Notes under the pieces: model-generated
Told to the model about the DNA's origin: nothing
The model's database searches: none
Seen by the model: the letters and a program-made list of their open reading frames with translations, nothing else
Part shown: positions 1 through 39,504 of the stretch, one piece after another
Layout of the letters: every line of letters begins with the position of its first letter
Position numbering within the stretch: position 1 is the first letter of the stretch
Made by a program: the position numbers and the translations under genes
Source: Patescibacteria group bacterium AH-259-L07
GTDB taxonomy: Bacteria > Patescibacteriota > Patescibacteriia > UBA2591 > UBA6264
NCBI GenBank assembly: GCA_027718005.1
Contig: JALLOP010000001.1
Coordinates: forward strand, 1 to 39,504
Length of the DNA: 39,504 nucleotides
Reading direction: 5' to 3'

Positions 1-39
1 AATTTCAAGCTTCGCTTAAAATTTAGCAGTAAAATAATA

Positions 40-88
40 AACCTTGTAAATTTCAAGGTTCTGCGAGCGTAGCGAGCAGGTTCTTATA
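40..88. repeat. GC-rich repeat, family 2: hairpin AACCTTG/CAAGGTT followed by TTCAAGGTTCTG-(spacer)-CAGGTTCTTAT
   Basis: Shares TTCAAGGTTCTG...GGTTCTTAT with 24183-24218 (same orientation) and 9331-9405 (reverse orientation). Lies 45 nt upstream of the 133 start codon. Confidence 0.7.
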
Positions 89-132
89 TTTTATGACAAA
101 TAAAGAGAAGTAAAAAAAAATAGTAAAATAAA

Positions 133-1494
133 ATGAACAAAAACGAGATTAAAAAATTGATAGAAAAAGGAGAAAACGAAAAAGTAGAGCTCAAAGAAAA
201 TTTTGATAAAGAAGCAATAAAAACAACAGTTGCTTTTGCAAATACTAACGGAGGCGTAATTCTAATAGGCGTGAGTAATAAGAGAAAGATTAAGGGCGTT
301 TCGATCGGAAAAGAAACTTTAAAAGATTGGATAAATAAAATTTCTCAAGCAACAGAGCCAACATTAATTCCCGAAATAGAAAGCTATAAAATAGAAGGAA
401 AAGATGTAGTCAAAATAACACTAAAAGAATCCCCGATAAAACCTGTGGCATATAGAGGCATTTGTTATTTAAGAGTTAAAAATAGCAACAGAAAATTAAC
501 CCCCAAAGAAATTGCTGATTTGCATTTACAAACAGTCGGCTCTTCTTGGGATAGTTATCCGGCAAGAGATGCTAAATTGAAGGATATTGACTTAGAAAAG
601 GTTAAGGAATATATCAAGTTAGCAAATGAAACGGGGAGAAGAAAAATAAAAGAAAAGCCCTTGGAATCCCTGAAAAAACTTGAGCTAATAAAAAACAACA
701 GACCAACATGGGCTACGATTCTACTTTTCGGCAAAGAACCTCAGAGATTTGTTTTACAAGCTAAAGTTCATTGCGGGAGATTTAAGTTTTCAAAAATTGA
801 TATTTTGGACGATAGAATGATTGATGAGAATCTAATTGAACAAGTTGATGAAGTAATGAATTTTATTAAAAAATATATTAGCGTAAGGTTTTTTATTACA
901 GGAAAACCAAGAAGAAAACAGGTTTGGGAATATCCTTTAGATGCTCTGAGAGAAGCCATAGTAAATGCTATTGTACATAGAGATTATACTGAATCAAGTG
1001 AAACACAAGTTGAGGTATATGATGATAGAATTGAAATATGGAATCCAGGAGAATTACCTTTAGGAATAGAGATAGAGGATTTATATAAAATAGATCATAA
1101 ATCAATCCCCAGAAATCGGCTCATTGCCCAAATATTTTATGACATTGGTTTTATTGAGAAATACGGCAGTGGGACCATAAGAATGCTTGACCTTTGTAAA
1201 AAAGCAGGGAGATTTCTTGAATTTAAAGAAGTTTCAAATGGCTTTTCAATAATTTTTAGAAAATCAAAATTAACAGACGAGTATTTGGGAAAAATGGACT
1301 TAAATGAAAGACAGGAAAAGGTGATAGAGCGCCTTAAAGAACATAAAAAAATAACAAGCAGGGAATATGCCAAGCTTTTTGAGATTACCGAAAGGACGGC
1401 AAGAAATGACTTAAAAAGACTTAGAGATAAAGGGCTTGTCCAGAGAAAAGGCATCAGCGATAAAACAGCTTATTACGTCTTAGCGGAAATTTAG
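133..1494 (+). CDS. AlbA_2 (Schlafen-type) DNA-binding domain / HATPase_c_4-like ATP-binding protein with C-terminal winged-helix region
   Basis: 453-aa ORF. The N-terminus (ENEKVELKENF...AFANTNGGVILIGV) is typical of AlbA_2. The central part (REAIVNAIVHRDY...IEIWNPG) is typical of the HATPase_c_4 family annotated as RecG-C-terminal-like. The C-terminus (ITSREYAKLFEITERTARNDLKRL) looks like an HTH. Confidence 0.6.
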   Translation: MNKNEIKKLIEKGENEKVELKENFDKEAIKTTVAFANTNGGVILIGVSNKRKIKGVSIGKETLKDWINKISQATEPTLIPEIESYKIEGKDVVKITLKESPIKPVAYRGICYLRVKNSNRKLTPKEIADLHLQTVGSSWDSYPARDAKLKDIDLEKVKEYIKLANETGRRKIKEKPLESLKKLELIKNNRPTWATILLFGKEPQRFVLQAKVHCGRFKFSKIDILDDRMIDENLIEQVDEVMNFIKKYISVRFFITGKPRRKQVWEYPLDALREAIVNAIVHRDYTESSETQVEVYDDRIEIWNPGELPLGIEIEDLYKIDHKSIPRNRLIAQIFYDIGFIEKYGSGTIRMLDLCKKAGRFLEFKEVSNGFSIIFRKSKLTDEYLGKMDLNERQEKVIERLKEHKKITSREYAKLFEITERTARNDLKRLRDKGLVQRKGISDKTAYYVLAEI

Positions 1495-1512
1495 CGGAAA
1501 TTTAGCGGAAAT
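1480..1512. repeat. Perfect tandem repeat, 3 x 11 nt (TTAGCGGAAAT), spanning the stop codon of CDS 133..1494
   Basis: Read directly: units at 1480-1490, 1491-1501 and 1502-1512, followed by a T-run. Confidence 0.95.
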
Positions 1513-1567
1513 CCTTTTTTTTAAATAGATTGTACGATTAATGAACGATTATTGCGCGATTATGATA

Positions 1568-1605
1568 AAATCATCCAGTAAATCATCCAGTATACTGGAT
1601 GATTT
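1568..1605. promoter_or_regulatory. Operator-like site: AAATCATCCAGTA direct repeat merging into a 26-nt perfect palindrome (1580-1605)
   Basis: AAATCATCCAGTATACTGGATGATTT is a perfect palindrome. An extra direct half-site sits at 1568-1580, and TATAAT follows at about 1624. Confidence 0.45.
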
Positions 1606-1666
1606 TAGAAAAATATGATACACTATAATTTGAAGCGAGGGTCAAAAGAAAAACAAATTTTTTCTT

Positions 1667-1734
1667 TAGCGTAAGGTTTGTTATTATAGGAAAACCAAGA
1701 AGAAAACAGGCTTGGGAATATCCTTTAGATGCCC
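1667..1734 (+). repeat. 68-nt duplicated fragment of CDS 133..1494 (copy of about 879-946, 4 mismatches by eye)
   Basis: TAGCGTAAGGTTTGTTATTATAGGAAAACCAAGAAGAAAACAGGCTTGGGAATATCCTTTAGATGCC compared with the in-gene copy. Confidence 0.9.
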
Positions 1735-1739
1735 TTTCA

Positions 1740-2204
1740 TTGAAAAGTCCTGGTTTTGAAATAAGAGGTCCGACCTTTTCAAACCGAAATGCAAGGTCGG
1801 ACCTCGAAAGCCGGGCTTTGTTTAAGATAATTATTTCTGGCTCGCGGCCGCTCAACCCTGAAATAAATGAAGCTAAAAAAATAAAAATATTCTTAACAGA
1901 GCGAGGTATTCCTGAAAATAATATCGCATTAGAAGTTGTTTCGCGAACAACTAAAGAAAGCGCATACTATATTAAAGAAATGGTTGATAACAAGCCGTTC
2001 TTTTTAGTTACGTCTGCATATCATATGCCACGTTCAATGTATATATTTGAAAAAGTAGGAACTTCTCCTATTCCTGCGCCAACTGATTTTAAAGCAGAAT
2101 TTATTTATACCATCGTAGATATATTTCCGCATGCAGATAGCCTACGGAAAAGTGATATTGCATTTCATGAATATATTGGAATGATATATTACAAAATCTG
2201 GTAA
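1740..2204 (+). pseudogene. 5'-truncated DUF218 (YdcF/SanA/ElyC-like) gene remnant
   Basis: The C-terminal two thirds (IISGS...SEA-like...RGIPENNIALEVVSRTTKESA...FLVTSAYHMPRS) match DUF218. The N-terminal part of the ORF reads through the hairpin repeat and lacks the usual N-terminal region. Confidence 0.5.
1766..1805. repeat. Hairpin repeat GAGGTCCGACCTT-(loop ending AAATGC)-AAGGTCGGACCTC
   Basis: 13-bp perfect arms. A related copy lies at 4143-4210. Confidence 0.85.
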
Positions 2205-2235
2205 CCTGTAACGAGTAACCAGTAACGGGTAACGG
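2201..2235. repeat. Heptamer array, 5 x GTAACNN (35 nt), starting inside the stop codon of the DUF218 remnant
   Basis: GTAACCT GTAACGA GTAACCA GTAACGG GTAACGG read directly. Confidence 0.95.
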
Positions 2236-2242
2236 TAAGTTA

Positions 2243-2446
2243 TCAAATGAAATCAGAGAGCCTCTCGGACTTACCGCACGAAAAGACGCGGTCAATTTCC
2301 CCAGCGAGGAAATTGCCGCTAGGGCTCGGGCTCGCTCTCCACGACTAAATGTCGTGGAACCATGCCCGCTCGCCCTCCGCACTCTTTTCTTTGCGGCAAG
2401 TCCTGCGGGCTTTAGGAGTAAAGGTCTAGTCTCCGATTTCATTTGA
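2243..2446. ncRNA. Candidate structured RNA or large GC-rich element (about 204 nt), unknown class
   Basis: 12-bp closing helix (2243-2254 with 2435-2446). Second helix 2267-2278 with 2392-2403. Local hairpins at 2293-2315 and 2339-2357. GC content is far above the flanks. Confidence 0.3.
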
Positions 2447-2516
2447 AAGTCAACCCATAATTATTTAAAATATACAAAGCCGAGTCTTAGATTATAACAC
2501 CTGTGGATAAGTGAGG

Positions 2517-2545
2517 TTGACTTTTAGTAATAACCCTACTATTAT
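2517..2545 (+). promoter_or_regulatory. Sigma70-like promoter TTGACT-N17-TATTAT preceded by TGTGGATAA (DnaA-box consensus on the opposite strand, 2502-2510)
   Basis: Spacing counted directly. It points toward the ATPase gene at 2744. Confidence 0.4.
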
Positions 2546-2576
2546 TAAAAAGTATTTAATAATAACCCTACTATTA
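2528..2576. repeat. 17-nt perfect direct repeat TAATAACCCTACTATTA x2 (2528-2544 and 2560-2576)
   Basis: Read directly. The first copy overlaps the putative -10. Confidence 0.9.
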
Positions 2577-2743
2577 GAAAATAGTCCCTCGCTAACGCTC
2601 GGGGACTATGTTCTCCATAGGGCTTCCGCCCTCTGGCGCTCGCCCTGCGGGCTCGCTATCACCCCCACGGGGAAACTACGTTTCCCCGACCCCTTTCCTA
2701 TTGTATCGGAATAAAGACTTTCCGATACAATTAAAACTTTTGT

Positions 2744-4051
2744 ATGGAAAAAAAGCAATATTTAAACCGAAACCTATTTGCTTATATTAAAAAGTGGATA
2801 GATAGAAAAGAAATTTTAGCTATTAAAGGCCCGCGACAAGCAGGTAAAACTACTCTTTTAAAAATGCTTGAACAGTGGTTAACACAAGAAAAAAAAGTAA
2901 ATCCAGATAACATTATATTTATCACTTTTGAAGACGATGAGATGTTAGAACAATTTACTCTTGATGCACGGGAGACGGTAAAAAGTATAATTTCAGACAA
3001 AAAAGAAACATTTTATCTTTTAATAGATGAATTTCACTACCTGGAACAAGGCGGACACATTTTGAAACTATTATACGATACATTTGATAATATTAAATTT
3101 ATCATTACCGGATCATCATCGTTAGAACTTACGGGAAAAACGGCAAAATTTTTAGTGGGAAGAGTATTTTTTCTTGATCTATGGCAATTTGATTTTGGCG
3201 AGTTTTTACAAGTTAAATCTAAACAACTCAATAATGTATACCAAGAAAAATCTAAGCAAATAAAAGCATTTATTTACGATTCTAAGCCTTTCATTTCTCC
3301 CAAAAAAGATATTTTTACTAACAATTTTGAAAAACTATTTGAACAATACGCAATATGGGGAGGATATCCAGAAGTACTAAAAACCAATGATAAAGAAACA
3401 AAAAGAACAATACTTAAAAATATTTATAATACGTATATTAAAAAAGATATTATAGAACTTTTAAAAATATCCAATACTTCAACGTTTAAAAAACTAATTA
3501 ACTTATTAGCTCTTCGGACGGGCAATCTAATTAAATATGATTCACTTATTGATGATTCTGGCAGTTATTTTGAAGAAGTTAAACAGTATCTTTCTGTTCT
3601 AGAAGAAACCTTTATAATTTCACTTATAAAACCATTTTTTACTAATAAAACGACAGAGATAAGAAAATCGCCTAAAATCTATTTTATTGACTCGGGACTA
3701 CGAAACTATATTATTAATAATTTTAATATCCCTTCTTTAAGAACAGATATCGGCGCATTGGCGGAAAATATAGTTTTTTCTCAATTAAAAAAACAGAATG
3801 ATGAATTAGAACTAAAATACTGGAGAACAAAAGGAGACGCTGAAGTAGACTTTATTATAGAAAAACCAAAAGAATTAATTCCCATAGAAGTAAAATATTC
3901 TACTTTAAAATCTACACGTGTCTCAAGAAGCTTTAAAAATTTTATATCTCAATATAAACCTCAAAGAGGAATAATCCTAACTAAAGGATTTTGGGGAGAA
4001 ACAAAAGTTGCTACAACGCTTGTAAAATTTATTCCTATTTGGTATTTGTAA
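2744..4051 (+). CDS. AAA+ ATPase of the AAA_14 / DUF4143 type
   Basis: Walker A GPRQAGKTTLLK and Walker B LLIDEFHY. The C-terminal part (YWRTKGDAEVDFII...IPIEVKY) resembles the nuclease-fold DUF4143 region. Confidence 0.75.
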   Translation: MEKKQYLNRNLFAYIKKWIDRKEILAIKGPRQAGKTTLLKMLEQWLTQEKKVNPDNIIFITFEDDEMLEQFTLDARETVKSIISDKKETFYLLIDEFHYLEQGGHILKLLYDTFDNIKFIITGSSSLELTGKTAKFLVGRVFFLDLWQFDFGEFLQVKSKQLNNVYQEKSKQIKAFIYDSKPFISPKKDIFTNNFEKLFEQYAIWGGYPEVLKTNDKETKRTILKNIYNTYIKKDIIELLKISNTSTFKKLINLLALRTGNLIKYDSLIDDSGSYFEEVKQYLSVLEETFIISLIKPFFTNKTTEIRKSPKIYFIDSGLRNYIINNFNIPSLRTDIGALAENIVFSQLKKQNDELELKYWRTKGDAEVDFIIEKPKELIPIEVKYSTLKSTRVSRSFKNFISQYKPQRGIILTKGFWGETKVATTLVKFIPIWYL

Positions 4052-4105
4052 TAAAGCCTACGGATAAGCGGTATTGACTTTTCTAAGTATTTTACCAAAA
4101 ATAGT

Positions 4106-4131
4106 AAAATCCGACTTTGAGTCGGGTTTTT
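4106..4131 (+). terminator. Rho-independent terminator after the ATPase gene
   Basis: AAAATCCGAC-TTTGA-GTCGGGTTTT hairpin followed by a T-run. Confidence 0.6.
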
Positions 4132-4142
4132 GTAATAAAAAA

Positions 4143-4210
4143 GAGGTTCGACCTTTTAGAGTTGAAATACAAGACCCGACCTTTTGATAAAAAATGCAAG
4201 GTCGGGTCTT
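4143..4210. repeat. Second locus of the CGACCTTTT...AAATGCAAGGTCGG hairpin repeat (one partial unit plus a complete 13-bp hairpin at 4171-4210)
   Basis: AAGACCCGACCTT...AAGGTCGGGTCTT, homologous to 1766-1805. Confidence 0.85.
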
Positions 4211-4257
4211 TATATAAAAGGAATCTTAAGCATGTGGATAAGTAGGGTTGACAGTCA

Positions 4258-4349
4258 ACTGTTGCGAGGGCAAGGCTCGAAGCAATCCCAAATCAAAGAA
4301 TAGATTGCTTCGCTCCTTTCAGTCGCTCGCAATGACACTTCGTGTCATT
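4258..4349. repeat. GC-rich element, family 1 (CTGTTGCGAGG...GAAGCAATC...GATTGC...CGCTCGCAATGACAC-loop-GTGTCATT)
   Basis: Collinear with 6565-6650. Shares CGCTCCTTTCAGTCGCTCG with 35476-35494. Internal 9-bp and 8-bp hairpins. Confidence 0.85.
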
Positions 4350-4453
4350 TTCAGATTCCTCAATTATAAAAAGTATTTAGGAATAGCAGACTTAAAAATA
4401 AAAAATATCTAATCCTTTTCTGGTTAGATATTTTTATAAACTAATTTAAGTAT

Positions 4454-4780
4454 TTAAATTATTCTTATTCCTGTCCTCTTAATTTCAGAAACTAAAGGAT
4501 CATCGCCAACAAAATCCTTTGGATGAAAACCAACAGGGGCAATCATATTTCTAGCATCATGGTCGGTTCTTCTAACCCATAAGTATTCCAGTGGGTCAAT
4601 TCTGCCTTTAAATTTAGGCGAAATAATACAAATATCAATATCGCTCCATTTGTGAGAACTGCCCTTAGTATGAGAGCCGAAAAGTATTACCTGTTTTATA
4701 GGTAATTTATCTTTTTTAAGTTCATCAATATAATCTTTGATCTTTTTTTCTATTTGTTTGTTAACTCTTTTTTTAGCCAT
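4454..4780 (-). CDS. Nucleotidyltransferase-domain protein (MNT-type, putative antitoxin partner of HEPN)
   Basis: LFGSHTKGSSHKWSDIDICII matches the GS-x-G...D-x-D polymerase-beta-type NTase motif. It overlaps the upstream HEPN gene by 31 nt. Confidence 0.8.
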   Translation of the reverse strand: MAKKRVNKQIEKKIKDYIDELKKDKLPIKQVILFGSHTKGSSHKWSDIDICIISPKFKGRIDPLEYLWVRRTDHDARNMIAPVGFHPKDFVGDDPLVSEIKRTGIRII

Positions 4781-5154
4781 AGAATTAAATCATGAGTAAT
4801 TTTTAAATATTCCTCAGCATATTTTTTTGTAACTTTTTTATAAAATGCATATCTGAGAGTATCATATCGTGCTCGCATATTAAAAGTAGTAATAATTTCC
4901 AAATACTTTTTTCTCTCAGCACTAACTTCAATGCCAGTTTTTAAAATCAAACTGTAAAGGTCGTGGGTGAAAGGTGCTTGATTCCCGGTTCTGGAAACAA
5001 CCAATGCCTTAATTAATCTTTCTAGGGTTAAATGGCAAAAAAATAAAGAATAGTTATAATGTTTTAAATCAAGAAGACTTTGAGCAACCTGCCAGTCCTT
5101 TTTAGCGTTATCTTGCCAATAATCAACAAATTTTTTAATCTTTGTTTTATCCAT
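4750..5154 (-). CDS. HEPN-domain protein
   Basis: AQSLLDLKHYNYSLFFCHLTLERLIKALV...PFTHDLYSL is a typical HEPN helix pattern. It is paired with the NTase gene. Confidence 0.7.
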   Translation of the reverse strand: MDKTKIKKFVDYWQDNAKKDWQVAQSLLDLKHYNYSLFFCHLTLERLIKALVVSRTGNQAPFTHDLYSLILKTGIEVSAERKKYLEIITTFNMRARYDTLRYAFYKKVTKKYAEEYLKITHDLILWLKKELTNK

Positions 5155-5165
5155 TTTCTTAATTT

Positions 5166-6170
5166 TTATTCTTGTTCTTTGATTGCTTGAAGGATTTTGT
5201 TTTTAAGATCTGTGGTGATTTTAGGATTTTCTTTTAAATAATTTTTAGCATTTTCCCAGCCAACGCCAAGCTTTTCTTTGTCATAGTATAACGTGTTGCC
5301 TTTTTTCGCAACTAAATTATATTTTGCGCCTAAATTAAGCAAATCACCTGTATATGAAATTCCTTCGTTATACATAATCTCAAACTCGCATATTTTAAAT
5401 GGCGGTGCTACTTTATTTTTTACTACTTTTGCCTTTACCCGATTGCCTATTACTTCATCGCCTTTTTTAATTTGAGCTAAACGGCGCAGTTCAATTCTTA
5501 CTGATGAATAAAATTTTAAAGCTAAACCGCCCGTCGTAGTTTGAGGTGAGCCGAAATATACGCCGATTTTCATGCGGATTTGATTAATAAAAATAACTGA
5601 AGTTTTAGATTTGCTAACAATAGCGGTTAATTTTCTTAATCCTTGACTCATTAAACGGGCTTGAAGACCAATATGCTGGTCTCCCATCTCGCCTTCTATT
5701 TCTCTTTTAGGAGTTAATGCTGCTACAGAATCTATCACAATCACATCTATCCCATTTGAGCGAACCAATGTTTCAACAATCTCTAAGGCCTGCTCTCCTG
5801 TATCTGGCTGAGAGATTAACAAATCATTTACCTTTACGCCAATACGCTTTGCATATTCTGGATCTAAGGCATGCTCGGCATCAACAAAAGCGGCTATACC
5901 GCCTTTTTTTTGTGCTTCAGCTATGATATGAAGCGCTAATGTACTTTTTCCAGTCATCTCAAGTCCGAAAATTTCTATAACCCGGCCGCGGGGAATGCCG
6001 CCAACACCCAATGCTAAATCCAAGGAAAGACAGCCGGTTGGGATCACATCCACTTTCATTTTTTTTGCCTCTCCCAGCTTCATAATAGCCCCTTCGCCAA
6101 ACCGGGACTGCAACTGTTCAACTGCAGATTCTGCAGCTTTAACACGATCAGATTTTTGCTCTTTAGCCAT
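5166..6170 (-). CDS. recA: Recombinase RecA
   Basis: [45 protein letters not shown]. Confidence 0.97.
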
Positions 6171-6180
6171 AAATTTTTAA

Positions 6181-6963
6181 TTACTCTTCTAATACGACCT
6201 GGCGATATATGGTTCGCATACGCGAGTATTTTTTCTTGGCTGAAATCTCAATGGTATTTAAACCAGGCAATAACGCCACAACTTGTTTAAAACCCCCATA
6301 AGCATCAGCAGTGCCAATTAATTGATTATTTATAAAAACTTCTATATGAGGTTTTGTTGTGCCTTGTACGACAATGCTGGACTTTGAAGCTATAAATTCA
6401 TCTGGCGGATGTATGATCTCAATTAATGGCGGTGCTATCGCTGTTTTAATATTAACACCAATATATAATAAGATCAAGACAAGAATTACCAGTACTATAA
6501 TATTTTTAGAATAAACTAACTTTAAAGGGATGCGGGATGACAAGTGGGTGTGAGATTGCGGAGCCTGTTGCGAGGCCGTAGGCCGAAGCAATCTTAAAAC
6601 AGAGGAGAGATTGCCACGTCGCTCGCTCCTCTCGCTCCTCGCAATGACAAAAGAGGGTCGACGGCCTCCTCGCAATGACAAGGGGGGACGGGATGACAAA
6701 GGAGTGCTATATTCTTGTTCCCATTGATTTACAATACTTTGCGCATCTAATTCTAACGCCTCTGCATAGCGTTTGAGAATCCCGCGCGTATACGTTGCGC
6801 TGGGAAATTTATAAAAATCATCTGCTTCTAAATATTCTAAATATTTTTTAACAATGCTCGTGCTTTGTTCTACATCTTTAAGACTCAATCCCTTATCCTC
6901 ACGCGTTTGTTGTAACACATGCCCTAAGGTATCTGATCTCACTTGTTTTGAAGTAAAAGTCAT
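6181..6963 (-). CDS. RodZ-like helix-turn-helix membrane protein
   Basis: N-terminal HTH (LSLKDVEQSTSIVKKYLEYLE), one TM segment and a C-terminal beta-rich domain. The linker is encoded by a GC-rich repeat. Confidence 0.6.
   Translation of the reverse strand: MTFTSKQVRSDTLGHVLQQTREDKGLSLKDVEQSTSIVKKYLEYLEADDFYKFPSATYTRGILKRYAEALELDAQSIVNQWEQEYSTPLSSRPPLSLRGGRRPSFVIARSERSERRGNLSSVLRLLRPTASQQAPQSHTHLSSRIPLKLVYSKNIIVLVILVLILLYIGVNIKTAIAPPLIEIIHPPDEFIASKSSIVVQGTTKPHIEVFINNQLIGTADAYGGFKQVVALLPGLNTIEISAKKKYSRMRTIYRQVVLEE
6565..6690. repeat. GC-rich element, family 1, embedded in frame in the RodZ-like CDS
   Basis: CTGTTGCGAGGCCGTAGGCCGAAGCAATC...CTCGCAATGACAAGGGGGGACGGGATGACAAA is homologous to 4258-4349 and to the tail of 35466-35558. 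It is translated as ...RSERSERRGNLSSVLRLLRPTASQQ... Confidence 0.85.
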
Positions 6964-6974
6964 TTTTTTAAAAC

Positions 6975-7100
6975 CCTAAACTCTAAACCCTAAACTCTAA
7001 TCAAATCCAAAATCCTAAACTCAAAATTCAAAACGGTTTAGATATTCGAATTTTGATATTAGATATTGTTTAGGATTTCGAAATTAGAATTTAGGATTTC
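6975..7100. repeat. CTAAAC-type heptamer array (CCTAAAC TCTAAAC CCTAAAC TCTAATC...) facing an inverted, degenerate GTTTAG-type arm
   Basis: Read directly. It fills the ftsK-stop to RodZ-like-start spacer. Confidence 0.85.
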
Positions 7101-9278
7101 TCATCCTTCTTCTTCTGAAGAAGGCTGAGTGTATACTTCTCGTGGTTTTGATCCTTCAGCCGGCCCAATAGTTCCCTCTTCTTCTAATAAATCTAGGAGT
7201 CGCGCGGCCCTGGCATAGCCAATACGCAGTCGCCGCTGTAAATATGATGCCGATGCTTTCCCCGCGGCAACTACTGTCTCGCGCGCCTCATCTAAAAATT
7301 CATCTTTTTTTAAATCGCCAAAATGGGAATGTATATCATCTGGCTGTGATTCCGTAACTTCTTCTTCATACAAAGGTTTCGCAATATTTTTTAAATACTC
7401 AACTACTTTTTTAATCTCGATATCAGAAACATACGGGCCCTGCAAACGCCGTGGTTTTGAAATCTCAGGCGAGACAAATAGCATATCTCCCCGTCCTAAT
7501 AACCGTTCTGCACCAGCAAAATCTAAAATGGTTCGTGAATCAACTGCAGAAGCCACTGAAAACGCAACGCGCGTGGTAATATTTGCCTTAATTAATCCCG
7601 TAATAATGTCAACAGATGGACGCTGGGTTGCCATCACTAAATGGATTCCTGTTGCACGTGCCATCTGCGCTAAACGAATAATACAGGTTTCCACCTCATG
7701 TGGTGCGGTAACCATTAAATCCGCCAACTCATCTATAATAACAATAATATAAGGAAGTCTATTATTAGAAAACGCACTATTATACGTATCAATGTTTCGT
7801 TTTTTTGCATCGTGCATTATGTCAAACCGACGCTCCATTTCACCAATAGTCCATTTCAGGGCATTGATTGTCTTATCAACATCCGTAATAACTGGGGTTA
7901 ATAAATGCGGCAGTTCATCATATAACGTAAGCTCAACGCGTTTCGGATCAATTAAAATAAAACGCAAATCTTCAGGCGCATTTTGATAAATTAAACTTAC
8001 AATAACTGAATTTAAAAATATGGTTTTTCCTGATCCTGTACTACCTGCTACGAGCATATGCGGCATATTAGATAAATCTGCCAACCAAATTCTTCCTGCA
8101 ACATCACGGCCGAGTGATATAGTTAAATTTGATTTTCGTTTTTTAAATGTATCGCTCGCTAATATTTCTTTTAAGCGTATCACGGCAACGCGGACATTCG
8201 GTACTTCAATCCCTACCATAGATCGGCCAGGAATTGGCGCTTCGATGCGTATCGGATGTGCTGCTAATGCCATTGATAGATCGTTGTGCAGTGTGGTAAT
8301 TTTAGATAATTTTATCCCCTCTGCCGGTTTTAATGTATATTGTGTTACCGTAGGGCCTACCTTAATTTCCCCCATCTCTACGGGAATGTTAAAATTTTCT
8401 AATGTACGCTTAATAATTAATTTACTCGCCTTAATATCTCCTGCGCTTGGTTTTGAACTTGTACTATCTAATAAATGCAGCGGCATATCAGTTTTTTGAT
8501 ATGATGTTGCCGCCGTAATTGGAATTATTGGTTTTTGTTTTGATGGAGAGAATAAAGCTCCTTCATCTTCTGGTTTTTTTTCAAGTAATTTTGCTGTTTC
8601 TGGTTCTGTTTCACTTGTTAACTTTTGTTTTTTAAACACTATTTTTACTTTTTCAAAAATACGATGTATTAAACTTTGTTTTACTACTACCCGTTCTTCT
8701 TTTTTTGGTTTTTTCTTTATCATACCTGAAAGCGCAACAAGCAATCCAATAATAAAAGCGGCAGTAAATACAATCCAACTTGCCCAAAACCCAAACGTTT
8801 TCACCATCACATAACTAATACCATAACCAATATATCCACCGCCTTTAAATTCGTTTAATGCAGTTGGATTATTAATAAATGCGACATGAAGTGCTGAAGA
8901 TAGAATAACTGCTAAGAGTATGAGGCAAAAAAAACGAGTAATAAATGAAGGCGGCCGTTTTAGGCGAAGTATGCTTTGATCTTGGATCGTATCATACTTA
9001 ATACTAATAAACGCTAAAATTAAAAATATTACCGGAATAAACCAGCTCACCCAGCCAAATAATATTTGAAGTCCGAGTGCAAAAAACTCACCTGCGACAC
9101 CGGCAAGTCCAAAAAGACTTAACAATAAAATTACTGACAGGGCTATCAAAATAATGGATATAACTTGGCGCTGAAATTCACTCATTTTTTCAAATCCTTG
9201 CTTTTGCCGCCTTTTTCTATTCTTTTTTGTTTTACGTTTTTTTAAAAGCTTTGTTGATTTTTTTTGTCTTTTTTTCAT
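7101..9278 (-). CDS. ftsK: DNA translocase FtsK/SpoIIIE
   Basis: N-terminal TM segments, the motor (MLVAGSTGSGKT, IIVIIDELADL, ATQRPS) and a C-terminal gamma wHTH (ASASYLQRRLRIGYARAARL). Confidence 0.95.
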   Translation of the reverse strand: MKKRQKKSTKLLKKRKTKKNRKRRQKQGFEKMSEFQRQVISIILIALSVILLLSLFGLAGVAGEFFALGLQILFGWVSWFIPVIFLILAFISIKYDTIQDQSILRLKRPPSFITRFFCLILLAVILSSALHVAFINNPTALNEFKGGGYIGYGISYVMVKTFGFWASWIVFTAAFIIGLLVALSGMIKKKPKKEERVVVKQSLIHRIFEKVKIVFKKQKLTSETEPETAKLLEKKPEDEGALFSPSKQKPIIPITAATSYQKTDMPLHLLDSTSSKPSAGDIKASKLIIKRTLENFNIPVEMGEIKVGPTVTQYTLKPAEGIKLSKITTLHNDLSMALAAHPIRIEAPIPGRSMVGIEVPNVRVAVIRLKEILASDTFKKRKSNLTISLGRDVAGRIWLADLSNMPHMLVAGSTGSGKTIFLNSVIVSLIYQNAPEDLRFILIDPKRVELTLYDELPHLLTPVITDVDKTINALKWTIGEMERRFDIMHDAKKRNIDTYNSAFSNNRLPYIIVIIDELADLMVTAPHEVETCIIRLAQMARATGIHLVMATQRPSVDIITGLIKANITTRVAFSVASAVDSRTILDFAGAERLLGRGDMLFVSPEISKPRRLQGPYVSDIEIKKVVEYLKNIAKPLYEEEVTESQPDDIHSHFGDLKKDEFLDEARETVVAAGKASASYLQRRLRIGYARAARLLDLLEEEGTIGPAEGSKPREVYTQPSSEEEG

Positions 9279-9330
9279 ATAGTAATGCTAATCTACGAAT
9301 GCATACGAATTAAATTGATTACAACCCTAT

Positions 9331-9405
9331 TATAAGAACCATTCCTCACTTCGTCGCGCTAAGCGCGACTTCGCTCGTCAGAACCTTGAAATTCCGTCAG
9401 GGTTC
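9331..9405. repeat. GC-rich repeat, family 2 (reverse orientation), with an inserted GTCGCGC-TAA-GCGCGAC hairpin
   Basis: ATAAGAACC...CGTCAGAACCTTGAAATT matches the reverse complement of 40-88 and 24183-24218. It lies 53 nt upstream of the ftsK start. Confidence 0.7.
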
Positions 9406-9479
9406 ACAAATGTAAAAGTAAACTTTTCCATTTGATTCACCCTTAGGAATTATAGCATAAAATAAAAAAAATAAAAATA

Positions 9480-9496
9480 TCGAGGTTTTGCCTCGA
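9480..9496 (-). terminator. Terminator downstream of rpoC
   Basis: On the minus strand, TCGAGG-CAAAA-CCTCGA is followed by a T-rich tract. Confidence 0.6.
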
Positions 9497-9526
9497 CGAT
9501 CCCAATATTATTTAACAATTACAAAT

Positions 9527-9580
9527 ATTTTACATTTTGCATTGTCATTTTGCATTTTGATTTTTGATTTTTGAATTTGG
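9527..9580. repeat. ATTTTGC/ATTTTTG-type 6-7-nt array (about 8 units) spanning the rpoC stop codon
   Basis: ATTTTAC ATTTTGC ATTGTC ATTTTGC ATTTTG ATTTTTG ATTTTTG AATTTGG. It encodes the beta-prime tail ...NSKIKNQNAK. Confidence 0.85.
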
Positions 9581-12500
9581 AAGGCCGGTTCCCGCGGGGA
9601 TTAATTGTCCCACAATTACATTTTCTTTTAACCCGCGTAAATAATCAGGCCGCCCGCTAATTGCAGCATTAACTAACACACGAGATGTTTCTTGAAAACT
9701 CGCAGCAGAAAGCCAGCTGTCCGTAGAAAGAGAAACTCTCGTGATACCAGTTAACAATTCTTTCACTTTGGCAGGTCTCTTATCTATTTTTTTAGCTTTT
9801 TCATTTGCCTCAATAGCATATGACTTTGGCACAATTTCTCCTGGTAAAAGATCAGTATCGCCAGAATCCACTACTAATACGCGGGAAAATATTTGACGAA
9901 TAATGAGCTCAACATGTTTGTCATTTAATTTTTGTCCCTGAGATGAATAAATATATTGAATTTCCCGCAATATATATTTTTCTACCTCTTCTTTACCGCG
10001 CAATTCATAGAGTTCACGCAAATCCAAACTTCCATCAGTTAATTGCTGACCCTTCTCTACCTTATCTTTGTCTTTAACCCATATGGTATATCCGGCCACA
10101 TCATGCTCTTCATGTTTTTCCCCCTCATATGTTACCGTAACCACCGTATCTTTAATACTGACTTTTCCGCTGTGGCGTGCTTTAACTTTTTGTTTTCCAA
10201 TCGTTGCAATACTATCACCTTTTTTAACTTTTTGCCCTTGTTTAACTTTAAGTTTTGCTTTTTTGCCCGCAATGGTATACGTATCTTCTTGTGTGCTAGA
10301 ATAGGTAATCCTAATTCTTTTTTGATCATCTGATGAGATCATCTTAACAGGGCCCTTATGTCTAGCCATAATTGCTTTCCGCTTTACTGGCCTAACTTCA
10401 AACAGCTCTTCAACGCGCGGAAGCCCTTGCGTAATATCTCTCCCTGCAACACCACCGGTATGAAACGTTCTCAAAGTCAGCTGCGTTCCTGGCTCGCCAA
10501 TACTCTGCGCTGCAATAATACCAACTGGTGTACCAGGCGTAACCGGCTCATTATAACTTAAATCATAACCATAGCATCGCGCGCATATACCGCGCACTGA
10601 TTGACACGTTAATACCGATCGAATCCTTACCTCTTCAGGATCTGCATTTTGTATTTCCTCTGCCTTATCATATGATATAACATCATTTTTGCGAACAATA
10701 ACAGCCTTTGATTTTGGGTCATGGATTGCCTTTGCTGCTACCCTGCCAAATAAACGCGTTTGCCAATTTTCTCCCATTTTTGTATTGTCTTCACGCGTGA
10801 ACTTAAAACTCTTTGTACTCTTACAATCATTTTTAGTAATAATAATGTCCTGGCATACATCAACCATGCGCCGGGTTAAATATCCCGCACTCGCAGTACG
10901 AAGCGCGGTATCAGATACACCTTTTCGCGAACCATGGGTAGAAATAAAATATTCTAACACATTAAATCCTTCCTTAAATGAAGATTTAATAGGGAGCTCA
11001 ATTAATCTGCCGGTTGGCGAAGATACAATACCACGCATACCAAACATTTGGGTAAGCTGTGCCCATGAACCCCGTGCACCGGATTCAACCATAGAAAATA
11101 TGGGACTAAATTCAGGATCTCGTTTTCTTACCACCTCAGTAATTTTATCTTTTGTGCCAATCCACACTTCAATACTTTTTAAATATCGTTCATTCTCAGA
11201 CAATAATCCTGTCTCGTATTGATTTCTAACCTCATCAATACGCTTTTCTGCCTCGGCAAGGATCTCTTTTTTTTGCTCCAAGTCAGGCAAATCATCCATT
11301 CCCCACGAAAGTCCTGATCCTGTTAAGTACGTGAGTGTAGTTTGCTTAATTTGATCCAACAATTCAACTGCCTTATCTCTGCCATATTTTTGAATTGATT
11401 TAATTACAATTTGTTTTAACGTCCCTTTATCAACCACGGTATCCATAGTATAAATTCCTTTTGGCAGAATTGCATTAAATAACAGCCGTCCCACACTCAC
11501 TTGTCTGCGTTGAGATCCCTCGCTCGCTCGGGATGACACCTCCGGTGTCACTCTAACGTTAATTTTCTCTTGAAGCGTAATTTTCCCGGTTGAGTATGCC
11601 AACACTGCTTCATCAATACTACTAAAATTCGGATATTCTTTTTTTTTATCTTTTTTGTGAATATAGGTCATATAATACGCGCCCCAGATCATATCTTGCG
11701 TTGGGGTCACAATTGGCTCGCCCGTTGCCGGCTTTAACAAATTGTGTGTTGAGAGAATAATATTTTTTGCCTCATCACGTGCCTGACTCGTAATAGGAAC
11801 GTGTACCGCCATTTGATCTCCATCAAAATCAGCATTAAATGCTACACATACCAAGGGATGGATTTGAATCGCTTTTCCTTCAATTAATACTGGCTGGAAC
11901 GCTTGAATGCCTAATCGATGAAGTGTTGGCGCACGATTCAATAATACATAGGTATCTTTAATAATTTCTTCTAAAATAGCATATACCTCTTCAGTGCCTG
12001 TCTCAATTAAACGATTGGCGGACCTCACATTATGAACAATTTCTCGCTTAATTAATTCGGAAGCAATAAACGGCTTAAACAATTCCACTGCCATAAGCTT
12101 TGGCAGACCGCACTGACTTAACTTCAGGCGCGGTCCAACCACAATAACAGATCGGCCTGAATAATCTACGCGCTTCCCAAGTAAATTCTGTCGAAATCGC
12201 CCCTGCTTTCCTTTTAAAATATCAGCTAAGGATTTCAACGGCCTTCGCTGGCCAGTCGAGGCAATGGTTGTTTTCCCGCTTCGCATTTCATTATCAATTA
12301 ATGCATCAACTGCTTCTTGAAGCATTCTCTTTTCATTGCGTAAAATCACCTCTGGTGCATGCAAATCATACAATCGTTTTAAACGATTATTGCGATTGAT
12401 TACCCGTCGATACAAATCATTTAAATCTGAAGACGCAAACCTGCCGCCATCTAACGGCACTAATGGCCTTAGTTCTGGTGGAATCACCGGTACCGCACGG

Positions 12501-13387
12501 AGCACCATATACTCTGGCTTGATATTATTGGTAATAAAATTGCGGACATACTTTATACGCTGGAGTAATTTTTTCTCTTTAGTAGGATTGGTTGTTTTTT
12601 CCCGCTTCTTTTCAAGTTCTCGTGCAAGTTTAGATAAATCAAGATTTTCAAGTAATTTTAAAATTGCCTCTGCACCAATACCAGCCTCAAAAATATGCCC
12701 ATAGCTCATCGAAAGCTCGCGATATTCTAACTCAGTTAACAAACTCTTTTCATATAACTCTGTTATTTCACGCTTTGTTTCTTTATATGTTGTCGTTAGA
12801 TCCTCAAGTTTTTTTGCATATTCCTCTGAATTGTTATGTTTTTCATGTTTAAGCGCTTTTTTCTCATCATTAAACTCTTGCTCTAATTTTTTGTGCGCTT
12901 TTTCTTTTAAATCTTCATCAACATGGGTAATGATAAAATTAGCAAAATAAACCACTTTTTCTAATGCCGCAATTGACATATCTAACAACAGCCCGATCTT
13001 TGATGGGACGCTGCGCAAAAACCAAATATGGGCTACCGGTGCAGCAAGTTTAATATGGCCCAAGCGTTCACGCCGTACTAAAGATCGCGTTATCTCAACG
13101 CCGCAACGATCACACGTGATACCACGATAGCGCAGCTTTTTATATTTGCCGCACGCACACTGCCAGTCTTTTACCGGACCAAAAATTCTTTGACAAAATA
13201 AGCCGTCGCGCTCTGGCTTACGGCTTCGATAATTAATGGTTTCTGGCTTCATGACCTCCCCATATGACCACTCCTCCATAATCTCTTTTGGTGATGCGAG
13301 ATGTAAACTTATCGCATCAAAATCAGCCTGATGTCTTCTTCTATCAGACGGTAACGTTAATGTGGAAATTGTTGATGGTGTCGGCAT
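9545..13387 (-). CDS. rpoC: DNA-directed RNA polymerase subunit beta-prime
   Basis: Zn-binding CxCGKY...CDRCGVE, catalytic NADFDGDQMAVH, and full-length collinearity. Confidence 0.98.
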   Translation of the reverse strand: MPTPSTISTLTLPSDRRRHQADFDAISLHLASPKEIMEEWSYGEVMKPETINYRSRKPERDGLFCQRIFGPVKDWQCACGKYKKLRYRGITCDRCGVEITRSLVRRERLGHIKLAAPVAHIWFLRSVPSKIGLLLDMSIAALEKVVYFANFIITHVDEDLKEKAHKKLEQEFNDEKKALKHEKHNNSEEYAKKLEDLTTTYKETKREITELYEKSLLTELEYRELSMSYGHIFEAGIGAEAILKLLENLDLSKLARELEKKREKTTNPTKEKKLLQRIKYVRNFITNNIKPEYMVLRAVPVIPPELRPLVPLDGGRFASSDLNDLYRRVINRNNRLKRLYDLHAPEVILRNEKRMLQEAVDALIDNEMRSGKTTIASTGQRRPLKSLADILKGKQGRFRQNLLGKRVDYSGRSVIVVGPRLKLSQCGLPKLMAVELFKPFIASELIKREIVHNVRSANRLIETGTEEVYAILEEIIKDTYVLLNRAPTLHRLGIQAFQPVLIEGKAIQIHPLVCVAFNADFDGDQMAVHVPITSQARDEAKNIILSTHNLLKPATGEPIVTPTQDMIWGAYYMTYIHKKDKKKEYPNFSSIDEAVLAYSTGKITLQEKINVRVTPEVSSRASEGSQRRQVSVGRLLFNAILPKGIYTMDTVVDKGTLKQIVIKSIQKYGRDKAVELLDQIKQTTLTYLTGSGLSWGMDDLPDLEQKKEILAEAEKRIDEVRNQYETGLLSENERYLKSIEVWIGTKDKITEVVRKRDPEFSPIFSMVESGARGSWAQLTQMFGMRGIVSSPTGRLIELPIKSSFKEGFNVLEYFISTHGSRKGVSDTALRTASAGYLTRRMVDVCQDIIITKNDCKSTKSFKFTREDNTKMGENWQTRLFGRVAAKAIHDPKSKAVIVRKNDVISYDKAEEIQNADPEEVRIRSVLTCQSVRGICARCYGYDLSYNEPVTPGTPVGIIAAQSIGEPGTQLTLRTFHTGGVAGRDITQGLPRVEELFEVRPVKRKAIMARHKGPVKMISSDDQKRIRITYSSTQEDTYTIAGKKAKLKVKQGQKVKKGDSIATIGKQKVKARHSGKVSIKDTVVTVTYEGEKHEEHDVAGYTIWVKDKDKVEKGQQLTDGSLDLRELYELRGKEEVEKYILREIQYIYSSQGQKLNDKHVELIIRQIFSRVLVVDSGDTDLLPGEIVPKSYAIEANEKAKKIDKRPAKVKELLTGITRVSLSTDSWLSAASFQETSRVLVNAAISGRPDYLRGLKENVIVGQLIPAGTGLPNSKIKNQNAK
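11512..11553. repeat. GC-rich element, family 1 fragment, in frame inside rpoC
   Basis: GAGATCCCTCGCTCGCTCGGGATGACACCTCCGGTGTCAC shares GAGATCCCTCGCTC...GCTCGGGATGACA with 35466-35500. It is translated as ...PEVSSRASEGSQ... Confidence 0.8.
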
Positions 13388-13419
13388 GCGAGGAAATTAA
13401 TGTTAATTAATTTTCGAGC

Positions 13420-13518
13420 ACCCCCCACTTTCTAAAATTCGAATATTTTGGGGATAAAGAAGTTTTATAAGTATTTTCGCATTAAAAATAATTTTTCGGG
13501 TTTTAGAAAGTGGGGGGT
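13420..13518 (-). promoter_or_regulatory. Perfect 18-bp inverted repeat (ACCCCCCACTTTCTAAAA / TTTTAGAAAGTGGGGGGT) with a 63-nt loop in the rpoB-rpoC spacer
   Basis: Arms at 13420-13437 and 13501-13518, read directly. Confidence 0.8.
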
Positions 13519-13524
13519 CTTCGC

Positions 13525-16500
13525 CTATCGGCTCGATTTTCTATTATTTCTTCTCGATGGGAGTTTCCTACCTCGTCGCAGCATATCAACCCCCAGCGCT
13601 AATCCCTTTAATTCGCGCACCAATACGCTAAATGATTCTGGAATATGAATCTCCTTAATAGGTTCATCTTTAATAATTGACTCATACGCCTTAGTTCGCC
13701 CAATCACATCATCGGATTTAATGGTCAACATTTCTTGAAGGGCATTCGCCGCACCATATCCTTCAAGCGCCCATACTTCCATTTCTCCAAATCGCTGCCC
13801 TCCAAACTGCGCTTTTCCACCTAATGGCTGCTGGGTAATCAATGAATATGGCCCAATTGAACGTTGATGAATTTTGTCTTCAACCAAATGGTTGAGTTTC
13901 ATCATGTAAATATAGCCAATGGTTATTGGCTCCTTAAATTGCTCGCTGGTTCTTCCATCATAGAGCATAACCTTGCCGCTCTCAGAATACCCTGCACGCT
14001 TAAGTTCACGTTTAATCTCAATCATGGTAACGCCATTTAATACAGGGCTTGCTGCCTTATACCCTAATGCCTCGGCAGCTAAACCTAAATGTGTTTCTAA
14101 AATTTGTCCTAAATTCATTCGAGAAACTACACCTAATGGATTTAAAATAATATCAATGGGTGTGCCATCTTTTAAATAGGGCACATCTTCCTCAGCCACA
14201 ATGCGCGATATAACTCCTTTATTTCCATGACGGCCTGCCATTTTGTCACCAATTTGTACCTTACGCAGATCAGCAATTAACACACTTATAGATTTAATCA
14301 CCCCTGACGGCAATTTATCTCCTTTATCACGGGAAAATATTTTTACATCAATAACTTTCCCATGCTCACCATGCTCTAAATACAAAGAGGAGTCACGAAC
14401 ATCCTGCGCTTTTTCACCGAAGATCGCACGCAAAAGTTTTTCTTCTGCTGTCAGCTCAATCTCGCCCTTTGGTGTAATTTTGCCCACTAAAATATCGCCA
14501 GACTGTACCTCTGCACCAATGCGTACAATTCCTTCATCATCAAGATTTTTTAACTTTTCTTCACTTACATTAGGAATATCACACGTCATCATTTCCGGTC
14601 CAAACTTTGTCTCGCGAATATCAATGGTGTGTTCATCAATATGAAGCGACGTGTACAGATCACTTTGCACTAATCGTGACGATATTAAAATGGCATCTTC
14701 ATAATTTCCTCCCTCCCATGGCATAAACGCAACCAATATATTTTGCCCCAAGGCTAACTCTCCATTTTCAATTGAAGGTCCTTCTGCTAAAACCTCGCCA
14801 GATTTTACCTGCTGTCCCTTGGCTACAGTTGGCCGCTGATTAAAGCATGTATCAAAATTAGACCGTTGGAATTTATTAAGGTAATATAAATCTTTCTCGC
14901 CTGAAGTGTAAGAAATAGTAACATGATTTGCATCAACACTCGTTACTCGTCCTGCTTTTTGAGCATGAATCATATGATCAGAATCTTTTGCAATACGCGC
15001 CTCAATCCCTGTTCCAACAAGAGGAGAAGCTGGTCTTACTAACGGCACTGCTTGCCGTTGCATGTTAGTCCCCATCAAAGCCCGTACGCCATCGTCGTGC
15101 TCTAAAAAGGGAATCAAACTTGTTGCTACACTGACAATTTGATTTGATGCTACATCAATAAATTCAACTTCTTGGACGCGACAAAATCCTGGACGGCCAT
15201 GAATTCGTGCCTCAACTCTTTCTTCACTAATGTTACCATTTTTATCAATGGGAGTAGAATAGGGCGCTAAAATATGCTGCTCTTCCTCATGCGCATTTAA
15301 ATAGGCAATTTCATTAGTAAGTTTTCCCTTTACTACCTTACGATACGGGGTCTCTATAAAGCCATATTCGCTCAGTCGTGCATAACAGCTTAGATGGCTC
15401 ACTAAACCAACATTTGGGCCTTCTGGTGTTGCAATCGGACAAATTTTCCCATAATACGTTCTATGTACATCGCGAACCTCAAAGCCGGCACGCTCTCGGG
15501 TGAGACCTCCCGGACCTACTGCGGTTAACCTGCGTTTGTGTTCAAGTTCTGAAAGAATATTGGTTTGATCCATAAACTGAGATAATTGCGATGACATAAA
15601 AAACTCTCTAATCACGCCGGTAATGGGCCGCACATTGATCAATTGCCCTGGCGTTAATGCTTTTTGCTCAACAACGCTCATTCTATCCCGAATAATTCTT
15701 TGAAGCCGTAACATTCCTACGCGCATCCTATTCTGAACTGATTCACCAACAGCACGTACTCGTCTATTTGATAAATGATCAATATCATCAGGTAATGACT
15801 GATTGATACTCAGTCGTATTATCTCAGCAATTATAGGAACAATATCTTTCTGGCGCAATACGCGCTCTTTTACACTTTTATCAAAACCGAGTCGTTGATT
15901 CATCTTATACCGCCCCACCTTGCTTAGATCATATCGGTTTGATTTAAACAACATAGCATAAATCAATGATTTAGCATTATCAACCGTTGCCAGCTCTCCT
16001 GGCCGAATTTTTCTATACACCTCAATCAACCCCTCTTGTTCAGTCGAGGAAGGGTCTTTTTCTAATGTTGCATTAATATATTCAATCCCTGCCTGTCCGG
16101 CAGGCAGGCCTGAATTATCTTTTCCGCCTGAAGCGGAAAACTGTTTAAATGCATTTAAAATTTCTTTATCCGTACCAAGTCCAAAAACTCTCAGGAGTGC
16201 GGTTATGGCCGTTTTTCTTTGTCTATCAATGCGCACCCACATCACACCTCTCGTATCAATTTCAAACTCAAGCCATGCACCACGGTCAGGAATAATCTTT
16301 GCACCATAAAAAAATCGCCCTTTGATTGATTCTCCTGAAAAGAATACGCCGGGCGATCTCACAAGCTGCTGCACTACAACGCGCTCAATGCCATTAATAA
16401 TAAAAGTTCCGCGTTTTGTCATCAGCGGAATGTCACTAAAATATACTTCTTGTGAAGTCTTCTTACCGGTTTTCTTATTAATTAAGCGCGCTTTTACGGT

Positions 16501-16758
16501 CAAGGGCGCTTCATAGGTTAGGTTGCGATTTTTACTCGTGATTTCATCAAATTTTGGTGCTCCTAATGAACAATTAATAAAATGTAATTCATAATTTCTC
16601 CCTACTGCATCTTCAATAGGAGAGAATTCTTTAAATAATTCTTTAATTCCTTTTTTCAAAAACCAATCATATGAAGCCTTTTGTATTTCAACTAAATCAG
16701 GCAGGGACAGATCAAATTTTGAAGTAAAAAATGTTTTACGTGAATTAGAAGCAGGCAT
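13525..16758 (-). CDS. rpoB: DNA-directed RNA polymerase subunit beta
   Basis: Conserved blocks throughout (RPGEP-like, GKICPIATPEGPNVGLV, GRHGNKGV, MNVGQ-like). The ATG at 16758 (MPASNSRKTF...LPDLVEIQKASYDWF) is preferred over the upstream TTG at 16785. Confidence 0.97.
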   Translation of the reverse strand: MPASNSRKTFFTSKFDLSLPDLVEIQKASYDWFLKKGIKELFKEFSPIEDAVGRNYELHFINCSLGAPKFDEITSKNRNLTYEAPLTVKARLINKKTGKKTSQEVYFSDIPLMTKRGTFIINGIERVVVQQLVRSPGVFFSGESIKGRFFYGAKIIPDRGAWLEFEIDTRGVMWVRIDRQRKTAITALLRVFGLGTDKEILNAFKQFSASGGKDNSGLPAGQAGIEYINATLEKDPSSTEQEGLIEVYRKIRPGELATVDNAKSLIYAMLFKSNRYDLSKVGRYKMNQRLGFDKSVKERVLRQKDIVPIIAEIIRLSINQSLPDDIDHLSNRRVRAVGESVQNRMRVGMLRLQRIIRDRMSVVEQKALTPGQLINVRPITGVIREFFMSSQLSQFMDQTNILSELEHKRRLTAVGPGGLTRERAGFEVRDVHRTYYGKICPIATPEGPNVGLVSHLSCYARLSEYGFIETPYRKVVKGKLTNEIAYLNAHEEEQHILAPYSTPIDKNGNISEERVEARIHGRPGFCRVQEVEFIDVASNQIVSVATSLIPFLEHDDGVRALMGTNMQRQAVPLVRPASPLVGTGIEARIAKDSDHMIHAQKAGRVTSVDANHVTISYTSGEKDLYYLNKFQRSNFDTCFNQRPTVAKGQQVKSGEVLAEGPSIENGELALGQNILVAFMPWEGGNYEDAILISSRLVQSDLYTSLHIDEHTIDIRETKFGPEMMTCDIPNVSEEKLKNLDDEGIVRIGAEVQSGDILVGKITPKGEIELTAEEKLLRAIFGEKAQDVRDSSLYLEHGEHGKVIDVKIFSRDKGDKLPSGVIKSISVLIADLRKVQIGDKMAGRHGNKGVISRIVAEEDVPYLKDGTPIDIILNPLGVVSRMNLGQILETHLGLAAEALGYKAASPVLNGVTMIEIKRELKRAGYSESGKVMLYDGRTSEQFKEPITIGYIYMMKLNHLVEDKIHQRSIGPYSLITQQPLGGKAQFGGQRFGEMEVWALEGYGAANALQEMLTIKSDDVIGRTKAYESIIKDEPIKEIHIPESFSVLVRELKGLALGVDMLRRGRKLPSRRNNRKSSR
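16085..16140. repeat. GC-rich palindromic element, family 3, in frame inside rpoB
   Basis: CCTGCCTG-TCCGG-CAGGCAGG (16088-16108) plus the hairpin TTCCGC-CTGAA-GCGGAA (16122-16138). It is translated as ...SGGKDNSGLPAGQAG... Confidence 0.8.
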
Positions 16759-16789
16759 ATTTATAAGACGCAAAAATTCCCTCAAGATA

Positions 16790-17046
16790 TCTATAAGGGA
16801 TTTTTTAATTCAATTTTGTCTCTAAATAATATTCAAGGGGACAAAATTAATGTATTATACCCCTAATAAAAGGGGCAAATTTATTATCGTCTCGGAATTT
16901 AAATAAATTAAATTCCGACAGCTCTTTATCTTTTCAGATAAAGAGCTGGACCAGATAGGAGAATAAACCGAGACGACCCAGCCCTTTTAAAAAGGGCTGC
17001 TCGTTAGAGAGATAGGGACGAACTAAGTGAGTCCCTATCTGGGATT
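16790..17046 (-). promoter_or_regulatory. Long structured 5' leader of rpoB (multiple perfect hairpins)
   Basis: Minus-strand hairpins: AGATAGGGAC/GTCCCTATCT, CAGCCCTT/AAGGGCTG, CAGCTCTTTATC/GATAAAGAGCTG and GGAATTTAA/TTAAATTCC. The last two are enclosed by CGTCTC/GAGACG. Confidence 0.5.
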
Positions 17047-17053
17047 GTATCTT

Positions 17054-17082
17054 ATAATAGCATATTAATTTTGTTTTGTCAA
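17054..17082 (-). promoter_or_regulatory. Near-consensus promoter TTGACA-N17-(TGC)TATTAT driving the rpoB leader
   Basis: -35 at 17077-17082 and -10 at 17054-17059 on the minus strand, with an extended TG. Confidence 0.55.
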
Positions 17083-17153
17083 GTATGATTTTTCCCCTTA
17101 ATTAAGCCAAAAAATAAGTTATCCACAGGTTTTACACATGCTCAAAAAATTAT

Positions 17154-18484
<1,331 letters not shown>

Positions 18485-18488
<4 letters not shown>

Positions 18489-18694
18489 ATCTCACCTTTT
18501 TCAACATCAACTTCTAAAATATCAGCAATTTGAGCATCAAAAATACAAAAATCTGCGCCAGAGTCTATAAGCGCAGCATATCGCAATTCCTTCCCGTCGG
18601 CATTGATTTTAATAGGAGTAATTGGTTTAAGAAGTGATAATCCGAAATATTCCGATCTCTGCGGAAGAAGTAATTTAAGGTAGGGAAATTTCAT
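18485..18694 (-). pseudogene. Truncated paralogue of the retropepsin-like aspartic protease (69 aa, ends just after the DSGAD region)
   Basis: ALIDSGADFCIFDAQIADILEVDVEKG aligns with residues of the 134-aa protein at 21603..22007. The stop overlaps the murE ATG (ATGA). Confidence 0.55.
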
Positions 18695-18894
18695 AACAAA
18701 GAAAAACCACCAACATAAGGAATAATTTTTGTTGGCACGCGAAAGAGGATCGGATCTTTATAACCTTTCATTTTAGCTTTTTCTATTACTTCTTTTACTG
18801 TTTTGCCGCTTGCTACAACTGTCTTTTCATCGCTTTTTAAACCAATCCATAAACCTTTATATTTTTTACAAATTTCAGTCCAATCAATTGCCAT
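18691..18894 (-). CDS. Small DUF5678-like protein, copy B
   Basis: MAIDWTEICKKYKGLWIGL...KTVVASGKT..EVIEKAK.KGY. I count 43 of 65 positions identical to copy A by hand. ATGA overlap with the downstream protease fragment. Confidence 0.6.
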   Translation of the reverse strand: MAIDWTEICKKYKGLWIGLKSDEKTVVASGKTVKEVIEKAKMKGYKDPILFRVPTKIIPYVGGFSLL

Positions 18895-18942
18895 AGTAAC
18901 ATTTTACCATAAAAAAATTTTTTGTAAATACCTACTTGTTTA

Positions 18943-20433
18943 CTACTTTGCTTTTTTAATAACTTTTACTATTCCCTTCTCCGCATCCACTTCCACGAAA
19001 TCACCGTCTTTTAAAACCTTGGTGACTTTAGCCACGCCCACTAAACAAGGGATTCTAAATTCGCGAGAAACAATGGCAGCATGAGAAGCAATACCCCCCT
19101 GTTCGGTGATAATCGCACCAGCTTTCTTCATGGCTATAATCATCTGTGGGTTAGTAGAAAAAGAAACTAAAATATCACCCTTCTCAAGCTTTTCCAGATG
19201 ACCAACACCTATCACTATCTTAACCGTACCAGTAACCTTGCCTACACAAGCGACGTTTCCTTTAAGTTGTTTAACTTGTTCCACTTCTTCTCCTTTTATC
19301 TCTAAGAAGACCCTTATCTTTTTTGCCCCCTCTCCCACGTAAACAGATTCTTGATTATTATCTATATAATAAACGCATAATTTCTTTCTTCTAAAATAAA
19401 GTTCTCTAATTTCATCTTTTTTATATTCATGGGGTAAAATATATTTAAAAAATTTAAGAGGAAGGTGCCATCTTTTGGCTAGTTCTTTTTGGATCAACTC
19501 ACAGGCATAAAATCCATGAAAAAGCACTTCTTTACGATACTGCTTATAATAAGTTTGATCTCTGATAATAAAAAATCTCTTTCTTAATAATTTACTAAAA
19601 CCTAACTCCTTTTCCATTCTATCCTGTTCTTTTTTGATCTTTTCCAGTTCATTCTTTTTTTCTAAATACATTTTTCTCAATCTTTTTATATCATTTTTTA
19701 TAAGCAACTGCTTTAACTCTTTTTGAAAGTAATTAAAATCTAAGGCAGGCCCAACATATCCGAAATTAATCCAACAATATTGTTTCTGATGTTTCTCTAT
19801 CCATTTTCTAGTTTTGGTAGAATTTAATCTCAAATTTTCTTTTAATATTTTCATGGCTATCCTTAATAAATCCAGCCTTTCCTCTGTCAGATATAATGAC
19901 CTAATTGGGCTGGATAATAATCCAAAGATCTGTACTGATGTCTGATCTATTTTTTTATTTTTGAGTTTATTCTTAATCTCTTGTATTAATCCTTTGGCAA
20001 TATAATTATTAGAACCATATTCTGTTAAAGGCGCAAGTTGACCCCATTTATTAAGATTTAACATCTGTTTATTAATTTGCTTAAAATAATCAACAAGCTT
20101 ATCTTCTCTAACCTTAAAAATATCTTTGTCTTCAATCAATTTAGCGATACGGATAACTTCCTTGGCGTATTTATCTGTATACCTATTCATCTTTTTATAA
20201 AACTTATCATTGAAAAATAGATTGTAAATCTTTTTGCCAAATTTATGAAAATCTTCTTGGCTCGCAAAAAATTCTACCCCTTTCTCAGAAAAAATTAACA
20301 TTATAGGATTCAAATTCTTCCTAAAGAAAGGTCTAATCTTTGTCCCCCACGACTTAGCAAATATATAAAAAGGAAACAAATTAGCTTGTCTCTCTTGAGT
20401 AACAAATTCCCACTTTATTTTTTTATGAGACAT
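18943..20433 (-). CDS. Protein with C-terminal PEP-utilising-enzyme mobile (swivel phosphohistidine) domain and an uncharacterised 400-aa N-terminal region
   Basis: The C-terminus (ILVSFSTNPQMIIAMKKAGAIITEQGGIASHAAIVSREFRIPCLVG) is the classic swivel-His motif. Confidence 0.8.
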   Translation of the reverse strand: MSHKKIKWEFVTQERQANLFPFYIFAKSWGTKIRPFFRKNLNPIMLIFSEKGVEFFASQEDFHKFGKKIYNLFFNDKFYKKMNRYTDKYAKEVIRIAKLIEDKDIFKVREDKLVDYFKQINKQMLNLNKWGQLAPLTEYGSNNYIAKGLIQEIKNKLKNKKIDQTSVQIFGLLSSPIRSLYLTEERLDLLRIAMKILKENLRLNSTKTRKWIEKHQKQYCWINFGYVGPALDFNYFQKELKQLLIKNDIKRLRKMYLEKKNELEKIKKEQDRMEKELGFSKLLRKRFFIIRDQTYYKQYRKEVLFHGFYACELIQKELAKRWHLPLKFFKYILPHEYKKDEIRELYFRRKKLCVYYIDNNQESVYVGEGAKKIRVFLEIKGEEVEQVKQLKGNVACVGKVTGTVKIVIGVGHLEKLEKGDILVSFSTNPQMIIAMKKAGAIITEQGGIASHAAIVSREFRIPCLVGVAKVTKVLKDGDFVEVDAEKGIVKVIKKAK

Positions 20434-20550
20434 AATAATGCTTATAAATTAATCGTATTAAAGCGGCTAAACTATTTCTTGATAATTTTAACTACTCCCT
20501 TATTTGCCCACACATCAGAATAAATTCGGTGCGGAGTAAATGATATAAAA

Positions 20551-21495
20551 CTACAATGTGGTGATAGGCCTGCTCTGAACAACGTAAAATCTTCCACTGT
20601 CTAAACACCACTCAATGTCCTGCGGAACCTTGTAATGCTCCTCTATTTTCTGACATAACTTGGCCAGTTTCAATATTTGTTGATTGGTAAGTTTTTGTTT
20701 TTCCTGTTTTGATTGAGGAACTTTTGCCCGTTTCACTCCTCTTCTTAAACATTGTGTAATCATCATATTTTGCTCAGATATATTAATATCTAATAAACAC
20801 CAATCTTTCTTATGTATTATATAGGTATCAGGCGTGATTTCTCCTCCCACAATCGCCTCTCCTAAACCATAACCTGCCTCAATAACCATTTGATCTCTGT
20901 CCTCAGTCACCGGATGAACGGTAAAACAAATACCTGATATTTCAGATTGAATCATTGCCTGTACCACCACGGCAACCGATACTGCTTGCTTATGCAAACC
21001 TTTTTCAAACCGATAAAAAATAGCCCGCGGCGTAAACAACGATGACCAGCATTTTTTAACTGATTCAAGTAAATTTTTTTGAGTCACATTAAGATAGGTC
21101 TCTAGTTCCCCCGCCCATGACGCAATAGAAGAATCCTCAGCTGTTGCTGAGGAGCGCACTGCCACATACTTTGCTTTTAATTCTGTAAATCCGTTTAAAA
21201 TTTCTTTGCCTAATTGTTCTGGAAATTCTGCATCGTAAATTAGATCTCTAATTTTTTTTGATGCCTGCTCTACTGATTTAATATCTTTATGGTTTACCTT
21301 ATGCATTGCCGCTTCAATCTCAACCCCTAAATCTGTTTTATCTAAAAATCGATCAAATGCTGGCGCTAGTACCACAAACCCTGGCGGCACCGGAATTTTT
21401 GTTTGTGTCATCTCTCCCAACGAAGCTCCTTTACCGCCCGCAATAGCAACATCATTTTTAGATAATTGTTTAAATGATTTTATAAACTCACTCAT
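20551..21495 (-). CDS. PPDK_N-type ATP-grasp (pyruvate phosphate dikinase / PEP synthase N-terminal nucleotide-binding domain) stand-alone protein
   Basis: VAIAGGKGASLGEM...IPVPPGFVV...VAVRSSATAEDS...SWAGE...DIEW...VQSRPIT. Confidence 0.85.
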   Translation of the reverse strand: MSEFIKSFKQLSKNDVAIAGGKGASLGEMTQTKIPVPPGFVVLAPAFDRFLDKTDLGVEIEAAMHKVNHKDIKSVEQASKKIRDLIYDAEFPEQLGKEILNGFTELKAKYVAVRSSATAEDSSIASWAGELETYLNVTQKNLLESVKKCWSSLFTPRAIFYRFEKGLHKQAVSVAVVVQAMIQSEISGICFTVHPVTEDRDQMVIEAGYGLGEAIVGGEITPDTYIIHKKDWCLLDINISEQNMMITQCLRRGVKRAKVPQSKQEKQKLTNQQILKLAKLCQKIEEHYKVPQDIEWCLDSGRFYVVQSRPITTL

Positions 21496-21565
21496 ATTTC
21501 TAACTTACTTCTTTTTAATCATTTTCCCATATCTCTCACTTTCATGAGTGACAAAATTTATAAAT

Positions 21566-21588
21566 ATGTCCCTTTCTATAGGGACATT
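21566..21588 (-). terminator. Hairpin ATGTCCCT-TTCTAT-AGGGACAT downstream of the protease gene
   Basis: 8-bp perfect stem followed by an A/T-rich tract on the minus strand. Confidence 0.4.
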
Positions 21589-21602
21589 ATTGAGATGGTT
21601 TT

Positions 21603-22007
21603 TTATTTATTTTTATTTCGTAGCTTTAAATCTACCTCTTCTTTAAGCAAATCAAATTTTACCACAAAAATATCAAAAAATCCTTTTTGTCCAACAATGC
21701 CATAACCGAATTTACCTATTTTCCTTAAAAATGCGGCCTTAACCTTAAACCGCCAACTGCCGACTTCAATTTCTAAATCATGAAAATAAATAGGCTCATT
21801 AGCGCCAGTAACTCCTGCAACTTCTCCTTTTTTGCCTTTTTCAACATCAATCTCTAAAATATCAGCAATTTCAGCATCAAAAACACAGAAATCCGCTCCT
21901 GAATCAACTAATATTTCATAGGGAACGGATATATTATTGTAAATAACCTTGATAGGAATAACTGGTCTTAAAATGCGAGTACTATATTTTTTATACGGAA
22001 ACTTCAT
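21603..22007 (-). CDS. Retropepsin-like (clan AA) aspartic protease
   Basis: 134 aa with ILVDSGADFCVFD (D-S/T-G-A active-site signature) and a size typical of single-lobe retropepsin-like proteases. Confidence 0.7.
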   Translation of the reverse strand: MKFPYKKYSTRILRPVIPIKVIYNNISVPYEILVDSGADFCVFDAEIADILEIDVEKGKKGEVAGVTGANEPIYFHDLEIEVGSWRFKVKAAFLRKIGKFGYGIVGQKGFFDIFVVKFDLLKEEVDLKLRNKNK

Positions 22008-22013
22008 AATATC

Positions 22014-22211
22014 TCACAGTCCAAAGCCAACATACGGAATTAAACGTTCCGGCATTTTTGTTAAAATAGGCATTTTATAACCCTTTTTCTGCGCTTTCTC
22101 CCATGCTTCTTTAGCAGTCTTCCCAGAGGATACAACTGTTTTTTCATCATCTTCTAATGCGACCCAGAGGCCTTTATACTTTTTATAAATTTTAGTCCAA
22201 TCAATTGCCAT
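22014..22211 (-). CDS. Small DUF5678-like protein, copy A
   Basis: MAIDWTKIYKKYKGLWVALEDDEKTVVSSGKTAKEAWEKAQKKGY, immediately upstream of the protease. Confidence 0.6.
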   Translation of the reverse strand: MAIDWTKIYKKYKGLWVALEDDEKTVVSSGKTAKEAWEKAQKKGYKMPILTKMPERLIPYVGFGL

Positions 22212-22243
22212 AATTTTTATTAATTACCAATATCGTTAATTAT

Positions 22244-22272
22244 ATTTTACGATTTTGTCAAAATATTGTCAA
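22244..22272 (-). promoter_or_regulatory. Promoter TTGACA-N17-TAAAAT upstream of the DUF5678-like/protease module
   Basis: -35 at 22267-22272 and -10 at 22244-22249 on the minus strand. Confidence 0.4.
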
Positions 22273-22423
22273 GTATATATTTAATGATTTCAATTGCTTA
22301 TAAGCGTATATTAACTGTGTTTAATATATTGTCAGTAATATAATTAAAAACTAGATTATTTCTTATTGGTAATACGCTTCGCAATCCCTCGCCCTTTTTA
22401 CAAACGGTGAGGGACGATTTCTT

Positions 22424-24148
22424 TTACACTACCTCATCTTGATAACACTTCTCACAATAGACAATTTCTTTTCGCTCTGGTGCATACGTAGTTTCGAATT
22501 CATTCGGACAATGATCTTGTTTATGAAAATGTTCTACGGTATTTTTGTAAATACTATTATCTGATTTTTCTCCTGCGCATTGGCATTTTCGATGCCAGAT
22601 CTGCTTTGGCGTACGCTTATTAAACCGTTCTCGGTGACGACATTCAAAATCTTTGCGCGGTAAAGGCAAATGCATTTTTTGATAAAATGAAAATTCAAAA
22701 GGAGTAAGCTTATAATTTCTCTTACAATCCTTACAAACCAATATGTCTTTTAAAACTCCTTTATCTGCTTCCTCAATAGTATCAGGCATTTTATCTAATG
22801 GAATGGTCTCTTTGCCACGCGTTCTCATTTCTTTATCCTGCCACTGGAATCCTTTTTGCAAAGTCTTATCCCGCGAAAGTGGAAAATAATCTTGTGCAAG
22901 CGTCTCGTTATAGCCAAAAAGGGAGAGGGATGGTGGGAAAAATAAACCATAAACGCCTTCTTCTTTCATCGAAGTAATAATTTGATCCTTTGTTTTATTA
23001 TATTCTTCTTTAGAATACTGTTTATTTAAAATAGAATAGCTTCCTTTTTTAAGCCCGATACAACCGAAACAATCAGAGCACGTATGACAATTATCACAAT
23101 ACTCGACATCATTACAGATAAAAATATGAGATGAGTATTTACATCTATTAATCTGAAGCGCACTCATAACCTCTAAACAACGCTCTGGTTTATAATAGAT
23201 ATTGTTGCCATCCCAACAATCAATAGGATCCTCGGCATCAGCAAGATACGCACACTCCTTGGCATTGCTTACATCAAAAATCATATATGCGTCATGGCAG
23301 TTATATAGATAGTCACCAACAGCCCTTACACATTTTGTTTGAAACGCATATTTAACTAACGTCCTTGAAGTAAACTCGCTCAAATGTTTTTTTGTCTCCT
23401 CAATACTTTTATACGAAGCAAGAATTTCTTGTTTCTTTTTCTCATATTCTTCCTTACTATACTGCTTATTTTCAATACAGTATGATCTATGCCGAAGGTT
23501 GGTGCAAAGTATTAAATGGTGTGAATCACGAACATCAAAACAAAAAAGCAAATCAGTGCTTGCCTGACATCGTTCACTAAAAAGGCAGTTATAACATTTT
23601 CGACAATCAACACATTCGTAACAAAGCTCTGAATCATATATCCATGAAGAGTCTACTACTGACCTGCAATTTTGAATAAGCCGACTATAATAACAATCCT
23701 CATTTTGCTCTGCAGCAAAAATAAGATAGCAATTCTTATTATCTGCACTCATATTAGCATACTCAGAATTAACATGCCTCATATTTACCAATGCCATCCG
23801 CGGAACCTTTTCTTGTAATGCCTTAAACTGCTCAAAAAATGACTTATCAGGATTATATGTCATACCATAGTTTTTCGCGTCCCAATTATCACTCCACCAA
23901 CATGTTACACAATACACAGGAAATAATGTGCCTGATGGATACACGGCTATAATAGTTTTATTACACCGATCGCAGGTACGTTGATATAATGTGCGCTCGT
24001 TTCTGTGCGCCAACCGCCATTGCATCCTGCATTGCCAGCATTGTGTTGGTGCAGGTGCACTGACTTTTTCATAAAAATCAAAATCCTCCGGTTCAATCGT
24101 GAACTTTTGTTTACAGTTTTGACAAATTTTTGTTTGTGACTCATTCAT
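22424..24148 (-). CDS. Cysteine-rich multi-zinc-ribbon protein of unknown function
   Basis: Dozens of CxxC pairs. N- and C-terminal modules share C-x2-C-K-x2-[FY]-x-[IL]-x-P-x-[DE]-F-x-F-Y-x-K. The ATG at 24148 (MNESQ) is preferred over the upstream TTG. Confidence 0.75.
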   Translation of the reverse strand: MNESQTKICQNCKQKFTIEPEDFDFYEKVSAPAPTQCWQCRMQWRLAHRNERTLYQRTCDRCNKTIIAVYPSGTLFPVYCVTCWWSDNWDAKNYGMTYNPDKSFFEQFKALQEKVPRMALVNMRHVNSEYANMSADNKNCYLIFAAEQNEDCYYSRLIQNCRSVVDSSWIYDSELCYECVDCRKCYNCLFSERCQASTDLLFCFDVRDSHHLILCTNLRHRSYCIENKQYSKEEYEKKKQEILASYKSIEETKKHLSEFTSRTLVKYAFQTKCVRAVGDYLYNCHDAYMIFDVSNAKECAYLADAEDPIDCWDGNNIYYKPERCLEVMSALQINRCKYSSHIFICNDVEYCDNCHTCSDCFGCIGLKKGSYSILNKQYSKEEYNKTKDQIITSMKEEGVYGLFFPPSLSLFGYNETLAQDYFPLSRDKTLQKGFQWQDKEMRTRGKETIPLDKMPDTIEEADKGVLKDILVCKDCKRNYKLTPFEFSFYQKMHLPLPRKDFECRHRERFNKRTPKQIWHRKCQCAGEKSDNSIYKNTVEHFHKQDHCPNEFETTYAPERKEIVYCEKCYQDEVV

Positions 24149-24156
24149 AGTTTTTA

Positions 24157-24218
24157 AAGTTTGGATACATATATTACTCCTTACAAACTTCAAGGTTCTG
24201 ACGAAGTCAGGTTCTTAT
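24157..24218. repeat. Conserved 34-nt hairpin (AAGTTTG-20 nt-CAAACTT) fused to a family 2 repeat (TTCAAGGTTCTGACGAAGTCAGGTTCTTAT)
   Basis: The hairpin shares its stems, and 14 of 20 loop positions, with 33956-33989. The family 2 part matches 40-88. Confidence 0.8.
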
Positions 24219-24248
24219 CAGCCCAAGGCTGACCCGCCTAAATTTAAA

Positions 24249-24320
24249 TGTCCCCAGAGGGACTCGAACCCACATTTCAGGCTCCGGAAGCCCGCGCTCT
24301 ATCCATTGAGCTATGGGGAC
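24249..24320 (-). tRNA. tRNA-Arg (anticodon CCG)
   Basis: Manual cloverleaf: acceptor GTCCCCA/TGGGGAC, D arm GCTC/GAGC, anticodon loop TTCCGGA, T loop TTCGAGT (one U-U in the T stem). No CCA is encoded. Confidence 0.85.
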
Positions 24321-24324
24321 AAAT

Positions 24325-24349
24325 ATGTGCAAAGCCCGGCTTTGCACAT
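24325..24349 (-). terminator. Hairpin ATGTGCAAAGC-CCG-GCTTTGCACAT between scpB and the tRNA
   Basis: 11-bp perfect stem. Confidence 0.55.
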
Positions 24350-24359
24350 TTGCTGATCG

Positions 24360-24893
24360 CTAATCATTATCTTCGCTAATAAGTGAAGATAAGGGGATAT
24401 CGCGTTTTAAGCGGTCATAATCAGGGAGTTCTTTAATATCCACAATACCGAGCTGGCGGATAAAATCCAAACTCACATTATATATCTGCTTATCTTTATC
24501 AGCCTTAATAATTAATCCTTTAATGAGTAAATTCCGTAAAATAATAGAGCAATTTACCCCGCGGATCTGCTCCAACTCATCTCTTATAATCGGCCCCCGA
24601 TACGCAATAATTGATAACGTTTCTAATGATGCAGGGGTTAATTCTCCGGTAATTTCAGTCTTTAAAAATTTTGAAACTGCCTCGCTATTTTGAGGCGCCG
24701 TTACCATTTGATACTCATTGCTGTTTTGAATAATTTTAATACCCCCTCCCCTGCTATTATATTCATTAATCAATGATTCAAGCGCCTCACCAATTTTTTC
24801 AACAGATTCATTTGCAAGAGCTGCCATTTCTTTTTTTTCTAATGGCCGATGCGCAATAAACAGTAAGCTCTCAATTGTTGATATAAGTGTCAT
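24360..24893 (-). CDS. scpB: Segregation and condensation protein B
   Basis: IESLLFIA..PL........ plus tandem wHTH (LETLSIIAYRGPIIRDELEQIRGV). Confidence 0.9.
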   Translation of the reverse strand: MTLISTIESLLFIAHRPLEKKEMAALANESVEKIGEALESLINEYNSRGGGIKIIQNSNEYQMVTAPQNSEAVSKFLKTEITGELTPASLETLSIIAYRGPIIRDELEQIRGVNCSIILRNLLIKGLIIKADKDKQIYNVSLDFIRQLGIVDIKELPDYDRLKRDIPLSSLISEDND

Positions 24894-24926
24894 AGAAATT
24901 ACTTAGACATCATTACTTAGACTTAC

Positions 24927-25628
24927 TTAGACGTCGGAGGTCTTAGAGATTATAATTTCGCCAAATAATTTTTTTTGATTTACCTGTACTTTTTTTTGCT
25001 TCATTAATTCTAACACTGCTAAAAACATTACTGCCTGCTCAACGCGCTCCTTGCCTTTAAGCAGGGGATTAAATATAACTTTTTTATGTTTTTTGAGCAA
25101 AATAAGCAATTCATTAACTTTTTCTCGCAAAGAAATCACTTTTCTCTTTATACTTTTTTGTGAAAGCTTAATCTGCTCTAAAATAGTTGATACAACACTT
25201 TTAAAGCTTTTTTCTAAATGGGCAGTGTCCACGTGTACATCAAATGAGATATTGTTAGCTGCAGACATTGATATTTTTTCTTTGACAAATGAATATGATG
25301 GTCCATTTACTAACTGCGAAACTTTTTTTGATACCTGCGCAAATTCACGATACAGTTTTAGCTGATCAAGTAAATCATCAGTTTCTTCTTCATCAAATAT
25401 GGCCTCAGGAATTAAGAGCCGCGATTTAATCAAAATCAGCCTTGCAGCGACTTCTAAAAAATCAGCAAGTTCTTGCGCACTTACATGCTCCAGAGTATGT
25501 AGATATTTGAGAAATTCATCAGCAACCTCGGATAATGAAACTTCAGTAATATCTAATTTTTCTTTCTCAATGAGTTTGAGCAATACATCAAATGGTCCGC
25601 TAAATTGTTTTAATGCAACCTTGTACAT
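24927..25628 (-). CDS. scpA: Segregation and condensation protein A (kleisin)
   Basis: FSGPFDVLLKLIEKEKLDITEVSLSEVADEF is the typical ScpA N-terminus. It lies directly upstream of scpB. Confidence 0.9.
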   Translation of the reverse strand: MYKVALKQFSGPFDVLLKLIEKEKLDITEVSLSEVADEFLKYLHTLEHVSAQELADFLEVAARLILIKSRLLIPEAIFDEEETDDLLDQLKLYREFAQVSKKVSQLVNGPSYSFVKEKISMSAANNISFDVHVDTAHLEKSFKSVVSTILEQIKLSQKSIKRKVISLREKVNELLILLKKHKKVIFNPLLKGKERVEQAVMFLAVLELMKQKKVQVNQKKLFGEIIISKTSDV

Positions 25629-25631
25629 GTT

Positions 25632-25667
25632 GTTTAGAGTTTAGGATATTAGGGTTTAGAGTTTACT
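25632..25667. repeat. GTTTAG-type heptamer array (5 units) spanning the alaS stop codon
   Basis: GTTTAGA GTTTAGG ATATTAGG GTTTAGA GTTTACT. This is the reverse complement of the CTAAAC units at 6975-7002. Confidence 0.9.
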
Positions 25668-27485
25668 GTCGAAGACGGTTATCCCTTTTGGAACATACGT
25701 ACTACCGGTTAGCACTGCTCTGATTCTGTGTACCCCACTGGAGAGAGCCTCATCTTTTACAATTTTAAATTTCCCAATTTGATTCGTATGTTTGACATGC
25801 GGCCCGGTACATACCTCCTTTGAAAAATCCCCCATAGTATAGACGGTCACTTCTTTAGGATATTTTTCTCTAAAAAAAGCAAGTGCGCCAGCTTTAATCG
25901 CATTTTCAAACTTCTTTTTTTCAACCGTCACGAGCAAATCGCGCTTGATTTGCTTATTTACCAAATCTTCAATTGCTTTAATCTCTCTCTTTGTTAATGG
26001 CTTAGGGTGTGTAAAATCAAACCGCAGCCGCTCAGGCGTTAAGTCAGAACCATCTTGATGAGCATGCTCGCCTAGTACATCGCGCAACGCTTGATGAAGC
26101 AAATGGGTAGCACTATGCTGAGGGGCAACCCTATCTCCCCACTCACCAACGCCACTAAACTTATGCACTGCGCCGGCGCGTGATACTTTTCGATGACGCT
26201 CAAACTCTTTTTCAAACCCTTTCTCATCTACTTTCAATCCCTTTTCCTGCGCCATCTCAATGGTTAATTCAATCGGAAAGCCATACGTATCATAGAGTTG
26301 AAATGTTTTTTGAGGATCTAAAACAGTCTTGTCTTGATTTTTTGTCTCTGTTACTAATACTCTAAACCGTTTCAATCCATCACGCAGGCTTTTCATAAAC
26401 TTTTCTTCTTCGGATTGTACAAGGATTAAAATATCATTTTGTTTTTTTTGCAATTCTGGATACTGCCCCTTATATACATCAATTACCACTTGGCAAATGG
26501 GGATTAAAAAATTCTTTCCCATATGAAGCCTACGAGCATAGCGCATCGCCCTTCGCATTAACCGGCGAAGCATATATCCGCGATCTTCATTTGAAGGAAT
26601 CACGCCATCGGCAATTAAAAAACATACAGCGCGCATATGATCAGCAATAATGCGAACTGCTTTCTCACTATCCTCTTGTTTTTCGCTTATCTGCGAAAGT
26701 TCTTTAATTGTATTAACTATGGGCAAAAATAAATCTGTTTCATAATCTGATGATTTATTTTGAAGCACTGCGGCGAGACGTTCTAATCCAGCGCCGGTAT
26801 CAACATTTTGCGCAGGTAATTTTTCATATGTACCTTCACGGGTCTTGTTATACTCCATAAATACTAAATTCCATACTTCAACAAATCTCCCGCAACTACA
26901 ATTCGGCCCACATCCATTAAGAGAGCATTTTTCTTTTTGAAAGTCTTTGCTTCGGTCATAATGAATTTCAGTACATGGCCCGCATGGCCCACCTGAACCA
27001 ACCGGTCCCCAAAAATTATCCTCCATACCAAACGCTTTAATTTTTTTTGTATCAATACCTGCTTCCTGCCAAGTCTCAATTGATTCTATATCTTTAGGAA
27101 TGCCTTTTTCTCCCTTAAATACGGTCGTCCAAAGCTTATCCTGTGGTAATTTATATTCTTTTACTAATAATTCCAATGCCCATTGAATTGCCTCGGTCTT
27201 AAAATAATCACCAAATGACCAATTACCAAGCATTTCAAAATAGGTATGGTGATATTGGTCGCCTACCTCATCAATATCAGAGGTACGAAAACACTTTTGC
27301 GCACTTGCGGCACGGCGATAGGGCGGTTCAATCTTACCAGACAAATACGGCACAAATTGCTGCATCCCTGCTGAAGTAAGCAATGCTGTCGGATCAGCAG
27401 GAATTAACGAAGATGAGGGAACAATTTCATGGCCCTTATCTGCGAAAAAATCTAAAAATGTTTTTCGAATTTTATCAGTTTTCAT
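25656..27485 (-). CDS. alaS: Alanine--tRNA ligase, short form (catalytic plus editing domains, no C-Ala domain)
   Basis: FFADKGHEIVPSSSL, FTSAGMQQF-like, WGPCGPCTEIH-like, and the editing motifs HSATHLLHQAL and CTGPHV. Confidence 0.95.
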   Translation of the reverse strand: MKTDKIRKTFLDFFADKGHEIVPSSSLIPADPTALLTSAGMQQFVPYLSGKIEPPYRRAASAQKCFRTSDIDEVGDQYHHTYFEMLGNWSFGDYFKTEAIQWALELLVKEYKLPQDKLWTTVFKGEKGIPKDIESIETWQEAGIDTKKIKAFGMEDNFWGPVGSGGPCGPCTEIHYDRSKDFQKEKCSLNGCGPNCSCGRFVEVWNLVFMEYNKTREGTYEKLPAQNVDTGAGLERLAAVLQNKSSDYETDLFLPIVNTIKELSQISEKQEDSEKAVRIIADHMRAVCFLIADGVIPSNEDRGYMLRRLMRRAMRYARRLHMGKNFLIPICQVVIDVYKGQYPELQKKQNDILILVQSEEEKFMKSLRDGLKRFRVLVTETKNQDKTVLDPQKTFQLYDTYGFPIELTIEMAQEKGLKVDEKGFEKEFERHRKVSRAGAVHKFSGVGEWGDRVAPQHSATHLLHQALRDVLGEHAHQDGSDLTPERLRFDFTHPKPLTKREIKAIEDLVNKQIKRDLLVTVEKKKFENAIKAGALAFFREKYPKEVTVYTMGDFSKEVCTGPHVKHTNQIGKFKIVKDEALSSGVHRIRAVLTGSTYVPKGITVFDSKL

Positions 27486-27498
27486 CTTTTGGTTTTTG

Positions 27499-29064
27499 TT
27501 ATCTTTTTTTAAATGATATGGGCTCTTTTTTCATTGCTTGTTCCAATGAAATTTCTTGTGGCAAGGGGGATTTTTGTTCATATTCTTTTTTCTGTCTTCT
27601 CACATGACTCTGCTGGTCTTTCCATTCTTTTAAACATTTTTTACAAAACACGGGGCGCACCCCATCAGGGATAAATGATATATATATATCTGTCTTGCAT
27701 GTATCACATCTTGCTTGATACATATCTTTTTCTACTTGGGGAGATACATGTTCATTCTTGCTAATAAGGCCGCGCCATCGCGCTATTTTTTCTTCAACAA
27801 TTTTTTGCGGCTCAGTATACTGCTCTTGTGAGAGCGTAATAATTTTACGTCTATTGCCCTCGGGTGATGCCATCCTGGGCAACGTCATGGCGGCAAACGG
27901 CTTTGATACTGAACCATCAACTATAAGCTTAATATATATCTGGTGCCTATCTAAATTCATTAAATCAACTTTTTTAATCTTTCGAGAAAACAAGACTTTA
28001 GATAAAAATGTATTATCTTCAGCGCTCACCCTATTTATCACCATGGTTCCCACATTATTAATAATGGCATCTCGTAAACGTGTATCTCCTCCGGTTACTA
28101 ACTGATCAATATATTGATGGGCAATAATAAGGTTAAGGTGATACGTATGTGCTTCTGATAGTATTTCAATAAATGAATCAGTGGCAAAGTTATCAAATCC
28201 ATCAATATACAAATAAAAATCGCGTCGCTCATCCTCGCTCATAAGTCTCCGTCCCATGGCCGCCATTTGAATTTTTGCCATCATCATCGCGCCCAACAAA
28301 GTTGCTGCATCTTCTCCAATACGCGCCTTGGATAAATTCATAATTATAATCTTTCCTTTATCAAGTACTTCGCGCATATTCACTTTTGATTTCACCTGTC
28401 CTACAATATTTCTTACCAAGGGTACAGATAATAACTTACCGATTCTATTTTGAATTGGCGTAATAACTTCTGCTTGTAAATGATCTGGGTAGCGCGGATA
28501 CTCATCTCGCCAAAATGACTTCACTTCTGGATCATTAATATGCGTAAGTACGCGATCTCTAAATTCCTCATCGGAAAGCATACGCATAATACCTAACAAG
28601 GTTGAACCAGGGTATTCAAGCAACGCTAAAATAATGTTGCGAAGTGCATATTCTAATCGTGGTTCCCATATATCAGCCCAAACATGCTTAAAAATAGATA
28701 TCAGGCCAGAAACAACTAAAAAATGTCGATAACTTGCATCAACATCTTCTAATACATTAAGCGCAAAAGGATGTTCTCCGTCAGTAGGATTAAAATAAAT
28801 AACATCATTAATGCGATGGGTGGGGATAAAATTAAGTACCCGTGAGGCCAGCTTGCCATGCGGGTCAACAACCGCAACGCCGCGTCCTGCGTATATATCT
28901 TGATATATCATGTTTTCCAGCATTGTTGACTTCCCTGTCTTTGCAGTACCTAATAAATACATGTGCTGTCGGCGATCATTGGTTTTAATGCCAATATGCC
29001 GAGATCCCTTTCCTTCATCCGTTTTCGCAAACACCACAATTTCTTCTTTCTTTGCTTTAACCAT
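27499..29064 (-). CDS. TraD/VirD4/HerA-like P-loop ATPase with C-terminal CxxC...CxxC zinc ribbon
   Basis: Walker A LLGTAKTGKSTM and Walker B-like FYLYIDGFDNF. The C-terminus reads CDTCKTDIYISFIPDGVRPVFCKKC. The ATG at 29064 avoids overlap with the upstream gene. Confidence 0.65.
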   Translation of the reverse strand: MVKAKKEEIVVFAKTDEGKGSRHIGIKTNDRRQHMYLLGTAKTGKSTMLENMIYQDIYAGRGVAVVDPHGKLASRVLNFIPTHRINDVIYFNPTDGEHPFALNVLEDVDASYRHFLVVSGLISIFKHVWADIWEPRLEYALRNIILALLEYPGSTLLGIMRMLSDEEFRDRVLTHINDPEVKSFWRDEYPRYPDHLQAEVITPIQNRIGKLLSVPLVRNIVGQVKSKVNMREVLDKGKIIIMNLSKARIGEDAATLLGAMMMAKIQMAAMGRRLMSEDERRDFYLYIDGFDNFATDSFIEILSEAHTYHLNLIIAHQYIDQLVTGGDTRLRDAIINNVGTMVINRVSAEDNTFLSKVLFSRKIKKVDLMNLDRHQIYIKLIVDGSVSKPFAAMTLPRMASPEGNRRKIITLSQEQYTEPQKIVEEKIARWRGLISKNEHVSPQVEKDMYQARCDTCKTDIYISFIPDGVRPVFCKKCLKEWKDQQSHVRRQKKEYEQKSPLPQEISLEQAMKKEPISFKKR

Positions 29065-29077
29065 AGCAATCAGTATA

Positions 29078-30172
29078 TCATGAAACACCTCGTTTGTCAA
29101 TTCGAACTTTTTTTGGTAAAAAACCAATTAAGACAACTGAGAGTACTAATAAAATAGCTAATGCAACAATTTTTCCGGTGGTGCGTAAAAATAGAGCGGC
29201 AATACCAAACAAAACCGCAATAATCCAATACAATAACACTGCTTTTTTATAAGATACCCCAACTTCGAGCAGACGAAAATGAAGATGAGCCCTATCAGGC
29301 AAAAATGCTGAACCATGTGAAATTATGACCCTTCTCACCACTACACCGAACAAATCAAATACTGCTAAGCCCACAATTAAAAACGTAGTTGCTAATTTCC
29401 CCCCTGAAATAATAGCAAGTGTCCCTAACATAAAACCGGCAAATAAACTTCCTCCTTCTCCTAAAAATATTTTTGCAGGGTGAAAATTAAATAATAAAAA
29501 TCCTAATACTGCGCCTGCGAGAATCAATGCCATTGATCCTACGTCGGGCTGAAAAAATATGGTCAAAAAACTCAATCCTGCAATACTTAACGCCCCCAAA
29601 AAAGTTATACCGCTTACCAATCCATCTAATCCATCAAGAAGCTTAGTAGCATACATTAAAAGCATTAACCATACAAACGTTACTATATCAGCCAAAGGCG
29701 TAAAATAATATGGAATCCCATTCAAACGTATAACCTCAATTTTATATGTATCAAGATGTACATATCCTTCTCCTATAGGGTTATTAACATACTGAATTCC
29801 CATCCCGCTCACACCAATAACAAGTACTGCAATAATCGGCCAGATAATTTGATAATATGGCTTGAGCCCATATTTGTCATCTAAAAATCCACCAACCATT
29901 ATAACTATCCCGCCTAATAATAATCCAATTAAATGTTTTAGTCTCACTGCACCTTCTGGCCATAGTGGCGTCACATACATAACAAACAACATAACAAAAA
30001 AGGTAATAAAAATAGCCATCCCGCCCAAGAGCGGAACTGGCTTTTTATGTATTTTCCGTCCTCCTACTTCTGGCCAATCTAATATTTTAAGTCTTAACGC
30101 AAGAGTCTTAACAGCAACGGTTATAAGAATAGAAAATATAAAGCTTGCAATAAAAAAAAGTATATATATCAT
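29078..30172 (-). CDS. Glycosyltransferase family 4 (MraY/WecA-type polyprenyl-phosphate sugar-phosphate transferase)
   Basis: About 10 TM segments, FLDDKYGL and KLLDGLDGL motifs. Confidence 0.8.
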   Translation of the reverse strand: MIYILFFIASFIFSILITVAVKTLALRLKILDWPEVGGRKIHKKPVPLLGGMAIFITFFVMLFVMYVTPLWPEGAVRLKHLIGLLLGGIVIMVGGFLDDKYGLKPYYQIIWPIIAVLVIGVSGMGIQYVNNPIGEGYVHLDTYKIEVIRLNGIPYYFTPLADIVTFVWLMLLMYATKLLDGLDGLVSGITFLGALSIAGLSFLTIFFQPDVGSMALILAGAVLGFLLFNFHPAKIFLGEGGSLFAGFMLGTLAIISGGKLATTFLIVGLAVFDLFGVVVRRVIISHGSAFLPDRAHLHFRLLEVGVSYKKAVLLYWIIAVLFGIAALFLRTTGKIVALAILLVLSVVLIGFLPKKVRIDKRGVS

Positions 30173-30585
30173 ATTTGATCAAGATAGTTTTGTAAAATGA
30201 TAGAAGCGGCAACGCTATGGCTGGAGGCCTGCCCTGCCGGCAGGCGGGTCCGACCTCCCGAGGTGGTAGGACCGCGGAGCAGTGTATGTGCAAGCTTAGT
30301 AGTCAATCGTTCATCAAAGCTTATCACCGGAAAATCAATGTCTTTTTTTGTAGCAGATATAAACATATCTGTTTGTTTTGTTTGCTGTGTTTCTTTTCCT
30401 GATAAAGAGAGCGGCCTCCCAATAACAATCTTTTGTATTTTCTCTGTTTTAATAATACTCTTAAGATCTTTCATTAAAGAGTCTTTATTCCCCAATACTT
30501 TATACGGCGTAGCGATTTTCAACGTATCATCAGCTAACGCCAATCCTACAAATTTTCCTCCATAATCAATGCCTAAAATATTCAT
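30169..30585 (-). CDS. ruvX: Holliday-junction resolvase-like / pre-16S rRNA nuclease YqgF (RuvX)
   Basis: MNILGIDYGGKFVGLALAD...IVIGRPLSLSG...FDERLTT. The ATG at 30585 is preferred. Confidence 0.85.
   Translation of the reverse strand: MNILGIDYGGKFVGLALADDTLKIATPYKVLGNKDSLMKDLKSIIKTEKIQKIVIGRPLSLSGKETQQTKQTDMFISATKKDIDFPVISFDERLTTKLAHTLLRGPTTSGGRTRLPAGQASSHSVAASIILQNYLDQI
30219..30282. repeat. GC-rich palindromic element, family 3, in frame inside ruvX
   Basis: Contains CCTGCCGGCAGG (30233-30244) and GGTCCGACCTCCCGAGGT. It is translated as ...GPTTSGGRTRLPAGQAS... Confidence 0.8.
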
Positions 30586-30626
30586 ATAATGATTATACCA
30601 AAATACCACGATAATAAAACATATGC

Positions 30627-30657
30627 AAAAAGTTGTCGACTATGATCGACAACTTTT
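30627..30657 (-). terminator. Rho-independent terminator (12-bp stem AAAAGTTGTCGA/TCGACAACTTTT followed by a T-run on the minus strand)
   Basis: Read directly. A second hairpin (ATGACGACCC/GGGTCGTCAT) lies at about 30706-30733. Confidence 0.7.
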
Positions 30658-30763
30658 ACGCCTTTTGTACGGGGTCACGTCTTGCATTACTTTTCACGAG
30701 AATAAATGACGACCCCTTGTGGTGGGTCGTCATATCCTCCGTAGAAGCGGCTTTGGTTCTTCG

Positions 30764-30979
30764 CTACGCAAAAGCAGGTCCTGATAGATTGGCTTCTCGT
30801 AGAAGAACTGTTTCTGCAATAATCTCTTCTTTAATTTGCTTTGCCAACCTCGGCCTATGCTGTTTGAGTAGTTCAAATGCATCTGCGACATATTCAGAGT
30901 CAAGCCGATAAAAAAATCCTCTTGTCGCTTTATCCGTGAAATCTGGGTGAGTAACCAGCCTTTTAAAATTCTCAAACAT
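30764..30979 (-). CDS. Small hypothetical protein (71 aa)
   Basis: The ATG at 30979 is preceded by AAGGAGGATACA (strong SD) and a consensus promoter. The longer ORF in the track reads through that promoter. Confidence 0.55.
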   Translation of the reverse strand: MFENFKRLVTHPDFTDKATRGFFYRLDSEYVADAFELLKQHRPRLAKQIKEEIIAETVLLREANLSGPAFA

Positions 30980-31048
30980 TGTATCCTCCTTGCTTGATAG
31001 CTTGATAGTTGTAATGTAAAGTTCGTCTTTACATTTTCTTATACAAAT

Positions 31049-31077
31049 ATTATAGCACATTTTTATATTCCTGTCAA
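31049..31077 (-). promoter_or_regulatory. Consensus sigma70 promoter TTGACA-N17-(TGC)TATAAT
   Basis: -35 at 31072-31077 and -10 at 31049-31054 on the minus strand, followed by the 5' UTR hairpin ATGTAAAG/CTTTACAT. Confidence 0.65.
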
Positions 31078-31210
31078 GCAAAAATGTTGGGGATAAATTA
31101 AAGGATAGCCAAACACATTTTTACCAATAAAAGCCACCGGCTGAGTTACGGTATTGCACCCAAGCGAACTATTATCACCAATAATAGGTCAAATGCTGAT
31201 AAAATCCAGC

Positions 31211-31942
31211 TCAATCCTTAAGAGAAGGTCCTTCATACTCAATATCTTTTGTATCTAAACGGCGGTAGGGTTTTTCATCAACCATTTCTTCATAAAGATG
31301 AGCCGCAAGTCCTGGCAGACGGCCAAGGATAAAGAAAAACTTTCCTATTCTCCAGTCAAAACCAAGTTCAGAAATAATAGCCGCGATTGCTCCATCAATA
31401 TTTATGACTAGCTTCTTTCCTGTTTGACGCTTTAATTCCTCCTGCAGCGCGTATGCACGAGCTATATATTTGCCATAACAACCAAGCTCTTTTGCACGCT
31501 TAAAAATTATTGTTGTCCGTGGATCTTCAACTTCATATAGTTTATGTCCATAACCAGGCAATTTCTCTTTCTTCTCTAATACATAGGAAACGATCGCTTC
31601 CGGCGTTTTATTGGACTGTAAATTGCGCGCCGTCCCTTCAATCGCGCCTCCATGCCATGATCCCATAGTTAAGATGCCTGCGGATAGCGCGGTGTTGAAA
31701 GAATTTCCTGTCGAGGCAACGGTCCGTGTGACAAACGTTGACGGCGCCTCAATTCCATGTTCAATAGATGCAACAAGAATAGTATTAAGTATTTCTTCTT
31801 CGTACTTCTCTGGAAAAGCACCTCTAAGCATTAAAAAAACTGCTTCAGAAAAAGAGTATTTCCCAATAAGATCGAGCAATTTATGCCCGCGAATGTAGAG
31901 TGTACCGTCTTTATGTACACTTATTTTTGTGCGCCATTTCAT
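31211..31942 (-). CDS. Citrate-synthase-fold small protein, citryl-CoA lyase-like
   Basis: 243 aa with SWHGGAIEG and GYGHKLYEVEDPR, which are counterparts of the citrate synthase HGGA and GFGHRVY..DPR motifs. Confidence 0.7.
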   Translation of the reverse strand: MKWRTKISVHKDGTLYIRGHKLLDLIGKYSFSEAVFLMLRGAFPEKYEEEILNTILVASIEHGIEAPSTFVTRTVASTGNSFNTALSAGILTMGSWHGGAIEGTARNLQSNKTPEAIVSYVLEKKEKLPGYGHKLYEVEDPRTTIIFKRAKELGCYGKYIARAYALQEELKRQTGKKLVINIDGAIAAIISELGFDWRIGKFFFILGRLPGLAAHLYEEMVDEKPYRRLDTKDIEYEGPSLKD

Positions 31943-31951
31943 AATTATTCG

Positions 31952-32845
31952 TTAAAGGAATTGTTTTACCAACGACGGAATCTCTTCTAATGTATTGGCA
32001 ATGGGTATCCCAGCGCGTCGTAATGCTCTTACTTTTGACATATAGCTTCCTTTCTTCCTATAAACAATAGCACCAGCGTGTCCTAAGACCGTACCTTCTG
32101 GTAGGTCCATAGTAAATTTTCCTGCAACAATGACGACAATTGGTTTGGTACATTTTTTTTGCTTAACACATTCTGCAATCCGTTCCTCATAGGTTCCGCC
32201 CACTTCACCAAAACACACGACAACTTTTGTACCTTTATCAAGCTCGAACAACTCAAGCATATCAACAAAGTCAGACCCGACAATTTGATCACCGCCGATC
32301 CCGATAACTGTACTCTGCCCAATACCTGCATTGCTTAAAATCACTGAGATTTCAGCAGTCATCCCGCCGCTCTTTGAAATAACTCCTACCGAACCAGGGT
32401 GGAAGATATGACGAACTTTACCACTTCCAATACTTCCGATCTTTGCCCTACCAGGAGAAATGATTCCTACTGAAGCAGGCCCAACTATTTGGCAATTCTG
32501 CTTTCGTGCCCACGCTATAACCTTCGCGCTGTCCTGTACAGGCACATGCTCAGCAAGGATGTTTATAAGAGGGATGTTTGCAAACATTGCTTCCATCGAT
32601 GCATCTTTTACCGCAAGTGCAGGAACCGTAATAAGAGAAGCATTAATCTGGGGATGATAATGCGCCGCTTTCTCAACGGTATCATATACTGGCACTCCAT
32701 CGACGCGTTGCCCGCCTTTCCCCGGTGTCACGCCTGCACAAACGTTGGTACCATACATACGCATTTCTCTTGAGGCGCGTGAGCCTTCACTTCCGGTAAT
32801 GCCTTGAATAAGCACGTTAGTTTTTTTATCGATCAAAATTGCCAT
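31952..32845 (-). CDS. Succinyl-CoA synthetase alpha-like subunit (CoA-binding, phosphohistidine loop)
   Basis: VLIQGITGSEGS, ISKSGGMTAE, GHAGAIV. Confidence 0.85.
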   Translation of the reverse strand: MAILIDKKTNVLIQGITGSEGSRASREMRMYGTNVCAGVTPGKGGQRVDGVPVYDTVEKAAHYHPQINASLITVPALAVKDASMEAMFANIPLINILAEHVPVQDSAKVIAWARKQNCQIVGPASVGIISPGRAKIGSIGSGKVRHIFHPGSVGVISKSGGMTAEISVILSNAGIGQSTVIGIGGDQIVGSDFVDMLELFELDKGTKVVVCFGEVGGTYEERIAECVKQKKCTKPIVVIVAGKFTMDLPEGTVLGHAGAIVYRKKGSYMSKVRALRRAGIPIANTLEEIPSLVKQFL

Positions 32846-32868
32846 ATCAATCCAAGATAAAGTTTCCC

Positions 32869-33936
32869 TTATTTATACGCAAGATCTACCATAATCTTTG
32901 CGGTTTCTGCCATTGAGATCTCGGATCCAAAAATATGAAATTGATATCCTTGTTCTTTCGCAACTTGCCTAAGCATCGCAACCGCCTGTTCTTGTCGAGG
33001 GCCATCCCTCCTAATTACAATAGGGTACGTTGGTTTTGGTCTGACATACCCGAGCCCATTCACAAATCCGCGCATTGTCTCATAAATATCAGTAAAATTT
33101 GCAGTTCCACCAACAACCCAACATCCCTTAAGTCCTTTTCTCCTCAGTACCTGTTTTGTTAAGTCCTCTACAATATGTGCCGGGGGATTGCCTGAATATT
33201 CAGTATAATTTGCAGGACGCCCGCCATGGAAAATAAGGGCGTCGATGTTTAAAAGAGAGGCACCACCACCAGATGCCAAAATTGCAATATCACCACCGAG
33301 TTCAATAAAACGACGTTTGCCAGGCGCTACTTTTTCATCATCAAGGATAATCTTCGCGTCACCAGCAACAAATGCTCCGCCTTTCGTTTTAAAAAGCGGG
33401 TTAATCTCTGCCAGGATTGCATACTCAGAAATAAAAAGTTTCCATAGATTTTTTACTATCCCCGCAACTTTTAAGATGTCAGAAGAAGGAAATTTTGCCT
33501 GAGATAAAGCGCGTCGAAATAAAAACAAACAAGAATCAAACGTAAAATCAAGAGGAACTACTTTTGCCCTGCTGATGCCTGTCCCTCCTTGCGCAGATAC
33601 TGCGATCACCGGAGAACGTGTGCTTGTATCATAGCTGAAGGAAACATAGTATTCAGAAATTGCAGCAATCCGTTCCTCTACCAATACTTTTCTAATATTC
33701 TCGTTGTGTACCTTCATATTACATAGTTTTTGTATCTTCTTTCGTGCAGAAAAAAGGGTAGATGCTGGTAAAATTCCTCCTGCCTCTTTCCTTCCGCCAA
33801 AAAGGGTCTGTGCCTTAAGCACATATGGCGGCTTGAAAGTGATTTTGCCACGAGGAGAATTCAGTACAACCCGACGTGGAGTGGGAATGCCATATTTCTC
33901 AAACAAATTTTTACCTTCGTACTCGTAAAGTCTCAT
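32869..33936 (-). CDS. Succinyl-CoA synthetase beta-like subunit (ATP-grasp)
   Basis: MRLYEYEGKNLFEKYGIPTP, EINPL, ILASGGGASLLNIDAL..HGG.PANY. Confidence 0.8.
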   Translation of the reverse strand: MRLYEYEGKNLFEKYGIPTPRRVVLNSPRGKITFKPPYVLKAQTLFGGRKEAGGILPASTLFSARKKIQKLCNMKVHNENIRKVLVEERIAAISEYYVSFSYDTSTRSPVIAVSAQGGTGISRAKVVPLDFTFDSCLFLFRRALSQAKFPSSDILKVAGIVKNLWKLFISEYAILAEINPLFKTKGGAFVAGDAKIILDDEKVAPGKRRFIELGGDIAILASGGGASLLNIDALIFHGGRPANYTEYSGNPPAHIVEDLTKQVLRRKGLKGCWVVGGTANFTDIYETMRGFVNGLGYVRPKPTYPIVIRRDGPRQEQAVAMLRQVAKEQGYQFHIFGSEISMAETAKIMVDLAYK

Positions 33937-33955
33937 TTGAACCCTTCTTTTATTA

Positions 33956-33989
33956 AAGTTTGGATACAGGCATCATTCCTTTCAAACTT
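33956..33989. repeat. Conserved 34-nt hairpin (AAGTTTG-20 nt-CAAACTT), second copy, between the map stop and the sucC-like start
   Basis: 16 nt (TTAAAGTTTGGATACA) are identical to 24154-24169. Confidence 0.85.
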
Positions 33990-34776
33990 ATATTTTAGTC
34001 AAGACTTCACAACCTTTTTTAGTAATTACAATGGTATGTTCAAAATGAGCAGACAAACTGCCGTCATCAGTAGCAACGGTCCATCCATCATCTAATGTTT
34101 TTACTTTCCAATGGCCAATATTGACCATTGGCTCAATTGCTACCGTCATACCTTGCTTCAAAACAATACCGGTATCTGGTTTGCCATAATTTAAAATAGT
34201 TGGCTCTTCATGAAGATTTTTGCCAATGCCATGCCCGGATAGTTGCCGAACAACTGAAAACCCATTTTTTTCAACATAAGACTGCACCGCATACGAGAGA
34301 TCACCTAAATGGATTCCTGGCTTAATTGTATTAAGCGCAATATCTAGAGATTTTTTCGTTACTTTAATTAATCTTTTTGCCTTGCTTGATATTTTGCCTA
34401 CTGGTATGGTCACTGCCATATCAGCATAATATCCCTGATACAACACCCCGCAATCAAGTCCAATAATATCACCAGATTGAATCACTTGATCTTTTGATGG
34501 AATAGCATGAACCACCTGTTCGTTAATTGACGTACATAGGGTATGAGGATAAGCACCCCGGCTTCCCGGGGAAGCCGGGGTGCGGGGAGGAGGGTAACCT
34601 TTAAAAGCTGGCTTTGCGCCAGCTTTTACAATTAAATCTTCTGCTAAGCCATCCAATTCAAATGTTGAAATACCGGGTTTAACATCAGATACAACGCGCG
34701 AAAGTACACTGGCAAGTATTTTGCCGGCAGTTCGCATAATTTCAATTTCTTCTGGAATTCTAATAAAAATTACCAT
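33988..34776 (-). CDS. map: Methionine aminopeptidase type I
   Basis: EEIEIMRTAGKIL, SINEQVVHAIP, DIIGLDCG, GHGIG, IEPM, HFEHT. Confidence 0.95.
   Translation of the reverse strand: MVIFIRIPEEIEIMRTAGKILASVLSRVVSDVKPGISTFELDGLAEDLIVKAGAKPAFKGYPPPRTPASPGSRGAYPHTLCTSINEQVVHAIPSKDQVIQSGDIIGLDCGVLYQGYYADMAVTIPVGKISSKAKRLIKVTKKSLDIALNTIKPGIHLGDLSYAVQSYVEKNGFSVVRQLSGHGIGKNLHEEPTILNYGKPDTGIVLKQGMTVAIEPMVNIGHWKVKTLDDGWTVATDDGSLSAHFEHTIVITKKGCEVLTKI
34554..34582. repeat. 29-nt GC-rich hairpin palindrome (13-bp arms CACCCCGGCTTCC / GGAAGCCGGGGTG) in frame inside map
   Basis: Read directly. It is translated within ...GYPPPRTPASPGSRGAYPH... Confidence 0.9.
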
Positions 34777-34783
34777 AATCTCT

Positions 34784-35443
34784 CTACGTTATCTTTTGAT
34801 CTAATTTTTGTACTGTTTCTTTAAAAACGCTCTCAATTGATTGCTCTCCATTAACTTTGATCAACATGTTACGCTGTTGATAAAACTCTATTGCCGGCAT
34901 CACTTTCTCATGAAACCACTGTAATCTTTTTCTAACTGCCGTCTCATCAGTATCATAATCTCTCACAACCACCTTTCCTCCGCATCGAGGACAAATTTTT
35001 TTATCTCGTCCAATTAACACTGTTTTGCACTGACTGCAAACTGAGCGATTTAAAAGACGTCTGAGAGCCTCTTCGTCGCTCACCTTTATTAAAATAGCAA
35101 TCCTTTTCTCTGCTATCTTCAAACTATTCATTATTTTATCCAGATCTTTTGCTTGACCAAGCGTACGCGGATAACCATCTAATAAAATTCCTTTATCTGG
35201 CTCGATATTCTGAAAGGCCTCGCGCATCAAAGCTAACATTATATCATCAGGTAAATGCCGACCACTTTTATGAATTTCATGTACCTCTCTTCCTAATTCA
35301 GAATCCTCTTTTGCTTTAGCACGAACTAATTCTCCTGCTTCTATTTTTTGGAGATTATATTTTTTAACTAAAAGATCTGCCTGTGTTCCTTTGCCAGACC
35401 CTGCTGGCCCTAATATGATAAGATTAAAAATTTTCTTTGACAT
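34784..35443 (-). CDS. adk: Adenylate kinase (zinc-lid type)
   Basis: ILGPAGSGKGTQ, GYPRT, and the lid CSQC...CPRCG. Confidence 0.95.
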   Translation of the reverse strand: MSKKIFNLIILGPAGSGKGTQADLLVKKYNLQKIEAGELVRAKAKEDSELGREVHEIHKSGRHLPDDIMLALMREAFQNIEPDKGILLDGYPRTLGQAKDLDKIMNSLKIAEKRIAILIKVSDEEALRRLLNRSVCSQCKTVLIGRDKKICPRCGGKVVVRDYDTDETAVRKRLQWFHEKVMPAIEFYQQRNMLIKVNGEQSIESVFKETVQKLDQKIT

Positions 35444-35465
35444 ATAATATCTTGGTTAGATAATG

Positions 35466-35558
35466 TGAGATCCCTCGCTCCTTTCAGTCGCTCGGGATGA
35501 CATTCTTCTTTGCCATTCCGCACGAAGTGCGGAATGACAAGGGGGAACGGAATGACAA
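35466..35558. repeat. GC-rich element, family 1, in the secY-adk spacer
   Basis: GAGATCCCTCGCTCCTTTCAGTCGCTCGGGATGACA, the hairpin CATTCCGCAC-GAA-GTGCGGAATG, and the tail GGAATGACAAGGGGGAACGGAATGACAAA. Confidence 0.85.
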
Positions 35559-35560
35559 AA

Positions 35561-35595
35561 ATCTTAAATCATAAATCTAAAATCATAAATCTATT
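35561..35595. repeat. Heptamer array, 5 units (ATCTTAA ATCATAA ATCTAAA ATCATAA ATCTATT), abutting the secY stop codon
   Basis: Read directly. Confidence 0.9.
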
Positions 35596-36871
35596 AGACT
35601 CCTTCATATTCATGCATAGCAATTTGCGCCTGGATTTGCTTTACTGACTCCAATACCACGCTCACCACAATTAATATAGCCGCACCACCAACCACAAATG
35701 TGGTTACGCGAAACACATTTTGCGTAACAATGGGGAGAATTGCAATAATCCCTAATGAAAGGGCTCCTGCGAGCATTATTCTATTACTTACCTTTTTTAA
35801 AAATCCCGCAGTCGGCTGACCTGGCCGAATCCCTGGTACAAACCCACCCTGCTTTTGTAAATTATCAGCAATTTGCGTGGGGTGGAAAATAATGCTGGTA
35901 TAAAAGTACGTAAATGCAACCACAAGCGTAAAATAAAGAAGCCCGTAGATCAGCTGATTTTGATTGATCTGCAATAATATATTACCAAACCCAGCAACAA
36001 ATGATGAACCTGACCGCACCATTAACTGCCCGATTAATCCGGGAAATAATACAATAGAAATCGCAAAAATAATTGGTATCATCCCTGCTTGATTGACGCG
36101 AAGCGGTAAATAGGTATCCGTGCCGCCATACATGCGATTGCCTCGAATACGGCGTGCATACGTTACGGGAATATTACGCTGTCCTTCCGTGATTATGACC
36201 ACACCGGCAATCGTAATTAATGCAAGCCCTGCTAATATTAACCAATTCATAGCTTGTGCTTTTGAAAACGTAACAATAGACTGCTGAAGAGCAATAGGAA
36301 TGCCTTCTACAATACCAGCAAAAATAATTAAGGAAATGCCATTGCCGATTCGTTTTTCTGTAATCAGCTCTCCAATCCACATTAAAAATATCGTTCCCGC
36401 GCTCATTACCATAAGAATGTTGATAAGTTTAAAGGTAGACAAATCTCCAATAATTGGCTGAGCAGATTGGCGGAATAGCATAATTAACCCATATGATTGA
36501 AGCAGTGCCAAGGGCACGGTTAATATGCGAGAATACTGATTAATTTTTGCCTGTCCAGATGAGCCTTCTTTACTTAATTCTTCTAATCGGGGAACCACCA
36601 TGGTTAACAGCTGCATAATAATAGAAGCAGTAATATAGGGAGCAACGCCCATAGCAACAATGGAAAAATTTTTCATCGCACCCCCTGATAAAATATTTAA
36701 CATGCCCAGCAATTCATTTTGAGCAAAAAAATCTTTCAAGTTTGCTATATTCGCACCAGGAACAGGAATGTGCGCCGCAACTCTAAAAACTATCAGCATA
36801 CCCATTACAAAAAGCAGGCTATTGCGTAAATCTTTAATTTGAATAATTTGTCGTATTTTTTCAAACATCAT
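35594..36871 (-). CDS. secY: Preprotein translocase subunit SecY
   Basis: 10-TM pattern, GVAPYITASIIMQLL, GELITE.GIGNG.SLII. The ATG ATG at 36871 is preferred; the longer ORF reads through GC-rich hairpins. Confidence 0.95.
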   Translation of the reverse strand: MMFEKIRQIIQIKDLRNSLLFVMGMLIVFRVAAHIPVPGANIANLKDFFAQNELLGMLNILSGGAMKNFSIVAMGVAPYITASIIMQLLTMVVPRLEELSKEGSSGQAKINQYSRILTVPLALLQSYGLIMLFRQSAQPIIGDLSTFKLINILMVMSAGTIFLMWIGELITEKRIGNGISLIIFAGIVEGIPIALQQSIVTFSKAQAMNWLILAGLALITIAGVVIITEGQRNIPVTYARRIRGNRMYGGTDTYLPLRVNQAGMIPIIFAISIVLFPGLIGQLMVRSGSSFVAGFGNILLQINQNQLIYGLLYFTLVVAFTYFYTSIIFHPTQIADNLQKQGGFVPGIRPGQPTAGFLKKVSNRIMLAGALSLGIIAILPIVTQNVFRVTTFVVGGAAILIVVSVVLESVKQIQAQIAMHEYEGV

Positions 36872-36891
36872 AATTGTCGAAATTTTAGAGC

Positions 36892-36952
36892 GTAGCGAAA
36901 AAGATTTCGCTACAATTATGTGCACCCCGCACTCAACGCGTTGAGCGCGGGG
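36892..36952. repeat. Two GC-rich hairpins at the rplO/secY junction (GTAGCGAAA/TTTCGCTAC, and a 28-nt near-palindrome at 36925-36952)
   Basis: Read directly. The second encodes the last residues of L15 (..APRSTR). Confidence 0.8.
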
Positions 36953-37496
36953 CTGTGATTTTATCTGACAAAATCACATCCTTTCCTCCAGCTTTCTTTA
37001 TCATTTTAACAGCTTTATCTGAAAATGCATGTGCAGAAATAGTTAACTTTTTATTAATAGCTTTTTTACCACCCTCCCCAGAACGCTTATAAGGCGCTTT
37101 ACATAAAATTTTAATTCTATTGCGATCATTTTTTATCAGCCCCATTTTTGCCAACTCTTCTGGACCAATAACAATATTGCCATTATTATCTTTTTTAAAC
37201 CCTGTTAAATTCGCTTTGCGACTATTTAGACTGGTGAATTTCTTATCAATGTCTTCGAGATGGACAACTTCTGGCCTTACTGCTTTTGATTTAAATCCGC
37301 GAAGTTTAGGCAAATTTCGTATATTTCGCCTCATTCCTTTTAACTTGAGTCCTTTTTTACCTCCTGATCGAGACCGCTGACCTTTTTGCCCTCTACCAGA
37401 ATACGTGCCATGGCCTGATGCATTACCGCGGCCCAGGCGCTTCTTACGGCCTTGTGATCCTTTTTGAGGTTGTAAATTAGACAAGGTAACTGCCAT
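36933..37496 (-). CDS. rplO: 50S ribosomal protein L15 (extended)
   Basis: LGRGNASGHGTYSGRGQKGQ, and its position between rpsE and secY. Confidence 0.9.
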   Translation of the reverse strand: MAVTLSNLQPQKGSQGRKKRLGRGNASGHGTYSGRGQKGQRSRSGGKKGLKLKGMRRNIRNLPKLRGFKSKAVRPEVVHLEDIDKKFTSLNSRKANLTGFKKDNNGNIVIGPEELAKMGLIKNDRNRIKILCKAPYKRSGEGGKKAINKKLTISAHAFSDKAVKMIKKAGGKDVILSDKITAPRSTR

Positions 37497-37499
37497 ATA

Positions 37500-37979
37500 C
37501 TATACTTTTTTAAATGACTCAAGCGCCTTGAGTGTTGCTCTCACATTATTAATTTTATTTTTTGATCCCAACATTTTAGCAGTAATATTTTTAATACCTA
37601 CTAAGGATAGCACTGTTCGCGCGGCACCACCAGCCACAATACCATGCCCCTTGCGCGCCGGGCGAAGCAGAACACGTGCCGCACCATATTTTGCTATAAC
37701 TTTATGAGGAATGGTATCATTTACCATGTGCACCTTTACTATTTTTTTATTTGCTTTTCGCACTGCCTTTTCAATAGCAATTTGCACATCTGCCCCCTTT
37801 GCTACACCAGTGCCAACCTTTCCTTTCCGATCTCCAATAACAATACAAGCGCGAAAGCTCAAACGCTTCCCACCCTTCATTACCCGTGTTACCCGCGCAA
37901 GATCGACGAGCTGTTGTTCAAACTCGGGCTTTGTTTTTACCTCCCTCATTTGTCTTTTTCTTACTCTTCTTTTTGCCAT
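37500..37979 (-). CDS. rpsE: 30S ribosomal protein S5
   Basis: RVTRVMKGGKRLSFRACIVIGD..GKVG.G.GKA, GGAARTVLSLVGI. Confidence 0.95.
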   Translation of the reverse strand: MAKRRVRKRQMREVKTKPEFEQQLVDLARVTRVMKGGKRLSFRACIVIGDRKGKVGTGVAKGADVQIAIEKAVRKANKKIVKVHMVNDTIPHKVIAKYGAARVLLRPARKGHGIVAGGAARTVLSLVGIKNITAKMLGSKNKINNVRATLKALESFKKV

Positions 37980-38025
37980 AATTTATAGACGCGGATACAG
38001 CTGATCCGCATTTATCCGCGCTTGT

Positions 38026-38385
38026 TTAAAATCGCAAACCGCCTTCCCTGGCTCCATCGGCTACGGCTTTAACCCTGCCATGGTATTTATACCCTCCGCG
38101 GTCAAATACCACACTGGTAATCTTTTTCTTTTTTGCTCTCTCTGCTAAAAGTTTACCTGTCTCATATGAAACTTGTGTTTTTGTTAATTTCTTGTTTTTA
38201 GAACTTACTCCTGCTGTATTTGCGCTAACTAATGTATGCCCGTCATCATCATCTATGAGCTGGGCGTATATATACTTATATGATCTAAAAACACATAGTC
38301 GAGGGCGCTTTTTAGTCCCATAAATCTTAGCTCTTACGCGCCGGTGGCGCCTCATGCGCTTTAATTGTTTTTGGTCAGTAGACAT
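38026..38385 (-). CDS. rplR: 50S ribosomal protein L18
   Basis: [55 protein letters not shown] at 38385. Confidence 0.9.
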
Positions 38386-38457
38386 GCAATTCAATTTAAC
38401 ATTTAGTACTTTTAACAACTAAACAAAATTTAAAAATATGGCTATCATTACAATCTT

Positions 38458-38489
38458 TTGTTAAATTGTTAAGTTGTTATCCTGTTATT
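38458..38489. repeat. Octamer array TTGTTAAA TTGTTAAG TTGTTATC CTGTTATT downstream of the rplF stop
   Basis: Read directly, period 8. Confidence 0.8.
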
Positions 38490-38494
38490 TTGAT

Positions 38495-39046
38495 TTATTT
38501 TGCCGTTGCTTTTGCTTTCTTCCCCGCCTTTCTTCGAATAATCTCATCACTATATTTGATTCCCTTGCCCTTATATGGTTCGGGCTTTCTTAATCTTCTG
38601 ATTTGCGCTGCGGTCTCGCCGACCAACTGCTTATCAATCCCCTTTATTATCACAATATTATTTGATTCAATTGTTACCTCAATACCTTGAGGAATTTTAA
38701 ATTCGATCGGATTTGAAAATCCGATGTTTAATACCAAAATTTTGTCTTTAACGCTTGCACGGAATCCTACGCCAACTAACTCTAATCGTTTTTCATACCC
38801 CTCTAGTACGCCATCAATCATATTAGAAATGAGTCGTGCATACGTCCCCCAGAGTGAGCGCTGCCCTTTATTTTCTGAATCTTTCACGCGCACGACGAGC
38901 TGATTTTCTTTTTTCTCAACTGCTACAACACGGGGAAAATTCTGAGTTAATTCACCTTTTGGCCCCTTTATAACGATTGTGTTATCTTTAATGGCTGCTT
39001 CAACGCCTTCAGGAATTGTAATAGGCTGTTTTCCAATTCTACTCAT
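38495..39046 (-). CDS. rplF: 50S ribosomal protein L6
   Basis: MSRIGKQPI.IP.GV...I....I.IKGPKGEL, and the KPEPYKGKGI.Y C-terminus. Confidence 0.95.
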   Translation of the reverse strand: MSRIGKQPITIPEGVEAAIKDNTIVIKGPKGELTQNFPRVVAVEKKENQLVVRVKDSENKGQRSLWGTYARLISNMIDGVLEGYEKRLELVGVGFRASVKDKILVLNIGFSNPIEFKIPQGIEVTIESNNIVIIKGIDKQLVGETAAQIRRLRKPEPYKGKGIKYSDEIIRRKAGKKAKATAK

Positions 39047-39063
39047 ACAAAAGCTTCGCTTTT

Positions 39064-39145
39064 AGTAACTAGTAACTAGTAACTCGTAACTGGTAATTTT
39101 ATTTTAATTTTCTTTTTATTACTGGTTACTGATTACTGGTTACTT
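39064..39145. repeat. Inverted pair of GTAAC-type heptamer arrays (5 units at 39064-39098; 4 inverted units at 39118-39145) around an AT-rich 19-nt spacer
   Basis: AGTAACT x3 CGTAACT GGTAATT ... ATTACTG GTTACTG ATTACTG GTTACTT. Lies between the rpsH stop and the rplF start. Confidence 0.9.
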
Positions 39146-39147
39146 TC

Positions 39148-39504
39148 TTAATATATTTCACAAATTAATTCTCCTCCAATACCTTTTTTATATGCCTCCT
39201 TCCCCACCATTATTCCTTTAGATGTGGAGAGGATAGCAAGCCCAAATCCACCTAATACGAGCGGGGTCTTATCTTTTTTAACGTAGACACGCCTTCCTGG
39301 CTTGCTCACTCTTTTAAGGTTGGTAATTAATGGCTGATTATTATCATCATAGCATAACATTATCTTAAGATGCTTAAACTTTGTTTTTGATTTTGTATTC
39401 AGCGGTTTTTGGCTTATTACTTCTGCCTTTTTAATCCACTTTTCTTTTTCTAAAATCGTAACAATATCAAATTTAATCTTTGAATATGGCATAATCACCT
39501 CTGG
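39148..39504 (-). CDS. rpsH: 30S ribosomal protein S8 (5' end outside the window)
   Basis: ...MPYSKIKFDIVTILEKEKWI...GLAILSTSKGIM...A.K.GIGGE.IC.I.. The usual N-terminal DPIAD..TRIRN block is missing, so the gene continues past 39504. Confidence 0.9.
   Translation of the reverse strand, partial: PEVIMPYSKIKFDIVTILEKEKWIKKAEVISQKPLNTKSKTKFKHLKIMLCYDDNNQPLITNLKRVSKPGRRVYVKKDKTPLVLGGFGLAILSTSKGIMVGKEAYKKGIGGELICEIY

Follow-up and report, generated by a model that had tools for sequence, protein, structure and literature searches.

Heptanucleotide simple-sequence repeats (SSRs) are referred to as STRR in cyanobacteria and as "long SSR" where whole genomes were surveyed; among the long SSRs, they are the most frequent kind in the majority of surveyed genomes according to Mrazek 2007, in the form in which PMC4679880 cites it. 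In Xanthomonas and Nostoc, G-rich heptamer repeats prefer four units and are sited between aligned ORFs; sense-strand units lie at or overlap stop codons, antisense units lie upstream of starts, 70-75 inverted pairs are formed, and shared intergenic sites differ between species in repeat length and sequence (PMC4692102). No regulatory role was found for the Xanthomonas repeats (Rehm et al.). TAACTGA repeats occur in 2-6 copies immediately upstream of starts; their stops in three frames are thought to restrict their possible positions, and a role as functional RNA elements was proposed for them (PMC4679880). The period, copy number, pairing and polarity published for the repeats of Xanthomonas, Nostoc and Beggiatoaceae are the same as those of the arrays analyzed here, and judged by this likeness our arrays belong to the heptanucleotide SSRs, a class already described in other bacteria.

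The window, that is, the whole 39,504-nt stretch of DNA from Patescibacteria group bacterium AH-259-L07, carries genes almost all on the minus strand. A sequence-only reading had listed arrays of about five heptamers at six loci besides murE, and all six were confirmed as period-7 arrays by Tandem Repeats Finder (TRF) and a period scan. At a score of at least 12, the window contained eight period-7 arrays compared with none in 30 dinucleotide-preserving shuffles; at a score of at least 10, the numbers were 9 and 0.27. The scan against shuffles found no arrays of periods 3-6 in the window, and periods 8-13 showed an excess weaker than that of period 7. Beyond the six loci, we detected arrays at 7003-7033, 7038-7067, 7069-7099 and 39119-39144, together with three in frame in murE. 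It was borne out that these are not chance microsatellites: period 7 far exceeds the shuffles, and with the counts in related genomes the arrays make up a family that is linked to the lineage and to the boundaries of genes.

Next, we compared single arrays with a sister genome of ~92% nucleotide identity to the window. The GTAACNN x5 array at 2201-2235 (plus strand; TRF and period scan) contains, as claimed, the stop TAA (2202-2204) of the ElyC/DUF218 fragment within its first unit, and it opens a ~300-nt insertion (2198-2499) that is missing from the sister. At the rpoC 3' end, CAAAAAT/CAAAATG units (sense direction) span 9527-9582 (minus strand; TRF, period scan). As claimed, the rpoC stop (9545-9547) lies within this array, which codes for the final ~12 RpoC residues; it extends 18 nt past the stop, has no predicted RNA structure (fold z +0.5), and is replaced in the sister by an array of a different unit, ATTTTAG type. 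A terminator-like hairpin with a T-run follows ~30 nt downstream (9479-9497, minus strand), and this hairpin, not the rpoC array, is likely the transcript end. It was the only good example of a terminator-like hairpin near arrays and lies outside the array itself. Four of the six loci are situated between closely spaced, co-directional genes, which argues against the suggested transcript 3'-end signal in the sense of an intrinsic terminator.

The array at 25632-25667 (minus strand; TRF) consists of CCTAAAC/TCTAAAC units in the sense direction (GTTTAGA x4.7 forward, scored over 25632-25665). It includes the alaS stop (25656-25658), as claimed, and leaves no part of the 27 nt before the scpA start (25628) free; the array-free sister spacer measures ~3 nt. 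Similarly, the secY stop (35594-35596) is abutted, as claimed, by a TAGATTT/ATGATTT x5 array (sense; AAATCAT/AAATCTA forward) at 35559-35593 (minus strand; TRF, period scan). Each of the three frames of this array contains stop triplets, and the array is missing at the same site in the sister and in L094. Arrays of other periods were also observed by TRF at stops: TTGTTAAA x2.8 (period 8; 38458-38479, minus strand) near the rplF stop (38495) in the rplF-rplR spacer, which in the sister is 27 nt long without this array; decamer copies of TTACTTAGAC (24899-24932, minus strand) over the scpA stop (24927-24929) and the scpB-scpA spacer, where the sister is ~40 nt shorter; and TTAGCGGAAAT x3 (period 11; 1480-1512, plus strand) across the stop (1492-1494) of ORF 133-1494.

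At two loci, the array positions had been misjudged. An array at 6975-7002 was said to lie just after the ftsK stop, which is in fact 100 nt away (7101-7103). This array (6971-7000; AAACCCT/AAACTCT x4.3 forward) reaches to within 7 nt of the start (6963) of a RodZ-like gene, and together with 7003-7033 it forms a start-side arm (6971-7033, minus strand) that is the complement of CTAAAC-type units. The array actually adjoining the ftsK stop is 7069-7099 (TTCTAAA-type in sense); it forms with 7038-7067 (TATCTAA-type) a stop-side hairpin arm (7038-7099, minus strand; TRF) ending 1 nt from the stop. The minus-strand RNA of 6958-7106 was predicted to fold at -45.9 kcal/mol (z -5.7), and the sister spacer has 26 nt and no arrays. 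Likewise, the array given as 39064-39098 after the rpsH stop lies 51 nt beyond that stop (39148-39150), and the rplF start (39046) follows it after 16 nt. It is the start-side arm (39063-39096, minus strand; GTTACTA x4.9 in sense, TAGTAAC forward; TRF, period scan), and the stop-side arm, AGTAACC x3.7 in sense, lies at 39119-39144 (minus strand), 3 nt past the rpsH stop. The predicted minus-strand fold of 39040-39155 reached -24.4 kcal/mol (z -5.1), and the sister spacer is 9 nt. Thus, the arrays at the ftsK and rpsH stops are the inverted partners of those that had been placed there. The recurrence of unit types at unlinked loci was real: the 2201 and 39119 arrays matched at 22 of 25 positions, and the 6971 and 25632 arrays at 16 of 18 with a common 14-nt double unit, CCTAAACTCTAAAC. 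Both lay above the 99th percentile of a null made from synthetic arrays; among the 78 pairs compared, however, chance alone should yield ~0.8 of this kind, so the recurrence is only moderately significant.

We then surveyed ~1.1 Mb of related Patescibacteria DNA (92 loci), with gene boundaries from a naive ORF caller, so that starts in particular could be misplaced by a few codons. Arrays of period 7 prevailed (111), followed by periods 8 (41), 9 (18), 6 (8) and 5 (1). Their size was uniform at about 4-5 units, with a length hump at 23-39 nt and few above 40 nt. Only 9 of 119 arrays were inside coding sequence compared with 92.5 expected, whereas 43 touched a stop (5.4 expected) and 16 a start (5.7 expected). 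In co-directional intergenic spacers, arrays hugged both edges with a bimodal relative position, in long spacers too; with a tolerance of 12-16 nt, 38 or 37 arrays were near a stop only and 31 or 35 near a start only. Array density was 1.05 per kb in co-directional spacers versus ~0.5 in convergent or divergent ones, and it was over-dispersed, 32 of 53 loci being array-free compared with 10 expected under Poisson. The counts in the window and its relatives therefore upheld the stop enrichment and the tie to gene boundaries, but not the proposed consistent position at gene 3' ends alone, since downstream starts are hugged as well.

Arrays lie near starts as well as stops because many of them form a hairpin element in pairs, one array per arm. 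For 44 of 119 arrays (37%), an inverted partner lay no more than 150 nt away, compared with 3 of 119 random controls. The paired element has the order stop-arm-loop-arm-start; its median span is 96 nt and its median loop 33 nt, and the median distances to the stop and the start are 5 and 9 nt. With the window and duplicate loci left out, 28 of 35 stop-side arrays and 5 of 29 start-side arrays had sense stops in every frame (Fisher p = 8e-7), and stop content told the sides apart better than G/C skew. Single arrays were predicted to be unstructured.

Three arrays on the minus strand, all detected by TRF, are translated in frame within murE. The first, a perfect (GCTACAA)x5 (17522-17556; LQATSYKLQATN), and the second, a perfect (TTCATCA)x5.3 (17760-17796; SSFIIHHSSFII), equal the sister segments in length; at the first site, the sister carries degenerate period-7 sequence. 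The third, (GAATTAA)x5 (17844-17881), is 12 nt longer than the sister segment, and the only two of its units with a potential in-frame TAA carry GAC and TAC instead. It is 76% complementary to the second array, although their fold was not better than shuffles. The sister murE uses a different unit, and the perfect arrays of the window sit at its equal-length degenerate period-7 sequence.

The sister was array-free at six window loci, namely the ElyC stop, ftsK-rodZ, alaS-scpA, the secY stop, rpsH-rplF and rplF-rplR, and at array-bearing junctions its spacers, taken as ancestral, are 3-27 nt. The proposed lineage-specific signal was not supported, as placement is not conserved and the sister lacks most arrays or has another unit at the site, indicating that the arrays are recent and fast-turning-over rather than conserved signals or terminators. 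Such absence from a close relative comes near to what the sequence-only reading had itself named as speaking against a signal. We saw no evidence for a conserved function. Between L034 and L044, different units occupy one site at the secY stop, and a TAA/TGA difference affects several units simultaneously (L034:4494 vs L044:9333). Orthologous arrays are kept in L034 and L044 and likewise in L056 and L061, and the arrays of the 99.6% identical L049 and L050 contigs are identical, so that the arrays show no short-term hypermutability.

We propose, with a rough probability of 0.55, that the arrays are heptanucleotide SSRs that recently bloomed in this Patescibacteria lineage and were filtered by selection, most likely as slippage-driven, selfish or near-neutral DNA. 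Among the origins suggested earlier, an insertion or repair process, that is, a mutational one, fits best. The comparisons show that arrays arise and re-homogenise locally in 7-nt steps, that frequent inverted pairs turn an operon spacer into a single hairpin of ~100 nt, that whole copies were dispersed to many spacers in some genomes, and that turnover occurs within ~8% sequence divergence. The generator may be slipped-strand replication or unit-to-unit conversion favouring 7-nt steps, and inverted partners and dispersed copies probably come from strand switching or copy-and-paste. A slippage or mismatch-repair mutator should expand 1-4-nt repeats too, and none were seen; the polymerase-footprint idea in the literature for the 7-nt step is mere conjecture. 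In addition, a ~100-nt paired element opposite a 9-nt sister spacer looks more like a ready-made insertion than gradual slippage.

Such insertion could point to a small palindrome that is mobile but non-autonomous (REP/REPIN-, Correia- or MITE-like), with the arrays as its arms; a transposase encoded elsewhere would move it between genes, and single arrays would be decayed or half elements. We regard this as unlikely. It would account for at least six near-identical ~100-nt copies in L053, which lie in separate ribosomal-protein spacers and have their variant units in equal order; partial and variant copies also occur there. The window-specific inserts of ~100-137 nt versus 9-26 nt in the sister, the related units at unlinked window loci, the bloom-like density among genomes and the 37% of arrays with an inverted partner are consistent with it as well. 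However, the window has at least six to seven unrelated units (GTAAC, CTAAAC, CAAAAAT, TAGATTT, GCTACAA, TTCATCA and GAATTAA), a misfit with one transposase recognising its own ends. Copies vary in build (single arm, pair, double pair), filled versus empty sites gave no definable target duplication or fixed termini, and no transposase was found in the window. Unlike an insertion, the murE arrays replace equal-length native sequence flanking a conserved native segment.

It is more doubtful still that the arrays are functional RNA elements in operons. In this view, pairs would form a hairpin coupling cistron termination to the next initiation, or a site for RNase III or for stability, and single, unstructured arrays would offer a platform to a protein of the cold-shock or S1 type that binds single-stranded RNA and tunes translation. 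The closeness of the hairpin base to stop and start (medians of 5 and 9 nt), the strong predicted folds (z about -5), the ~2x denser arrays in co-directional spacers, the consistent polarity and the predicted lack of structure in single arrays are in line with this, as is the same proposal for TAACTGA repeats. Nevertheless, conservation is lacking: at the junctions in question, spacers of 3-27 nt suffice for the sister. Of 53 related loci, 32 are array-free, and the units are too varied for one binding protein. The copies are too alike to reveal covariation, and Rehm et al. also speak against a regulatory role.

A dedicated enzyme writing 7-nt steps, active only in array-rich lineages, appears quite improbable; it might act by telomerase-like reiterative copying (reverse transcriptase or primase-polymerase) or by gap filling in a specific repair pathway. 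The strict step without short-unit repeats, the uniform size of about 4-5 units, the burst in the window lineage relative to the sister with an all-or-none distribution among genomes, and the equal-length overwriting of murE segments would agree with it. No candidate gene was found in or near the window, however, and the same pattern exists in unrelated phyla (PMC4692102, PMC4679880); period-8 to period-11 arrays share the positions, and the degenerate murE arrays of the sister fit slow concerted evolution equally well. Assembly or amplification artefacts are hardly credible even though metagenome and single-cell assemblies were the sources, since arrays shorter than one sequencing read recur in assemblies that many projects and pipelines produced independently, are conserved between orthologous loci (L034/L044, L056/L061) and in murE preserve the frame via stop-avoiding substitutions.

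In the favoured reading of a recent heptanucleotide bloom, selection would set where arrays are observed. Because 7 is not a multiple of 3 and most of the AT-rich units contain TAA, TAG or TGA, a tandem run closes three frames, and arrays are thereby lost from coding sequence with three exceptions. They may persist in the last few codons, where an array merely supplies a new stop; in compact operons, whose spacers are so short that an insert of any kind would touch both stop and start; and, as stop-free units, in tolerant protein loops when the net length change is 0 or 3n. The murE units with a would-be in-frame TAA are exactly the two mutated ones, which supports such a filter. A tiny ancestral spacer explains edge placement in long spacers only if later insertions entered the loop. 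The hairpin would rejoin the stop and the next start, and paired inserts are therefore probably the least harmful for translationally coupled genes.

Tandem-repeat and period scans recovered all six heptamer arrays that the sequence-only reading had listed in the window. At period 7, eight arrays reached a tandem-array score of at least 12, whereas 30 dinucleotide-preserving shuffles gave none, and nine reached a score of at least 10, against 0.27 in such shuffles. Period 7 was the sole strongly enriched tandem period; periods 3–6 gave zero arrays, periods 14 and 21 echoed period 7, and a weaker excess was seen at periods 8–13. The same unit type recurred at just two to three window loci each, which was of moderate significance. 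All six arrays had been placed at or across stop codons, and this held for four of them. The stop of the ElyC/DUF218 fragment (2202–2204) is the TAA of the first array unit. The rpoC stop (9545–9547) lies inside its array, which codes for the final ~12 residues, and the alaS stop (25656–25658) lies inside an array that also occupies the whole 27-nt spacer to scpA. At secY, the array ends one base short of the stop. The two arrays assigned to ftsK and rpsH, however, were placed wrongly: the array at 6971–7000 lies 100 nt off the ftsK stop and just 7 nt from where the RodZ-like gene starts, and that at 39063–39096 is 16 nt upstream of the rplF start. The ftsK and rpsH stops are instead adjoined by partner arrays (7038–7099 and 39119–39144, respectively), which had been missed. 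Both boundaries of genes carry arrays, in many cases as hairpin pairs, and a position specific to gene 3′ ends was not borne out. The observation is genuine and statistically firm, yet it had been only half described.

The ftsK–rodZ spacer (137 nt) and the rpsH–rplF spacer (101 nt) each consist almost wholly of two inverted heptamer-array sets. When folded as coding-strand RNA, both were predicted to form a long hairpin, with energies of −45.9 kcal/mol (z = −5.7 against shuffles) and −24.4 kcal/mol (z = −5.1), respectively. In contrast, the single arrays at rpoC, alaS, secY, and ElyC were predicted to be unstructured, with z values from −1.1 to +0.9.

The window is a gene-dense part of a Patescibacteria (candidate phyla radiation) genome, in which the minus strand carries nearly all genes. 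In descending coordinate order, the window carries rpsH, rplF, rplR, rpsE, rplO, secY, adk, and map, then ATP-citrate-lyase-like genes, ruvX, a mraY/wecA-like gene, a TraD-like ATPase gene, alaS, scpA, and scpB, followed by tRNA-Arg, a ~6-kb variable segment, murE, rpoB, rpoC, ftsK, the RodZ-like gene, and recA. The ATP-citrate-lyase-like genes (31211–33936) are three adjacent genes resembling parts of ATP-citrate lyase or citryl-CoA synthetase/lyase, namely a citryl-CoA lyase, a CoA-ligase alpha-like protein, and an ATP-grasp protein with a citrate-binding domain; this metabolic content is out of the ordinary for a reduced genome. At 4454–5154, overlapping nucleotidyltransferase (MNT) and HEPN genes form a typical toxin-antitoxin pair, upstream of which lie a Schlafen/AlbA_2-HTH gene (133–1494) and an AAA_14/DUF4143 ATPase gene (2744–4051). 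The closest public genome, the single-cell assembly AH-259-L05 (loci L001 and L093; hereafter the sister), is syntenic with the window at ~85–96% nucleotide identity. It lacks a ~5.9-kb segment of the window (18489–24369), which contains two ORFs that make up a split PEP-synthase-like gene, an ORF resembling aspartyl proteases, a 589-aa ORF without a family match, and two similar ~200-nt stretches at about 18700–18895 and 22010–22212.

Most of the window arrays had no counterpart in the sister. The array at the ElyC stop is part of a 300-nt insertion that the sister lacks, and the secY array was likewise missing there. Spacers holding arrays in the window were short and array-free in the sister: 137 versus 26 nt for ftsK–rodZ, 27 versus ~3 nt for alaS–scpA, 101 versus 9 nt for rpsH–rplF, and 76 versus 27 nt for rplF–rplR. 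The rpoC stop carried an array in both, with differing units. Other genome pairs at ~90% identity showed a mix of conserved arrays and arrays present in one genome only, and different units occupied the same site at the secY stop in two related Patescibacteria loci (L034 and L044). In such pairs, a TAA/TGA difference was common to several units of one array, indicating concerted evolution. Arrays were identical in contigs of 99.6% identity. The sister-genome comparison gives no support to the earlier proposal of a lineage-specific functional signal at stop codons. Repeats of this kind can bloom within ~8% divergence and can enter essential genes in frame.

The essential gene murE holds three more arrays, each of which is translated in frame. 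Within its GAATTAA array, the sole two units where TAA would be in frame read GAC and TAC, indicating that the reading frame was kept under selection after array formation. Barring one 12-nt difference, the perfect murE arrays of the window have the same length as the degenerate period-7 sequence of the sister; they look like old arrays that were re-homogenised rather than inserted. The two upstream murE arrays are 76% complementary, a level that by estimate about one-quarter of random AT-rich heptamer pairs reach, and as a hairpin pair their RNA fold was no better than that of shuffles (z = +0.8). An exact-protein look-up of the window MurE returned no record.

Other repeats and inserts were observed in the same region. 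In the window, rpoC contains a 30-nt GC-rich hairpin repeat (CCCTCGCTCGCTCGGGATGACACCTCCGGTGTCA) inserted in frame at 11517–11550 and absent from the sister, whose rpoC carries, ~150 nt away, a different 90-nt in-frame insert (L001 reverse-complement ~12115–12203) that the window lacks and that consists of two AAGAACC...CAGAACCTTG units. These rpoC inserts resemble the in-frame palindromic elements of Rickettsia. The GC-rich motif GTCGCTCGGGATGACA was found at 4322–4337, 11523–11538, and 35487–35502 (three matches against 0.07 expected), in both spacers and genes, and a 25-nt unit with this motif is repeated in ~13 tandem copies in the sister alaS (L001 ~2536–2892; reverse-complement 21036–21392). 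Within the 300-nt insertion absent from the sister, a ~200-nt GC-rich insert (2243–2446) is flanked by 17-nt inverted repeats, TCAAATGAAATCAGAGA and TCTCCGATTTCATTTGA. It has a clearly homologous copy in a ribosomal-protein spacer of another Patescibacteria genome (L014:7882–8073; L015:10211–10354), and an Rfam search of the region 2150–2750 gave zero relevant families. The insert could represent a structured RNA outside the known classes, or else a small mobile element.

We surveyed 92 related Patescibacteria loci (~1.13 Mb) fetched around rpoC and secY. Arrays with a score of at least 12 numbered 111 at period 7, 41 at period 8, 18 at period 9, eight at period 6, and one at period 5. Array lengths peaked at 23–39 nt (~3.3–5.5 units), and arrays longer than 40 nt were rare. 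With gene boundaries taken from simple ORF calls, only 9 of 119 arrays lay within coding sequence (92.5 expected), whereas 43 touched a stop (5.4 expected) and 16 touched a start (5.7 expected). Co-directional spacers held 93 of the 119; within them, arrays were found at both edges, with a bimodal relative position, and stop-side and start-side counts were alike (38 vs 31 and 37 vs 35, at 12–16 nt tolerance). An inverted partner was present within 150 nt for 44/119 arrays, compared to 3/119 random controls, and the median pair spanned 96 nt with a 33-nt loop, lying 5 nt past the stop and 9 nt ahead of the next start. As a separate observation, period-8 arrays in the related loci adjoined starts (11) more often than stops (4).

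The two sides of a spacer differed in polarity. Once the window and duplicate loci were left out, 28 of 35 stop-side arrays and 5 of 29 start-side arrays contained sense-strand stop triplets in every frame (Fisher p = 8e-7), and three-frame stops separated the sides strongly in the counts of 30/37 stop-side and 6/30 start-side. A mere purine or G skew, as in Xanthomonas, was rejected as the source of the polarity, since G>C separated the sides weakly (26/37 stop-side vs 11/30 start-side). What defines the stop-side arm is its three-frame stops. Array density was all-or-none: 32 of the 53 loci of at least 10 kb had zero arrays, where a Poisson distribution expects 10, and eight carried 2–7 arrays per 10 kb. 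The window strain is rich in arrays, and the sister is poor in them.

Several readings of the arrays were rejected. As intrinsic (Rho-independent) terminators, they showed zero overlap with terminator-like sites in the window, where the sole convincing terminator near an array (9479–9497) lies ~30 nt beyond the rpoC array. Phase-variation (contingency) repeats were rejected because the genes are housekeeping genes, the arrays lie at 3′ ends, and arrays do not vary between the 99.6%-identical contigs. Seeding of an array by duplication of the gene's stop-codon heptamer was rejected as a general origin, since after-stop arrays were at chance register; the gene stop was in register with the array stop triplets in 12 of 38 cases (p = 0.008), confined to stop-overlapping arrays.

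Heptanucleotide arrays at gene ends have been known in cyanobacteria since 1990. The short tandemly repeated repetitive (STRR) sequences are heptanucleotides of heterocystous cyanobacteria, with several heptamer families per genome, and the STRR or 'long SSR' class is scattered among lineages and attributed to polymerase slippage; it is not known to have a function. The present arrays are similar in having several heptamer families per genome, the heptanucleotide as the commonest long unit, and a patchy distribution among lineages, and the window and the 92 loci together showed longer-than-chance head-to-tail units, period-7 over-representation, and a non-coding bias. Their hairpin-pair and stop/start geometry, however, is outside the definition of that class. 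As cited by later authors, Mrazek (2007) found heptanucleotides to be more common than any other long simple repeat in most of the genomes surveyed (PMC4679880) and proposed polymerase slippage as the cause of long simple repeats (PMC4692102, PMC4679880).

The closest description to the window arrays is the G-rich heptamer class of Xanthomonas (GGGAATC) and Nostoc (GGGGA(C/T)T), in which ~4 units are preferred (Rehm et al. 2015, PMC4692102). Those repeats are mainly non-coding and lie between aligned ORFs; where they overlap a stop or lie up to 50 bp from it, the coding strand is the G-rich one, and just upstream of starts the G-rich one is the non-coding strand (PMC4692102). There are 70–75 inverted pairs able to form stem-loops, sister species share occupied intergenic sites with differing length and sequence, and a function was looked for and none found (PMC4692102). 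The arrays here are alike in their ~4-unit 7-nt size, non-coding bias between co-oriented genes, stop/start strand polarity, inverted pairs, and reuse of the same sites with changed sequence in sisters. Nevertheless, the units here are AT-rich, making impossible the G-quadruplex by which the four-unit preference was explained there; G-runs were absent from nearly all units, with TAGGGAT at L084:7154 (a related locus) as one exception. Many unrelated units per genome occur instead of one, the stop-side strand is marked by three-frame stops rather than by G-richness, and an essential gene also harbors in-frame arrays.

Direct TAACTGA repeats, known from marine Beggiatoaceae, some Cyanobacteria, and Bacteroidetes, occur as 2–6 tandem intergenic copies a few nucleotides upstream of starts, in operons including ribosomal-protein operons (MacGregor 2015, PMC4679880). 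They stop all three frames in one orientation, which was argued to limit their location, and are mostly upstream of starts, with one inverted pair reported (PMC4679880). The GTAAC-type units of the window, TAACTAG and TAACCAG, are the closest to this repeat. The arrays studied here share with it the tandem heptamer build, the intergenic setting in operons that include ribosomal-protein ones, the closeness to starts, and the three-frame stops of one orientation. Here, however, many units replace the one dominant unit, and stop-side arrays and inverted pairs are common. Among the papers searched, none described heptamer repeats from Patescibacteria or from the candidate phyla radiation. Overall, the window arrays show the class features of unit length, over-representation, non-coding bias, polarity, and pairing, and depart only in the sequence-specific ones, namely the ability to form G-quadruplexes and the use of one unit only, as with TAACTGA. 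They belong to a known, still unexplained heptamer repeat class.

We favor, at a probability of roughly 0.55, a composite origin in which slippage or conversion generates the arrays and selection filters where they survive. The arrays change in 7-nt steps, are depleted from coding sequence, have a stop-rich stop-side strand, form many hairpin pairs, and include recently gained and some dispersed members. Slipped-strand replication or unit-to-unit conversion may generate and homogenise them, with the preference for 7-nt steps still unexplained, and strand switching or copy-and-paste probably yields partners and dispersed copies. Selection would then decide the places of survival. Because a tandem 7-mer with one stop triplet would close all three frames within 21 nt, arrays would persist in just three settings: the last codons of a gene, where the array supplies a new stop; the very short spacers of compact operons, in which an insert of any kind would abut the genes on both sides; and tolerant protein loops, which would accept stop-free units. 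For translationally coupled genes, paired inserts may be the least disruptive, as the hairpin would rejoin the stop and the next start.

An unlikely but arguable alternative is a transposon-like palindromic element. In REP/REPIN and Correia-type elements, the sequence is fixed and a transposase recognises the defined ends. The arrays resemble them in forming ~100-nt hairpins between operon genes near stops and in having dispersed copies of one sequence in the related locus L053. There, a ~100-nt hairpin element recurs near-unchanged in at least six spacers of one ribosomal-protein operon (3567–9510), built of four TAGCNNT units, a central ATAATTAT stem-loop, and four complementary units; L053 also has partial and variant copies, and the copies are too alike for covariation to be informative. 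As with Rickettsia palindromic elements, essential genes accommodate some in-frame copies (murE, and the GC-rich inserts in rpoC). In the window, dispersal extends to 2–3 loci per unit type. However, the arms here are tandem 7-mers of many sequences, and no linked transposase was found within the window. No clear target-site duplication was seen between filled and empty sites, whose junctions are too diverged, and a possible CCTGT repeat at the 2198–2499 insert was not convincing as one.

It is rather improbable that the arrays are a functional RNA element, for which the predicted spacer hairpins speak; in an Rfam search of the window, just tRNA-Arg reached the gathering threshold, and the arrays matched zero families. 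It seems similarly doubtful that the arrays are the product of lineage-switched writing in 7-nt steps, as opposed to ordinary microsatellites, with the paired cassette selected or tolerated for translational coupling. On that account, the window strain would have bloomed and its ~92% identical sister would not; the paired form would be a polar cassette of a stop-rich arm, a loop, and a complementary arm, selected or specifically tolerated because the hairpin re-joins the stop to the next start. If this were true, the geometry and polarity shared by the AT-rich units here and the G-rich units of Xanthomonas and Nostoc would suggest a single phylum-independent mechanism, and G-quadruplexes would no longer account for the 4–5-unit size. 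A dedicated enzyme that writes 7-nt units, which could account for the step size, is very unlikely; the window contains no gene for a transposase, a reverse transcriptase, or a repair polymerase. An artefact is hardly credible, since arrays are present in many independent assemblies and the murE substitutions preserve the frame.

For annotation, arrays can create or shift stop codons, as in the rpoC, alaS, and ElyC tails, can sit in frame in essential genes such as murE, and inflate operon spacers; labels such as terminator or conserved regulatory site should be avoided for them. Arrays differ between near-identical strains and could therefore serve as strain markers. The old heptanucleotide repeat class is now extended to Patescibacteria, whose tiny spacers expose every insert. 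Here, AT-rich, non-quadruplex arrays reproduce the geometry reported for G-rich arrays, and their same size, pairing, and polarity argue against the quadruplex explanation and for a 7-nt step combined with a reading-frame filter.

Follow-up and report, generated by a model that had tools for sequence, protein, structure and literature searches.

A question raised by contig JALLOP010000001.1 of Patescibacteria group bacterium AH-259-L07 (L07) is how one and the same GC-rich element comes to lie both between genes and in frame within them, one of the genes encoding a subunit of RNA polymerase. The window analysed here is the whole stretch of 39,504 nt, with positions given in coordinates of the + strand. 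A preliminary description had proposed a single modular family at four loci and this holds, with refined boundaries: the repeat occupies 4259-4348 (copy 1), 6533-6700 (copy 2), 11512-11550 (copy 3) and 35467-35559 (copy 4), the GC content of the copies is 49-64% as against 37.3% for the contig, and both covariance and HMM models built from independent foreign units match it. What is seen is a small GC-rich hairpin repeat that has recently spread in a tiny AT-rich Patescibacteria genome, with copies sitting in frame within the RNA polymerase gene rpoC and a RodZ-like gene. The reading favoured here, with moderate confidence, is that the window repeats are members of a widespread family of single-stranded DNA hairpins, the CGTC/TGTC-tagged REP superfamily, of which the Neisseria members are Ssn sites.

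On the gene-sense strand the full unit has the form TGTC-AT-xyz-GAGCG..AGCGA-z'y'x'-AT-C, in which an unpaired TGTC tag is followed by a stem that opens with A-T and T-A and continues with three covarying pairs, a conserved centre GAGCG(N)AGCGA that in the window often carries an extra mini-hairpin, and then the return stem; directly after the palindrome stands a C. The tag precedes 4/4 full window units and 9/9 heads, the AT...AT stem ends are present in 4/4 window units, and in the alignment of foreign units the first pair is AU in 25/37 rows and the second UA in 36/37, the exceptions being mostly register-shifted TGC types. The Watson-Crick stem is 5 bp long, and the centres of the four window units measure 10, 19, 19 and 25 nt. 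Tails are CTC, CCC or CTA, the first C being invariant; a CCA tail is present in related Patescibacteria units of L008 and L020. That C follows the palindrome in 48/48 and 121/122 foreign units and, being absent from both search patterns, was not selected for. The stem covaries across at least nine Watson-Crick triplets, and in a long-loop metagenome set the stems were complementary in 118/121 cases (expected 1/4). Full units are surrounded by half units, which are 5'-truncated and consist of TTGTCATYSCG and a C-rich spacer with a period of 18-24 nt, and are also adjoined by inverted partner units.

The motif CGSRATGACA has nine exact matches in the window, all within the four loci and on a single strand, and heads of the form TGTCATYSCG likewise number nine (9/9 on the - strand), where 200 shuffles averaged 0.13 and never exceeded 2. 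The pattern GTCAT, 3 nt, loop, complementary 3 nt and ATC matched seven times against 0.74 expected, four of these matches being the four repeat loci. A covariance model (R1) trained on 37 units from unrelated phyla only recovered the rpoC copy with 32.9 bits (E=2.6e-7), the secY-adk copy with 32.2 bits (E=4e-7) and copy 1 with 21.9 bits (E=4.5e-4), which gives the proposal of one family a statistical footing; the RodZ unit, with its long loop, reached 8.6 bits only. An nhmmer profile of the same foreign units gave 1.2e-5, 1e-4 and 5e-3 for window copies, and folded as DNA the repeat hairpins yielded z=-2.7 to -5.8. No Rfam family matches the repeat, and a Pfam scan found no transposase gene in the window.

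Two copies are intergenic. Copy 1 opens with a module A (4259-4287, + strand), a degenerate, inverted TGC-type unit, CTGT(--)TTGCGAGG..CGAAGCAATC, which lies tail-to-tail with the full unit, pairs with it in the DNA fold (z=-5.8) and forms a direct repeat, D8, with 6565-6614. The full hairpin unit (4303-4337, - strand; TGTCATTGCGAGCGACTGAAAGGAGCGAAGCAATC), found by R1, nhmmer (5e-3) and a regex scan, has a DUF4143 ATPase gene on one side and a nucleotidyltransferase gene on the other, and the orthologous spacer of the sister genome AH-259-L05 (L05) carries no copy. A head hairpin (4332-4348, no strand assigned), ATGACAC-TTC-GTGTCAT, joins the TGTCAT head to an inverted head copy. Copy 4, in the secY-adk spacer, is composed of a full unit (35467-35502, - strand; TGTCATCCCGAGCGACTGAAAGGAGCGAGGGATCTC) that precedes the adk start codon by 23 nt and is identical at 32/32 nt to the copy that L05 has between recA and rodZ, a fully palindromic unit with a 14-bp stem (35510-35540, no strand assigned; TTGTCATTCCGCAC-TTC-GTGCGGAATGGCAA) and a 5' half unit with a C-rich spacer (35541-35559, - strand; TTTGTCATTCCGTTCCCCC; repeat D5).

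Of the intragenic copies, copy 2 lies in the RodZ-like gene (6181-6963, - strand; 260 aa, HTH_25, Pfam PF13413, E=4.5e-21), whose product is 100% identical to P0121, a 'helix-turn-helix domain-containing protein' of AH-259-L07. Originally placed at 6565-6690, it is borne out as a wider composite at 6533-6700 (- strand; repeats D5 and D8) with a head at 6533-6543, a module A at 6565-6593 (+), a long-loop full unit at 6607-6649 and half units at 6671-6681 and 6689-6700. It falls in the linker that connects the HTH domain to the TM helix, and its translation contains SSRPPLSLRGGRRPSFVIARSERSERRGNLSSVLRLLRPTASQQ; these linker repeats are missing from orthologues of ~215-226 aa, and the L05 RodZ-like gene has a different composite at the corresponding place. 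Copy 3 lies in the gene for the beta' subunit, rpoC (9545-13387, - strand; Pfam Rpb1 domains 1-5), whose product is 100% identical to P0001 of AH-259-L07, and is made up of a full unit at 11512-11538 (- strand; TGTCATCCCGAGCGAGCGAGGGATCTC), read in frame as (V)SSRASEGS(Q), and a head hairpin, TGACACC-TCC-GGTGTCA, at 11534-11550. The insert itself (11516-11549, - strand) takes in this hairpin and sets 34 nt in L07 against TGAT in L05; in the pairwise DNA alignment L07 is longer by a net 30 nt, or 10 codons, and in the protein TPEVSSRASEG stands where the 90%-identical sister has a single D. In an alignment of 61 RpoC the segment is absent from L05 and 58 further Patescibacteria orthologues. The supposition that the rpoC and RodZ segments are lineage-specific is thereby upheld: they are absent from the orthologues compared, so that no homologous peptide devoid of the repeat was found in distant relatives.

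The rpoC insertion site is length-variable among orthologues and solved RNAPs, and Thermus RNAP alignments end exactly there. No target-site duplication separates the filled from the empty site, and the empty site in L05, GATTCTGAGCGCAG, is already like the 5' half of a unit, so that conversion fits as well as insertion; the pair is not a clean case of cut-and-paste. The ORFs 6181-6963(-) and 9545-13387(-) run uninterrupted through the copies, in agreement with the earlier claim that the frame is kept open, and going by this continuity only the inserts are most simply read as translated. The gene-borne copies have a net length divisible by three and occupy length-variable loops or linkers, the tolerant sites being the rpoC loop and the juxtamembrane linker of RodZ, to which L05 adds an inter-domain loop of AlaRS and the N-terminus of Wzz.

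An important consideration is how recently the repeat has moved. The genes of L07 and L05 are ~90% identical, yet their repeat sites differ almost everywhere, and the two genomes share 32-nt-identical units at non-orthologous sites. Elsewhere in L05 copies form a 111-aa array in alaS and occur at the wzz N-terminus, the rodZ 3' end and in the rpoC-ftsK spacer. Filled and empty sites can be set side by side at rpoC, alaS, the rpoC-ftsK spacer and the recA-rodZ spacer, where it is L05 that carries the unit, and the secY-adk spacer is found in three states among relatives, L05 and L279 keeping an AAGGAGG Shine-Dalgarno sequence upstream of adk that L07 is without. No units were found in the nearer outgroups L122, L124 and L125 within ~32 kb syntenic with rpoB-recA, and a relative with 92% SecY identity has degenerate half units elsewhere. 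Since the copies stand at different sites in L05 and are lacking from the nearer outgroups, sequence comparison establishes that the family has been recently active in the AH-259 lineage. All eight solo units lie on one chromosomal strand, a bias that rests on these eight, and GC skew in the window tracks gene orientation; the unit in L05 wzz runs antisense to that gene, yet keeps to the same strand as the other units.

This unit is also frequent in Acidobacteriota, Gemmatimonadota, Chloroflexota, Bacteroidota and metagenomes and, judged by this distribution, the family is neither lineage-specific nor peculiar to this type of genome. Nine single-domain GIY-YIG ORFs of 87-107 aa occur in 8/280 loci (assigned by Pfam PF01541 only, E=1e-14 to 6e-18); TGTCAT..ATC hairpins stand on both sides of them in 7/8 loci, and GAGCG-type hairpins flank them in L070, L156 and L235. 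These loci of other organisms have the SRM-ssn-SRM architecture described by Chenal et al. (2025, Nat Commun 16:2388, PMC11893778), where the Neisseria repeats NTS/dRS3, for which SRM is the general term, are recognised by Ssn nucleases with a single GIY-YIG domain (cd10448). SRM are bound and cut by the cognate Ssn as ssDNA, not as dsDNA or RNA; cleavage is controlled by the three bases that precede the palindrome, and for binding by SsnA no base matters more than the C that follows it (PMC11893778). In 4/4 window units the palindrome is preceded by GTC and directly followed by a C. By analogy, Ssn GIY-YIG ssDNA nucleases are a candidate cognate enzyme family for the repeat, and the frame of the preliminary description is extended to a cross-phylum family with candidate enzymes (PMC11893778); neither the 39.5-kb contig nor the ~40 kb read from L05 contained a GIY-YIG gene.

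The likeness to NTS/SRM (PMC11893778) extends to the head (HGTCWY there, TGTCAT here), the hairpin of 20-50 nt directly after it, the invariant C, the occurrence as dispersed copies and clusters, and the flanking of single-domain GIY-YIG genes of ~90-107 aa, which window-type units do in other organisms. NTS/SRM differ in having a 6-8-bp GC stem and a short loop, as against five Watson-Crick pairs and the GAGCG(N)AGCGA centre, and window-type units fall outside the published search pattern, HGTCWYN(0-2)YYVSBRHN(0-5)WNVSBRGN(0-2)RNCYNB (PMC11893778), which matches nothing in the window, L001 or L278; canonical GAGCG units fail it too, and an NTS control does match. That paper mentions neither Patescibacteria nor intragenic copies. 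The CGTC superfamily of Di Nocera, De Gregorio and Rocco (2013, BMC Genomics 14:522, PMC3733652), which includes Rickettsia conorii RPE-4 and RPE-6 and Neisseria dRS3, shares with the window repeat the unpaired CGTC/TGTC tag, the stem opening A-T, T-A, a short unpaired 3' tail, inverted dimers, in-frame intragenic copies (including in tRNA synthetase genes) and the lack of an adjacent transposase. Its four defined families have 8-9-bp stems with 4-5-nt loops, whereas here there are 5 bp and a 10-25-nt centre, and a tail that is mostly CCA, 3 nt unpaired, rather than CTC, CCC or CTA; half-unit tandem arrays, present here, are not described for them, and Patescibacteria are not among the host phyla given (PMC3733652). 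What is new here is a Patescibacteria host for a variant of already known CGTC/TGTC-tagged repeats.

The resemblance to Rickettsia palindromic elements, pointed out in the preliminary description, proves closer than analogy, the TGTC tag, AT-first stem and 3' C being as in the CGTC superfamily, a link that depends on RPE-4 and RPE-6 having been placed in CGTC families (PMC3733652). RPE-1 and the window repeat are both palindromic and inserted in frame into conserved genes, in each case in a reduced, AT-rich genome; the positions they occupy are ones that allow the protein to function, and both are polymorphic between relatives. RPE-1, reported by Ogata et al. in 2000 (cited in PMC3733652), is reportedly ~100-150 bp long and confined to Rickettsia, whereas the window unit measures 25-36 nt and belongs to a cross-phylum family.

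The window repeats may multiply by a nick-and-repair route. A unit would extrude as a hairpin once its strand is single-stranded, a trans-encoded Ssn-type nuclease would nick a few nt 5' of the tag, and template switching or recombination with another copy would repair the nick, installing or converting a unit; slippage at the stable hairpin could yield the half-unit arrays 5' of a full unit. The window copies themselves are probably neutral or mildly deleterious passengers, not host functions. REP/REPIN-RAYT systems also combine a small ssDNA hairpin, a conserved unpaired tetranucleotide and inverted doublets in a non-autonomous element served by a single-copy trans nuclease or transposase, but they have a GTAG tag and a Y1 HUH transposase, and no RAYT association was found here. 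It is rather unlikely that the units are REP/REPIN-like and moved by such a transposase (RAYT/TnpA-REP or IS200/IS605 TnpA) as ssDNA hairpins on the lagging-strand template. The unpaired conserved 5' tetranucleotide, the inverted dimers in copies 1 and 2, the orientation bias to one strand and the rpoC site without target-site duplication would all fit, such features also marking IS200/IS605-type ssDNA transposition (PMC11893778). However, the tag is TGTC, not GTAG, and Di Nocera et al. found no tyrosine transposase with CGTC-type repeats at its flanks (PMC3733652). Moreover, of 130 ORFs <2 kb from units at 31 loci, at most two have any one Pfam family in common, and the 25 families listed from them include no transposase; it is GIY-YIG genes that units flank. 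A MITE was rejected, there being no target-site duplication at rpoC and solo and half units predominating.

Distinctly unlikely is the proposal that the repeats are host-selected, either as mRNA hairpins acting in stability, processing or translation (e.g. of adk) or as chromosome-organiser sites, the intragenic copies being by-products. Every window unit is sense to its flanking genes, copy 4 stands just upstream of adk where L07 is without the AAGGAGG kept by L05 and L279, stem covariation shows that the structure is kept up, and REPs elsewhere are often transcribed 3'-UTR elements (PMC3733652). Against this, orientation to genes is random in other phyla, one L05 unit is antisense to its host gene, positions are not kept between 90%-identical genomes, SsnA binds no RNA (PMC11893778) and Rfam offers no match.

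That the intragenic segments arose by local slippage, as low-complexity or minisatellite sequence alike by composition only, is highly improbable. The array periods of 18 and 24 nt are multiples of three (RodZ linker, L05 alaS) and the sites are disordered or variable, but the insert in rpoC consists of just one complete unit and matches the model from other phyla at E=2.6e-7, 32/32-identical units occur at unrelated loci, every array ends in a full canonical hairpin unit, and the shuffles argue against a compositional artefact. Multiple displacement amplification (MDA) creates inverted chimeric junctions and the source is a single-amplified genome, but an MDA chimera or assembly artefact is scarcely credible when hundreds of MAG and metagenome contigs, obtained independently and from other phyla, contain the unit, related copies are present in a second SAG and in Logan assemblies, and the reading frame is kept across all intragenic copies.

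The contig, which is the whole window, comes from a single-cell genome (AH-259-L07, hereafter L07), has a GC content of 37.3% and bears nearly all its genes from about 4.4 kb onward on the minus strand. Along the plus strand the gene order is a nucleotidyltransferase/HEPN pair, recA, a RodZ-like gene, ftsK, rpoC, rpoB, alaS, adk, secY and part of the ribosomal-protein cluster; an exact-protein look-up gave no exact-sequence record for the RodZ-like protein or RecA. The sister single-cell genome AH-259-L05 (L05, GCA_027717985.1) provides about 40 kb of syntenic DNA in two stretches (L001 and L278), with 85-96% nucleotide identity in the genes shared with the window. The preliminary description had placed a GC-rich modular repeat, family 1, at four loci, and these stand: copy 1 (4259-4348) is intergenic, copy 2, now widened to 6533-6700, lies in the RodZ-like gene, copy 3 (11512-11550) in rpoC and copy 4 (35467-35559) in the secY-adk spacer, and each can be resolved into units. 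The string TGTCATYSCG occurs nine times in the window, always on the minus strand and at these four loci; shuffled sequences average 0.13 occurrences and never hold more than 2. CGSRATGACA is likewise confined to the four loci and one strand. The copies are islands of 49-64% GC and fold as single-stranded DNA far better than their shuffles (z = -2.7 to -5.8), with the exception of the RodZ composite (z = -1.6).

On the gene-sense (minus) strand the full unit reads TGTC / AT xyz / GAGCG..AGCGA / z'y'x' AT / C and is represented on that strand by TGTCATTGCGAGCGACTGAAAGGAGCGAAGCAATC in copy 1 (4337-4303), TGTCATTGCGAGGAGCGAGAGGAGCGAGCGACGTGGCAATC in copy 2 (6649-6609), TGTCATCCCGAGCGAGCGAGGGATC in copy 3 (11538-11514) and TGTCATCCCGAGCGACTGAAAGGAGCGAGGGATC in copy 4 (35502-35469). 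What had been noted as SR in 'CGCTCG(SR)ATGACA' is the 3' side of a stem with covarying pairs (ATTGC/GCAAT, ATCCC/GGGAT or ATTCC/GGAAT). Module A (CTGTTGCGAGG...GAAGCAATC), a degenerate unit, is inverted relative to the full unit and tail-to-tail with it, so that copies 1 and 2 contain inverted dimers, whilst the 'tail' modules are 5' half units that combine TTGTCATYSCG with about 7 nt of C-rich spacer, at a period of 18 nt. Arrays of half units always lie 5' of the full unit, both in AH-259 and in other phyla. The small head hairpin in copies 1 and 3 (ATGACAC-GAA-GTGTCAT in the gene-sense reading and TGACACC-GGA-GGTGTCA) is the TGTCAT head with its own inverted copy. A second repeat family, at window positions 9336-9393, at L278 6690-6720 and 7510-7560 and, as the reverse complement, at L001 56-101, reuses the TCGCTTCGCTC (GAGCGAAGCGA) centre with stems TGAC/GTCA and TTGT/ACAA and constant flanks GAACC...AGAACCTTGAA, the window copy having an extra hairpin GTCGCGC-TAA-GCGCGAC. 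This suggests that families share the GAGCG(N)AGCGA mini-hairpin as a module. A 34-nt inverted repeat outside family 1 (CGAGCACCCCCCACTTTCTAAAATTCG... / ...CGGGTTTTAGAAAGTGGGGGGTCTTCG, 82% complementary, with a 41-nt spacer) occupies the rpoB-rpoC spacer at 13415-13523.

The copies within genes are best judged against L05. The two RpoC proteins are 90% identical, and where L07 has ...INVRV-TPEVSSRASEG-SQRRQVSVGR (spanning peptide VRVTPEVSSRASEGSQRR) L05 has ...INVRV-D-SERRQVSVGR; the segment was found in none of 58 further Patescibacteria sequences, a few of which have other, unrelated sequence inserted there. In the DNA, L05 reads AGAGT/TGAT/TCTGAGCG and L07 AGAGT/GACACCGGAGGTGTCATCCCGAGCGAGCGAGGGA/TCTCAACG, a net gain of 30 nt with no target duplication. 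Because the 'empty' L05 site (GATTCTGAGCGCAG) is itself similar to a unit's 5' half, conversion at a proto-site is as possible as insertion. The position corresponds roughly, by alignment offsets, to E. coli beta' 553-570; HMMER alignments to Thermus beta' stop exactly at it, and in solved RNA polymerases it is a length-variable segment, with 8-20 residues there in other structures. It is from this variation in length only that exposure of the site may be argued.

Orthologues of the RodZ-like protein are about 215-226 aa long, and a short basic linker joins their HTH domain to the transmembrane helix; this linker has been expanded by different repeat composites in L07 (260 aa; spanning peptide FVIARSERSERRGNL) and L05 (247 aa). 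A further unit adds 8 aa to the L05 RodZ (...APSLVIPSD*) and is lacking from L07, as is a unit (NEIASAPTAPRNDN) in the N-terminus of the L05 Wzz-like protein, where it lies antisense to the gene. In AlaRS, L05 has a 111-aa array, (PPLSSRAT)x13, between ...VNTIKELS and EKAVR... that is absent from L07. The array, at L001 2435-2783 (equivalent to L278 18400-18750), consists of thirteen 24-nt repeats with a full unit at the end, and separates the aminoacylation core from the next helical domain, in frame, giving 720 aa vs 609 aa. Downstream of the copies every host ORF is still open and in register. The two intragenic composites of the window are free of stop codons in two of three sense frames, and since the unit has few stop codons, ORF continuity needs little beyond a length divisible by three. 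The likeness proposed earlier to Rickettsia palindromic elements is supported by these in-frame copies in rpoC and the RodZ-like gene, whose segments are absent from orthologues.

Almost all sites differ between L07 and L05, namely the DUF4143-NTase, recA-rodZ and rpoC-ftsK spacers, rpoC and alaS, and the secY-adk spacer exists in three states in L07, L05 and L279, a relative with 92% SecY identity. A 32-nt unit is identical at non-orthologous sites of L07 and L05, and the solo units of both genomes all lie on one chromosomal strand, including the one antisense to wzz. The nearest outgroups, L122 (83% RpoC identity), L124 and L125 (71%), contained no unit in about 32 kb of syntenic DNA, and L279 bears degenerate half units in a different spacer. 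Copies have thus been gained, lost or converted recently, and they persist in frame at tolerant sites. The conserved adk leader of L05 (L278 11380-11416) and L279 (1440-1474) carries an AAGGAGG Shine-Dalgarno sequence, which is missing from the repeat-remodelled spacer of L07 (35444-35470), where 23 nt separate the end of the unit from the adk ATG; in L07, adk may rely on secY read-through for its expression.

Searching species-representative genomes for a pair of TTGTCATYSCG heads yielded at least 120 loci. The pattern was too permissive, many matches being chance occurrences in high-GC DNA or of another kind, and neither L07 nor L05 was among the matches listed. The matches came from many phyla and exposed a cross-phylum unit, as many continue with ...GAGCG-N-AGCGA, a complementary triplet and ATC, none of which was in the search pattern. 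In units picked regardless of their 3' stem the three variable stem pairs are Watson-Crick, with triplets CCC/GGG, TCC/GGA, TGC/GCA, TCT/AGA, GTT/AAC, TTC/GAA, TCA/TGA, CGC/GCG and CCT/AGG. In the unit alignment (A2) pairing was 80.5%, compared with 7-60% when the partner column was slid, and there were 21 double-change cells vs 6.6 +/- 2.0 in shuffles, a figure reached by none of 500. Treatment of the window copies as one family holds under the kind of statistical model that the preliminary description asked for: R1, a covariance model trained on 37 foreign units that are independent of the window, finds window copies at E = 2.6e-7, 4e-7 and 4.5e-4. A weak R1 match (15.2 bits, E = 0.04, ATTGTGAGCGGAGCGAACAAC) also lies in conserved coding sequence at about codon 539 of L05 rpoC (L001 11616-11636) and may be chance or a proto-site like that at the insertion point. 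The long-loop form seen in the window, GAGCGA-[mini-hairpin]-GAGCGA, is common in metagenomes (at least 120 loci), where 118 of 121 stems were complementary; mini-hairpins such as GCCC-GCA-GGGC or CC-AAA-GG frequently make up the inserts. The canonical unit occurred in only 31 stretches of IMG/VR and was essentially absent by BLAST from PLSDB plasmids, with three partial haloarchaeal matches only. Unit orientation relative to genes showed no bias in other phyla. Family 1 is not lineage-specific.

Rfam, searched with the whole window at gathering thresholds and with 4200-6760 at E<=10, returned only a tRNA and noise, and a literature search by sequence strings gave nothing relevant. Di Nocera et al. 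(2013) defined a superfamily of CGTC-tagged REPs with a short 3' tail, frequent inverted dimers and no dedicated transposase, copies of which lie inside genes of several species, tRNA synthetase and repair genes among them, and assigned to it R. conorii RPE-4 and RPE-6 and Neisseria dRS3 (PMC3733652). Family 1 differs in stem and loop dimensions from the four CGTC families defined there. Ssn nucleases, which consist of a single GIY-YIG domain, have as their cognate sites the Neisseria NTS (CGTCATTCCCGCGMAVGCGGGAATCYRG), of which dRS3 is a part, and related 'SRM' hairpins; they bind the hairpin only as ssDNA and cut a few nucleotides upstream; binding depends most on the C just 3' of the palindrome, cleavage is governed by the three bases in front of it, and ssn genes typically have SRMs on both sides (Chenal et al. 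2025, PMC11893778). The window units share with SRMs the GTC before the palindrome, an AT-first stem and the C after it; this C, which was not selected for, is present in 48/48 and 121/122 foreign units. The published degenerate SRM pattern matches none of the family 1 or canonical GAGCG units.

Pfam annotation of 130 ORFs near units, restricted to ORFs of at least 90 aa and the top 25 families, found no shared family, but the reading that there is no associated enzyme was dropped when a motif scan of 280 fetched loci found nine GIY-YIG ORFs of 87-107 aa, in eight loci, that these cut-offs had hidden. All five of the nine submitted to Pfam match PF01541 (E = 1e-14 to 6e-18); NCBIfam has no specific model for these proteins, and in the PDB a remote UPF0213 relative is all there is. 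In seven of the eight loci the ORFs lie between TGTCAT..ATC hairpins, some of them GAGCG-type units. These bracketed single-domain genes are in foreign loci L156, L070, L235, L215, L205, L088 and L089, with hairpins of several sub-types; L156 has two in tandem, each with its own flanking units, and the called ORFs extend into units, giving 'VIPRSRATRNL' and 'PPPDSSLRSE' ends. No GIY-YIG gene was found in the approximately 80 kb of L07 and L05 DNA scanned. Family 1 is no new kind of element and is best filed as a GAGCG-centred, Patescibacteria-hosted form of the CGTC/TGTC-tagged REP or SRM-like hairpin repeats.

For Ssn, cleavage and an effect on transformation are all that Chenal et al. demonstrated (PMC11893778). 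An Ssn-type nuclease encoded in trans might recognise the units as ssDNA and nick just 5' of the tag, whereupon template switching or recombination with other copies would install or convert a unit. Slippage at the stable hairpin would give rise to the 5' half-unit arrays; the canonical centre holds GCGAAGC-type mini-hairpins, which are unusually stable. Selection would then purge out-of-frame or disruptive insertions, leaving copies in loops and linkers. It is a tentative, rather doubtful proposition that the two AH-259 genomes are a natural record of SRM-like repeats multiplying by single-strand nick-and-copy and introducing novel stretches of peptide into core proteins (RNA polymerase beta', AlaRS and RodZ) of an ultra-small Patescibacteria genome, with the GAGCG-centred variant a large class of Ssn substrate overlooked by the published pattern. 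If this reading is true, the filled and empty sites, the identical non-orthologous copies, the 5' half-unit arrays and the one-strand bias would together show spread by nick-and-copy. The value of the pair lies in its filled and empty sites in essential genes, including rpoC, which make the spreading mechanism readable and testable from L07 and L05, and in the extension of the repeat class, in GAGCG-centred form, to Patescibacteria. The published SRM definition misses a large and widespread subclass, and counts of Ssn substrates are probably underestimates because the GAGCG-centred form escapes the pattern. For annotation, GC-rich in-frame 'SSRA.../VIARSE...' segments in CPR core proteins should be expected to be repeat-derived, rather than functional domains or misassemblies.

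Other repeats occur in this DNA. Short tandem repeats of heptamer type, reminiscent of cyanobacterial STRR heptamers, lie just outside genes at window positions 6964-7014, 2201-2225, 39119-39143 and 35560-35593 and at L001 13825-13860; examples are CCCTAAA/CTCTAAA, GTAACCN/TTACTGG and TAGATTT(A/T) runs, the last directly 3' of the secY stop in L07 and of the rpoC stop in L05. A direct repeat of 70 nt, with 94% identity, has one copy within a Schlafen/AlbA_2-HATPase_c_4 gene and the other just upstream of a DUF218 gene (878-947 and 1666-1735). A segmental duplication of about 400 nt, with 74-87% identity, is present at 18495-18895 and 21835-22212, and pyruvate phosphate dikinase is split over two ORFs (18943-20433 and 20551-21495), one with the PPDK_N and one with the PEP-utilizers domain.

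Follow-up and report, generated by a model that had tools for sequence, protein, structure and literature searches.

The DNA under study, a window of 39,504 nucleotides from a Patescibacteria group bacterium, contains two copies of a two-gene module, both on the minus strand. Module A starts with the gene DUF5678-A (22211-22014), which encodes a basic protein of 65 residues (pI 9.5) with 602 relatives, the best 120 of these 602 at 75-92% identity. It continues with the gene of a retropepsin-like aspartic protease of 134 residues with a DSGA active-site motif (protease A, 22007-21603). The small protein matches Pfam PF18929 with E=3.6e-11 (43.1 bits; gathering cut-off 23.2), the protease matches Pfam Asp_protease_2 with E=1.9e-7 (32.1 bits; cut-off 24.3). 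About 33 nt upstream of the DUF5678-A start codon lies a promoter-like site (22244..22272, minus; TTGACA, 17 nt, TAAAAT), the top match in a 4.2-kb scan (11/12), which, judged from this consensus match, might drive the module. An element, TGACAATAT, is repeated upstream of the module (22260-22284 and 22323-22347). Behind protease A, a hairpin with a T-rich tail (ATGTCCCT ... AGGGACAT; 21566..21587, minus) can be read off the sequence; it is a possible terminator, unflagged by a terminator scan.

Module B is a decayed relative. Its small gene, DUF5678-B (18894-18691, minus), is intact, encodes 67 residues, matches PF18929 with E=3.2e-9 (36.9 bits) and retains all 20 invariant positions of the family. 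The protease that should go with it is a remnant of 69 residues (protease B, 18694-18485, minus); DSGA is kept, some 72 C-terminal residues are gone, and the TGA overlaps the ATG of murE as ATGA. The alignment of the remnant to protease A covers residues 1-59 of the latter and then ends (34/68 identical, E=4e-22). A full-length counterpart, with an N-terminal insertion as in protease B, is found in the B-type relative L181 and has about 141 residues (called 147). Because of its truncation protease B scores below the Asp_protease_2 cut-off (17.4 vs 24.3 bits), and since the cut falls at A-equivalent residue 59, all elements of the A model from E59-64 on are absent, i.e., six of twelve strands and one helix. 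NCBIfam, any clan AA models included, yields no match at E<=0.1 for either protease. That murE was cut by the same deletion was considered and rejected, the MurE of L062 having an equally short N-terminus, although the NCBIfam profile match begins only at position 67.

Module B, too, has its promoter-like site (18901..18928, minus; TTTACA, 16 nt, TG-TAAAAT; 10/12, extended -10). The -10 box ends 6 nt ahead of the DUF5678-B ATG. This geometry, which is shared by 19 of 30 loci with strong promoter-like sites, suggests a leaderless transcript; to judge from the arrangement, the site now probably reads into murE.

Between the modules, and outside the cassette proper, lie a PPDK_N gene (20551-21495, minus; E=2e-102) and a gene for a 496-residue protein with a C-terminal PEP-utilizers swivel domain (18943-20433, minus; E=1e-24), both identified by Pfam and NCBIfam. 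A tRNA-Arg(CCG) gene follows at 24248-24321 (minus); it was the sole find of an Rfam search. A preliminary description of this DNA had named the small proteins DUF5678-like, the proteases retropepsin-like, the enclosed pair PPDK_N plus swivel-His and copy B decaying, and all these assignments stand, as do its ORF coordinates and sizes, the 43 residues identical in the small proteins, the identical first 18 nt of their genes and the murE overlap.

Relation of the two modules

The similarity of A and B is far beyond chance. The small proteins are identical at 43 of 62 aligned residues (E=4e-31), their genes share the first 18 nt, and nucleotide identity amounts to 74% over 139 nt and 87% over 71 nt. 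The modules are indeed direct repeats, as had been stated, with a start-to-start distance of 3317-3340 nt instead of about 3.1 kb. To call them duplicated would nevertheless be misleading. A and B share 69% identity in the small protein and 50% in the protease, whereas module A has relatives elsewhere at 92% and 75%, respectively, and DUF5678-B has its own at 80-88%. For each copy, the nearest kin is by far not the other one but a cassette of another genome. A and B belong to two diverged sub-lineages, without recent duplication in this genome; DUF5678-B is an orphan small partner from a sub-lineage different from that of A.

The pair across genomes

In a census of 80 species-level genomes, in which only genes with enough flanking sequence were counted, an intact protease gene lies directly downstream of 67 of the 76 DUF5678 genes, and an intact small gene upstream of every intact protease (69/69). 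The pairing first noticed in this one window is thus almost obligate in other genomes. It is also kept in distant members of the family (L170, L178, L179, the viral-labelled L169 and, as a DTGA-type pair, L014). The two reading frames overlap by 4 bp in 86 of 126 unique pairs; over all, the junction varies between -16 and +48 nt. Such variation speaks against a conserved Gag-Pro-like fusion by frameshifting, and this possibility was dismissed. Genuine fusions of the Rosetta-stone type were not found either among the best 150 representatives (47-169 aa); longer ones with a full-profile match have the DUF5678 domain at the C-terminal end, and P0265, which looks like a fusion, arose by deletion.

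The small-protein family comprises 758 clusters at 50% identity, and all 70 diverse relatives tested match Pfam DUF5678. Its members are basic (pI about 9.6) and better conserved than their partners (mean pairwise identity 0.61 vs 0.54); the divergences of the partners are correlated with r=0.50. The cassette is widespread in Patescibacteria. Small proteins at 75-92% identity are spread over distant CPR lineages, a distribution that is patchy and transfer-like. Annotated plasmid and phage collections yielded no relatives. Two diverged copies side by side, as in the window, are also seen in L014.

The module is self-contained. The best promoter-like sites of the region are those directly upstream of the two small genes, the closest relatives of module A stand in unrelated contexts, and the 144 immediate neighbours match 155 Pfam families, none of them more than three times; a conserved third gene did not emerge among them. 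The neighbours are mostly housekeeping genes, not defence islands; in several loci, classical toxin-antitoxin or restriction-modification genes are found nearby.

Decay of the module runs one way: the protease is lost or broken, the small gene survives. At 9 of 76 loci the small gene is intact and the protease damaged or missing; the opposite was seen at none of 69 (Fisher p=0.0033). Some 'frameshifted' proteases may be assembly errors. Independent events are module B of the window, L048 (a 3' deletion), L069 (an internal deletion after which the final 15 codons of the protease remain), L032 and the fusion P0265. Loci adjacent to GlyRS looked like an orthologous comparison of occupied and decayed sites, but had to be discarded, GlyRS being on opposite sides of the module.

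The protease and its small partner

The AlphaFold model of protease A (pLDDT 82) presents it as a complete single-domain retropepsin fold. Foldseek relates it with probability 1.0 to the proteases of HIV, SIV, FIV and XMRV and to Ddi1. The sequence D35-S36-G37-A38-D39 is invariant in 25 relatives. With the RVP domains of retroviruses, retroelements and Ddi1 protease A shares the fold and the catalytic motif; the cassette differs from them in lacking any context of Gag, reverse transcriptase or UBL. The best full-length structural match is APRc of Rickettsia (PDB 5c9f; TM 0.69, 130 aligned columns, 20% identity), which has the same single-domain fold with a D-S/T-G-A active site. APRc is encoded by a single gene, is embedded in the membrane, is implicated in autotransporter processing and is not known to have a dedicated small partner. 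Protease A, in contrast, is a stand-alone domain of 134 residues.

The small protein is less informative. Its AlphaFold model (pLDDT 51) is unusable, Pfam searches with 70 relatives detected no antitoxin or DNA-binding family, HTH included, and comparison of the DUF5678 profile with PDB sequences produced nothing but artefacts caused by the repeats of designed toroid proteins.

Among catalogued systems, the nearest is the PADLOC defence candidate PDC-M08, which, to go by the A and B in its model names, seems to have two or more genes. PDC-M08B is matched by 23 of 25 family proteases, weakly and partially (best E=2.7e-6), the protease of the window covering positions 10-85 of 127; 12 of the 25 match PDC-M52B. 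PDC-M08A gave the only small-protein match below E=0.01 (E=0.0011); it weakly matches 2 of about 80 small proteins, in the case of P0355 only over the N-terminal motif, and the small proteins of the window match no PADLOC model. The literature searched contains no paper describing PDC-M08. Searches on DUF5678 (PF18929), on PF13650, on PDC-M08 and on retropepsins linked to antitoxins or to defence brought up nothing on a pairing of DUF5678 with a protease; the cassette is apparently undescribed in that literature.

What the cassette may do

Free-standing retropepsin-like proteases are, to our knowledge, common in prokaryotes, and almost none has a known function. Here one large sub-family is always accompanied by a specific small partner, and in genomes it bears the marks of a two-gene module that is selfish or serves defence. 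The likeliest reading, though still short of probable, is that the cassette is toxin-antitoxin-like, the protease being the harmful effector and DUF5678 its neutraliser; toxicity, binding and neutralisation are inferred. Module A is an intact unit in which a promoter-like site of its own is followed by the small basic protein and a translationally coupled protease. The DUF5678 protein, made first and in step with the protease, would bind it and keep it inactive; it might also repress its own operon, autoregulation and trigger being likewise conjectural. The active form of the protease is presumably a homodimer, as in other retropepsins. The mode of action could be that of an addiction module or of an abortive-infection-type defence. 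Module B is a second, independently diverged cassette, in which a deletion ending at the ribosome-binding site of murE took the 3' half of the protease gene and left an orphan small gene.

The likeness to a toxin-antitoxin module, already seen in the preliminary description, has gained substance. As in type II systems such as HigBA or RelBE, there are two small co-directional genes, the smaller one upstream, coupled by a 4-bp overlap; there is a promoter-like site of their own, a variable location, a patchy spread suggestive of transfer, a surplus of orphan upstream over orphan downstream genes and, in some loci, the company of classical toxin-antitoxin pairs. The toxin-antitoxin-like reading is supported by the near-obligate pairing, which extends to distant members, by the autonomy and transfer-like spread, by the one-way decay, with orphan DUF5678-B keeping all invariant residues, by the toxin-antitoxin and restriction-modification genes nearby in several loci, by the invariant catalytic motif in a complete fold and by the matches to PDC-M08B and its partner PDC-M08A. 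Other traits count against it. Typical antitoxins are acidic and evolve faster, whereas the DUF5678 proteins are basic, surpass the protease in conservation and match no known antitoxin or DNA-binding family. The housekeeping neighbours and the lack of relatives on annotated plasmids and phages do not fit well either. Last, the putative toxin would be a retropepsin-fold aspartic protease, for which we know of no precedent among toxins of toxin-antitoxin systems, nor did the literature searched reveal one. That the cassette belongs to a novel class of toxin-antitoxin or abortive-infection systems, with a free-standing retropepsin-type protease checked by a dedicated small inhibitor, is a more daring idea, which we entertain with some doubt.

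The same traits can be read differently. The protease could be a non-toxic accessory enzyme and DUF5678 its obligate helper, be it an adaptor, an activator, a folding partner or a dedicated substrate, the pair serving a conditional task, for instance in the processing of proteins or in their quality control, without addiction or killing. A basic, well conserved small protein without a recognisable antitoxin fold, mainly housekeeping neighbours, correlated divergences and strict co-occurrence would all suit such a helper. A joint function, however, predicts that either loss is equally tolerated, and only the protease gets lost; the patchy spread and the two diverged copies next to each other, in the window and in L014, are also unlike a core function. 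We regard this explanation as rather unlikely. Improbable, in our view, is a switch of the ImmA/ImmR kind, in which a small DNA-binding repressor would be cleaved on a signal and its target genes derepressed. The analogy is a protease gene plus a small basic partner, forming a two-gene unit at varied sites, and promoter-like sites that abut or overlap the start codon of the small gene, as well as the repeated element upstream of A, could be seen in this light. ImmA, however, belongs to the metalloproteases and ImmR carries an HTH domain; the cassette has neither of these, no other DNA-binding family was detected in its small protein, no conserved upstream operator was identified, and no conserved neighbours are available for being regulated.

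The remaining explanation concerns the origin of the locus: a recent tandem duplication in this genome, flanking the phosphotransferase pair within an island integrated at tRNA-Arg. The direct repeats are compatible with it, the 3' end of tRNA-Arg faces the block, GC is slightly lower over 17-24 kb, and in L092 an A-like module follows a PEP-utilizers gene. Its recent-duplication part is largely refuted by the closer relatives of A and B elsewhere, and L092 is the only one of 177 other loci in which the PPDK pair adjoins a module; the pair is no conserved partner of the cassette, and its 'bracketing' by the modules, emphasised earlier, is not supported. The island, too, fares poorly: a tRNA-derived direct repeat or att site is missing in 16800-24400, the main ORFs of the block match no integrase family in Pfam or NCBIfam, the block ends directly at murE, and the low-GC stretch takes in this core gene. 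All in all, we consider this scenario very improbable. What survives of the island claim is the association with tRNA genes, which at other loci are enriched right beside cassettes (12 observed vs 3.1 expected, P ~1e-5).

In the reduced genomes of Patescibacteria, few systems of the toxin-antitoxin or defence type have been recognised. Should the protease be a regulated toxin, these bacteria would acquire a candidate mechanism against stress or phages, aspartic proteases would be added to the effectors known from toxin-antitoxin and defence systems, and the retropepsin fold would have a natural proteinaceous inhibitor. Should the cassette even form a novel class, the many stand-alone prokaryotic retropepsins would obtain a first cellular role, and the inhibitor would be part of a module that spreads horizontally through Patescibacteria.

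The gene pair and its proteins

The pairing of a small DUF5678 gene with a downstream gene for a retropepsin-like aspartic protease is real and nearly obligatory. A census anchored on the small protein comprised 80 loci from different species-level genomes. The small gene was intact in 80/80, and an intact protease gene followed directly in 67 of the 76 that had enough downstream sequence. An independent census, now anchored on the protease, comprised 80 metagenome loci; there, all intact proteases with upstream room (69/69) were accompanied by an intact small gene. The co-occurrence suspected from this one window in the preliminary description is thus conserved. The two genes overlap by 4 bp in 86 of 126 unique pairs; in the remainder they are a few nucleotides to some tens of nucleotides from each other.

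At the related loci L170, L178 and L179, divergent small proteins (~35–45% identity) each have a protease of the DSG(A/S) type downstream. Another divergent pair is found at the contig end (4741–5372) of L169, a viral-labelled IMG/VR contig of 22.9 kb; it has no PHROG match and adjoins ORFs without recognised function. Locus L014 contains an A-type cassette and, close to it, a second, highly divergent pair of a DUF5678-like gene and a DTGA retropepsin; a HigB-like/XRE pair is present on the opposite strand (features at 4001–4590, 4721–5387 and 6774–7362). In a search of 1.84 billion representatives, DUF5678 amounted to 758 clusters at 50% identity. The best 150 of these 758 representatives are small proteins throughout, and fusion to a protease was seen in 0 of the 150. 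DUF5678 occurs without a protease at locus L180 (829–1122), as a C-terminally extended variant of 97 aa among RHH and RelB/ParE toxin-antitoxin genes.

Protease A, the intact copy of the window, is confidently modelled as a complete retropepsin fold (pLDDT 82), which bears out its earlier assignment. The model matches retroviral proteases, Ddi1 and Rickettsia APRc, the latter over its full length with a TM score of 0.69. Conserved motifs of the protease family are DSGAD and a C-terminal GxxGQxGFFD. The structure model of the small protein (pLDDT 51) is unusable, and a sequence search revealed no solved relative. DUF5678 is its sole Pfam match; in NCBIfam neither partner finds one. The small protein is basic (median pI 9.6 versus 7.7 for the protease) and the better conserved of the two, with a conserved P-Y-V-G tail at its C-terminus, and the divergences of the partners correlate (r = 0.50).

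Two diverged cassettes in one window

Exact protein matches identify the window as a 39,504-bp contig of Patescibacteria group bacterium AH-259-L07. On its minus strand, tRNA-Arg(CCG) (24321–24248) is followed by a Cys-rich ORF of 589 aa (24193–22424) and by module A, which consists of DUF5678-A (22211–22014) and protease A (22007–21603). Then come a PPDK_N gene (314 aa, 21495–20551), the gene of a 496-aa protein with a C-terminal PEP-utilizers swivel domain (20433–18943), and module B with DUF5678-B (18894–18691) and a protease remnant of 69 aa (18694–18485). The murE gene (18488–17154) and rpoB complete the order. Both small proteins pass the Pfam cut-off for DUF5678, as the preliminary description had presumed; protease A passes that for Asp_protease_2, while the remnant stays below it.

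What had been stated factually about the modules was all correct on re-check. The small proteins are identical in 43 of 62 residues, their genes in the first 18 nt. Protease B, cut at 69 aa, aligns to residues 1–59 of protease A (34/68 identical), and its TGA stop overlaps the ATG of murE. The view of a recent duplication had to be abandoned. Relatives of module A in other genomes reach 92% identity in the small protein and 75% in the protease, and DUF5678-B has its own relatives at 80–88%, whereas the corresponding values between A and B are only 69% and 50%. The window therefore holds two diverged members of the family 3.3 kb apart (3317–3340 nt from start to start). Protease B further displays a 9-residue N-terminal insertion common to a distinct sub-lineage; in the B-type relative at L181 the protease is of full length (~141 aa, although called as 147 aa).

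Of the minus-strand promoter-like sites lying ahead of a gene start in a 4.2-kb scan, the top two immediately precede the small genes of A and B; a hairpin is found 3′ of protease A. Strong promoter-like sites occur at 30 loci; in 19 of them, module B (18901–18928) included, the −10 hexamer ends 3–10 nt before the ATG of the small gene; this short spacing suggests leaderless transcripts. Upstream of module A, a repeated element with TGACAATAT (22260–22284 and 22323–22347, 63 nt apart) overlaps the promoter-like site and could be an operator.

By its domains, the enclosed gene pair (18943–21495) resembles a PEP-utilising phosphotransferase of the rifampicin-phosphotransferase/PigC type that has been split in two. 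In the 496-aa protein the swivel-His domain is the only one, and Pfam and NCBIfam detected no PEP/pyruvate-binding TIM-barrel domain in the PPDK_N or the 496-aa protein. The pair bracketed by the modules is not conserved beside the cassette. There is one other case, L092 (112–390), where the closest relative of the module A small protein (~94%, counted by eye) is preceded by the 3′ end of a PEP-utilizers gene.

One-way decay and its interpretation

Decay of the cassette is one-way. A broken or missing protease beside an intact small gene was observed in 9/76 loci; the reverse, an intact protease lacking an intact small partner, was seen in 0/69 (Fisher p = 0.0033). These losses arose independently and in several ways. 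Module B of the window and L048 suffered 3′ deletions; an internal deletion in L069 spared the final 15 codons of the protease, which now directly follow the small gene; L032 retains an 18-codon remnant; in the related protein P0265 the small gene is fused to the C-terminus of the protease; L036, L092 and L117 show frameshifts, part of which may stem from assembly errors. At L134, L135 and L142, damage to the small gene goes together with a broken protease. DUF5678-B has kept 20/20 invariant positions of its family. A protease that does harm in the absence of its partner would be expected to give this pattern.

The most likely reading, to which we subscribe tentatively, is a toxin-antitoxin-like cassette. 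In it, the effector role would fall to the protease, with DUF5678 as the co-translated neutraliser and perhaps also autoregulator. The toxin-antitoxin-like organisation and the decayed module B of the earlier interpretation stand, whereas duplication, bracketing and island find no support. The main rival, in which the protease is a harmless accessory enzyme dependent on DUF5678 as helper or substrate, would account for the small protein's unusual charge and degree of conservation; it leaves the one-way decay unexplained, and we consider it rather unlikely. A repressor-cleavage switch of the ImmA/ImmR type calls for regulated genes, yet none are conserved among the neighbours, which makes it quite improbable.

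The finding of a toxin-antitoxin-like two-gene family with a proposed retropepsin effector is solid and apparently undescribed: the literature searched yielded no description of a DUF5678-retropepsin pairing. The nearest catalogued item is the PADLOC candidate defence system PDC-M08. Its component PDC-M08B is matched by 23 of 25 family proteases, and PDC-M08A is the only PADLOC match among the small proteins below E = 0.01; all of these matches are weak and partial, which leaves PDC-M08 a possible relative.

Genomic surroundings

The cassette is autonomous. Its immediate neighbours in the genome set (n = 144) matched 155 Pfam families, each at most 3 times. The closest relatives of module A follow a ribosomal-protein cluster, lie between scpA and an Asp/Asn-tRNA synthetase gene, or adjoin an AbiEii pair; other copies sit in a glycosyltransferase cluster or next to Zeta/MazG, DUF433/DUF5615, Fic/MazE, a methyltransferase or a HigB/XRE pair. 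Annotated plasmids and phages contained no relatives.

Cassettes tend to sit beside tRNA genes: over 160 loci (L009–L168), 12 of 21 tRNA genes are no more than 300 nt from a cassette, against 3.1 expected (P ~1e-5). These tRNA genes are of many identities, most of them downstream of the protease and co-oriented. The adjacency may reflect an insertion preference. An island at tRNA-Arg, as initially proposed, is not borne out: family searches with the main ORFs of the block found no integrase, att repeats are missing from 16800–24400, and the low-GC stretch takes in murE.

The deletion in protease B removed ~72 residues and ends just before the murE start codon; the remnant stops ahead of the second half of the fold. 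MurE itself matches TIGR01085 only from position 67 and lacks the usual N-terminal domain. It looks complete, because a CPR homologue (L062, 5304–6683) has an equally short N-terminus; from this comparison it appears to be a natural short form and not a truncation. The murE coding sequence harbours three heptanucleotide tandem arrays of 5.0–5.4 copies, two of them perfect (17522–17556, 17760–17796 and 17844–17881); the rest of the window has one (39063–39096). Since a change by one unit shifts the frame, they could be a contingency locus, or else an assembly or amplification artefact. A perfect 14-nt inverted repeat, TGCTCAAAAAATTA / TAATTTTTTGAGCA (17139–17168), spans the murE stop codon and may be a terminator.

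The Cys-rich 589-aa protein (22424–24193, minus strand) has an internal repeat with a spacing of 444 nt. It belongs to no Pfam or NCBIfam family and weakly matches phrog_15341 (2e-5). Its paralogues, arrayed in 2–3 copies, border the DUF5678/protease cassettes of two further loci (L010: 2–1636, 2212–3969 and 4708–6492; L166: 1167–2777 and 3432–5111).

Follow-up and report, generated by a model that had tools for sequence, protein, structure and literature searches.

A predicted two-component dikinase of the rifampin-phosphotransferase superfamily between tRNA-Arg and murE in a Patescibacteria genome

Two adjacent genes in the tRNA-Arg/murE slot

The window analyzed is a 39,504-nt stretch of contig JALLOP010000001.1 from Patescibacteria group bacterium AH-259-L07. 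Two genes, A and B, lie on its minus strand in different reading frames, separated by 117 nt. Gene A (positions 20551-21495) encodes a stand-alone ATP-grasp (PPDK_N) protein of 314 aa, a predicted 'charging' subunit identified by Pfam, by alignment to the rifampin phosphotransferase (RPH) RPH-Lm and by its GRASP clade. Gene B (18943-20433) encodes a 496-aa protein. Residues 1-385 of B (19279-20433) form a mostly helical, putative substrate-binding domain (MID), as judged by AF2, Foldseek and profile alignment, and residues 386-496 with the stop codon (18943-19278) make up a swivel phospho-histidine domain (PF00391). Both ORFs run their full length uninterrupted by stop codons or frameshifts, and the gene order A to B corresponds to the RPH domain order (ATP-grasp, substrate domain, swivel). 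A PF02896-type TIM-barrel domain was absent from A and from B in Pfam searches. The initial annotation had read the two ORFs as an ATP-grasp, variable domain and swivel-His layout split in two and lacking the PEP/pyruvate TIM barrel; the coordinates and the RPH-type layout on two polypeptides were confirmed. Promoter and terminator scans yielded counts no higher than those of shuffled sequences.

The order of the variable slot is scpB, tRNA-Arg, cargo and murE. Its upstream boundary is a tRNA-Arg(CCG) gene (24248-24321, minus strand, ARAGORN) and its downstream boundary is murE (17154-18488, minus strand, Pfam Mur_ligase_M/C); the same tRNA and murE synteny were found in genomes G001, G003 and G018. 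Two further minus-strand modules flank the pair. The upstream one (21603-22211, Pfam) consists of a DUF5678 protein (22014-22211) and a 134-aa retropepsin-like protease (21603-22007), and the downstream one (18485-18894, from ORFs) of a DUF5678 protein (18691-18894) and a protease remnant cut short to 69 aa (18485-18694), which overlaps the start of murE. The downstream proteins are 69% and 50% identical in amino acids to the upstream copy, and the nucleotide repeats share 74-87% identity. These modules are context and lie outside the dikinase. In other genomes of the same family, the slot carries a GRASP gene with 4 to 6 diversified modules (elsewhere at least 10) and no DUF5678/protease modules, and in the same-genus genome G001 it is empty. 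The idea that the pair was acquired together with its flanking protease modules, advanced in the initial annotation along with a check for their co-occurrence, did not hold: DUF5678 and retropepsin-like modules adjoin none of ~135 related loci, and the same-family slots lack them. A classical tRNA-integrated island was also rejected: the 3′ end of tRNA-Arg is not repeated in att-like fashion within the slot, and no integrase was detected.

In protein A, PF01326 (PPDK_N) covers residues 18-313 (E 2e-102, Pfam). Its residues align one to one with RPH-Lm 2-316, and it spans the same extent as 5HV6, a construct of the RPH ATP-grasp domain in isolation. Alignment to 5FBS/5HV6 equates K22, R114, T133 and E295 of A with K22, R117, T136 and E297 of RPH-Lm, of which K22, R117 and T136 are critical by experiment (PMC4844700). 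The proposal of a complete PPDK_N ATP-grasp protein therefore stands, and the suggested check for mutated ATP-grasp residues found all aligned catalytic residues of A intact. In the phylogeny, A falls inside a clade (support 100/99) made only of GRASP domains adjoining or fused to modules of this kind, separate from the GRASP domains of PpsA.

Could A and B be a plain PEP synthase whose PEP-binding domain has degenerated and whose parts are encoded separately? The best NCBIfam and PDB sequence scores of A are with PEP synthases (against PDB sequences, PpsA 261 bits, RPH 218 and HpeI, 9GOJ, 186), and 'PEP synthase' is the routine label for genes of this type. However, the scores were well below the cut-offs of the PEP synthase models (TIGR01418, 352.6 vs. 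598; NF005057, 340.8 vs. 739.75), the clade of A lies apart from PpsA, and a complete ppsA of 774-786 aa is present elsewhere in the genome (contig C70). Furthermore, the variable domain of B precedes the swivel, whereas the TIM barrel of PpsA comes after it, and MID is mostly helical in the AF2 model. The degenerate PEP-binding domain, named in the initial annotation as the outcome that would count against its proposal, was not what we found, and this reading has next to no chance of being correct. Recent breakage of a fused gene was likewise rejected, since many genomes have stand-alone GRASP proteins of 305-345 aa and the end of A coincides exactly with the ATP-grasp boundary.

The MID and swivel domains of protein B

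Residues 1 to ~380 of B gave no matches in Pfam, NCBIfam or PDB sequences, and no Pfam model matched the MID domain in any of 44 homologs. The ~400 unassignable residues followed by a swivel His that had first been described are thus ~385 residues without a Pfam model followed by PF00391. The AF2 model of full-length B had a pLDDT of 93.6 and a pTM of 0.91, and for MID the AF2 pLDDT was 93.5-93.6. With the full-length model, the Foldseek matches to RPH-Lm comprised six structures, with E values of 6e-12 to 5e-11 and alignments of 478-587 columns; in the remaining matches the swivel alone was covered. When MID was searched by itself, RPH ranked first (prob 1.00, TMq 0.42-0.46) and all others reached ≤0.23; the Foldseek E of 0.05 and TM <0.5 against the RPH rifampin-binding domain (RIF-BD) mark the relationship as distant. 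The profile searches of the central region proposed in the initial annotation pointed the same way: the family profile aligned to RPH 613-866, including the R666/E667/K670 block, with the MID part matching RPH 613-760. MID shares ~14-17% identity with RPH and is ~50 aa shorter. The structural model and the profile alignment indicate that the MID domain of B is a distant relative of the RPH rifampin-binding domain.

This kinship raises the question of whether A and B are a genuine rifamycin-resistance enzyme, that is, a split RPH. RPH-Lm structures are the best structural matches, and rph-like genes have been annotated in CPR genomes (PMC8651080). Nevertheless, the scores lie far from the RPH models: for the equivalog NF041857 (cut-off 999), A reached 295.7 bits and B 57.1, and for NF000283 (cut-off 1700), A reached 209 and B 43.2. 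At such low identity and a TM of ~0.45, MID is remote from RPH; moreover, in distant clades the catalytic block persists while the residues that contact RIF are lost, and a clade-N member confers no RIF resistance (Stogios et al. 2016). We consider a resistance function very improbable, and caution that such genes should not be counted among rifamycin-resistance determinants.

PF00391 (PEP-utilizers) is the sole Pfam match in B, at residues 417-487 (E 1e-24). The swivel motif GGIASHAAIVSREFRIPCLVG is present and contains His451, the predicted phospho-carrier (codon at 19081-19083, minus strand). The motif reads T443-x-x-G446-G447-x-x-x-H451; among all 62 modules, neither the G446-G447 pair nor H451 varies. 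The catalytic His residues of PpsA and RPH align with this column (RPH His825 in the family profile), and the swivel His, which was to be checked for mutation, is intact. Upstream in the protein, codons K297-Q298-Y299-R300-K301 (19531-19545, minus strand, read from the DNA) align in the HMM alignment to R666-E667-Y-P-K670 of RPH-Lm. The basic residues are kept, and Glu667 is replaced by Gln298 (CAG). The closest homologs of B carry Glu at this position (K-E-Y-R-K). Among the 62 modules, position 298 is D or E in 39 and neither in 23, so that an acidic residue does not appear to be strictly required family-wide.

Arrays in relatives and the proposed reaction

An exhaustive HMMER search returned 1,877 representatives at E ≤1e-30, whereas a word-indexed search returned 5; a metagenome scan worked with an orthogroup alignment as query and gave no matches with a single-sequence query. 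A belongs to the same GRASP clade, and B to the same module family, as arrays found across CPR and DPANN, for which no describing paper was found in a partial literature search. The window has one acceptor module and no embedded His_Phos_1 phosphatase, and no array-embedded phosphatase was found in the source genome (75.6% complete). Because of this level of completeness, further acceptor modules may exist unseen. The orthogroup of B is missing from the same-family slot arrays sampled. A related MID also occurs in fused GRASP-MID-SWIV proteins (L112, L113 and P0122), and the source genome itself encodes a fused paralog of 831 aa that includes a swivel. Further 1:1 pairs occur (L104 and L010), and some relatives hold up to 19 matching stretches of the dikinase family in a ~0.8 Mb genome.

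One reading of this context is that the pair is the last, decaying remnant of a contracting array, that B performs the second phosphotransfer poorly or not at all, and that the locus is perhaps heading for the loss seen in the same-genus genome. Gln298 replaces the Glu of the closest homologs, and in RPH the E667A substitution abolishes step 2, the second phosphotransfer (PMC4844700). The slot is empty in G001, yet same-family genomes have 4 to 6 modules there, or more, the truncated downstream protease copy documents local rearrangement, and the His_Phos_1 gene embedded in the arrays of relatives was not found in the incomplete source genome. Conversely, both ORFs are uninterrupted, every other conserved residue is intact, the AF2 model of B is very confident, the 23 modules without D or E show that B is not alone, and Gln could still hydrogen-bond the His. 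Decay is unlikely.

Alternatively, B might be a phospho-relay or regulatory protein (PTS-Enzyme-I-like) whose phosphate goes to a second protein or to a polymer or precursor of the cell envelope. The swivel domain is common to B and PTS Enzyme I, the locus adjoins murE in three same-family genomes, and substrate-pathway genes are absent nearby. We judge this reading highly unlikely: murE adjacency is missing at most other loci, the sole whole-domain structural relative is RIF-BD, which binds a small molecule, the RPH phosphotransfer block is retained in B, and small molecules are the substrates of all characterised members with such a middle domain (PMC4844700, PMC12167813).

The domain identities, the intact step-1 catalytic residues, the fold kinship of MID, and the synteny and family context are consistent with a different reading, which we favor: A and B probably constitute a two-component ATP-dependent small-molecule dikinase of the RPH superfamily, with a mechanism as in RPH and HpeHI. 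By homology to these two systems, A and B would interact physically and transfer phosphate to a small molecule. A would bind Mg-ATP; the swivel domain of B would dock on A, where His451 would attack the ATP beta-phosphate, with AMP and later Pi leaving. The phospho-His domain would then swing back to the helical domain of B itself, where the K297/Q298/R300/K301 block would position the phosphoryl so that a hydroxyl (or enol) of the bound molecule could accept it. The characterised split homologs HpeHI, CreHI and PpsAB operate by this scheme (PMC12167813). The predicted net reaction is ATP + X-OH + H2O -> AMP + Pi + X-O-phosphate. The slot offers no phosphatase, transporter or pathway genes as clues to the substrate; by analogy with characterised relatives, X would most likely be a hydroxylated aromatic or other xenobiotic, an antibiotic or a scavenged metabolite. 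The pair may represent the minimal 1:1 form of the system found in CPR and DPANN, where a single GRASP subunit accompanies numerous acceptor modules that are ancient and strongly diverged.

A broader proposal, which we offer only tentatively, is that A and B form the smallest working unit of a modular phosphorylation system that spans CPR and DPANN and has not been described before. In it, a conserved ATP-grasp 'charger' would serve interchangeable acceptors; these would belong to ancient orthogroups, presumably differ in substrate from one to the next, and be gained, lost and exchanged at the tRNA-Arg hot spot. The absence of the B orthogroup from neighbouring same-family arrays would mean that it is the acceptors that pass from genome to genome, with the charger remaining in place. 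CPR and DPANN organisms are ultra-small and have very few genes. With up to 19 stretches in so small a genome, the family must matter to a host-dependent lifestyle, perhaps by detoxifying compounds of hosts or competitors or by trapping scavenged metabolites. The A/B pair, with one charger and one acceptor, is the simplest experimental handle, and the slot, whose content in close relatives ranges from none through a single copy to several, provides a natural series for array growth and shrinkage. The analysis also corrects a likely annotation error, such genes usually being labelled 'PEP synthase' or 'PEP-utilizing enzyme'.

Comparison with known systems

PpsA and PPDK resemble A/B in their homologous ATP-grasp and swivel domains and, by analogy, in a His-mediated two-step chemistry, but their second substrate domain differs in position and fold. 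Two residues before the catalytic His, B has Ala where PpsA/PPDK have a regulatory Thr. RPH-Lm (5FBS/5FBT/5FBU/5HV1; PMC4844700) shares the domain order with A/B, and it is with RPH alone that B aligns structurally over its whole length. In contrast, RPH-Lm is a single protein whereas A/B is split, the RIF-contact residues are unrecognisable in B, and Glu667 is exchanged for Gln.

Characterised two-component dikinases are HpeHI (Rhodococcus), CreHI (Corynebacterium) and the phenylphosphate synthase PpsAB (Thauera/Aromatoleum) (PMC12167813). As in A/B, the ATP-grasp subunit and the RIF-binding-like plus swivel-His subunit are encoded by separate, adjacent genes without a TIM barrel, and the same chemistry would be expected (ATP to AMP, Pi and phospho-substrate via phospho-His). 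HpeH, CreH and PpsA share ~45% identity, and the comparison of B with such subunits was made through NCBIfam models alone; PRK08296-type models (~570-630-aa proteins ending in a swivel) match B through the swivel only. At 496 aa, B is smaller than HpeH (~71 kDa). Unlike HpeHI, CreHI and PpsAB, the A/B pair belongs to a host with a reduced genome, has no aromatic-catabolism genes nearby, and has relatives in one-to-many arrays. The split dikinase layout is therefore already known, and A/B is a small uncharacterised example of it; the lower score of A against HpeI than against RPH or PpsA suggests that the pair is probably a separate lineage that arose by a separate split.

The ATP-grasp subunit and its relation to PpsA

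The initial annotation described a complete PPDK_N domain in a 314-aa protein, then a second gene encoding an unassignable region and a swivel His, with no PEP/pyruvate-binding TIM barrel, and all of this was borne out. The first gene, A (20551–21495, minus strand, 314 aa), matches Pfam PPDK_N over residues 18–313 (E 2e-102). The second, B (18943–20433, minus strand, 496 aa), lies 117 nt away in a different frame and matches only the PEP-utilizers mobile domain (residues 417–487, E 1e-24); its residues 1 to about 370 have no PDB match by sequence, and Pfam detected no PEP/pyruvate TIM-barrel domain in either protein. With NCBIfam PRK06241/rifampin phosphotransferase (RPH)-type models, A 1–314 aligned to model positions 1–314 and B 340–493 to positions 742–890 of 891, and neither protein approached any curated NCBIfam cut-off.

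A aligned to residues 2–316 of RPH-Lm, the structurally solved RPH, which is the extent of the crystallised isolated ATP-grasp construct 5HV6. Lys22, Arg117 and Thr136 of RPH are needed, as judged by mutagenesis (PMC4844700), and their counterparts in the alignment are K22, R114 and T133 of A. E295 corresponds to the Mg-ligand Glu297, and the terminal Q-x-R-P motif is kept. This extent and the retention of these residues indicate that A is a complete nucleotide-binding subunit, and it appears to be competent. Between the protease gene and A, a 7-bp hairpin (TGTCCCT/AGGGACA) with a T-rich tract lies at 21558–21595 on the minus strand; it could be a terminator, in which case A–B would have its own transcription start.

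A split PpsA is extremely improbable: the same genome carries a complete classical ppsA, including the TIM-barrel portion, on another contig (C70; L082/L103), and in a maximum-likelihood tree of ATP-grasp domains A falls in an 18-sequence clade (support 100/99) apart from the PpsA-type domains. Ten members of this clade are stand-alone proteins beside modules (a B-type middle domain plus swivel acceptor), and eight are module-fused. The latter arrangement is also found in this genome in a fused 831-aa RPH-type paralog (ATP-grasp, middle and swivel domains; C101; L081/L102) whose ATP-grasp domain shares the clade of A, so that three swivel-His enzymes coexist: the pair, the fused protein and PpsA.

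Middle domain and catalytic residues of the acceptor protein

In an exhaustive HMMER search, 24,382 representatives passed E ≤ 1e-3 and 1,877 passed E ≤ 1e-30. Proteins of 480–520 aa that match B end to end are numerous among them, and no Pfam model for the middle domain was matched in 44 homologous middle domains. An AlphaFold2 model of B from a 44-sequence alignment (pLDDT 93.6, pTM 0.91) was compared with the PDB by Foldseek. The top matches were six RPH-Lm entries (478–587 columns, E 6e-12 to 5e-11), all others being confined to the swivel part. When the middle domain was modeled alone (pLDDT 93.5), RPH again came first (5HV2 and 5HV3, probability 1.00, TMq 0.42–0.46, 367 columns), a match weak by E value (about 0.05) and TM (<0.5), and the remaining matches were generic helical bundles (TMq ≤0.23). 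The B family profile aligned to RPH 613–866 (E 5e-30). The ranking obtained with both models and the profile alignment indicate that the middle domain is a distant, remodelled relative of the rifampin-binding domain, not a TIM barrel. The RPH-type layout in two polypeptides proposed initially is supported by RPH-Lm being the top structural match, and the degenerate PEP-binding domain considered as its refutation was not found. RPH-Lm is the best match, the predicted kinship is remote, and a true rifampin kinase appears highly improbable.

In RPH-Lm, Arg666, Glu667 and Lys670 perform the second phosphotransfer, which R666A and E667A abolish, and this block is retained even in distant clades without rifampin contacts (PMC4844700). 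The profile alignment places it at K297-Q298-Y299-R300-K301 of B. Among 62 diverse modules, His451 and G446-G447 are present in all and T443 in 60; R300 is Arg or Lys in 54, K301 is Lys or Arg in 50, and position 298 is Asp or Glu in 39. The closest homologs of B read Y-Y-K-E-Y-R-K, and Gln at 298 (codon CAG) is the sole catalytic-site departure in B. The mutation of the swivel His or of ATP-grasp catalytic residues that was named initially as a refutation was not seen: the ATP-grasp residues and His451 are intact. The Gln298 substitution in the middle domain may be tolerated, because Gln can still hydrogen-bond and 23/62 modules lack an acidic residue there, or it may weaken the second step; a decaying remnant impaired in that step is considered unlikely. 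Residue 449 (19087–19089; GGIASH), two before the catalytic His, is Ala in B and Thr in 52/62 modules; PpsA and PPDK have their regulatory phospho-Thr at this position.

The best-supported reading is that A and B are probably a two-component small-molecule dikinase. A would charge His451 of B from ATP, and the helical domain of B itself would present a hydroxylated small molecule for phosphorylation.

A variable slot between tRNA-Arg and murE

A–B occupies a variable slot with scpA-scpB-tRNA-Arg(CCG) on one side and murE-rpoB on the other. At 18485–24321 of the window (L096, L097 and L100 in relatives), directly downstream of the tRNA, it holds a Cys-rich protein, DUF5678 plus retropepsin-like protease, A, B, and a second DUF5678 plus truncated protease. 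In a genome of the same genus (G001; murE 80% identical) the slot is empty, murE starting 12 nt after the tRNA. In the same family, it holds three modules, an ATP-grasp gene with one internal TAA and one module (G003), or six modules, a His_Phos_1 gene and an ATP-grasp gene (G018). The interrupted gene (L096 5872–6651; G003:C4:41694–42632) is the only A-type ATP-grasp of G003, and the four acceptor modules next to it are intact; the TAA makes it a pseudogene or else reflects an error in the assembly. Genes of the histidine phosphatase superfamily (His_Phos_1) lie inside dikinase arrays of two same-family genomes (L097 6998–7825, G018; L099 2492–3328, G002), and no homolog was detected in the genome of the window (75.6% complete). 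No att-like repeat of the tRNA was found, and the slot contains no substrate-pathway genes. An acceptor other than a small molecule seems quite improbable for a middle domain related to one that binds rifampin.

ATP-grasp orthologs have diverged about as much as murE (59–61 vs. 60–62% identity), as expected if the locus has long been resident in the family. However, A does not group with same-family ATP-grasps (nearest neighbour L010, 65%), and in the module tree the orthogroup of B was not found in the sampled same-family arrays, so replacement by transfer into the same slot may have occurred.

The upstream-side DUF5678/protease module spans 21603–22211; in the downstream-side module (18485–18894) only 69 aa of the protease are left, and its gene shares 4 nt with the region of the murE start codon. 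The copies are direct repeats bracketing A–B (74–87% nucleotide identity over 71–139 nt) and could in principle mediate its deletion. Such modules accompany none of about 135 related loci, so the proposed acquisition of the pair together with them is unsupported.

One-to-many arrays and known split dikinases

Acceptor genes of CPR and DPANN genomes are often arranged in tandem beside one ATP-grasp gene, with at least 10 modules in L098/L015 and in L002 and 6–7 in L011 and L023; no published description was found in a literature search. Giant multi-module ORFs encode 2918 (L031), 2937 (L044) and 1994 aa (L052). These (2–8758, 1–8814 and 4997–10981, respectively) and L048, L045, L007 and L040 are unbroken table-11 ORFs (1154–2937 aa) with up to 7–8 "variable domain + swivel His" modules in series, some starting with one ATP-grasp domain, and are single-chain versions of the arrays. 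Copy number is patchy among 40 relatives, with 19, 11, 10 and 8 matching stretches in 0.7–1.1 Mb genomes and PpsA alone in many. Four array-bearing relatives have exactly one A-type ATP-grasp each, 59–61% identical to A. Within arrays, middle domains share about 17–20% identity and swivels about 55–60%, and paralogs sort by orthogroup across genomes, not by genome. These strongly diverged middle domains and cross-genome orthogroups suggest that the arrays are ancient collections of differing specificities. Modules and ATP-grasp domains are fused and separated fluidly. The better metagenomic relatives of B include a 1:1 pair in reversed order (L104, 41%), arrays of 4–5 modules with the ATP-grasp at the end (L105–L107) and fused chains of 833–836 aa (L112 and L113).

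One dikinase array is followed at its end by an EamA-transporter/riboflavin-kinase fusion ORF (L101 1177–2440, G023) and a second EamA ORF. Typical CPR/DPANN arrays also occur on contigs labelled "uncultured Gammaproteobacteria" or "Methanosarcinales", including L015 = L098 (CAZAGY010000007.1) and several other loci; one such contig is a contig of G014, a same-family relative, so the public labels look wrong.

The split layout is of an established kind, since phenylphosphate synthase PpsAB, CreHI and HpeHI are characterised split enzymes of the superfamily (PMC12167813). HpeI is the ATP-grasp subunit (PDB 9GOJ), and HpeH joins a rifampin-binding-like domain to a swivel. The enzyme depends on the conserved His, and HpeH by itself can pass phosphate between substrates (PMC12167813). 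The score of A was 186 bits with HpeI, 218 with RPH and 261 with a PpsA, and PRK08296-type models (roughly 600 aa) matched B in the swivel only. By these scores and, for B, by these models, A–B appears not to belong closely with the PpsAB/CreHI/HpeHI clade. The pair adds a minimal member to an enzyme kind that is already known, and its broader setting among the CPR/DPANN arrays is more novel than the pair itself.

Follow-up and report, generated by a model that had tools for sequence, protein, structure and literature searches.

The gene for type I methionine aminopeptidase (map) of Patescibacteria group bacterium AH-259-L07 carries, in frame, a perfect GC-rich palindrome that is probably a copy of a dispersed REP/REPIN-like element, tolerated in a permissive loop of the enzyme. 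The DNA analyzed here (the window) is a stretch of 39,504 nucleotides from the MAG GCA_027718005.1 (here G000), an assembly of 1.41 Mb in 148 contigs that is 75.6% complete, has a GC content of 37.8%, and is about twice the size of the genomes of its relatives. In the window, secY and adk precede map, and the features of the map locus are as follows.

33988-34776, minus strand: map, the host gene, encoding a type I methionine aminopeptidase (MetAP) of 262 residues, identified by Pfam and PDB matches.
34552-34593, minus strand: in-frame insert of 42 nt (14 codons, PPPRTPASPGSRGA) made up of the C-rich tag, the palindrome, and one base, delimited by codon alignment with G001, the only other species of the genus.
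34553-34583, minus strand: perfect palindrome with 15-bp arms and a 1-nt center, GCACCCCGGCTTCCC-G-GGGAAGCCGGGGTGC; the center is C on the coding strand.
34584-34593, minus strand: C-rich 5′ tag, CCTCCTCCCC, outside the hairpin; the family consensus is CCCTCYCC.

A preliminary description, made from the sequence alone, had placed a perfect hairpin with 13-bp arms, CACCCCGGCTTCC-CGG-GGAAGCCGGGGTG, at positions 34554-34582 and had read it as part of map. The sequence is present as described and the arms are indeed perfect, but they are longer by one pair at each arm end, so that the palindrome has 15-bp arms and extends from 34553 to 34583. It is translated in the minus-strand open reading frame of map, the product of which matches Peptidase_M24 (PF00557, 8e-51) in a Pfam profile search, and the reading frame across the insert is GY-PPPRTPASPGSRGA-YPHTLCTSIN; alignment with homologs places the hairpin between the conserved GY and YP..C.SIN segments, where it had been said to lie. 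The GC content is 80% in the palindrome and 79% in the whole insert, as compared with about 39% for the map gene. From base composition, hairpins with perfect 15-bp arms and a loop of 0-8 nt are expected by chance 7.6e-4 times per window and 0.027 times per genome, and no hairpin with arms of at least 13 bp was found in 20 first-order Markov resamples of the window. The count of three in-frame palindrome types for the window, given earlier, also holds, since rpoB (16085-16140) and rpoC (11512-11553) carry other GC-rich ones.

The map product is the sole MetAP match in the G000 assembly (75.6% complete), and among type I MetAP structures its best PDB match is 1o0x (2e-75), the enzyme from Thermotoga maritima. 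Residues Asp108, Asp119, His182, Glu215, and Glu246, which we take to be the five metal ligands from the alignment to Escherichia coli MetAP and its numbering (Asp97, Asp108, His171, Glu204, and Glu235), are invariant in an alignment of homologs, as is His90. The preliminary description had proposed that an alignment of orthologs and a model would reveal whether the insert forms a surface loop, and both point that way. An AlphaFold2 model built from 22 sequences has a mean pLDDT of 95.1, and its sole disordered segment is formed by residues 66-71, within the insert, for which pLDDT is below 50. The model superimposes on 1o0x with TM scores of 0.93/0.98 and an rmsd of 1.3 Å, indicating that the pita-bread fold is predicted to be intact despite the insert. 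Relative to 1o0x, the insert adds 12 residues at a site that has two residues in the enzymes of both E. coli and T. maritima, and it is bracketed by conserved Tyr61 and Tyr76, which align with Tyr62 and Tyr65 of E. coli MetAP; the latter presumably line the S1 methionine pocket, which would make the loop of the G000 enzyme bulge beside the pocket rim. As part of the element interpretation that we consider likely, the insert is modeled as a floppy surface loop, and its peptide is probably a passenger of the enzyme.

The 29-mer of the preliminary description, which had been put forward for a search of the rest of the genome, is unique as an exact sequence, and no other site matches it with three or fewer mismatches; yet it is a member of a dispersed family. 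A search with a degenerate core recovered about 12 copies on 10 contigs of G000, which, when aligned in one orientation, have the consensus CCCTCYCC-GAnnC-CCGRCYTCC-(3-4 nt)-GGARGYCGG-GnnTC. The C-rich tag has no complementary partner, and the unit is about 40 nt in length; about 10 of the 12 G000 copies, and also a copy from a related lineage (P0006) that is described below, have a similar pyrimidine tract immediately 5′ of the hairpin. Exact core matches number 10 in G000, one in G001, and one in G030, which belongs to a different family of the same order; the remaining 58 relatives examined have none, and the reversed pattern, used as a control, gave 0 matches. These counts indicate that the family has undergone a lineage-specific expansion in G000. 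When all species genomes were scanned for the core, the matches listed came for the most part from GC-rich genomes such as those of Streptomyces and Bradyrhizobium, the hairpins of which may be unrelated; about 10 of the 141 listed matches were in DNA of less than 50% GC, and none of these approximately 10 has the C-rich tag. A scan of viral sequences gave 21 matches that are equally unspecific.

At least 5 of the approximately 12 copies are in frame in genes, which, as named by Pfam, are gatB, murC, rsmA/ksgA, and htrA in addition to map, so that the location of the family, unlike that of classical REPs, is not predominantly extragenic. The insert in gatB adds 20 residues and consists of a half element adjoining a full one, and that in murC adds 9 residues; the G001 orthologs lack the gatB and murC copies, but the htrA copy is common to G000 and G001. 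In this shared copy 41 of 42 nt are identical, the sole difference being in the loop, and the linker in which it lies is otherwise rich in indels. Extra conservation of the htrA copy was considered and not accepted, the comparison being 41/42 nt with 86% identity gene-wide, and third positions alone being non-significant (p ∼0.07 by a rough estimate). Translation of the copies involves three different frames, and some copies are in non-coding DNA; the use of three frames implies that no common peptide is conserved. None of the 12 copies has a GTAG/CGTC end tag, their ends being GAnnC...GnnTC after CCCTCYCC. The copy at C79:12066 of G000 and that in G030 are exactly two REP units, inverted and 4-6 nt apart, which is the layout of a REPIN; in the remaining copies the outer stem has drifted, but the two halves are still complementary. 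With respect to orientation, the tag strand coincides with the G-rich strand in 9 of the 12 copies, and 10 are co-oriented with the local genes, which is no more than suggestive of strand-specific insertion. A separate palindrome family in G000, CTACGAGGTCCGACCTCGTAG, ends in GTAG. The window contains a palindrome related to that in map.

1765-1805, strand not assigned: related palindrome, GAGGTCCGACCTT-15 nt-AAGGTCGGACCTC, with the same GAGGTC/GACCTC words.

The manner in which the stems vary is informative about the level at which they are maintained. Covariation was computed over 13 aligned copies and 14 stem pairs; 98.4% of the stem cells are paired and only one is a G-U cell. Both sides have changed in 6 of the 14 pairs, with two pairs showing four different Watson-Crick pairs, and the number of double-change cells is 28 as compared with 7.0 ± 2.5 in shuffled alignments, none of 500 shuffles reaching 28. 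When the partner is slid by one column, pairing falls to 53-60%. An RNA helix is expected to tolerate G-U pairs. Covariation confined to Watson-Crick pairs argues for a hairpin in DNA, or for the copying of one arm from the other, and points to a constraint that acts on DNA rather than on RNA.

The history of the insert was examined in other MetAPs. The enzyme was found in 40 of 41 related genomes, and the loop from FKGY to YP..C.SIN could be read in 29 of these; it is 6 residues long in almost every species of the family to which G000 belongs and 2 residues long in more distant relatives. The preliminary description had called this segment short in other type I MetAPs, which is correct for the classical enzymes, but among the 120 best database homologs, all Patescibacteria-like, the loop varies from 2 to 16 residues, so that long loops are not unusual in this group and the site is length-tolerant. 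In G001 the loop is ETKGKK, encoded by 18 nt with a GC content of 28% in place of the 42 nt of G000. A GC-rich palindrome is present in the loop of only two enzymes, those of G000 and P0006, and decayed versions are present in P0002 and P0003. The P0003 protein (77% identical) has VPPRTSTRNA at the same boundaries, with the tip of the hairpin deleted (CCG CCT CGC ACA TCG ACA CGG AAT GCC), whereas P0002 (82% identical, from three Logan assemblies) has an AT-rich decayed copy of equal length, PPKQSKSSSKIRRA. The more distant P0006 (71% identical, from an ENA contig) has the loop peptide KPPSRTPTSSGGRGS at the same place, and the DNA that encodes it, CCTCCCTCC-CGAACCCCGACCTCC-TCT-GGCGGTCGGGGTTCC, is 42 nt long and belongs to the map family, C-rich tag included. 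A scan of metagenomes for close MetAP relatives gave a best match of 57% identity and no further palindromic loops.

The versions in other genomes also bear on the possibility that the palindrome is an artefact of assembly or sequencing, for example a chimeric or fold-back join. The number of contigs and the completeness of the MAG are compatible with such an error, and the exact protein is a single member in the protein collection; however, the frame is kept in an essential gene that has only one copy, inserts with identical boundaries are known from independent assemblies of other samples, and members of the family are found on at least 10 further contigs as well as in a second species of the genus. 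An artefactual origin is therefore extremely improbable in our judgment.

In a tree built without the loop, G000, P0002, and P0003 form one clade with the uninserted P0004/G001 (SH-aLRT 100), and P0014, with the ordinary loop KHKDRI, is the uninserted sister of P0006 (SH-aLRT 99). An insert in the P0006 lineage with an uninserted sister indicates that the element was gained at the same MetAP loop on at least two independent occasions. A tree that unites the three insert-bearing sequences from G000, P0002, and P0003 is not rejected (AU p = 0.235), and a single gain within the genus is possible. The 4-fold sites of the map gene are only about 55% identical, while the hairpin of G000 is perfect and the copies in P0002 and P0003 are decayed; if there was a single gain, the chance under neutrality that 15 of 15 pairs stay complementary is, as a rough estimate, about 1e-4 to 1e-3. 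Either the arms would have been kept complementary by a process at the level of DNA, or the site would have been hit again recently. At map, gatB, murC, and the P0006 lineage, 15-21 nt of the native loop were replaced, not split, and there is neither a target-site duplication nor a clean empty site at these four places. An ACAAAGG-like target motif in the replaced native loops was considered and dropped, being indistinguishable from ordinary Lys/Gly codons in AT-rich loops. The replacement of native codons fits later trimming, re-insertion on an older copy, or a templated patch.

The position of the insert raises the question of a selected functional extension, in which a loop of Pro, Arg, Ser, and Gly would alter the specificity or ribosome docking of the enzyme, or in which an mRNA hairpin would act as a pause, a processing site, or a stabilizer in the secY-adk-map operon. 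The loop lies between the tyrosines that match Tyr62 and Tyr65 of the E. coli S1 pocket by alignment, the same site gained the same type of element in two lineages, and the htrA copy is nearly identical in G000 and G001. As RNA, the coding strand of the hairpin segment has a folding energy of −32.6 kcal/mol (z = −5.96), and none of 200 shuffles is equally stable. However, unrelated genes contain the element in three different frames and it is also found outside coding DNA, with no common peptide, and it is decayed in the sister lineages P0002 and P0003 and missing from G001; the single G-U cell is unlike RNA, the map hairpin has no T tract of the kind found in intrinsic terminators and no Rfam match above threshold, and the loop is predicted to be disordered. 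We consider a functional extension very unlikely.

A second alternative, which we regard as unlikely, is that the insert is a templated patch made by template switching, gene conversion, or re-insertion on a decayed copy, possibly without a transposase, and that the arms are kept by intrastrand quasi-palindrome correction. This would account for the replacement of native codons at all four sites for which there is an uninserted ortholog, without target duplication, for the half element beside the full one in gatB, and for the fact that each copy has its own outer-stem sequence and yet is perfectly complementary; it is also in keeping with the perfect map copy beside the decayed copies of P0002 and P0003, at a divergence of about 55% identity at 4-fold sites, and with a single ancestral gain not being rejected. 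On the other hand, no microhomology was demonstrated at the junctions; a defined mobile unit is suggested by the conservation of both the core and the unpaired C-rich tag; RAYT-like genes occur in the genome together with cognate palindromes (see below); and native codons could equally have been lost if a loop that had become too long was trimmed afterwards. The same observations can be read as a sign that the element targets particular loop-coding sites, where it would be written in or renewed in place of native codons and with the frame preserved. This reading derives from the same MetAP loop having been hit in two lineages, the native loop having been overwritten at four sites, and the contrast between the perfect copy and its decayed sisters, and in our assessment it is improbable.

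If the palindrome is, as we favor, a REP/REPIN-like element, a transposase of the RAYT type is a natural candidate for its mobility. G000 has four Pfam Y1_Tnp matches, one of which is an IS605-type tnpA fragment beside tnpB (contig C122). Three Y1 paralogs of 190-226 residues match Pfam Y1_Tnp with 31-32 bits (cut-off 23), and their only NCBIfam match is to REP-associated tyrosine transposase, at 41.8 bits, which is below the cut-off of 80. The Y1 protein sequence contains the HUH motif PNHFH, and a comparison of this protein with PDB sequences gave no match at E ≤ 0.01. Two of the three G000 paralogs are cut by contig ends. The complete one (C63:4288-4965) has palindromes of the form ATCGGGGGTC-S-GACCCCCGAT on both sides (TCGGGGGTC-S-GACCCCCGA): AAAATCGGGGGTCGGACCCCCGATTTT is found upstream, the same sequence with the complementary center base is found downstream, and a third copy is in frame inside the gene. 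The second paralog is preceded by TCGGGAG-CTCAA-CTCCCGA and then CTTTCC, and the third by TCGGAGCTCCGA. The sequence TCGGGAG-CTCAA-CTCCCGA-CTTTCC resembles the left arm of the family, CTCCCGACTTCC.

A Y1 gene could be delimited in 9 of 11 loci from relatives (the other two have no open reading frame), and 8 of these 9 are flanked on at least one side, 5 of them on both sides, by a perfect palindrome of their own; these palindromes are of the type GGRRGTY-S-RACYYCC, differ from genome to genome, and are often in frame within the gene. Y1 genes of this type are present in 31 of 61 relatives, with up to 10 per genome, but the hairpin family is present in only 3, so that the presence of Y1 genes does not predict that of the family. 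In the G000 assembly (75.6% complete) no Y1 gene is flanked by the map-hairpin family itself, the flanking palindromes being related but different. The map family may have arisen, as a form of REPIN, from the REP units found with Y1 genes, and it is probably selfish; its link to a RAYT-like transposase is tentative, and we put the odds on that link at even or slightly below.

These considerations suggest that an element of about 40 nt, composed of the CCCTCYCC tag and a hairpin with arms of 14-15 bp, has multiplied in a Patescibacteria lineage, and that an HUH/Y1 (RAYT-like) transposase, acting on single-stranded DNA, would move or renew it. Selection would then keep only the frame-preserving copies in tolerant loops, because there is little room for copies between the genes of so compact a genome. 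The map copy probably persists because its frame is kept and its site, between Tyr61 and Tyr76, is a disordered surface loop of variable length; what is maintained is the Watson-Crick complementarity of the arms at the level of DNA.

REP and REPIN sequences together with their RAYT (TnpA-REP) genes have been termed "REPtrons," a term that includes TIR-flanked TIRYT genes (Di Nocera et al. 2013, PMC3733652; Bertels & Rainey 2011, PMC3116915; Quentin et al. 2018, PMC6006769). REPs occur within genes, where they are translated as 20-30 residues, and RAYT/TIRYT genes are flanked by their own repeats; in two species of Xanthomonas, recB carries different REPs at roughly the same position (PMC3733652). 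The map family resembles these systems in being composed of short (20-40 nt), GC-rich, lineage-specific palindromes in tens of copies with compensatory changes in their stems, in that some units are two inverted REPs forming a long hairpin, and in that the Y1 genes of G000 and its relatives are flanked by palindromes of their own. It differs in having an unpaired C-rich tag instead of a GTAG/CGTC tag, in its perfect arms of 14-15 bp around a loop of 1-4 nt, and in having at least 5 of about 12 copies in conserved genes, whereas classical REPs are mostly extragenic. The host also differs, being a member of the Patescibacteria, and the Y1 genes, which are multi-copy in many relatives, score below the NCBI cut-off for RAYT. 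A survey of HUH enzymes (PMC6006769) does not mention Patescibacteria, and a search of the literature on REP/RAYT or palindromic insertions in CPR found none.

A second parallel is with the RPEs of Rickettsia, which are in frame in housekeeping genes at surface positions and were about 150 bp as first reported (Ogata et al. 2000 and 2002, as summarized in PMC10969869 and PMC3733652); some of them have been equated with CGTC-type REPs (PMC3733652). Like RPEs, the map family consists of palindromes that are probably selfish, in frame in unrelated housekeeping genes of a reduced genome, and probably tolerated by reason of their position at the protein surface, but RPEs of about 150 bp with a conserved peptide are distinct from an element of about 40 nt that is read in three frames, is unrelated in sequence, and belongs to another phylum. 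The mobility proposed here, in which a hairpin would be recognized on single-stranded DNA without a target-site duplication, resembles that of IS200/IS605 elements; however, the map element contains no transposase and is far smaller than an insertion sequence, and no conserved target tetranucleotide was identified for it. The GC clusters of yeast mitochondria are likewise GC-rich palindromic mini-elements in an AT-rich genome that are occasionally in frame in protein genes, but they are organellar and eukaryotic, and their sequences are unrelated to those described here.

A REP/REPIN-like element that is translated in a tolerant loop is of a known kind; the aspects worth following are the recurrent site, the overwritten codons, and the covariation. 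The covariation, being confined to Watson-Crick pairs, provides a clean natural data set on how DNA palindromes stay perfect, and the MetAP case is one of recurrent hits at a single loop beside the substrate pocket. If targeted writing or renewal were true, REP-type DNA in the essential genes of ultra-small bacteria would be targeted or self-renewing, a mode not described before. The inserts are also of practical consequence, as software for annotation and alignment may misinterpret GC-rich segments of such low complexity. For the organism, the findings mean that, where non-coding DNA is scarce, essential genes (map, gatB, murC, rsmA/ksgA, and htrA) can harbor a hairpin family as translated, disordered loops, and that the surface loops of conserved enzymes acquire new sequence by the insertion of elements.

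Side observations in the window and on other contigs of the AH-259-L07 assembly are as follows.

Window 1765-1805: GAGGTCCGACCTT-15 nt-AAGGTCGGACCTC, within a 191-aa open frame
Window 11512-11553: GC-rich palindrome RVTPEVSSRASEGSQ, translated in frame within the 1283-aa rpoC frame
Window 16085-16140: GC-rich palindrome translated in the 1094-aa rpoB frame, GLPAGQAG being encoded by CCTGCCTGTCCGGCAGGCAGG
Window 36925-36952: palindrome CCCCGCACTCAACGCGTTGAGCGCGGGG, coinciding exactly with the annotated GTG start of secY
Contig C127, 22314-23966: murC, with two unlike in-frame palindromes
Contig C122, 2001-3526: IS605-type tnpA fragment with tnpB

The assembly is 1.41 Mb at 75.6% completeness, whereas 60 relatives are 0.5-1.3 Mb, mostly 0.6-0.8 Mb. 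A RAYT-like HUH/Y1 gene outside the window (contig C63, 4219-5024 with its flanks) has its own perfect palindrome on both sides, as do several of those at the relatives' loci L294-L304, and the flanking copies are inverted, because the centre base upstream is complementary to that downstream. The sequence of this flanking palindrome differs in every genome compared, and many of the genes also contain in-frame copies, at about nucleotides 157-190 and 704-718 of the gene. The palindrome at 1765-1805 has GAGGTC/GACCTC words in common with the REP units, the short palindromes that accompany Y1 genes, and has a long spacer.

The palindrome at the secY start is a member of another family, ACCCCGCACTCAA..TTGAGTGCGGGGT, which occurs also on contig C84 and, at C127:22257-22303, is fused with CTCCCGACC arms to give a hairpin with 21-bp arms.

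In murC, whose open frame is oddly extended at the N terminus by a GC-rich stretch of about 80 residues, one palindrome encodes NLPAGRQG (CCTGCCTGCCGGCAGGCAGG) and the other is the MetAP-type element, the hairpin repeat of about 40 nt that is also present in map. In gatB (contig C98), following the codons for EEDTAKLLHP, a half element consisting of the tag and left arm only (CCCCTTTCC-GATTC-CCGGCCTCC) immediately precedes a full element, an arrangement that suggests nested or repeated events at a single site.
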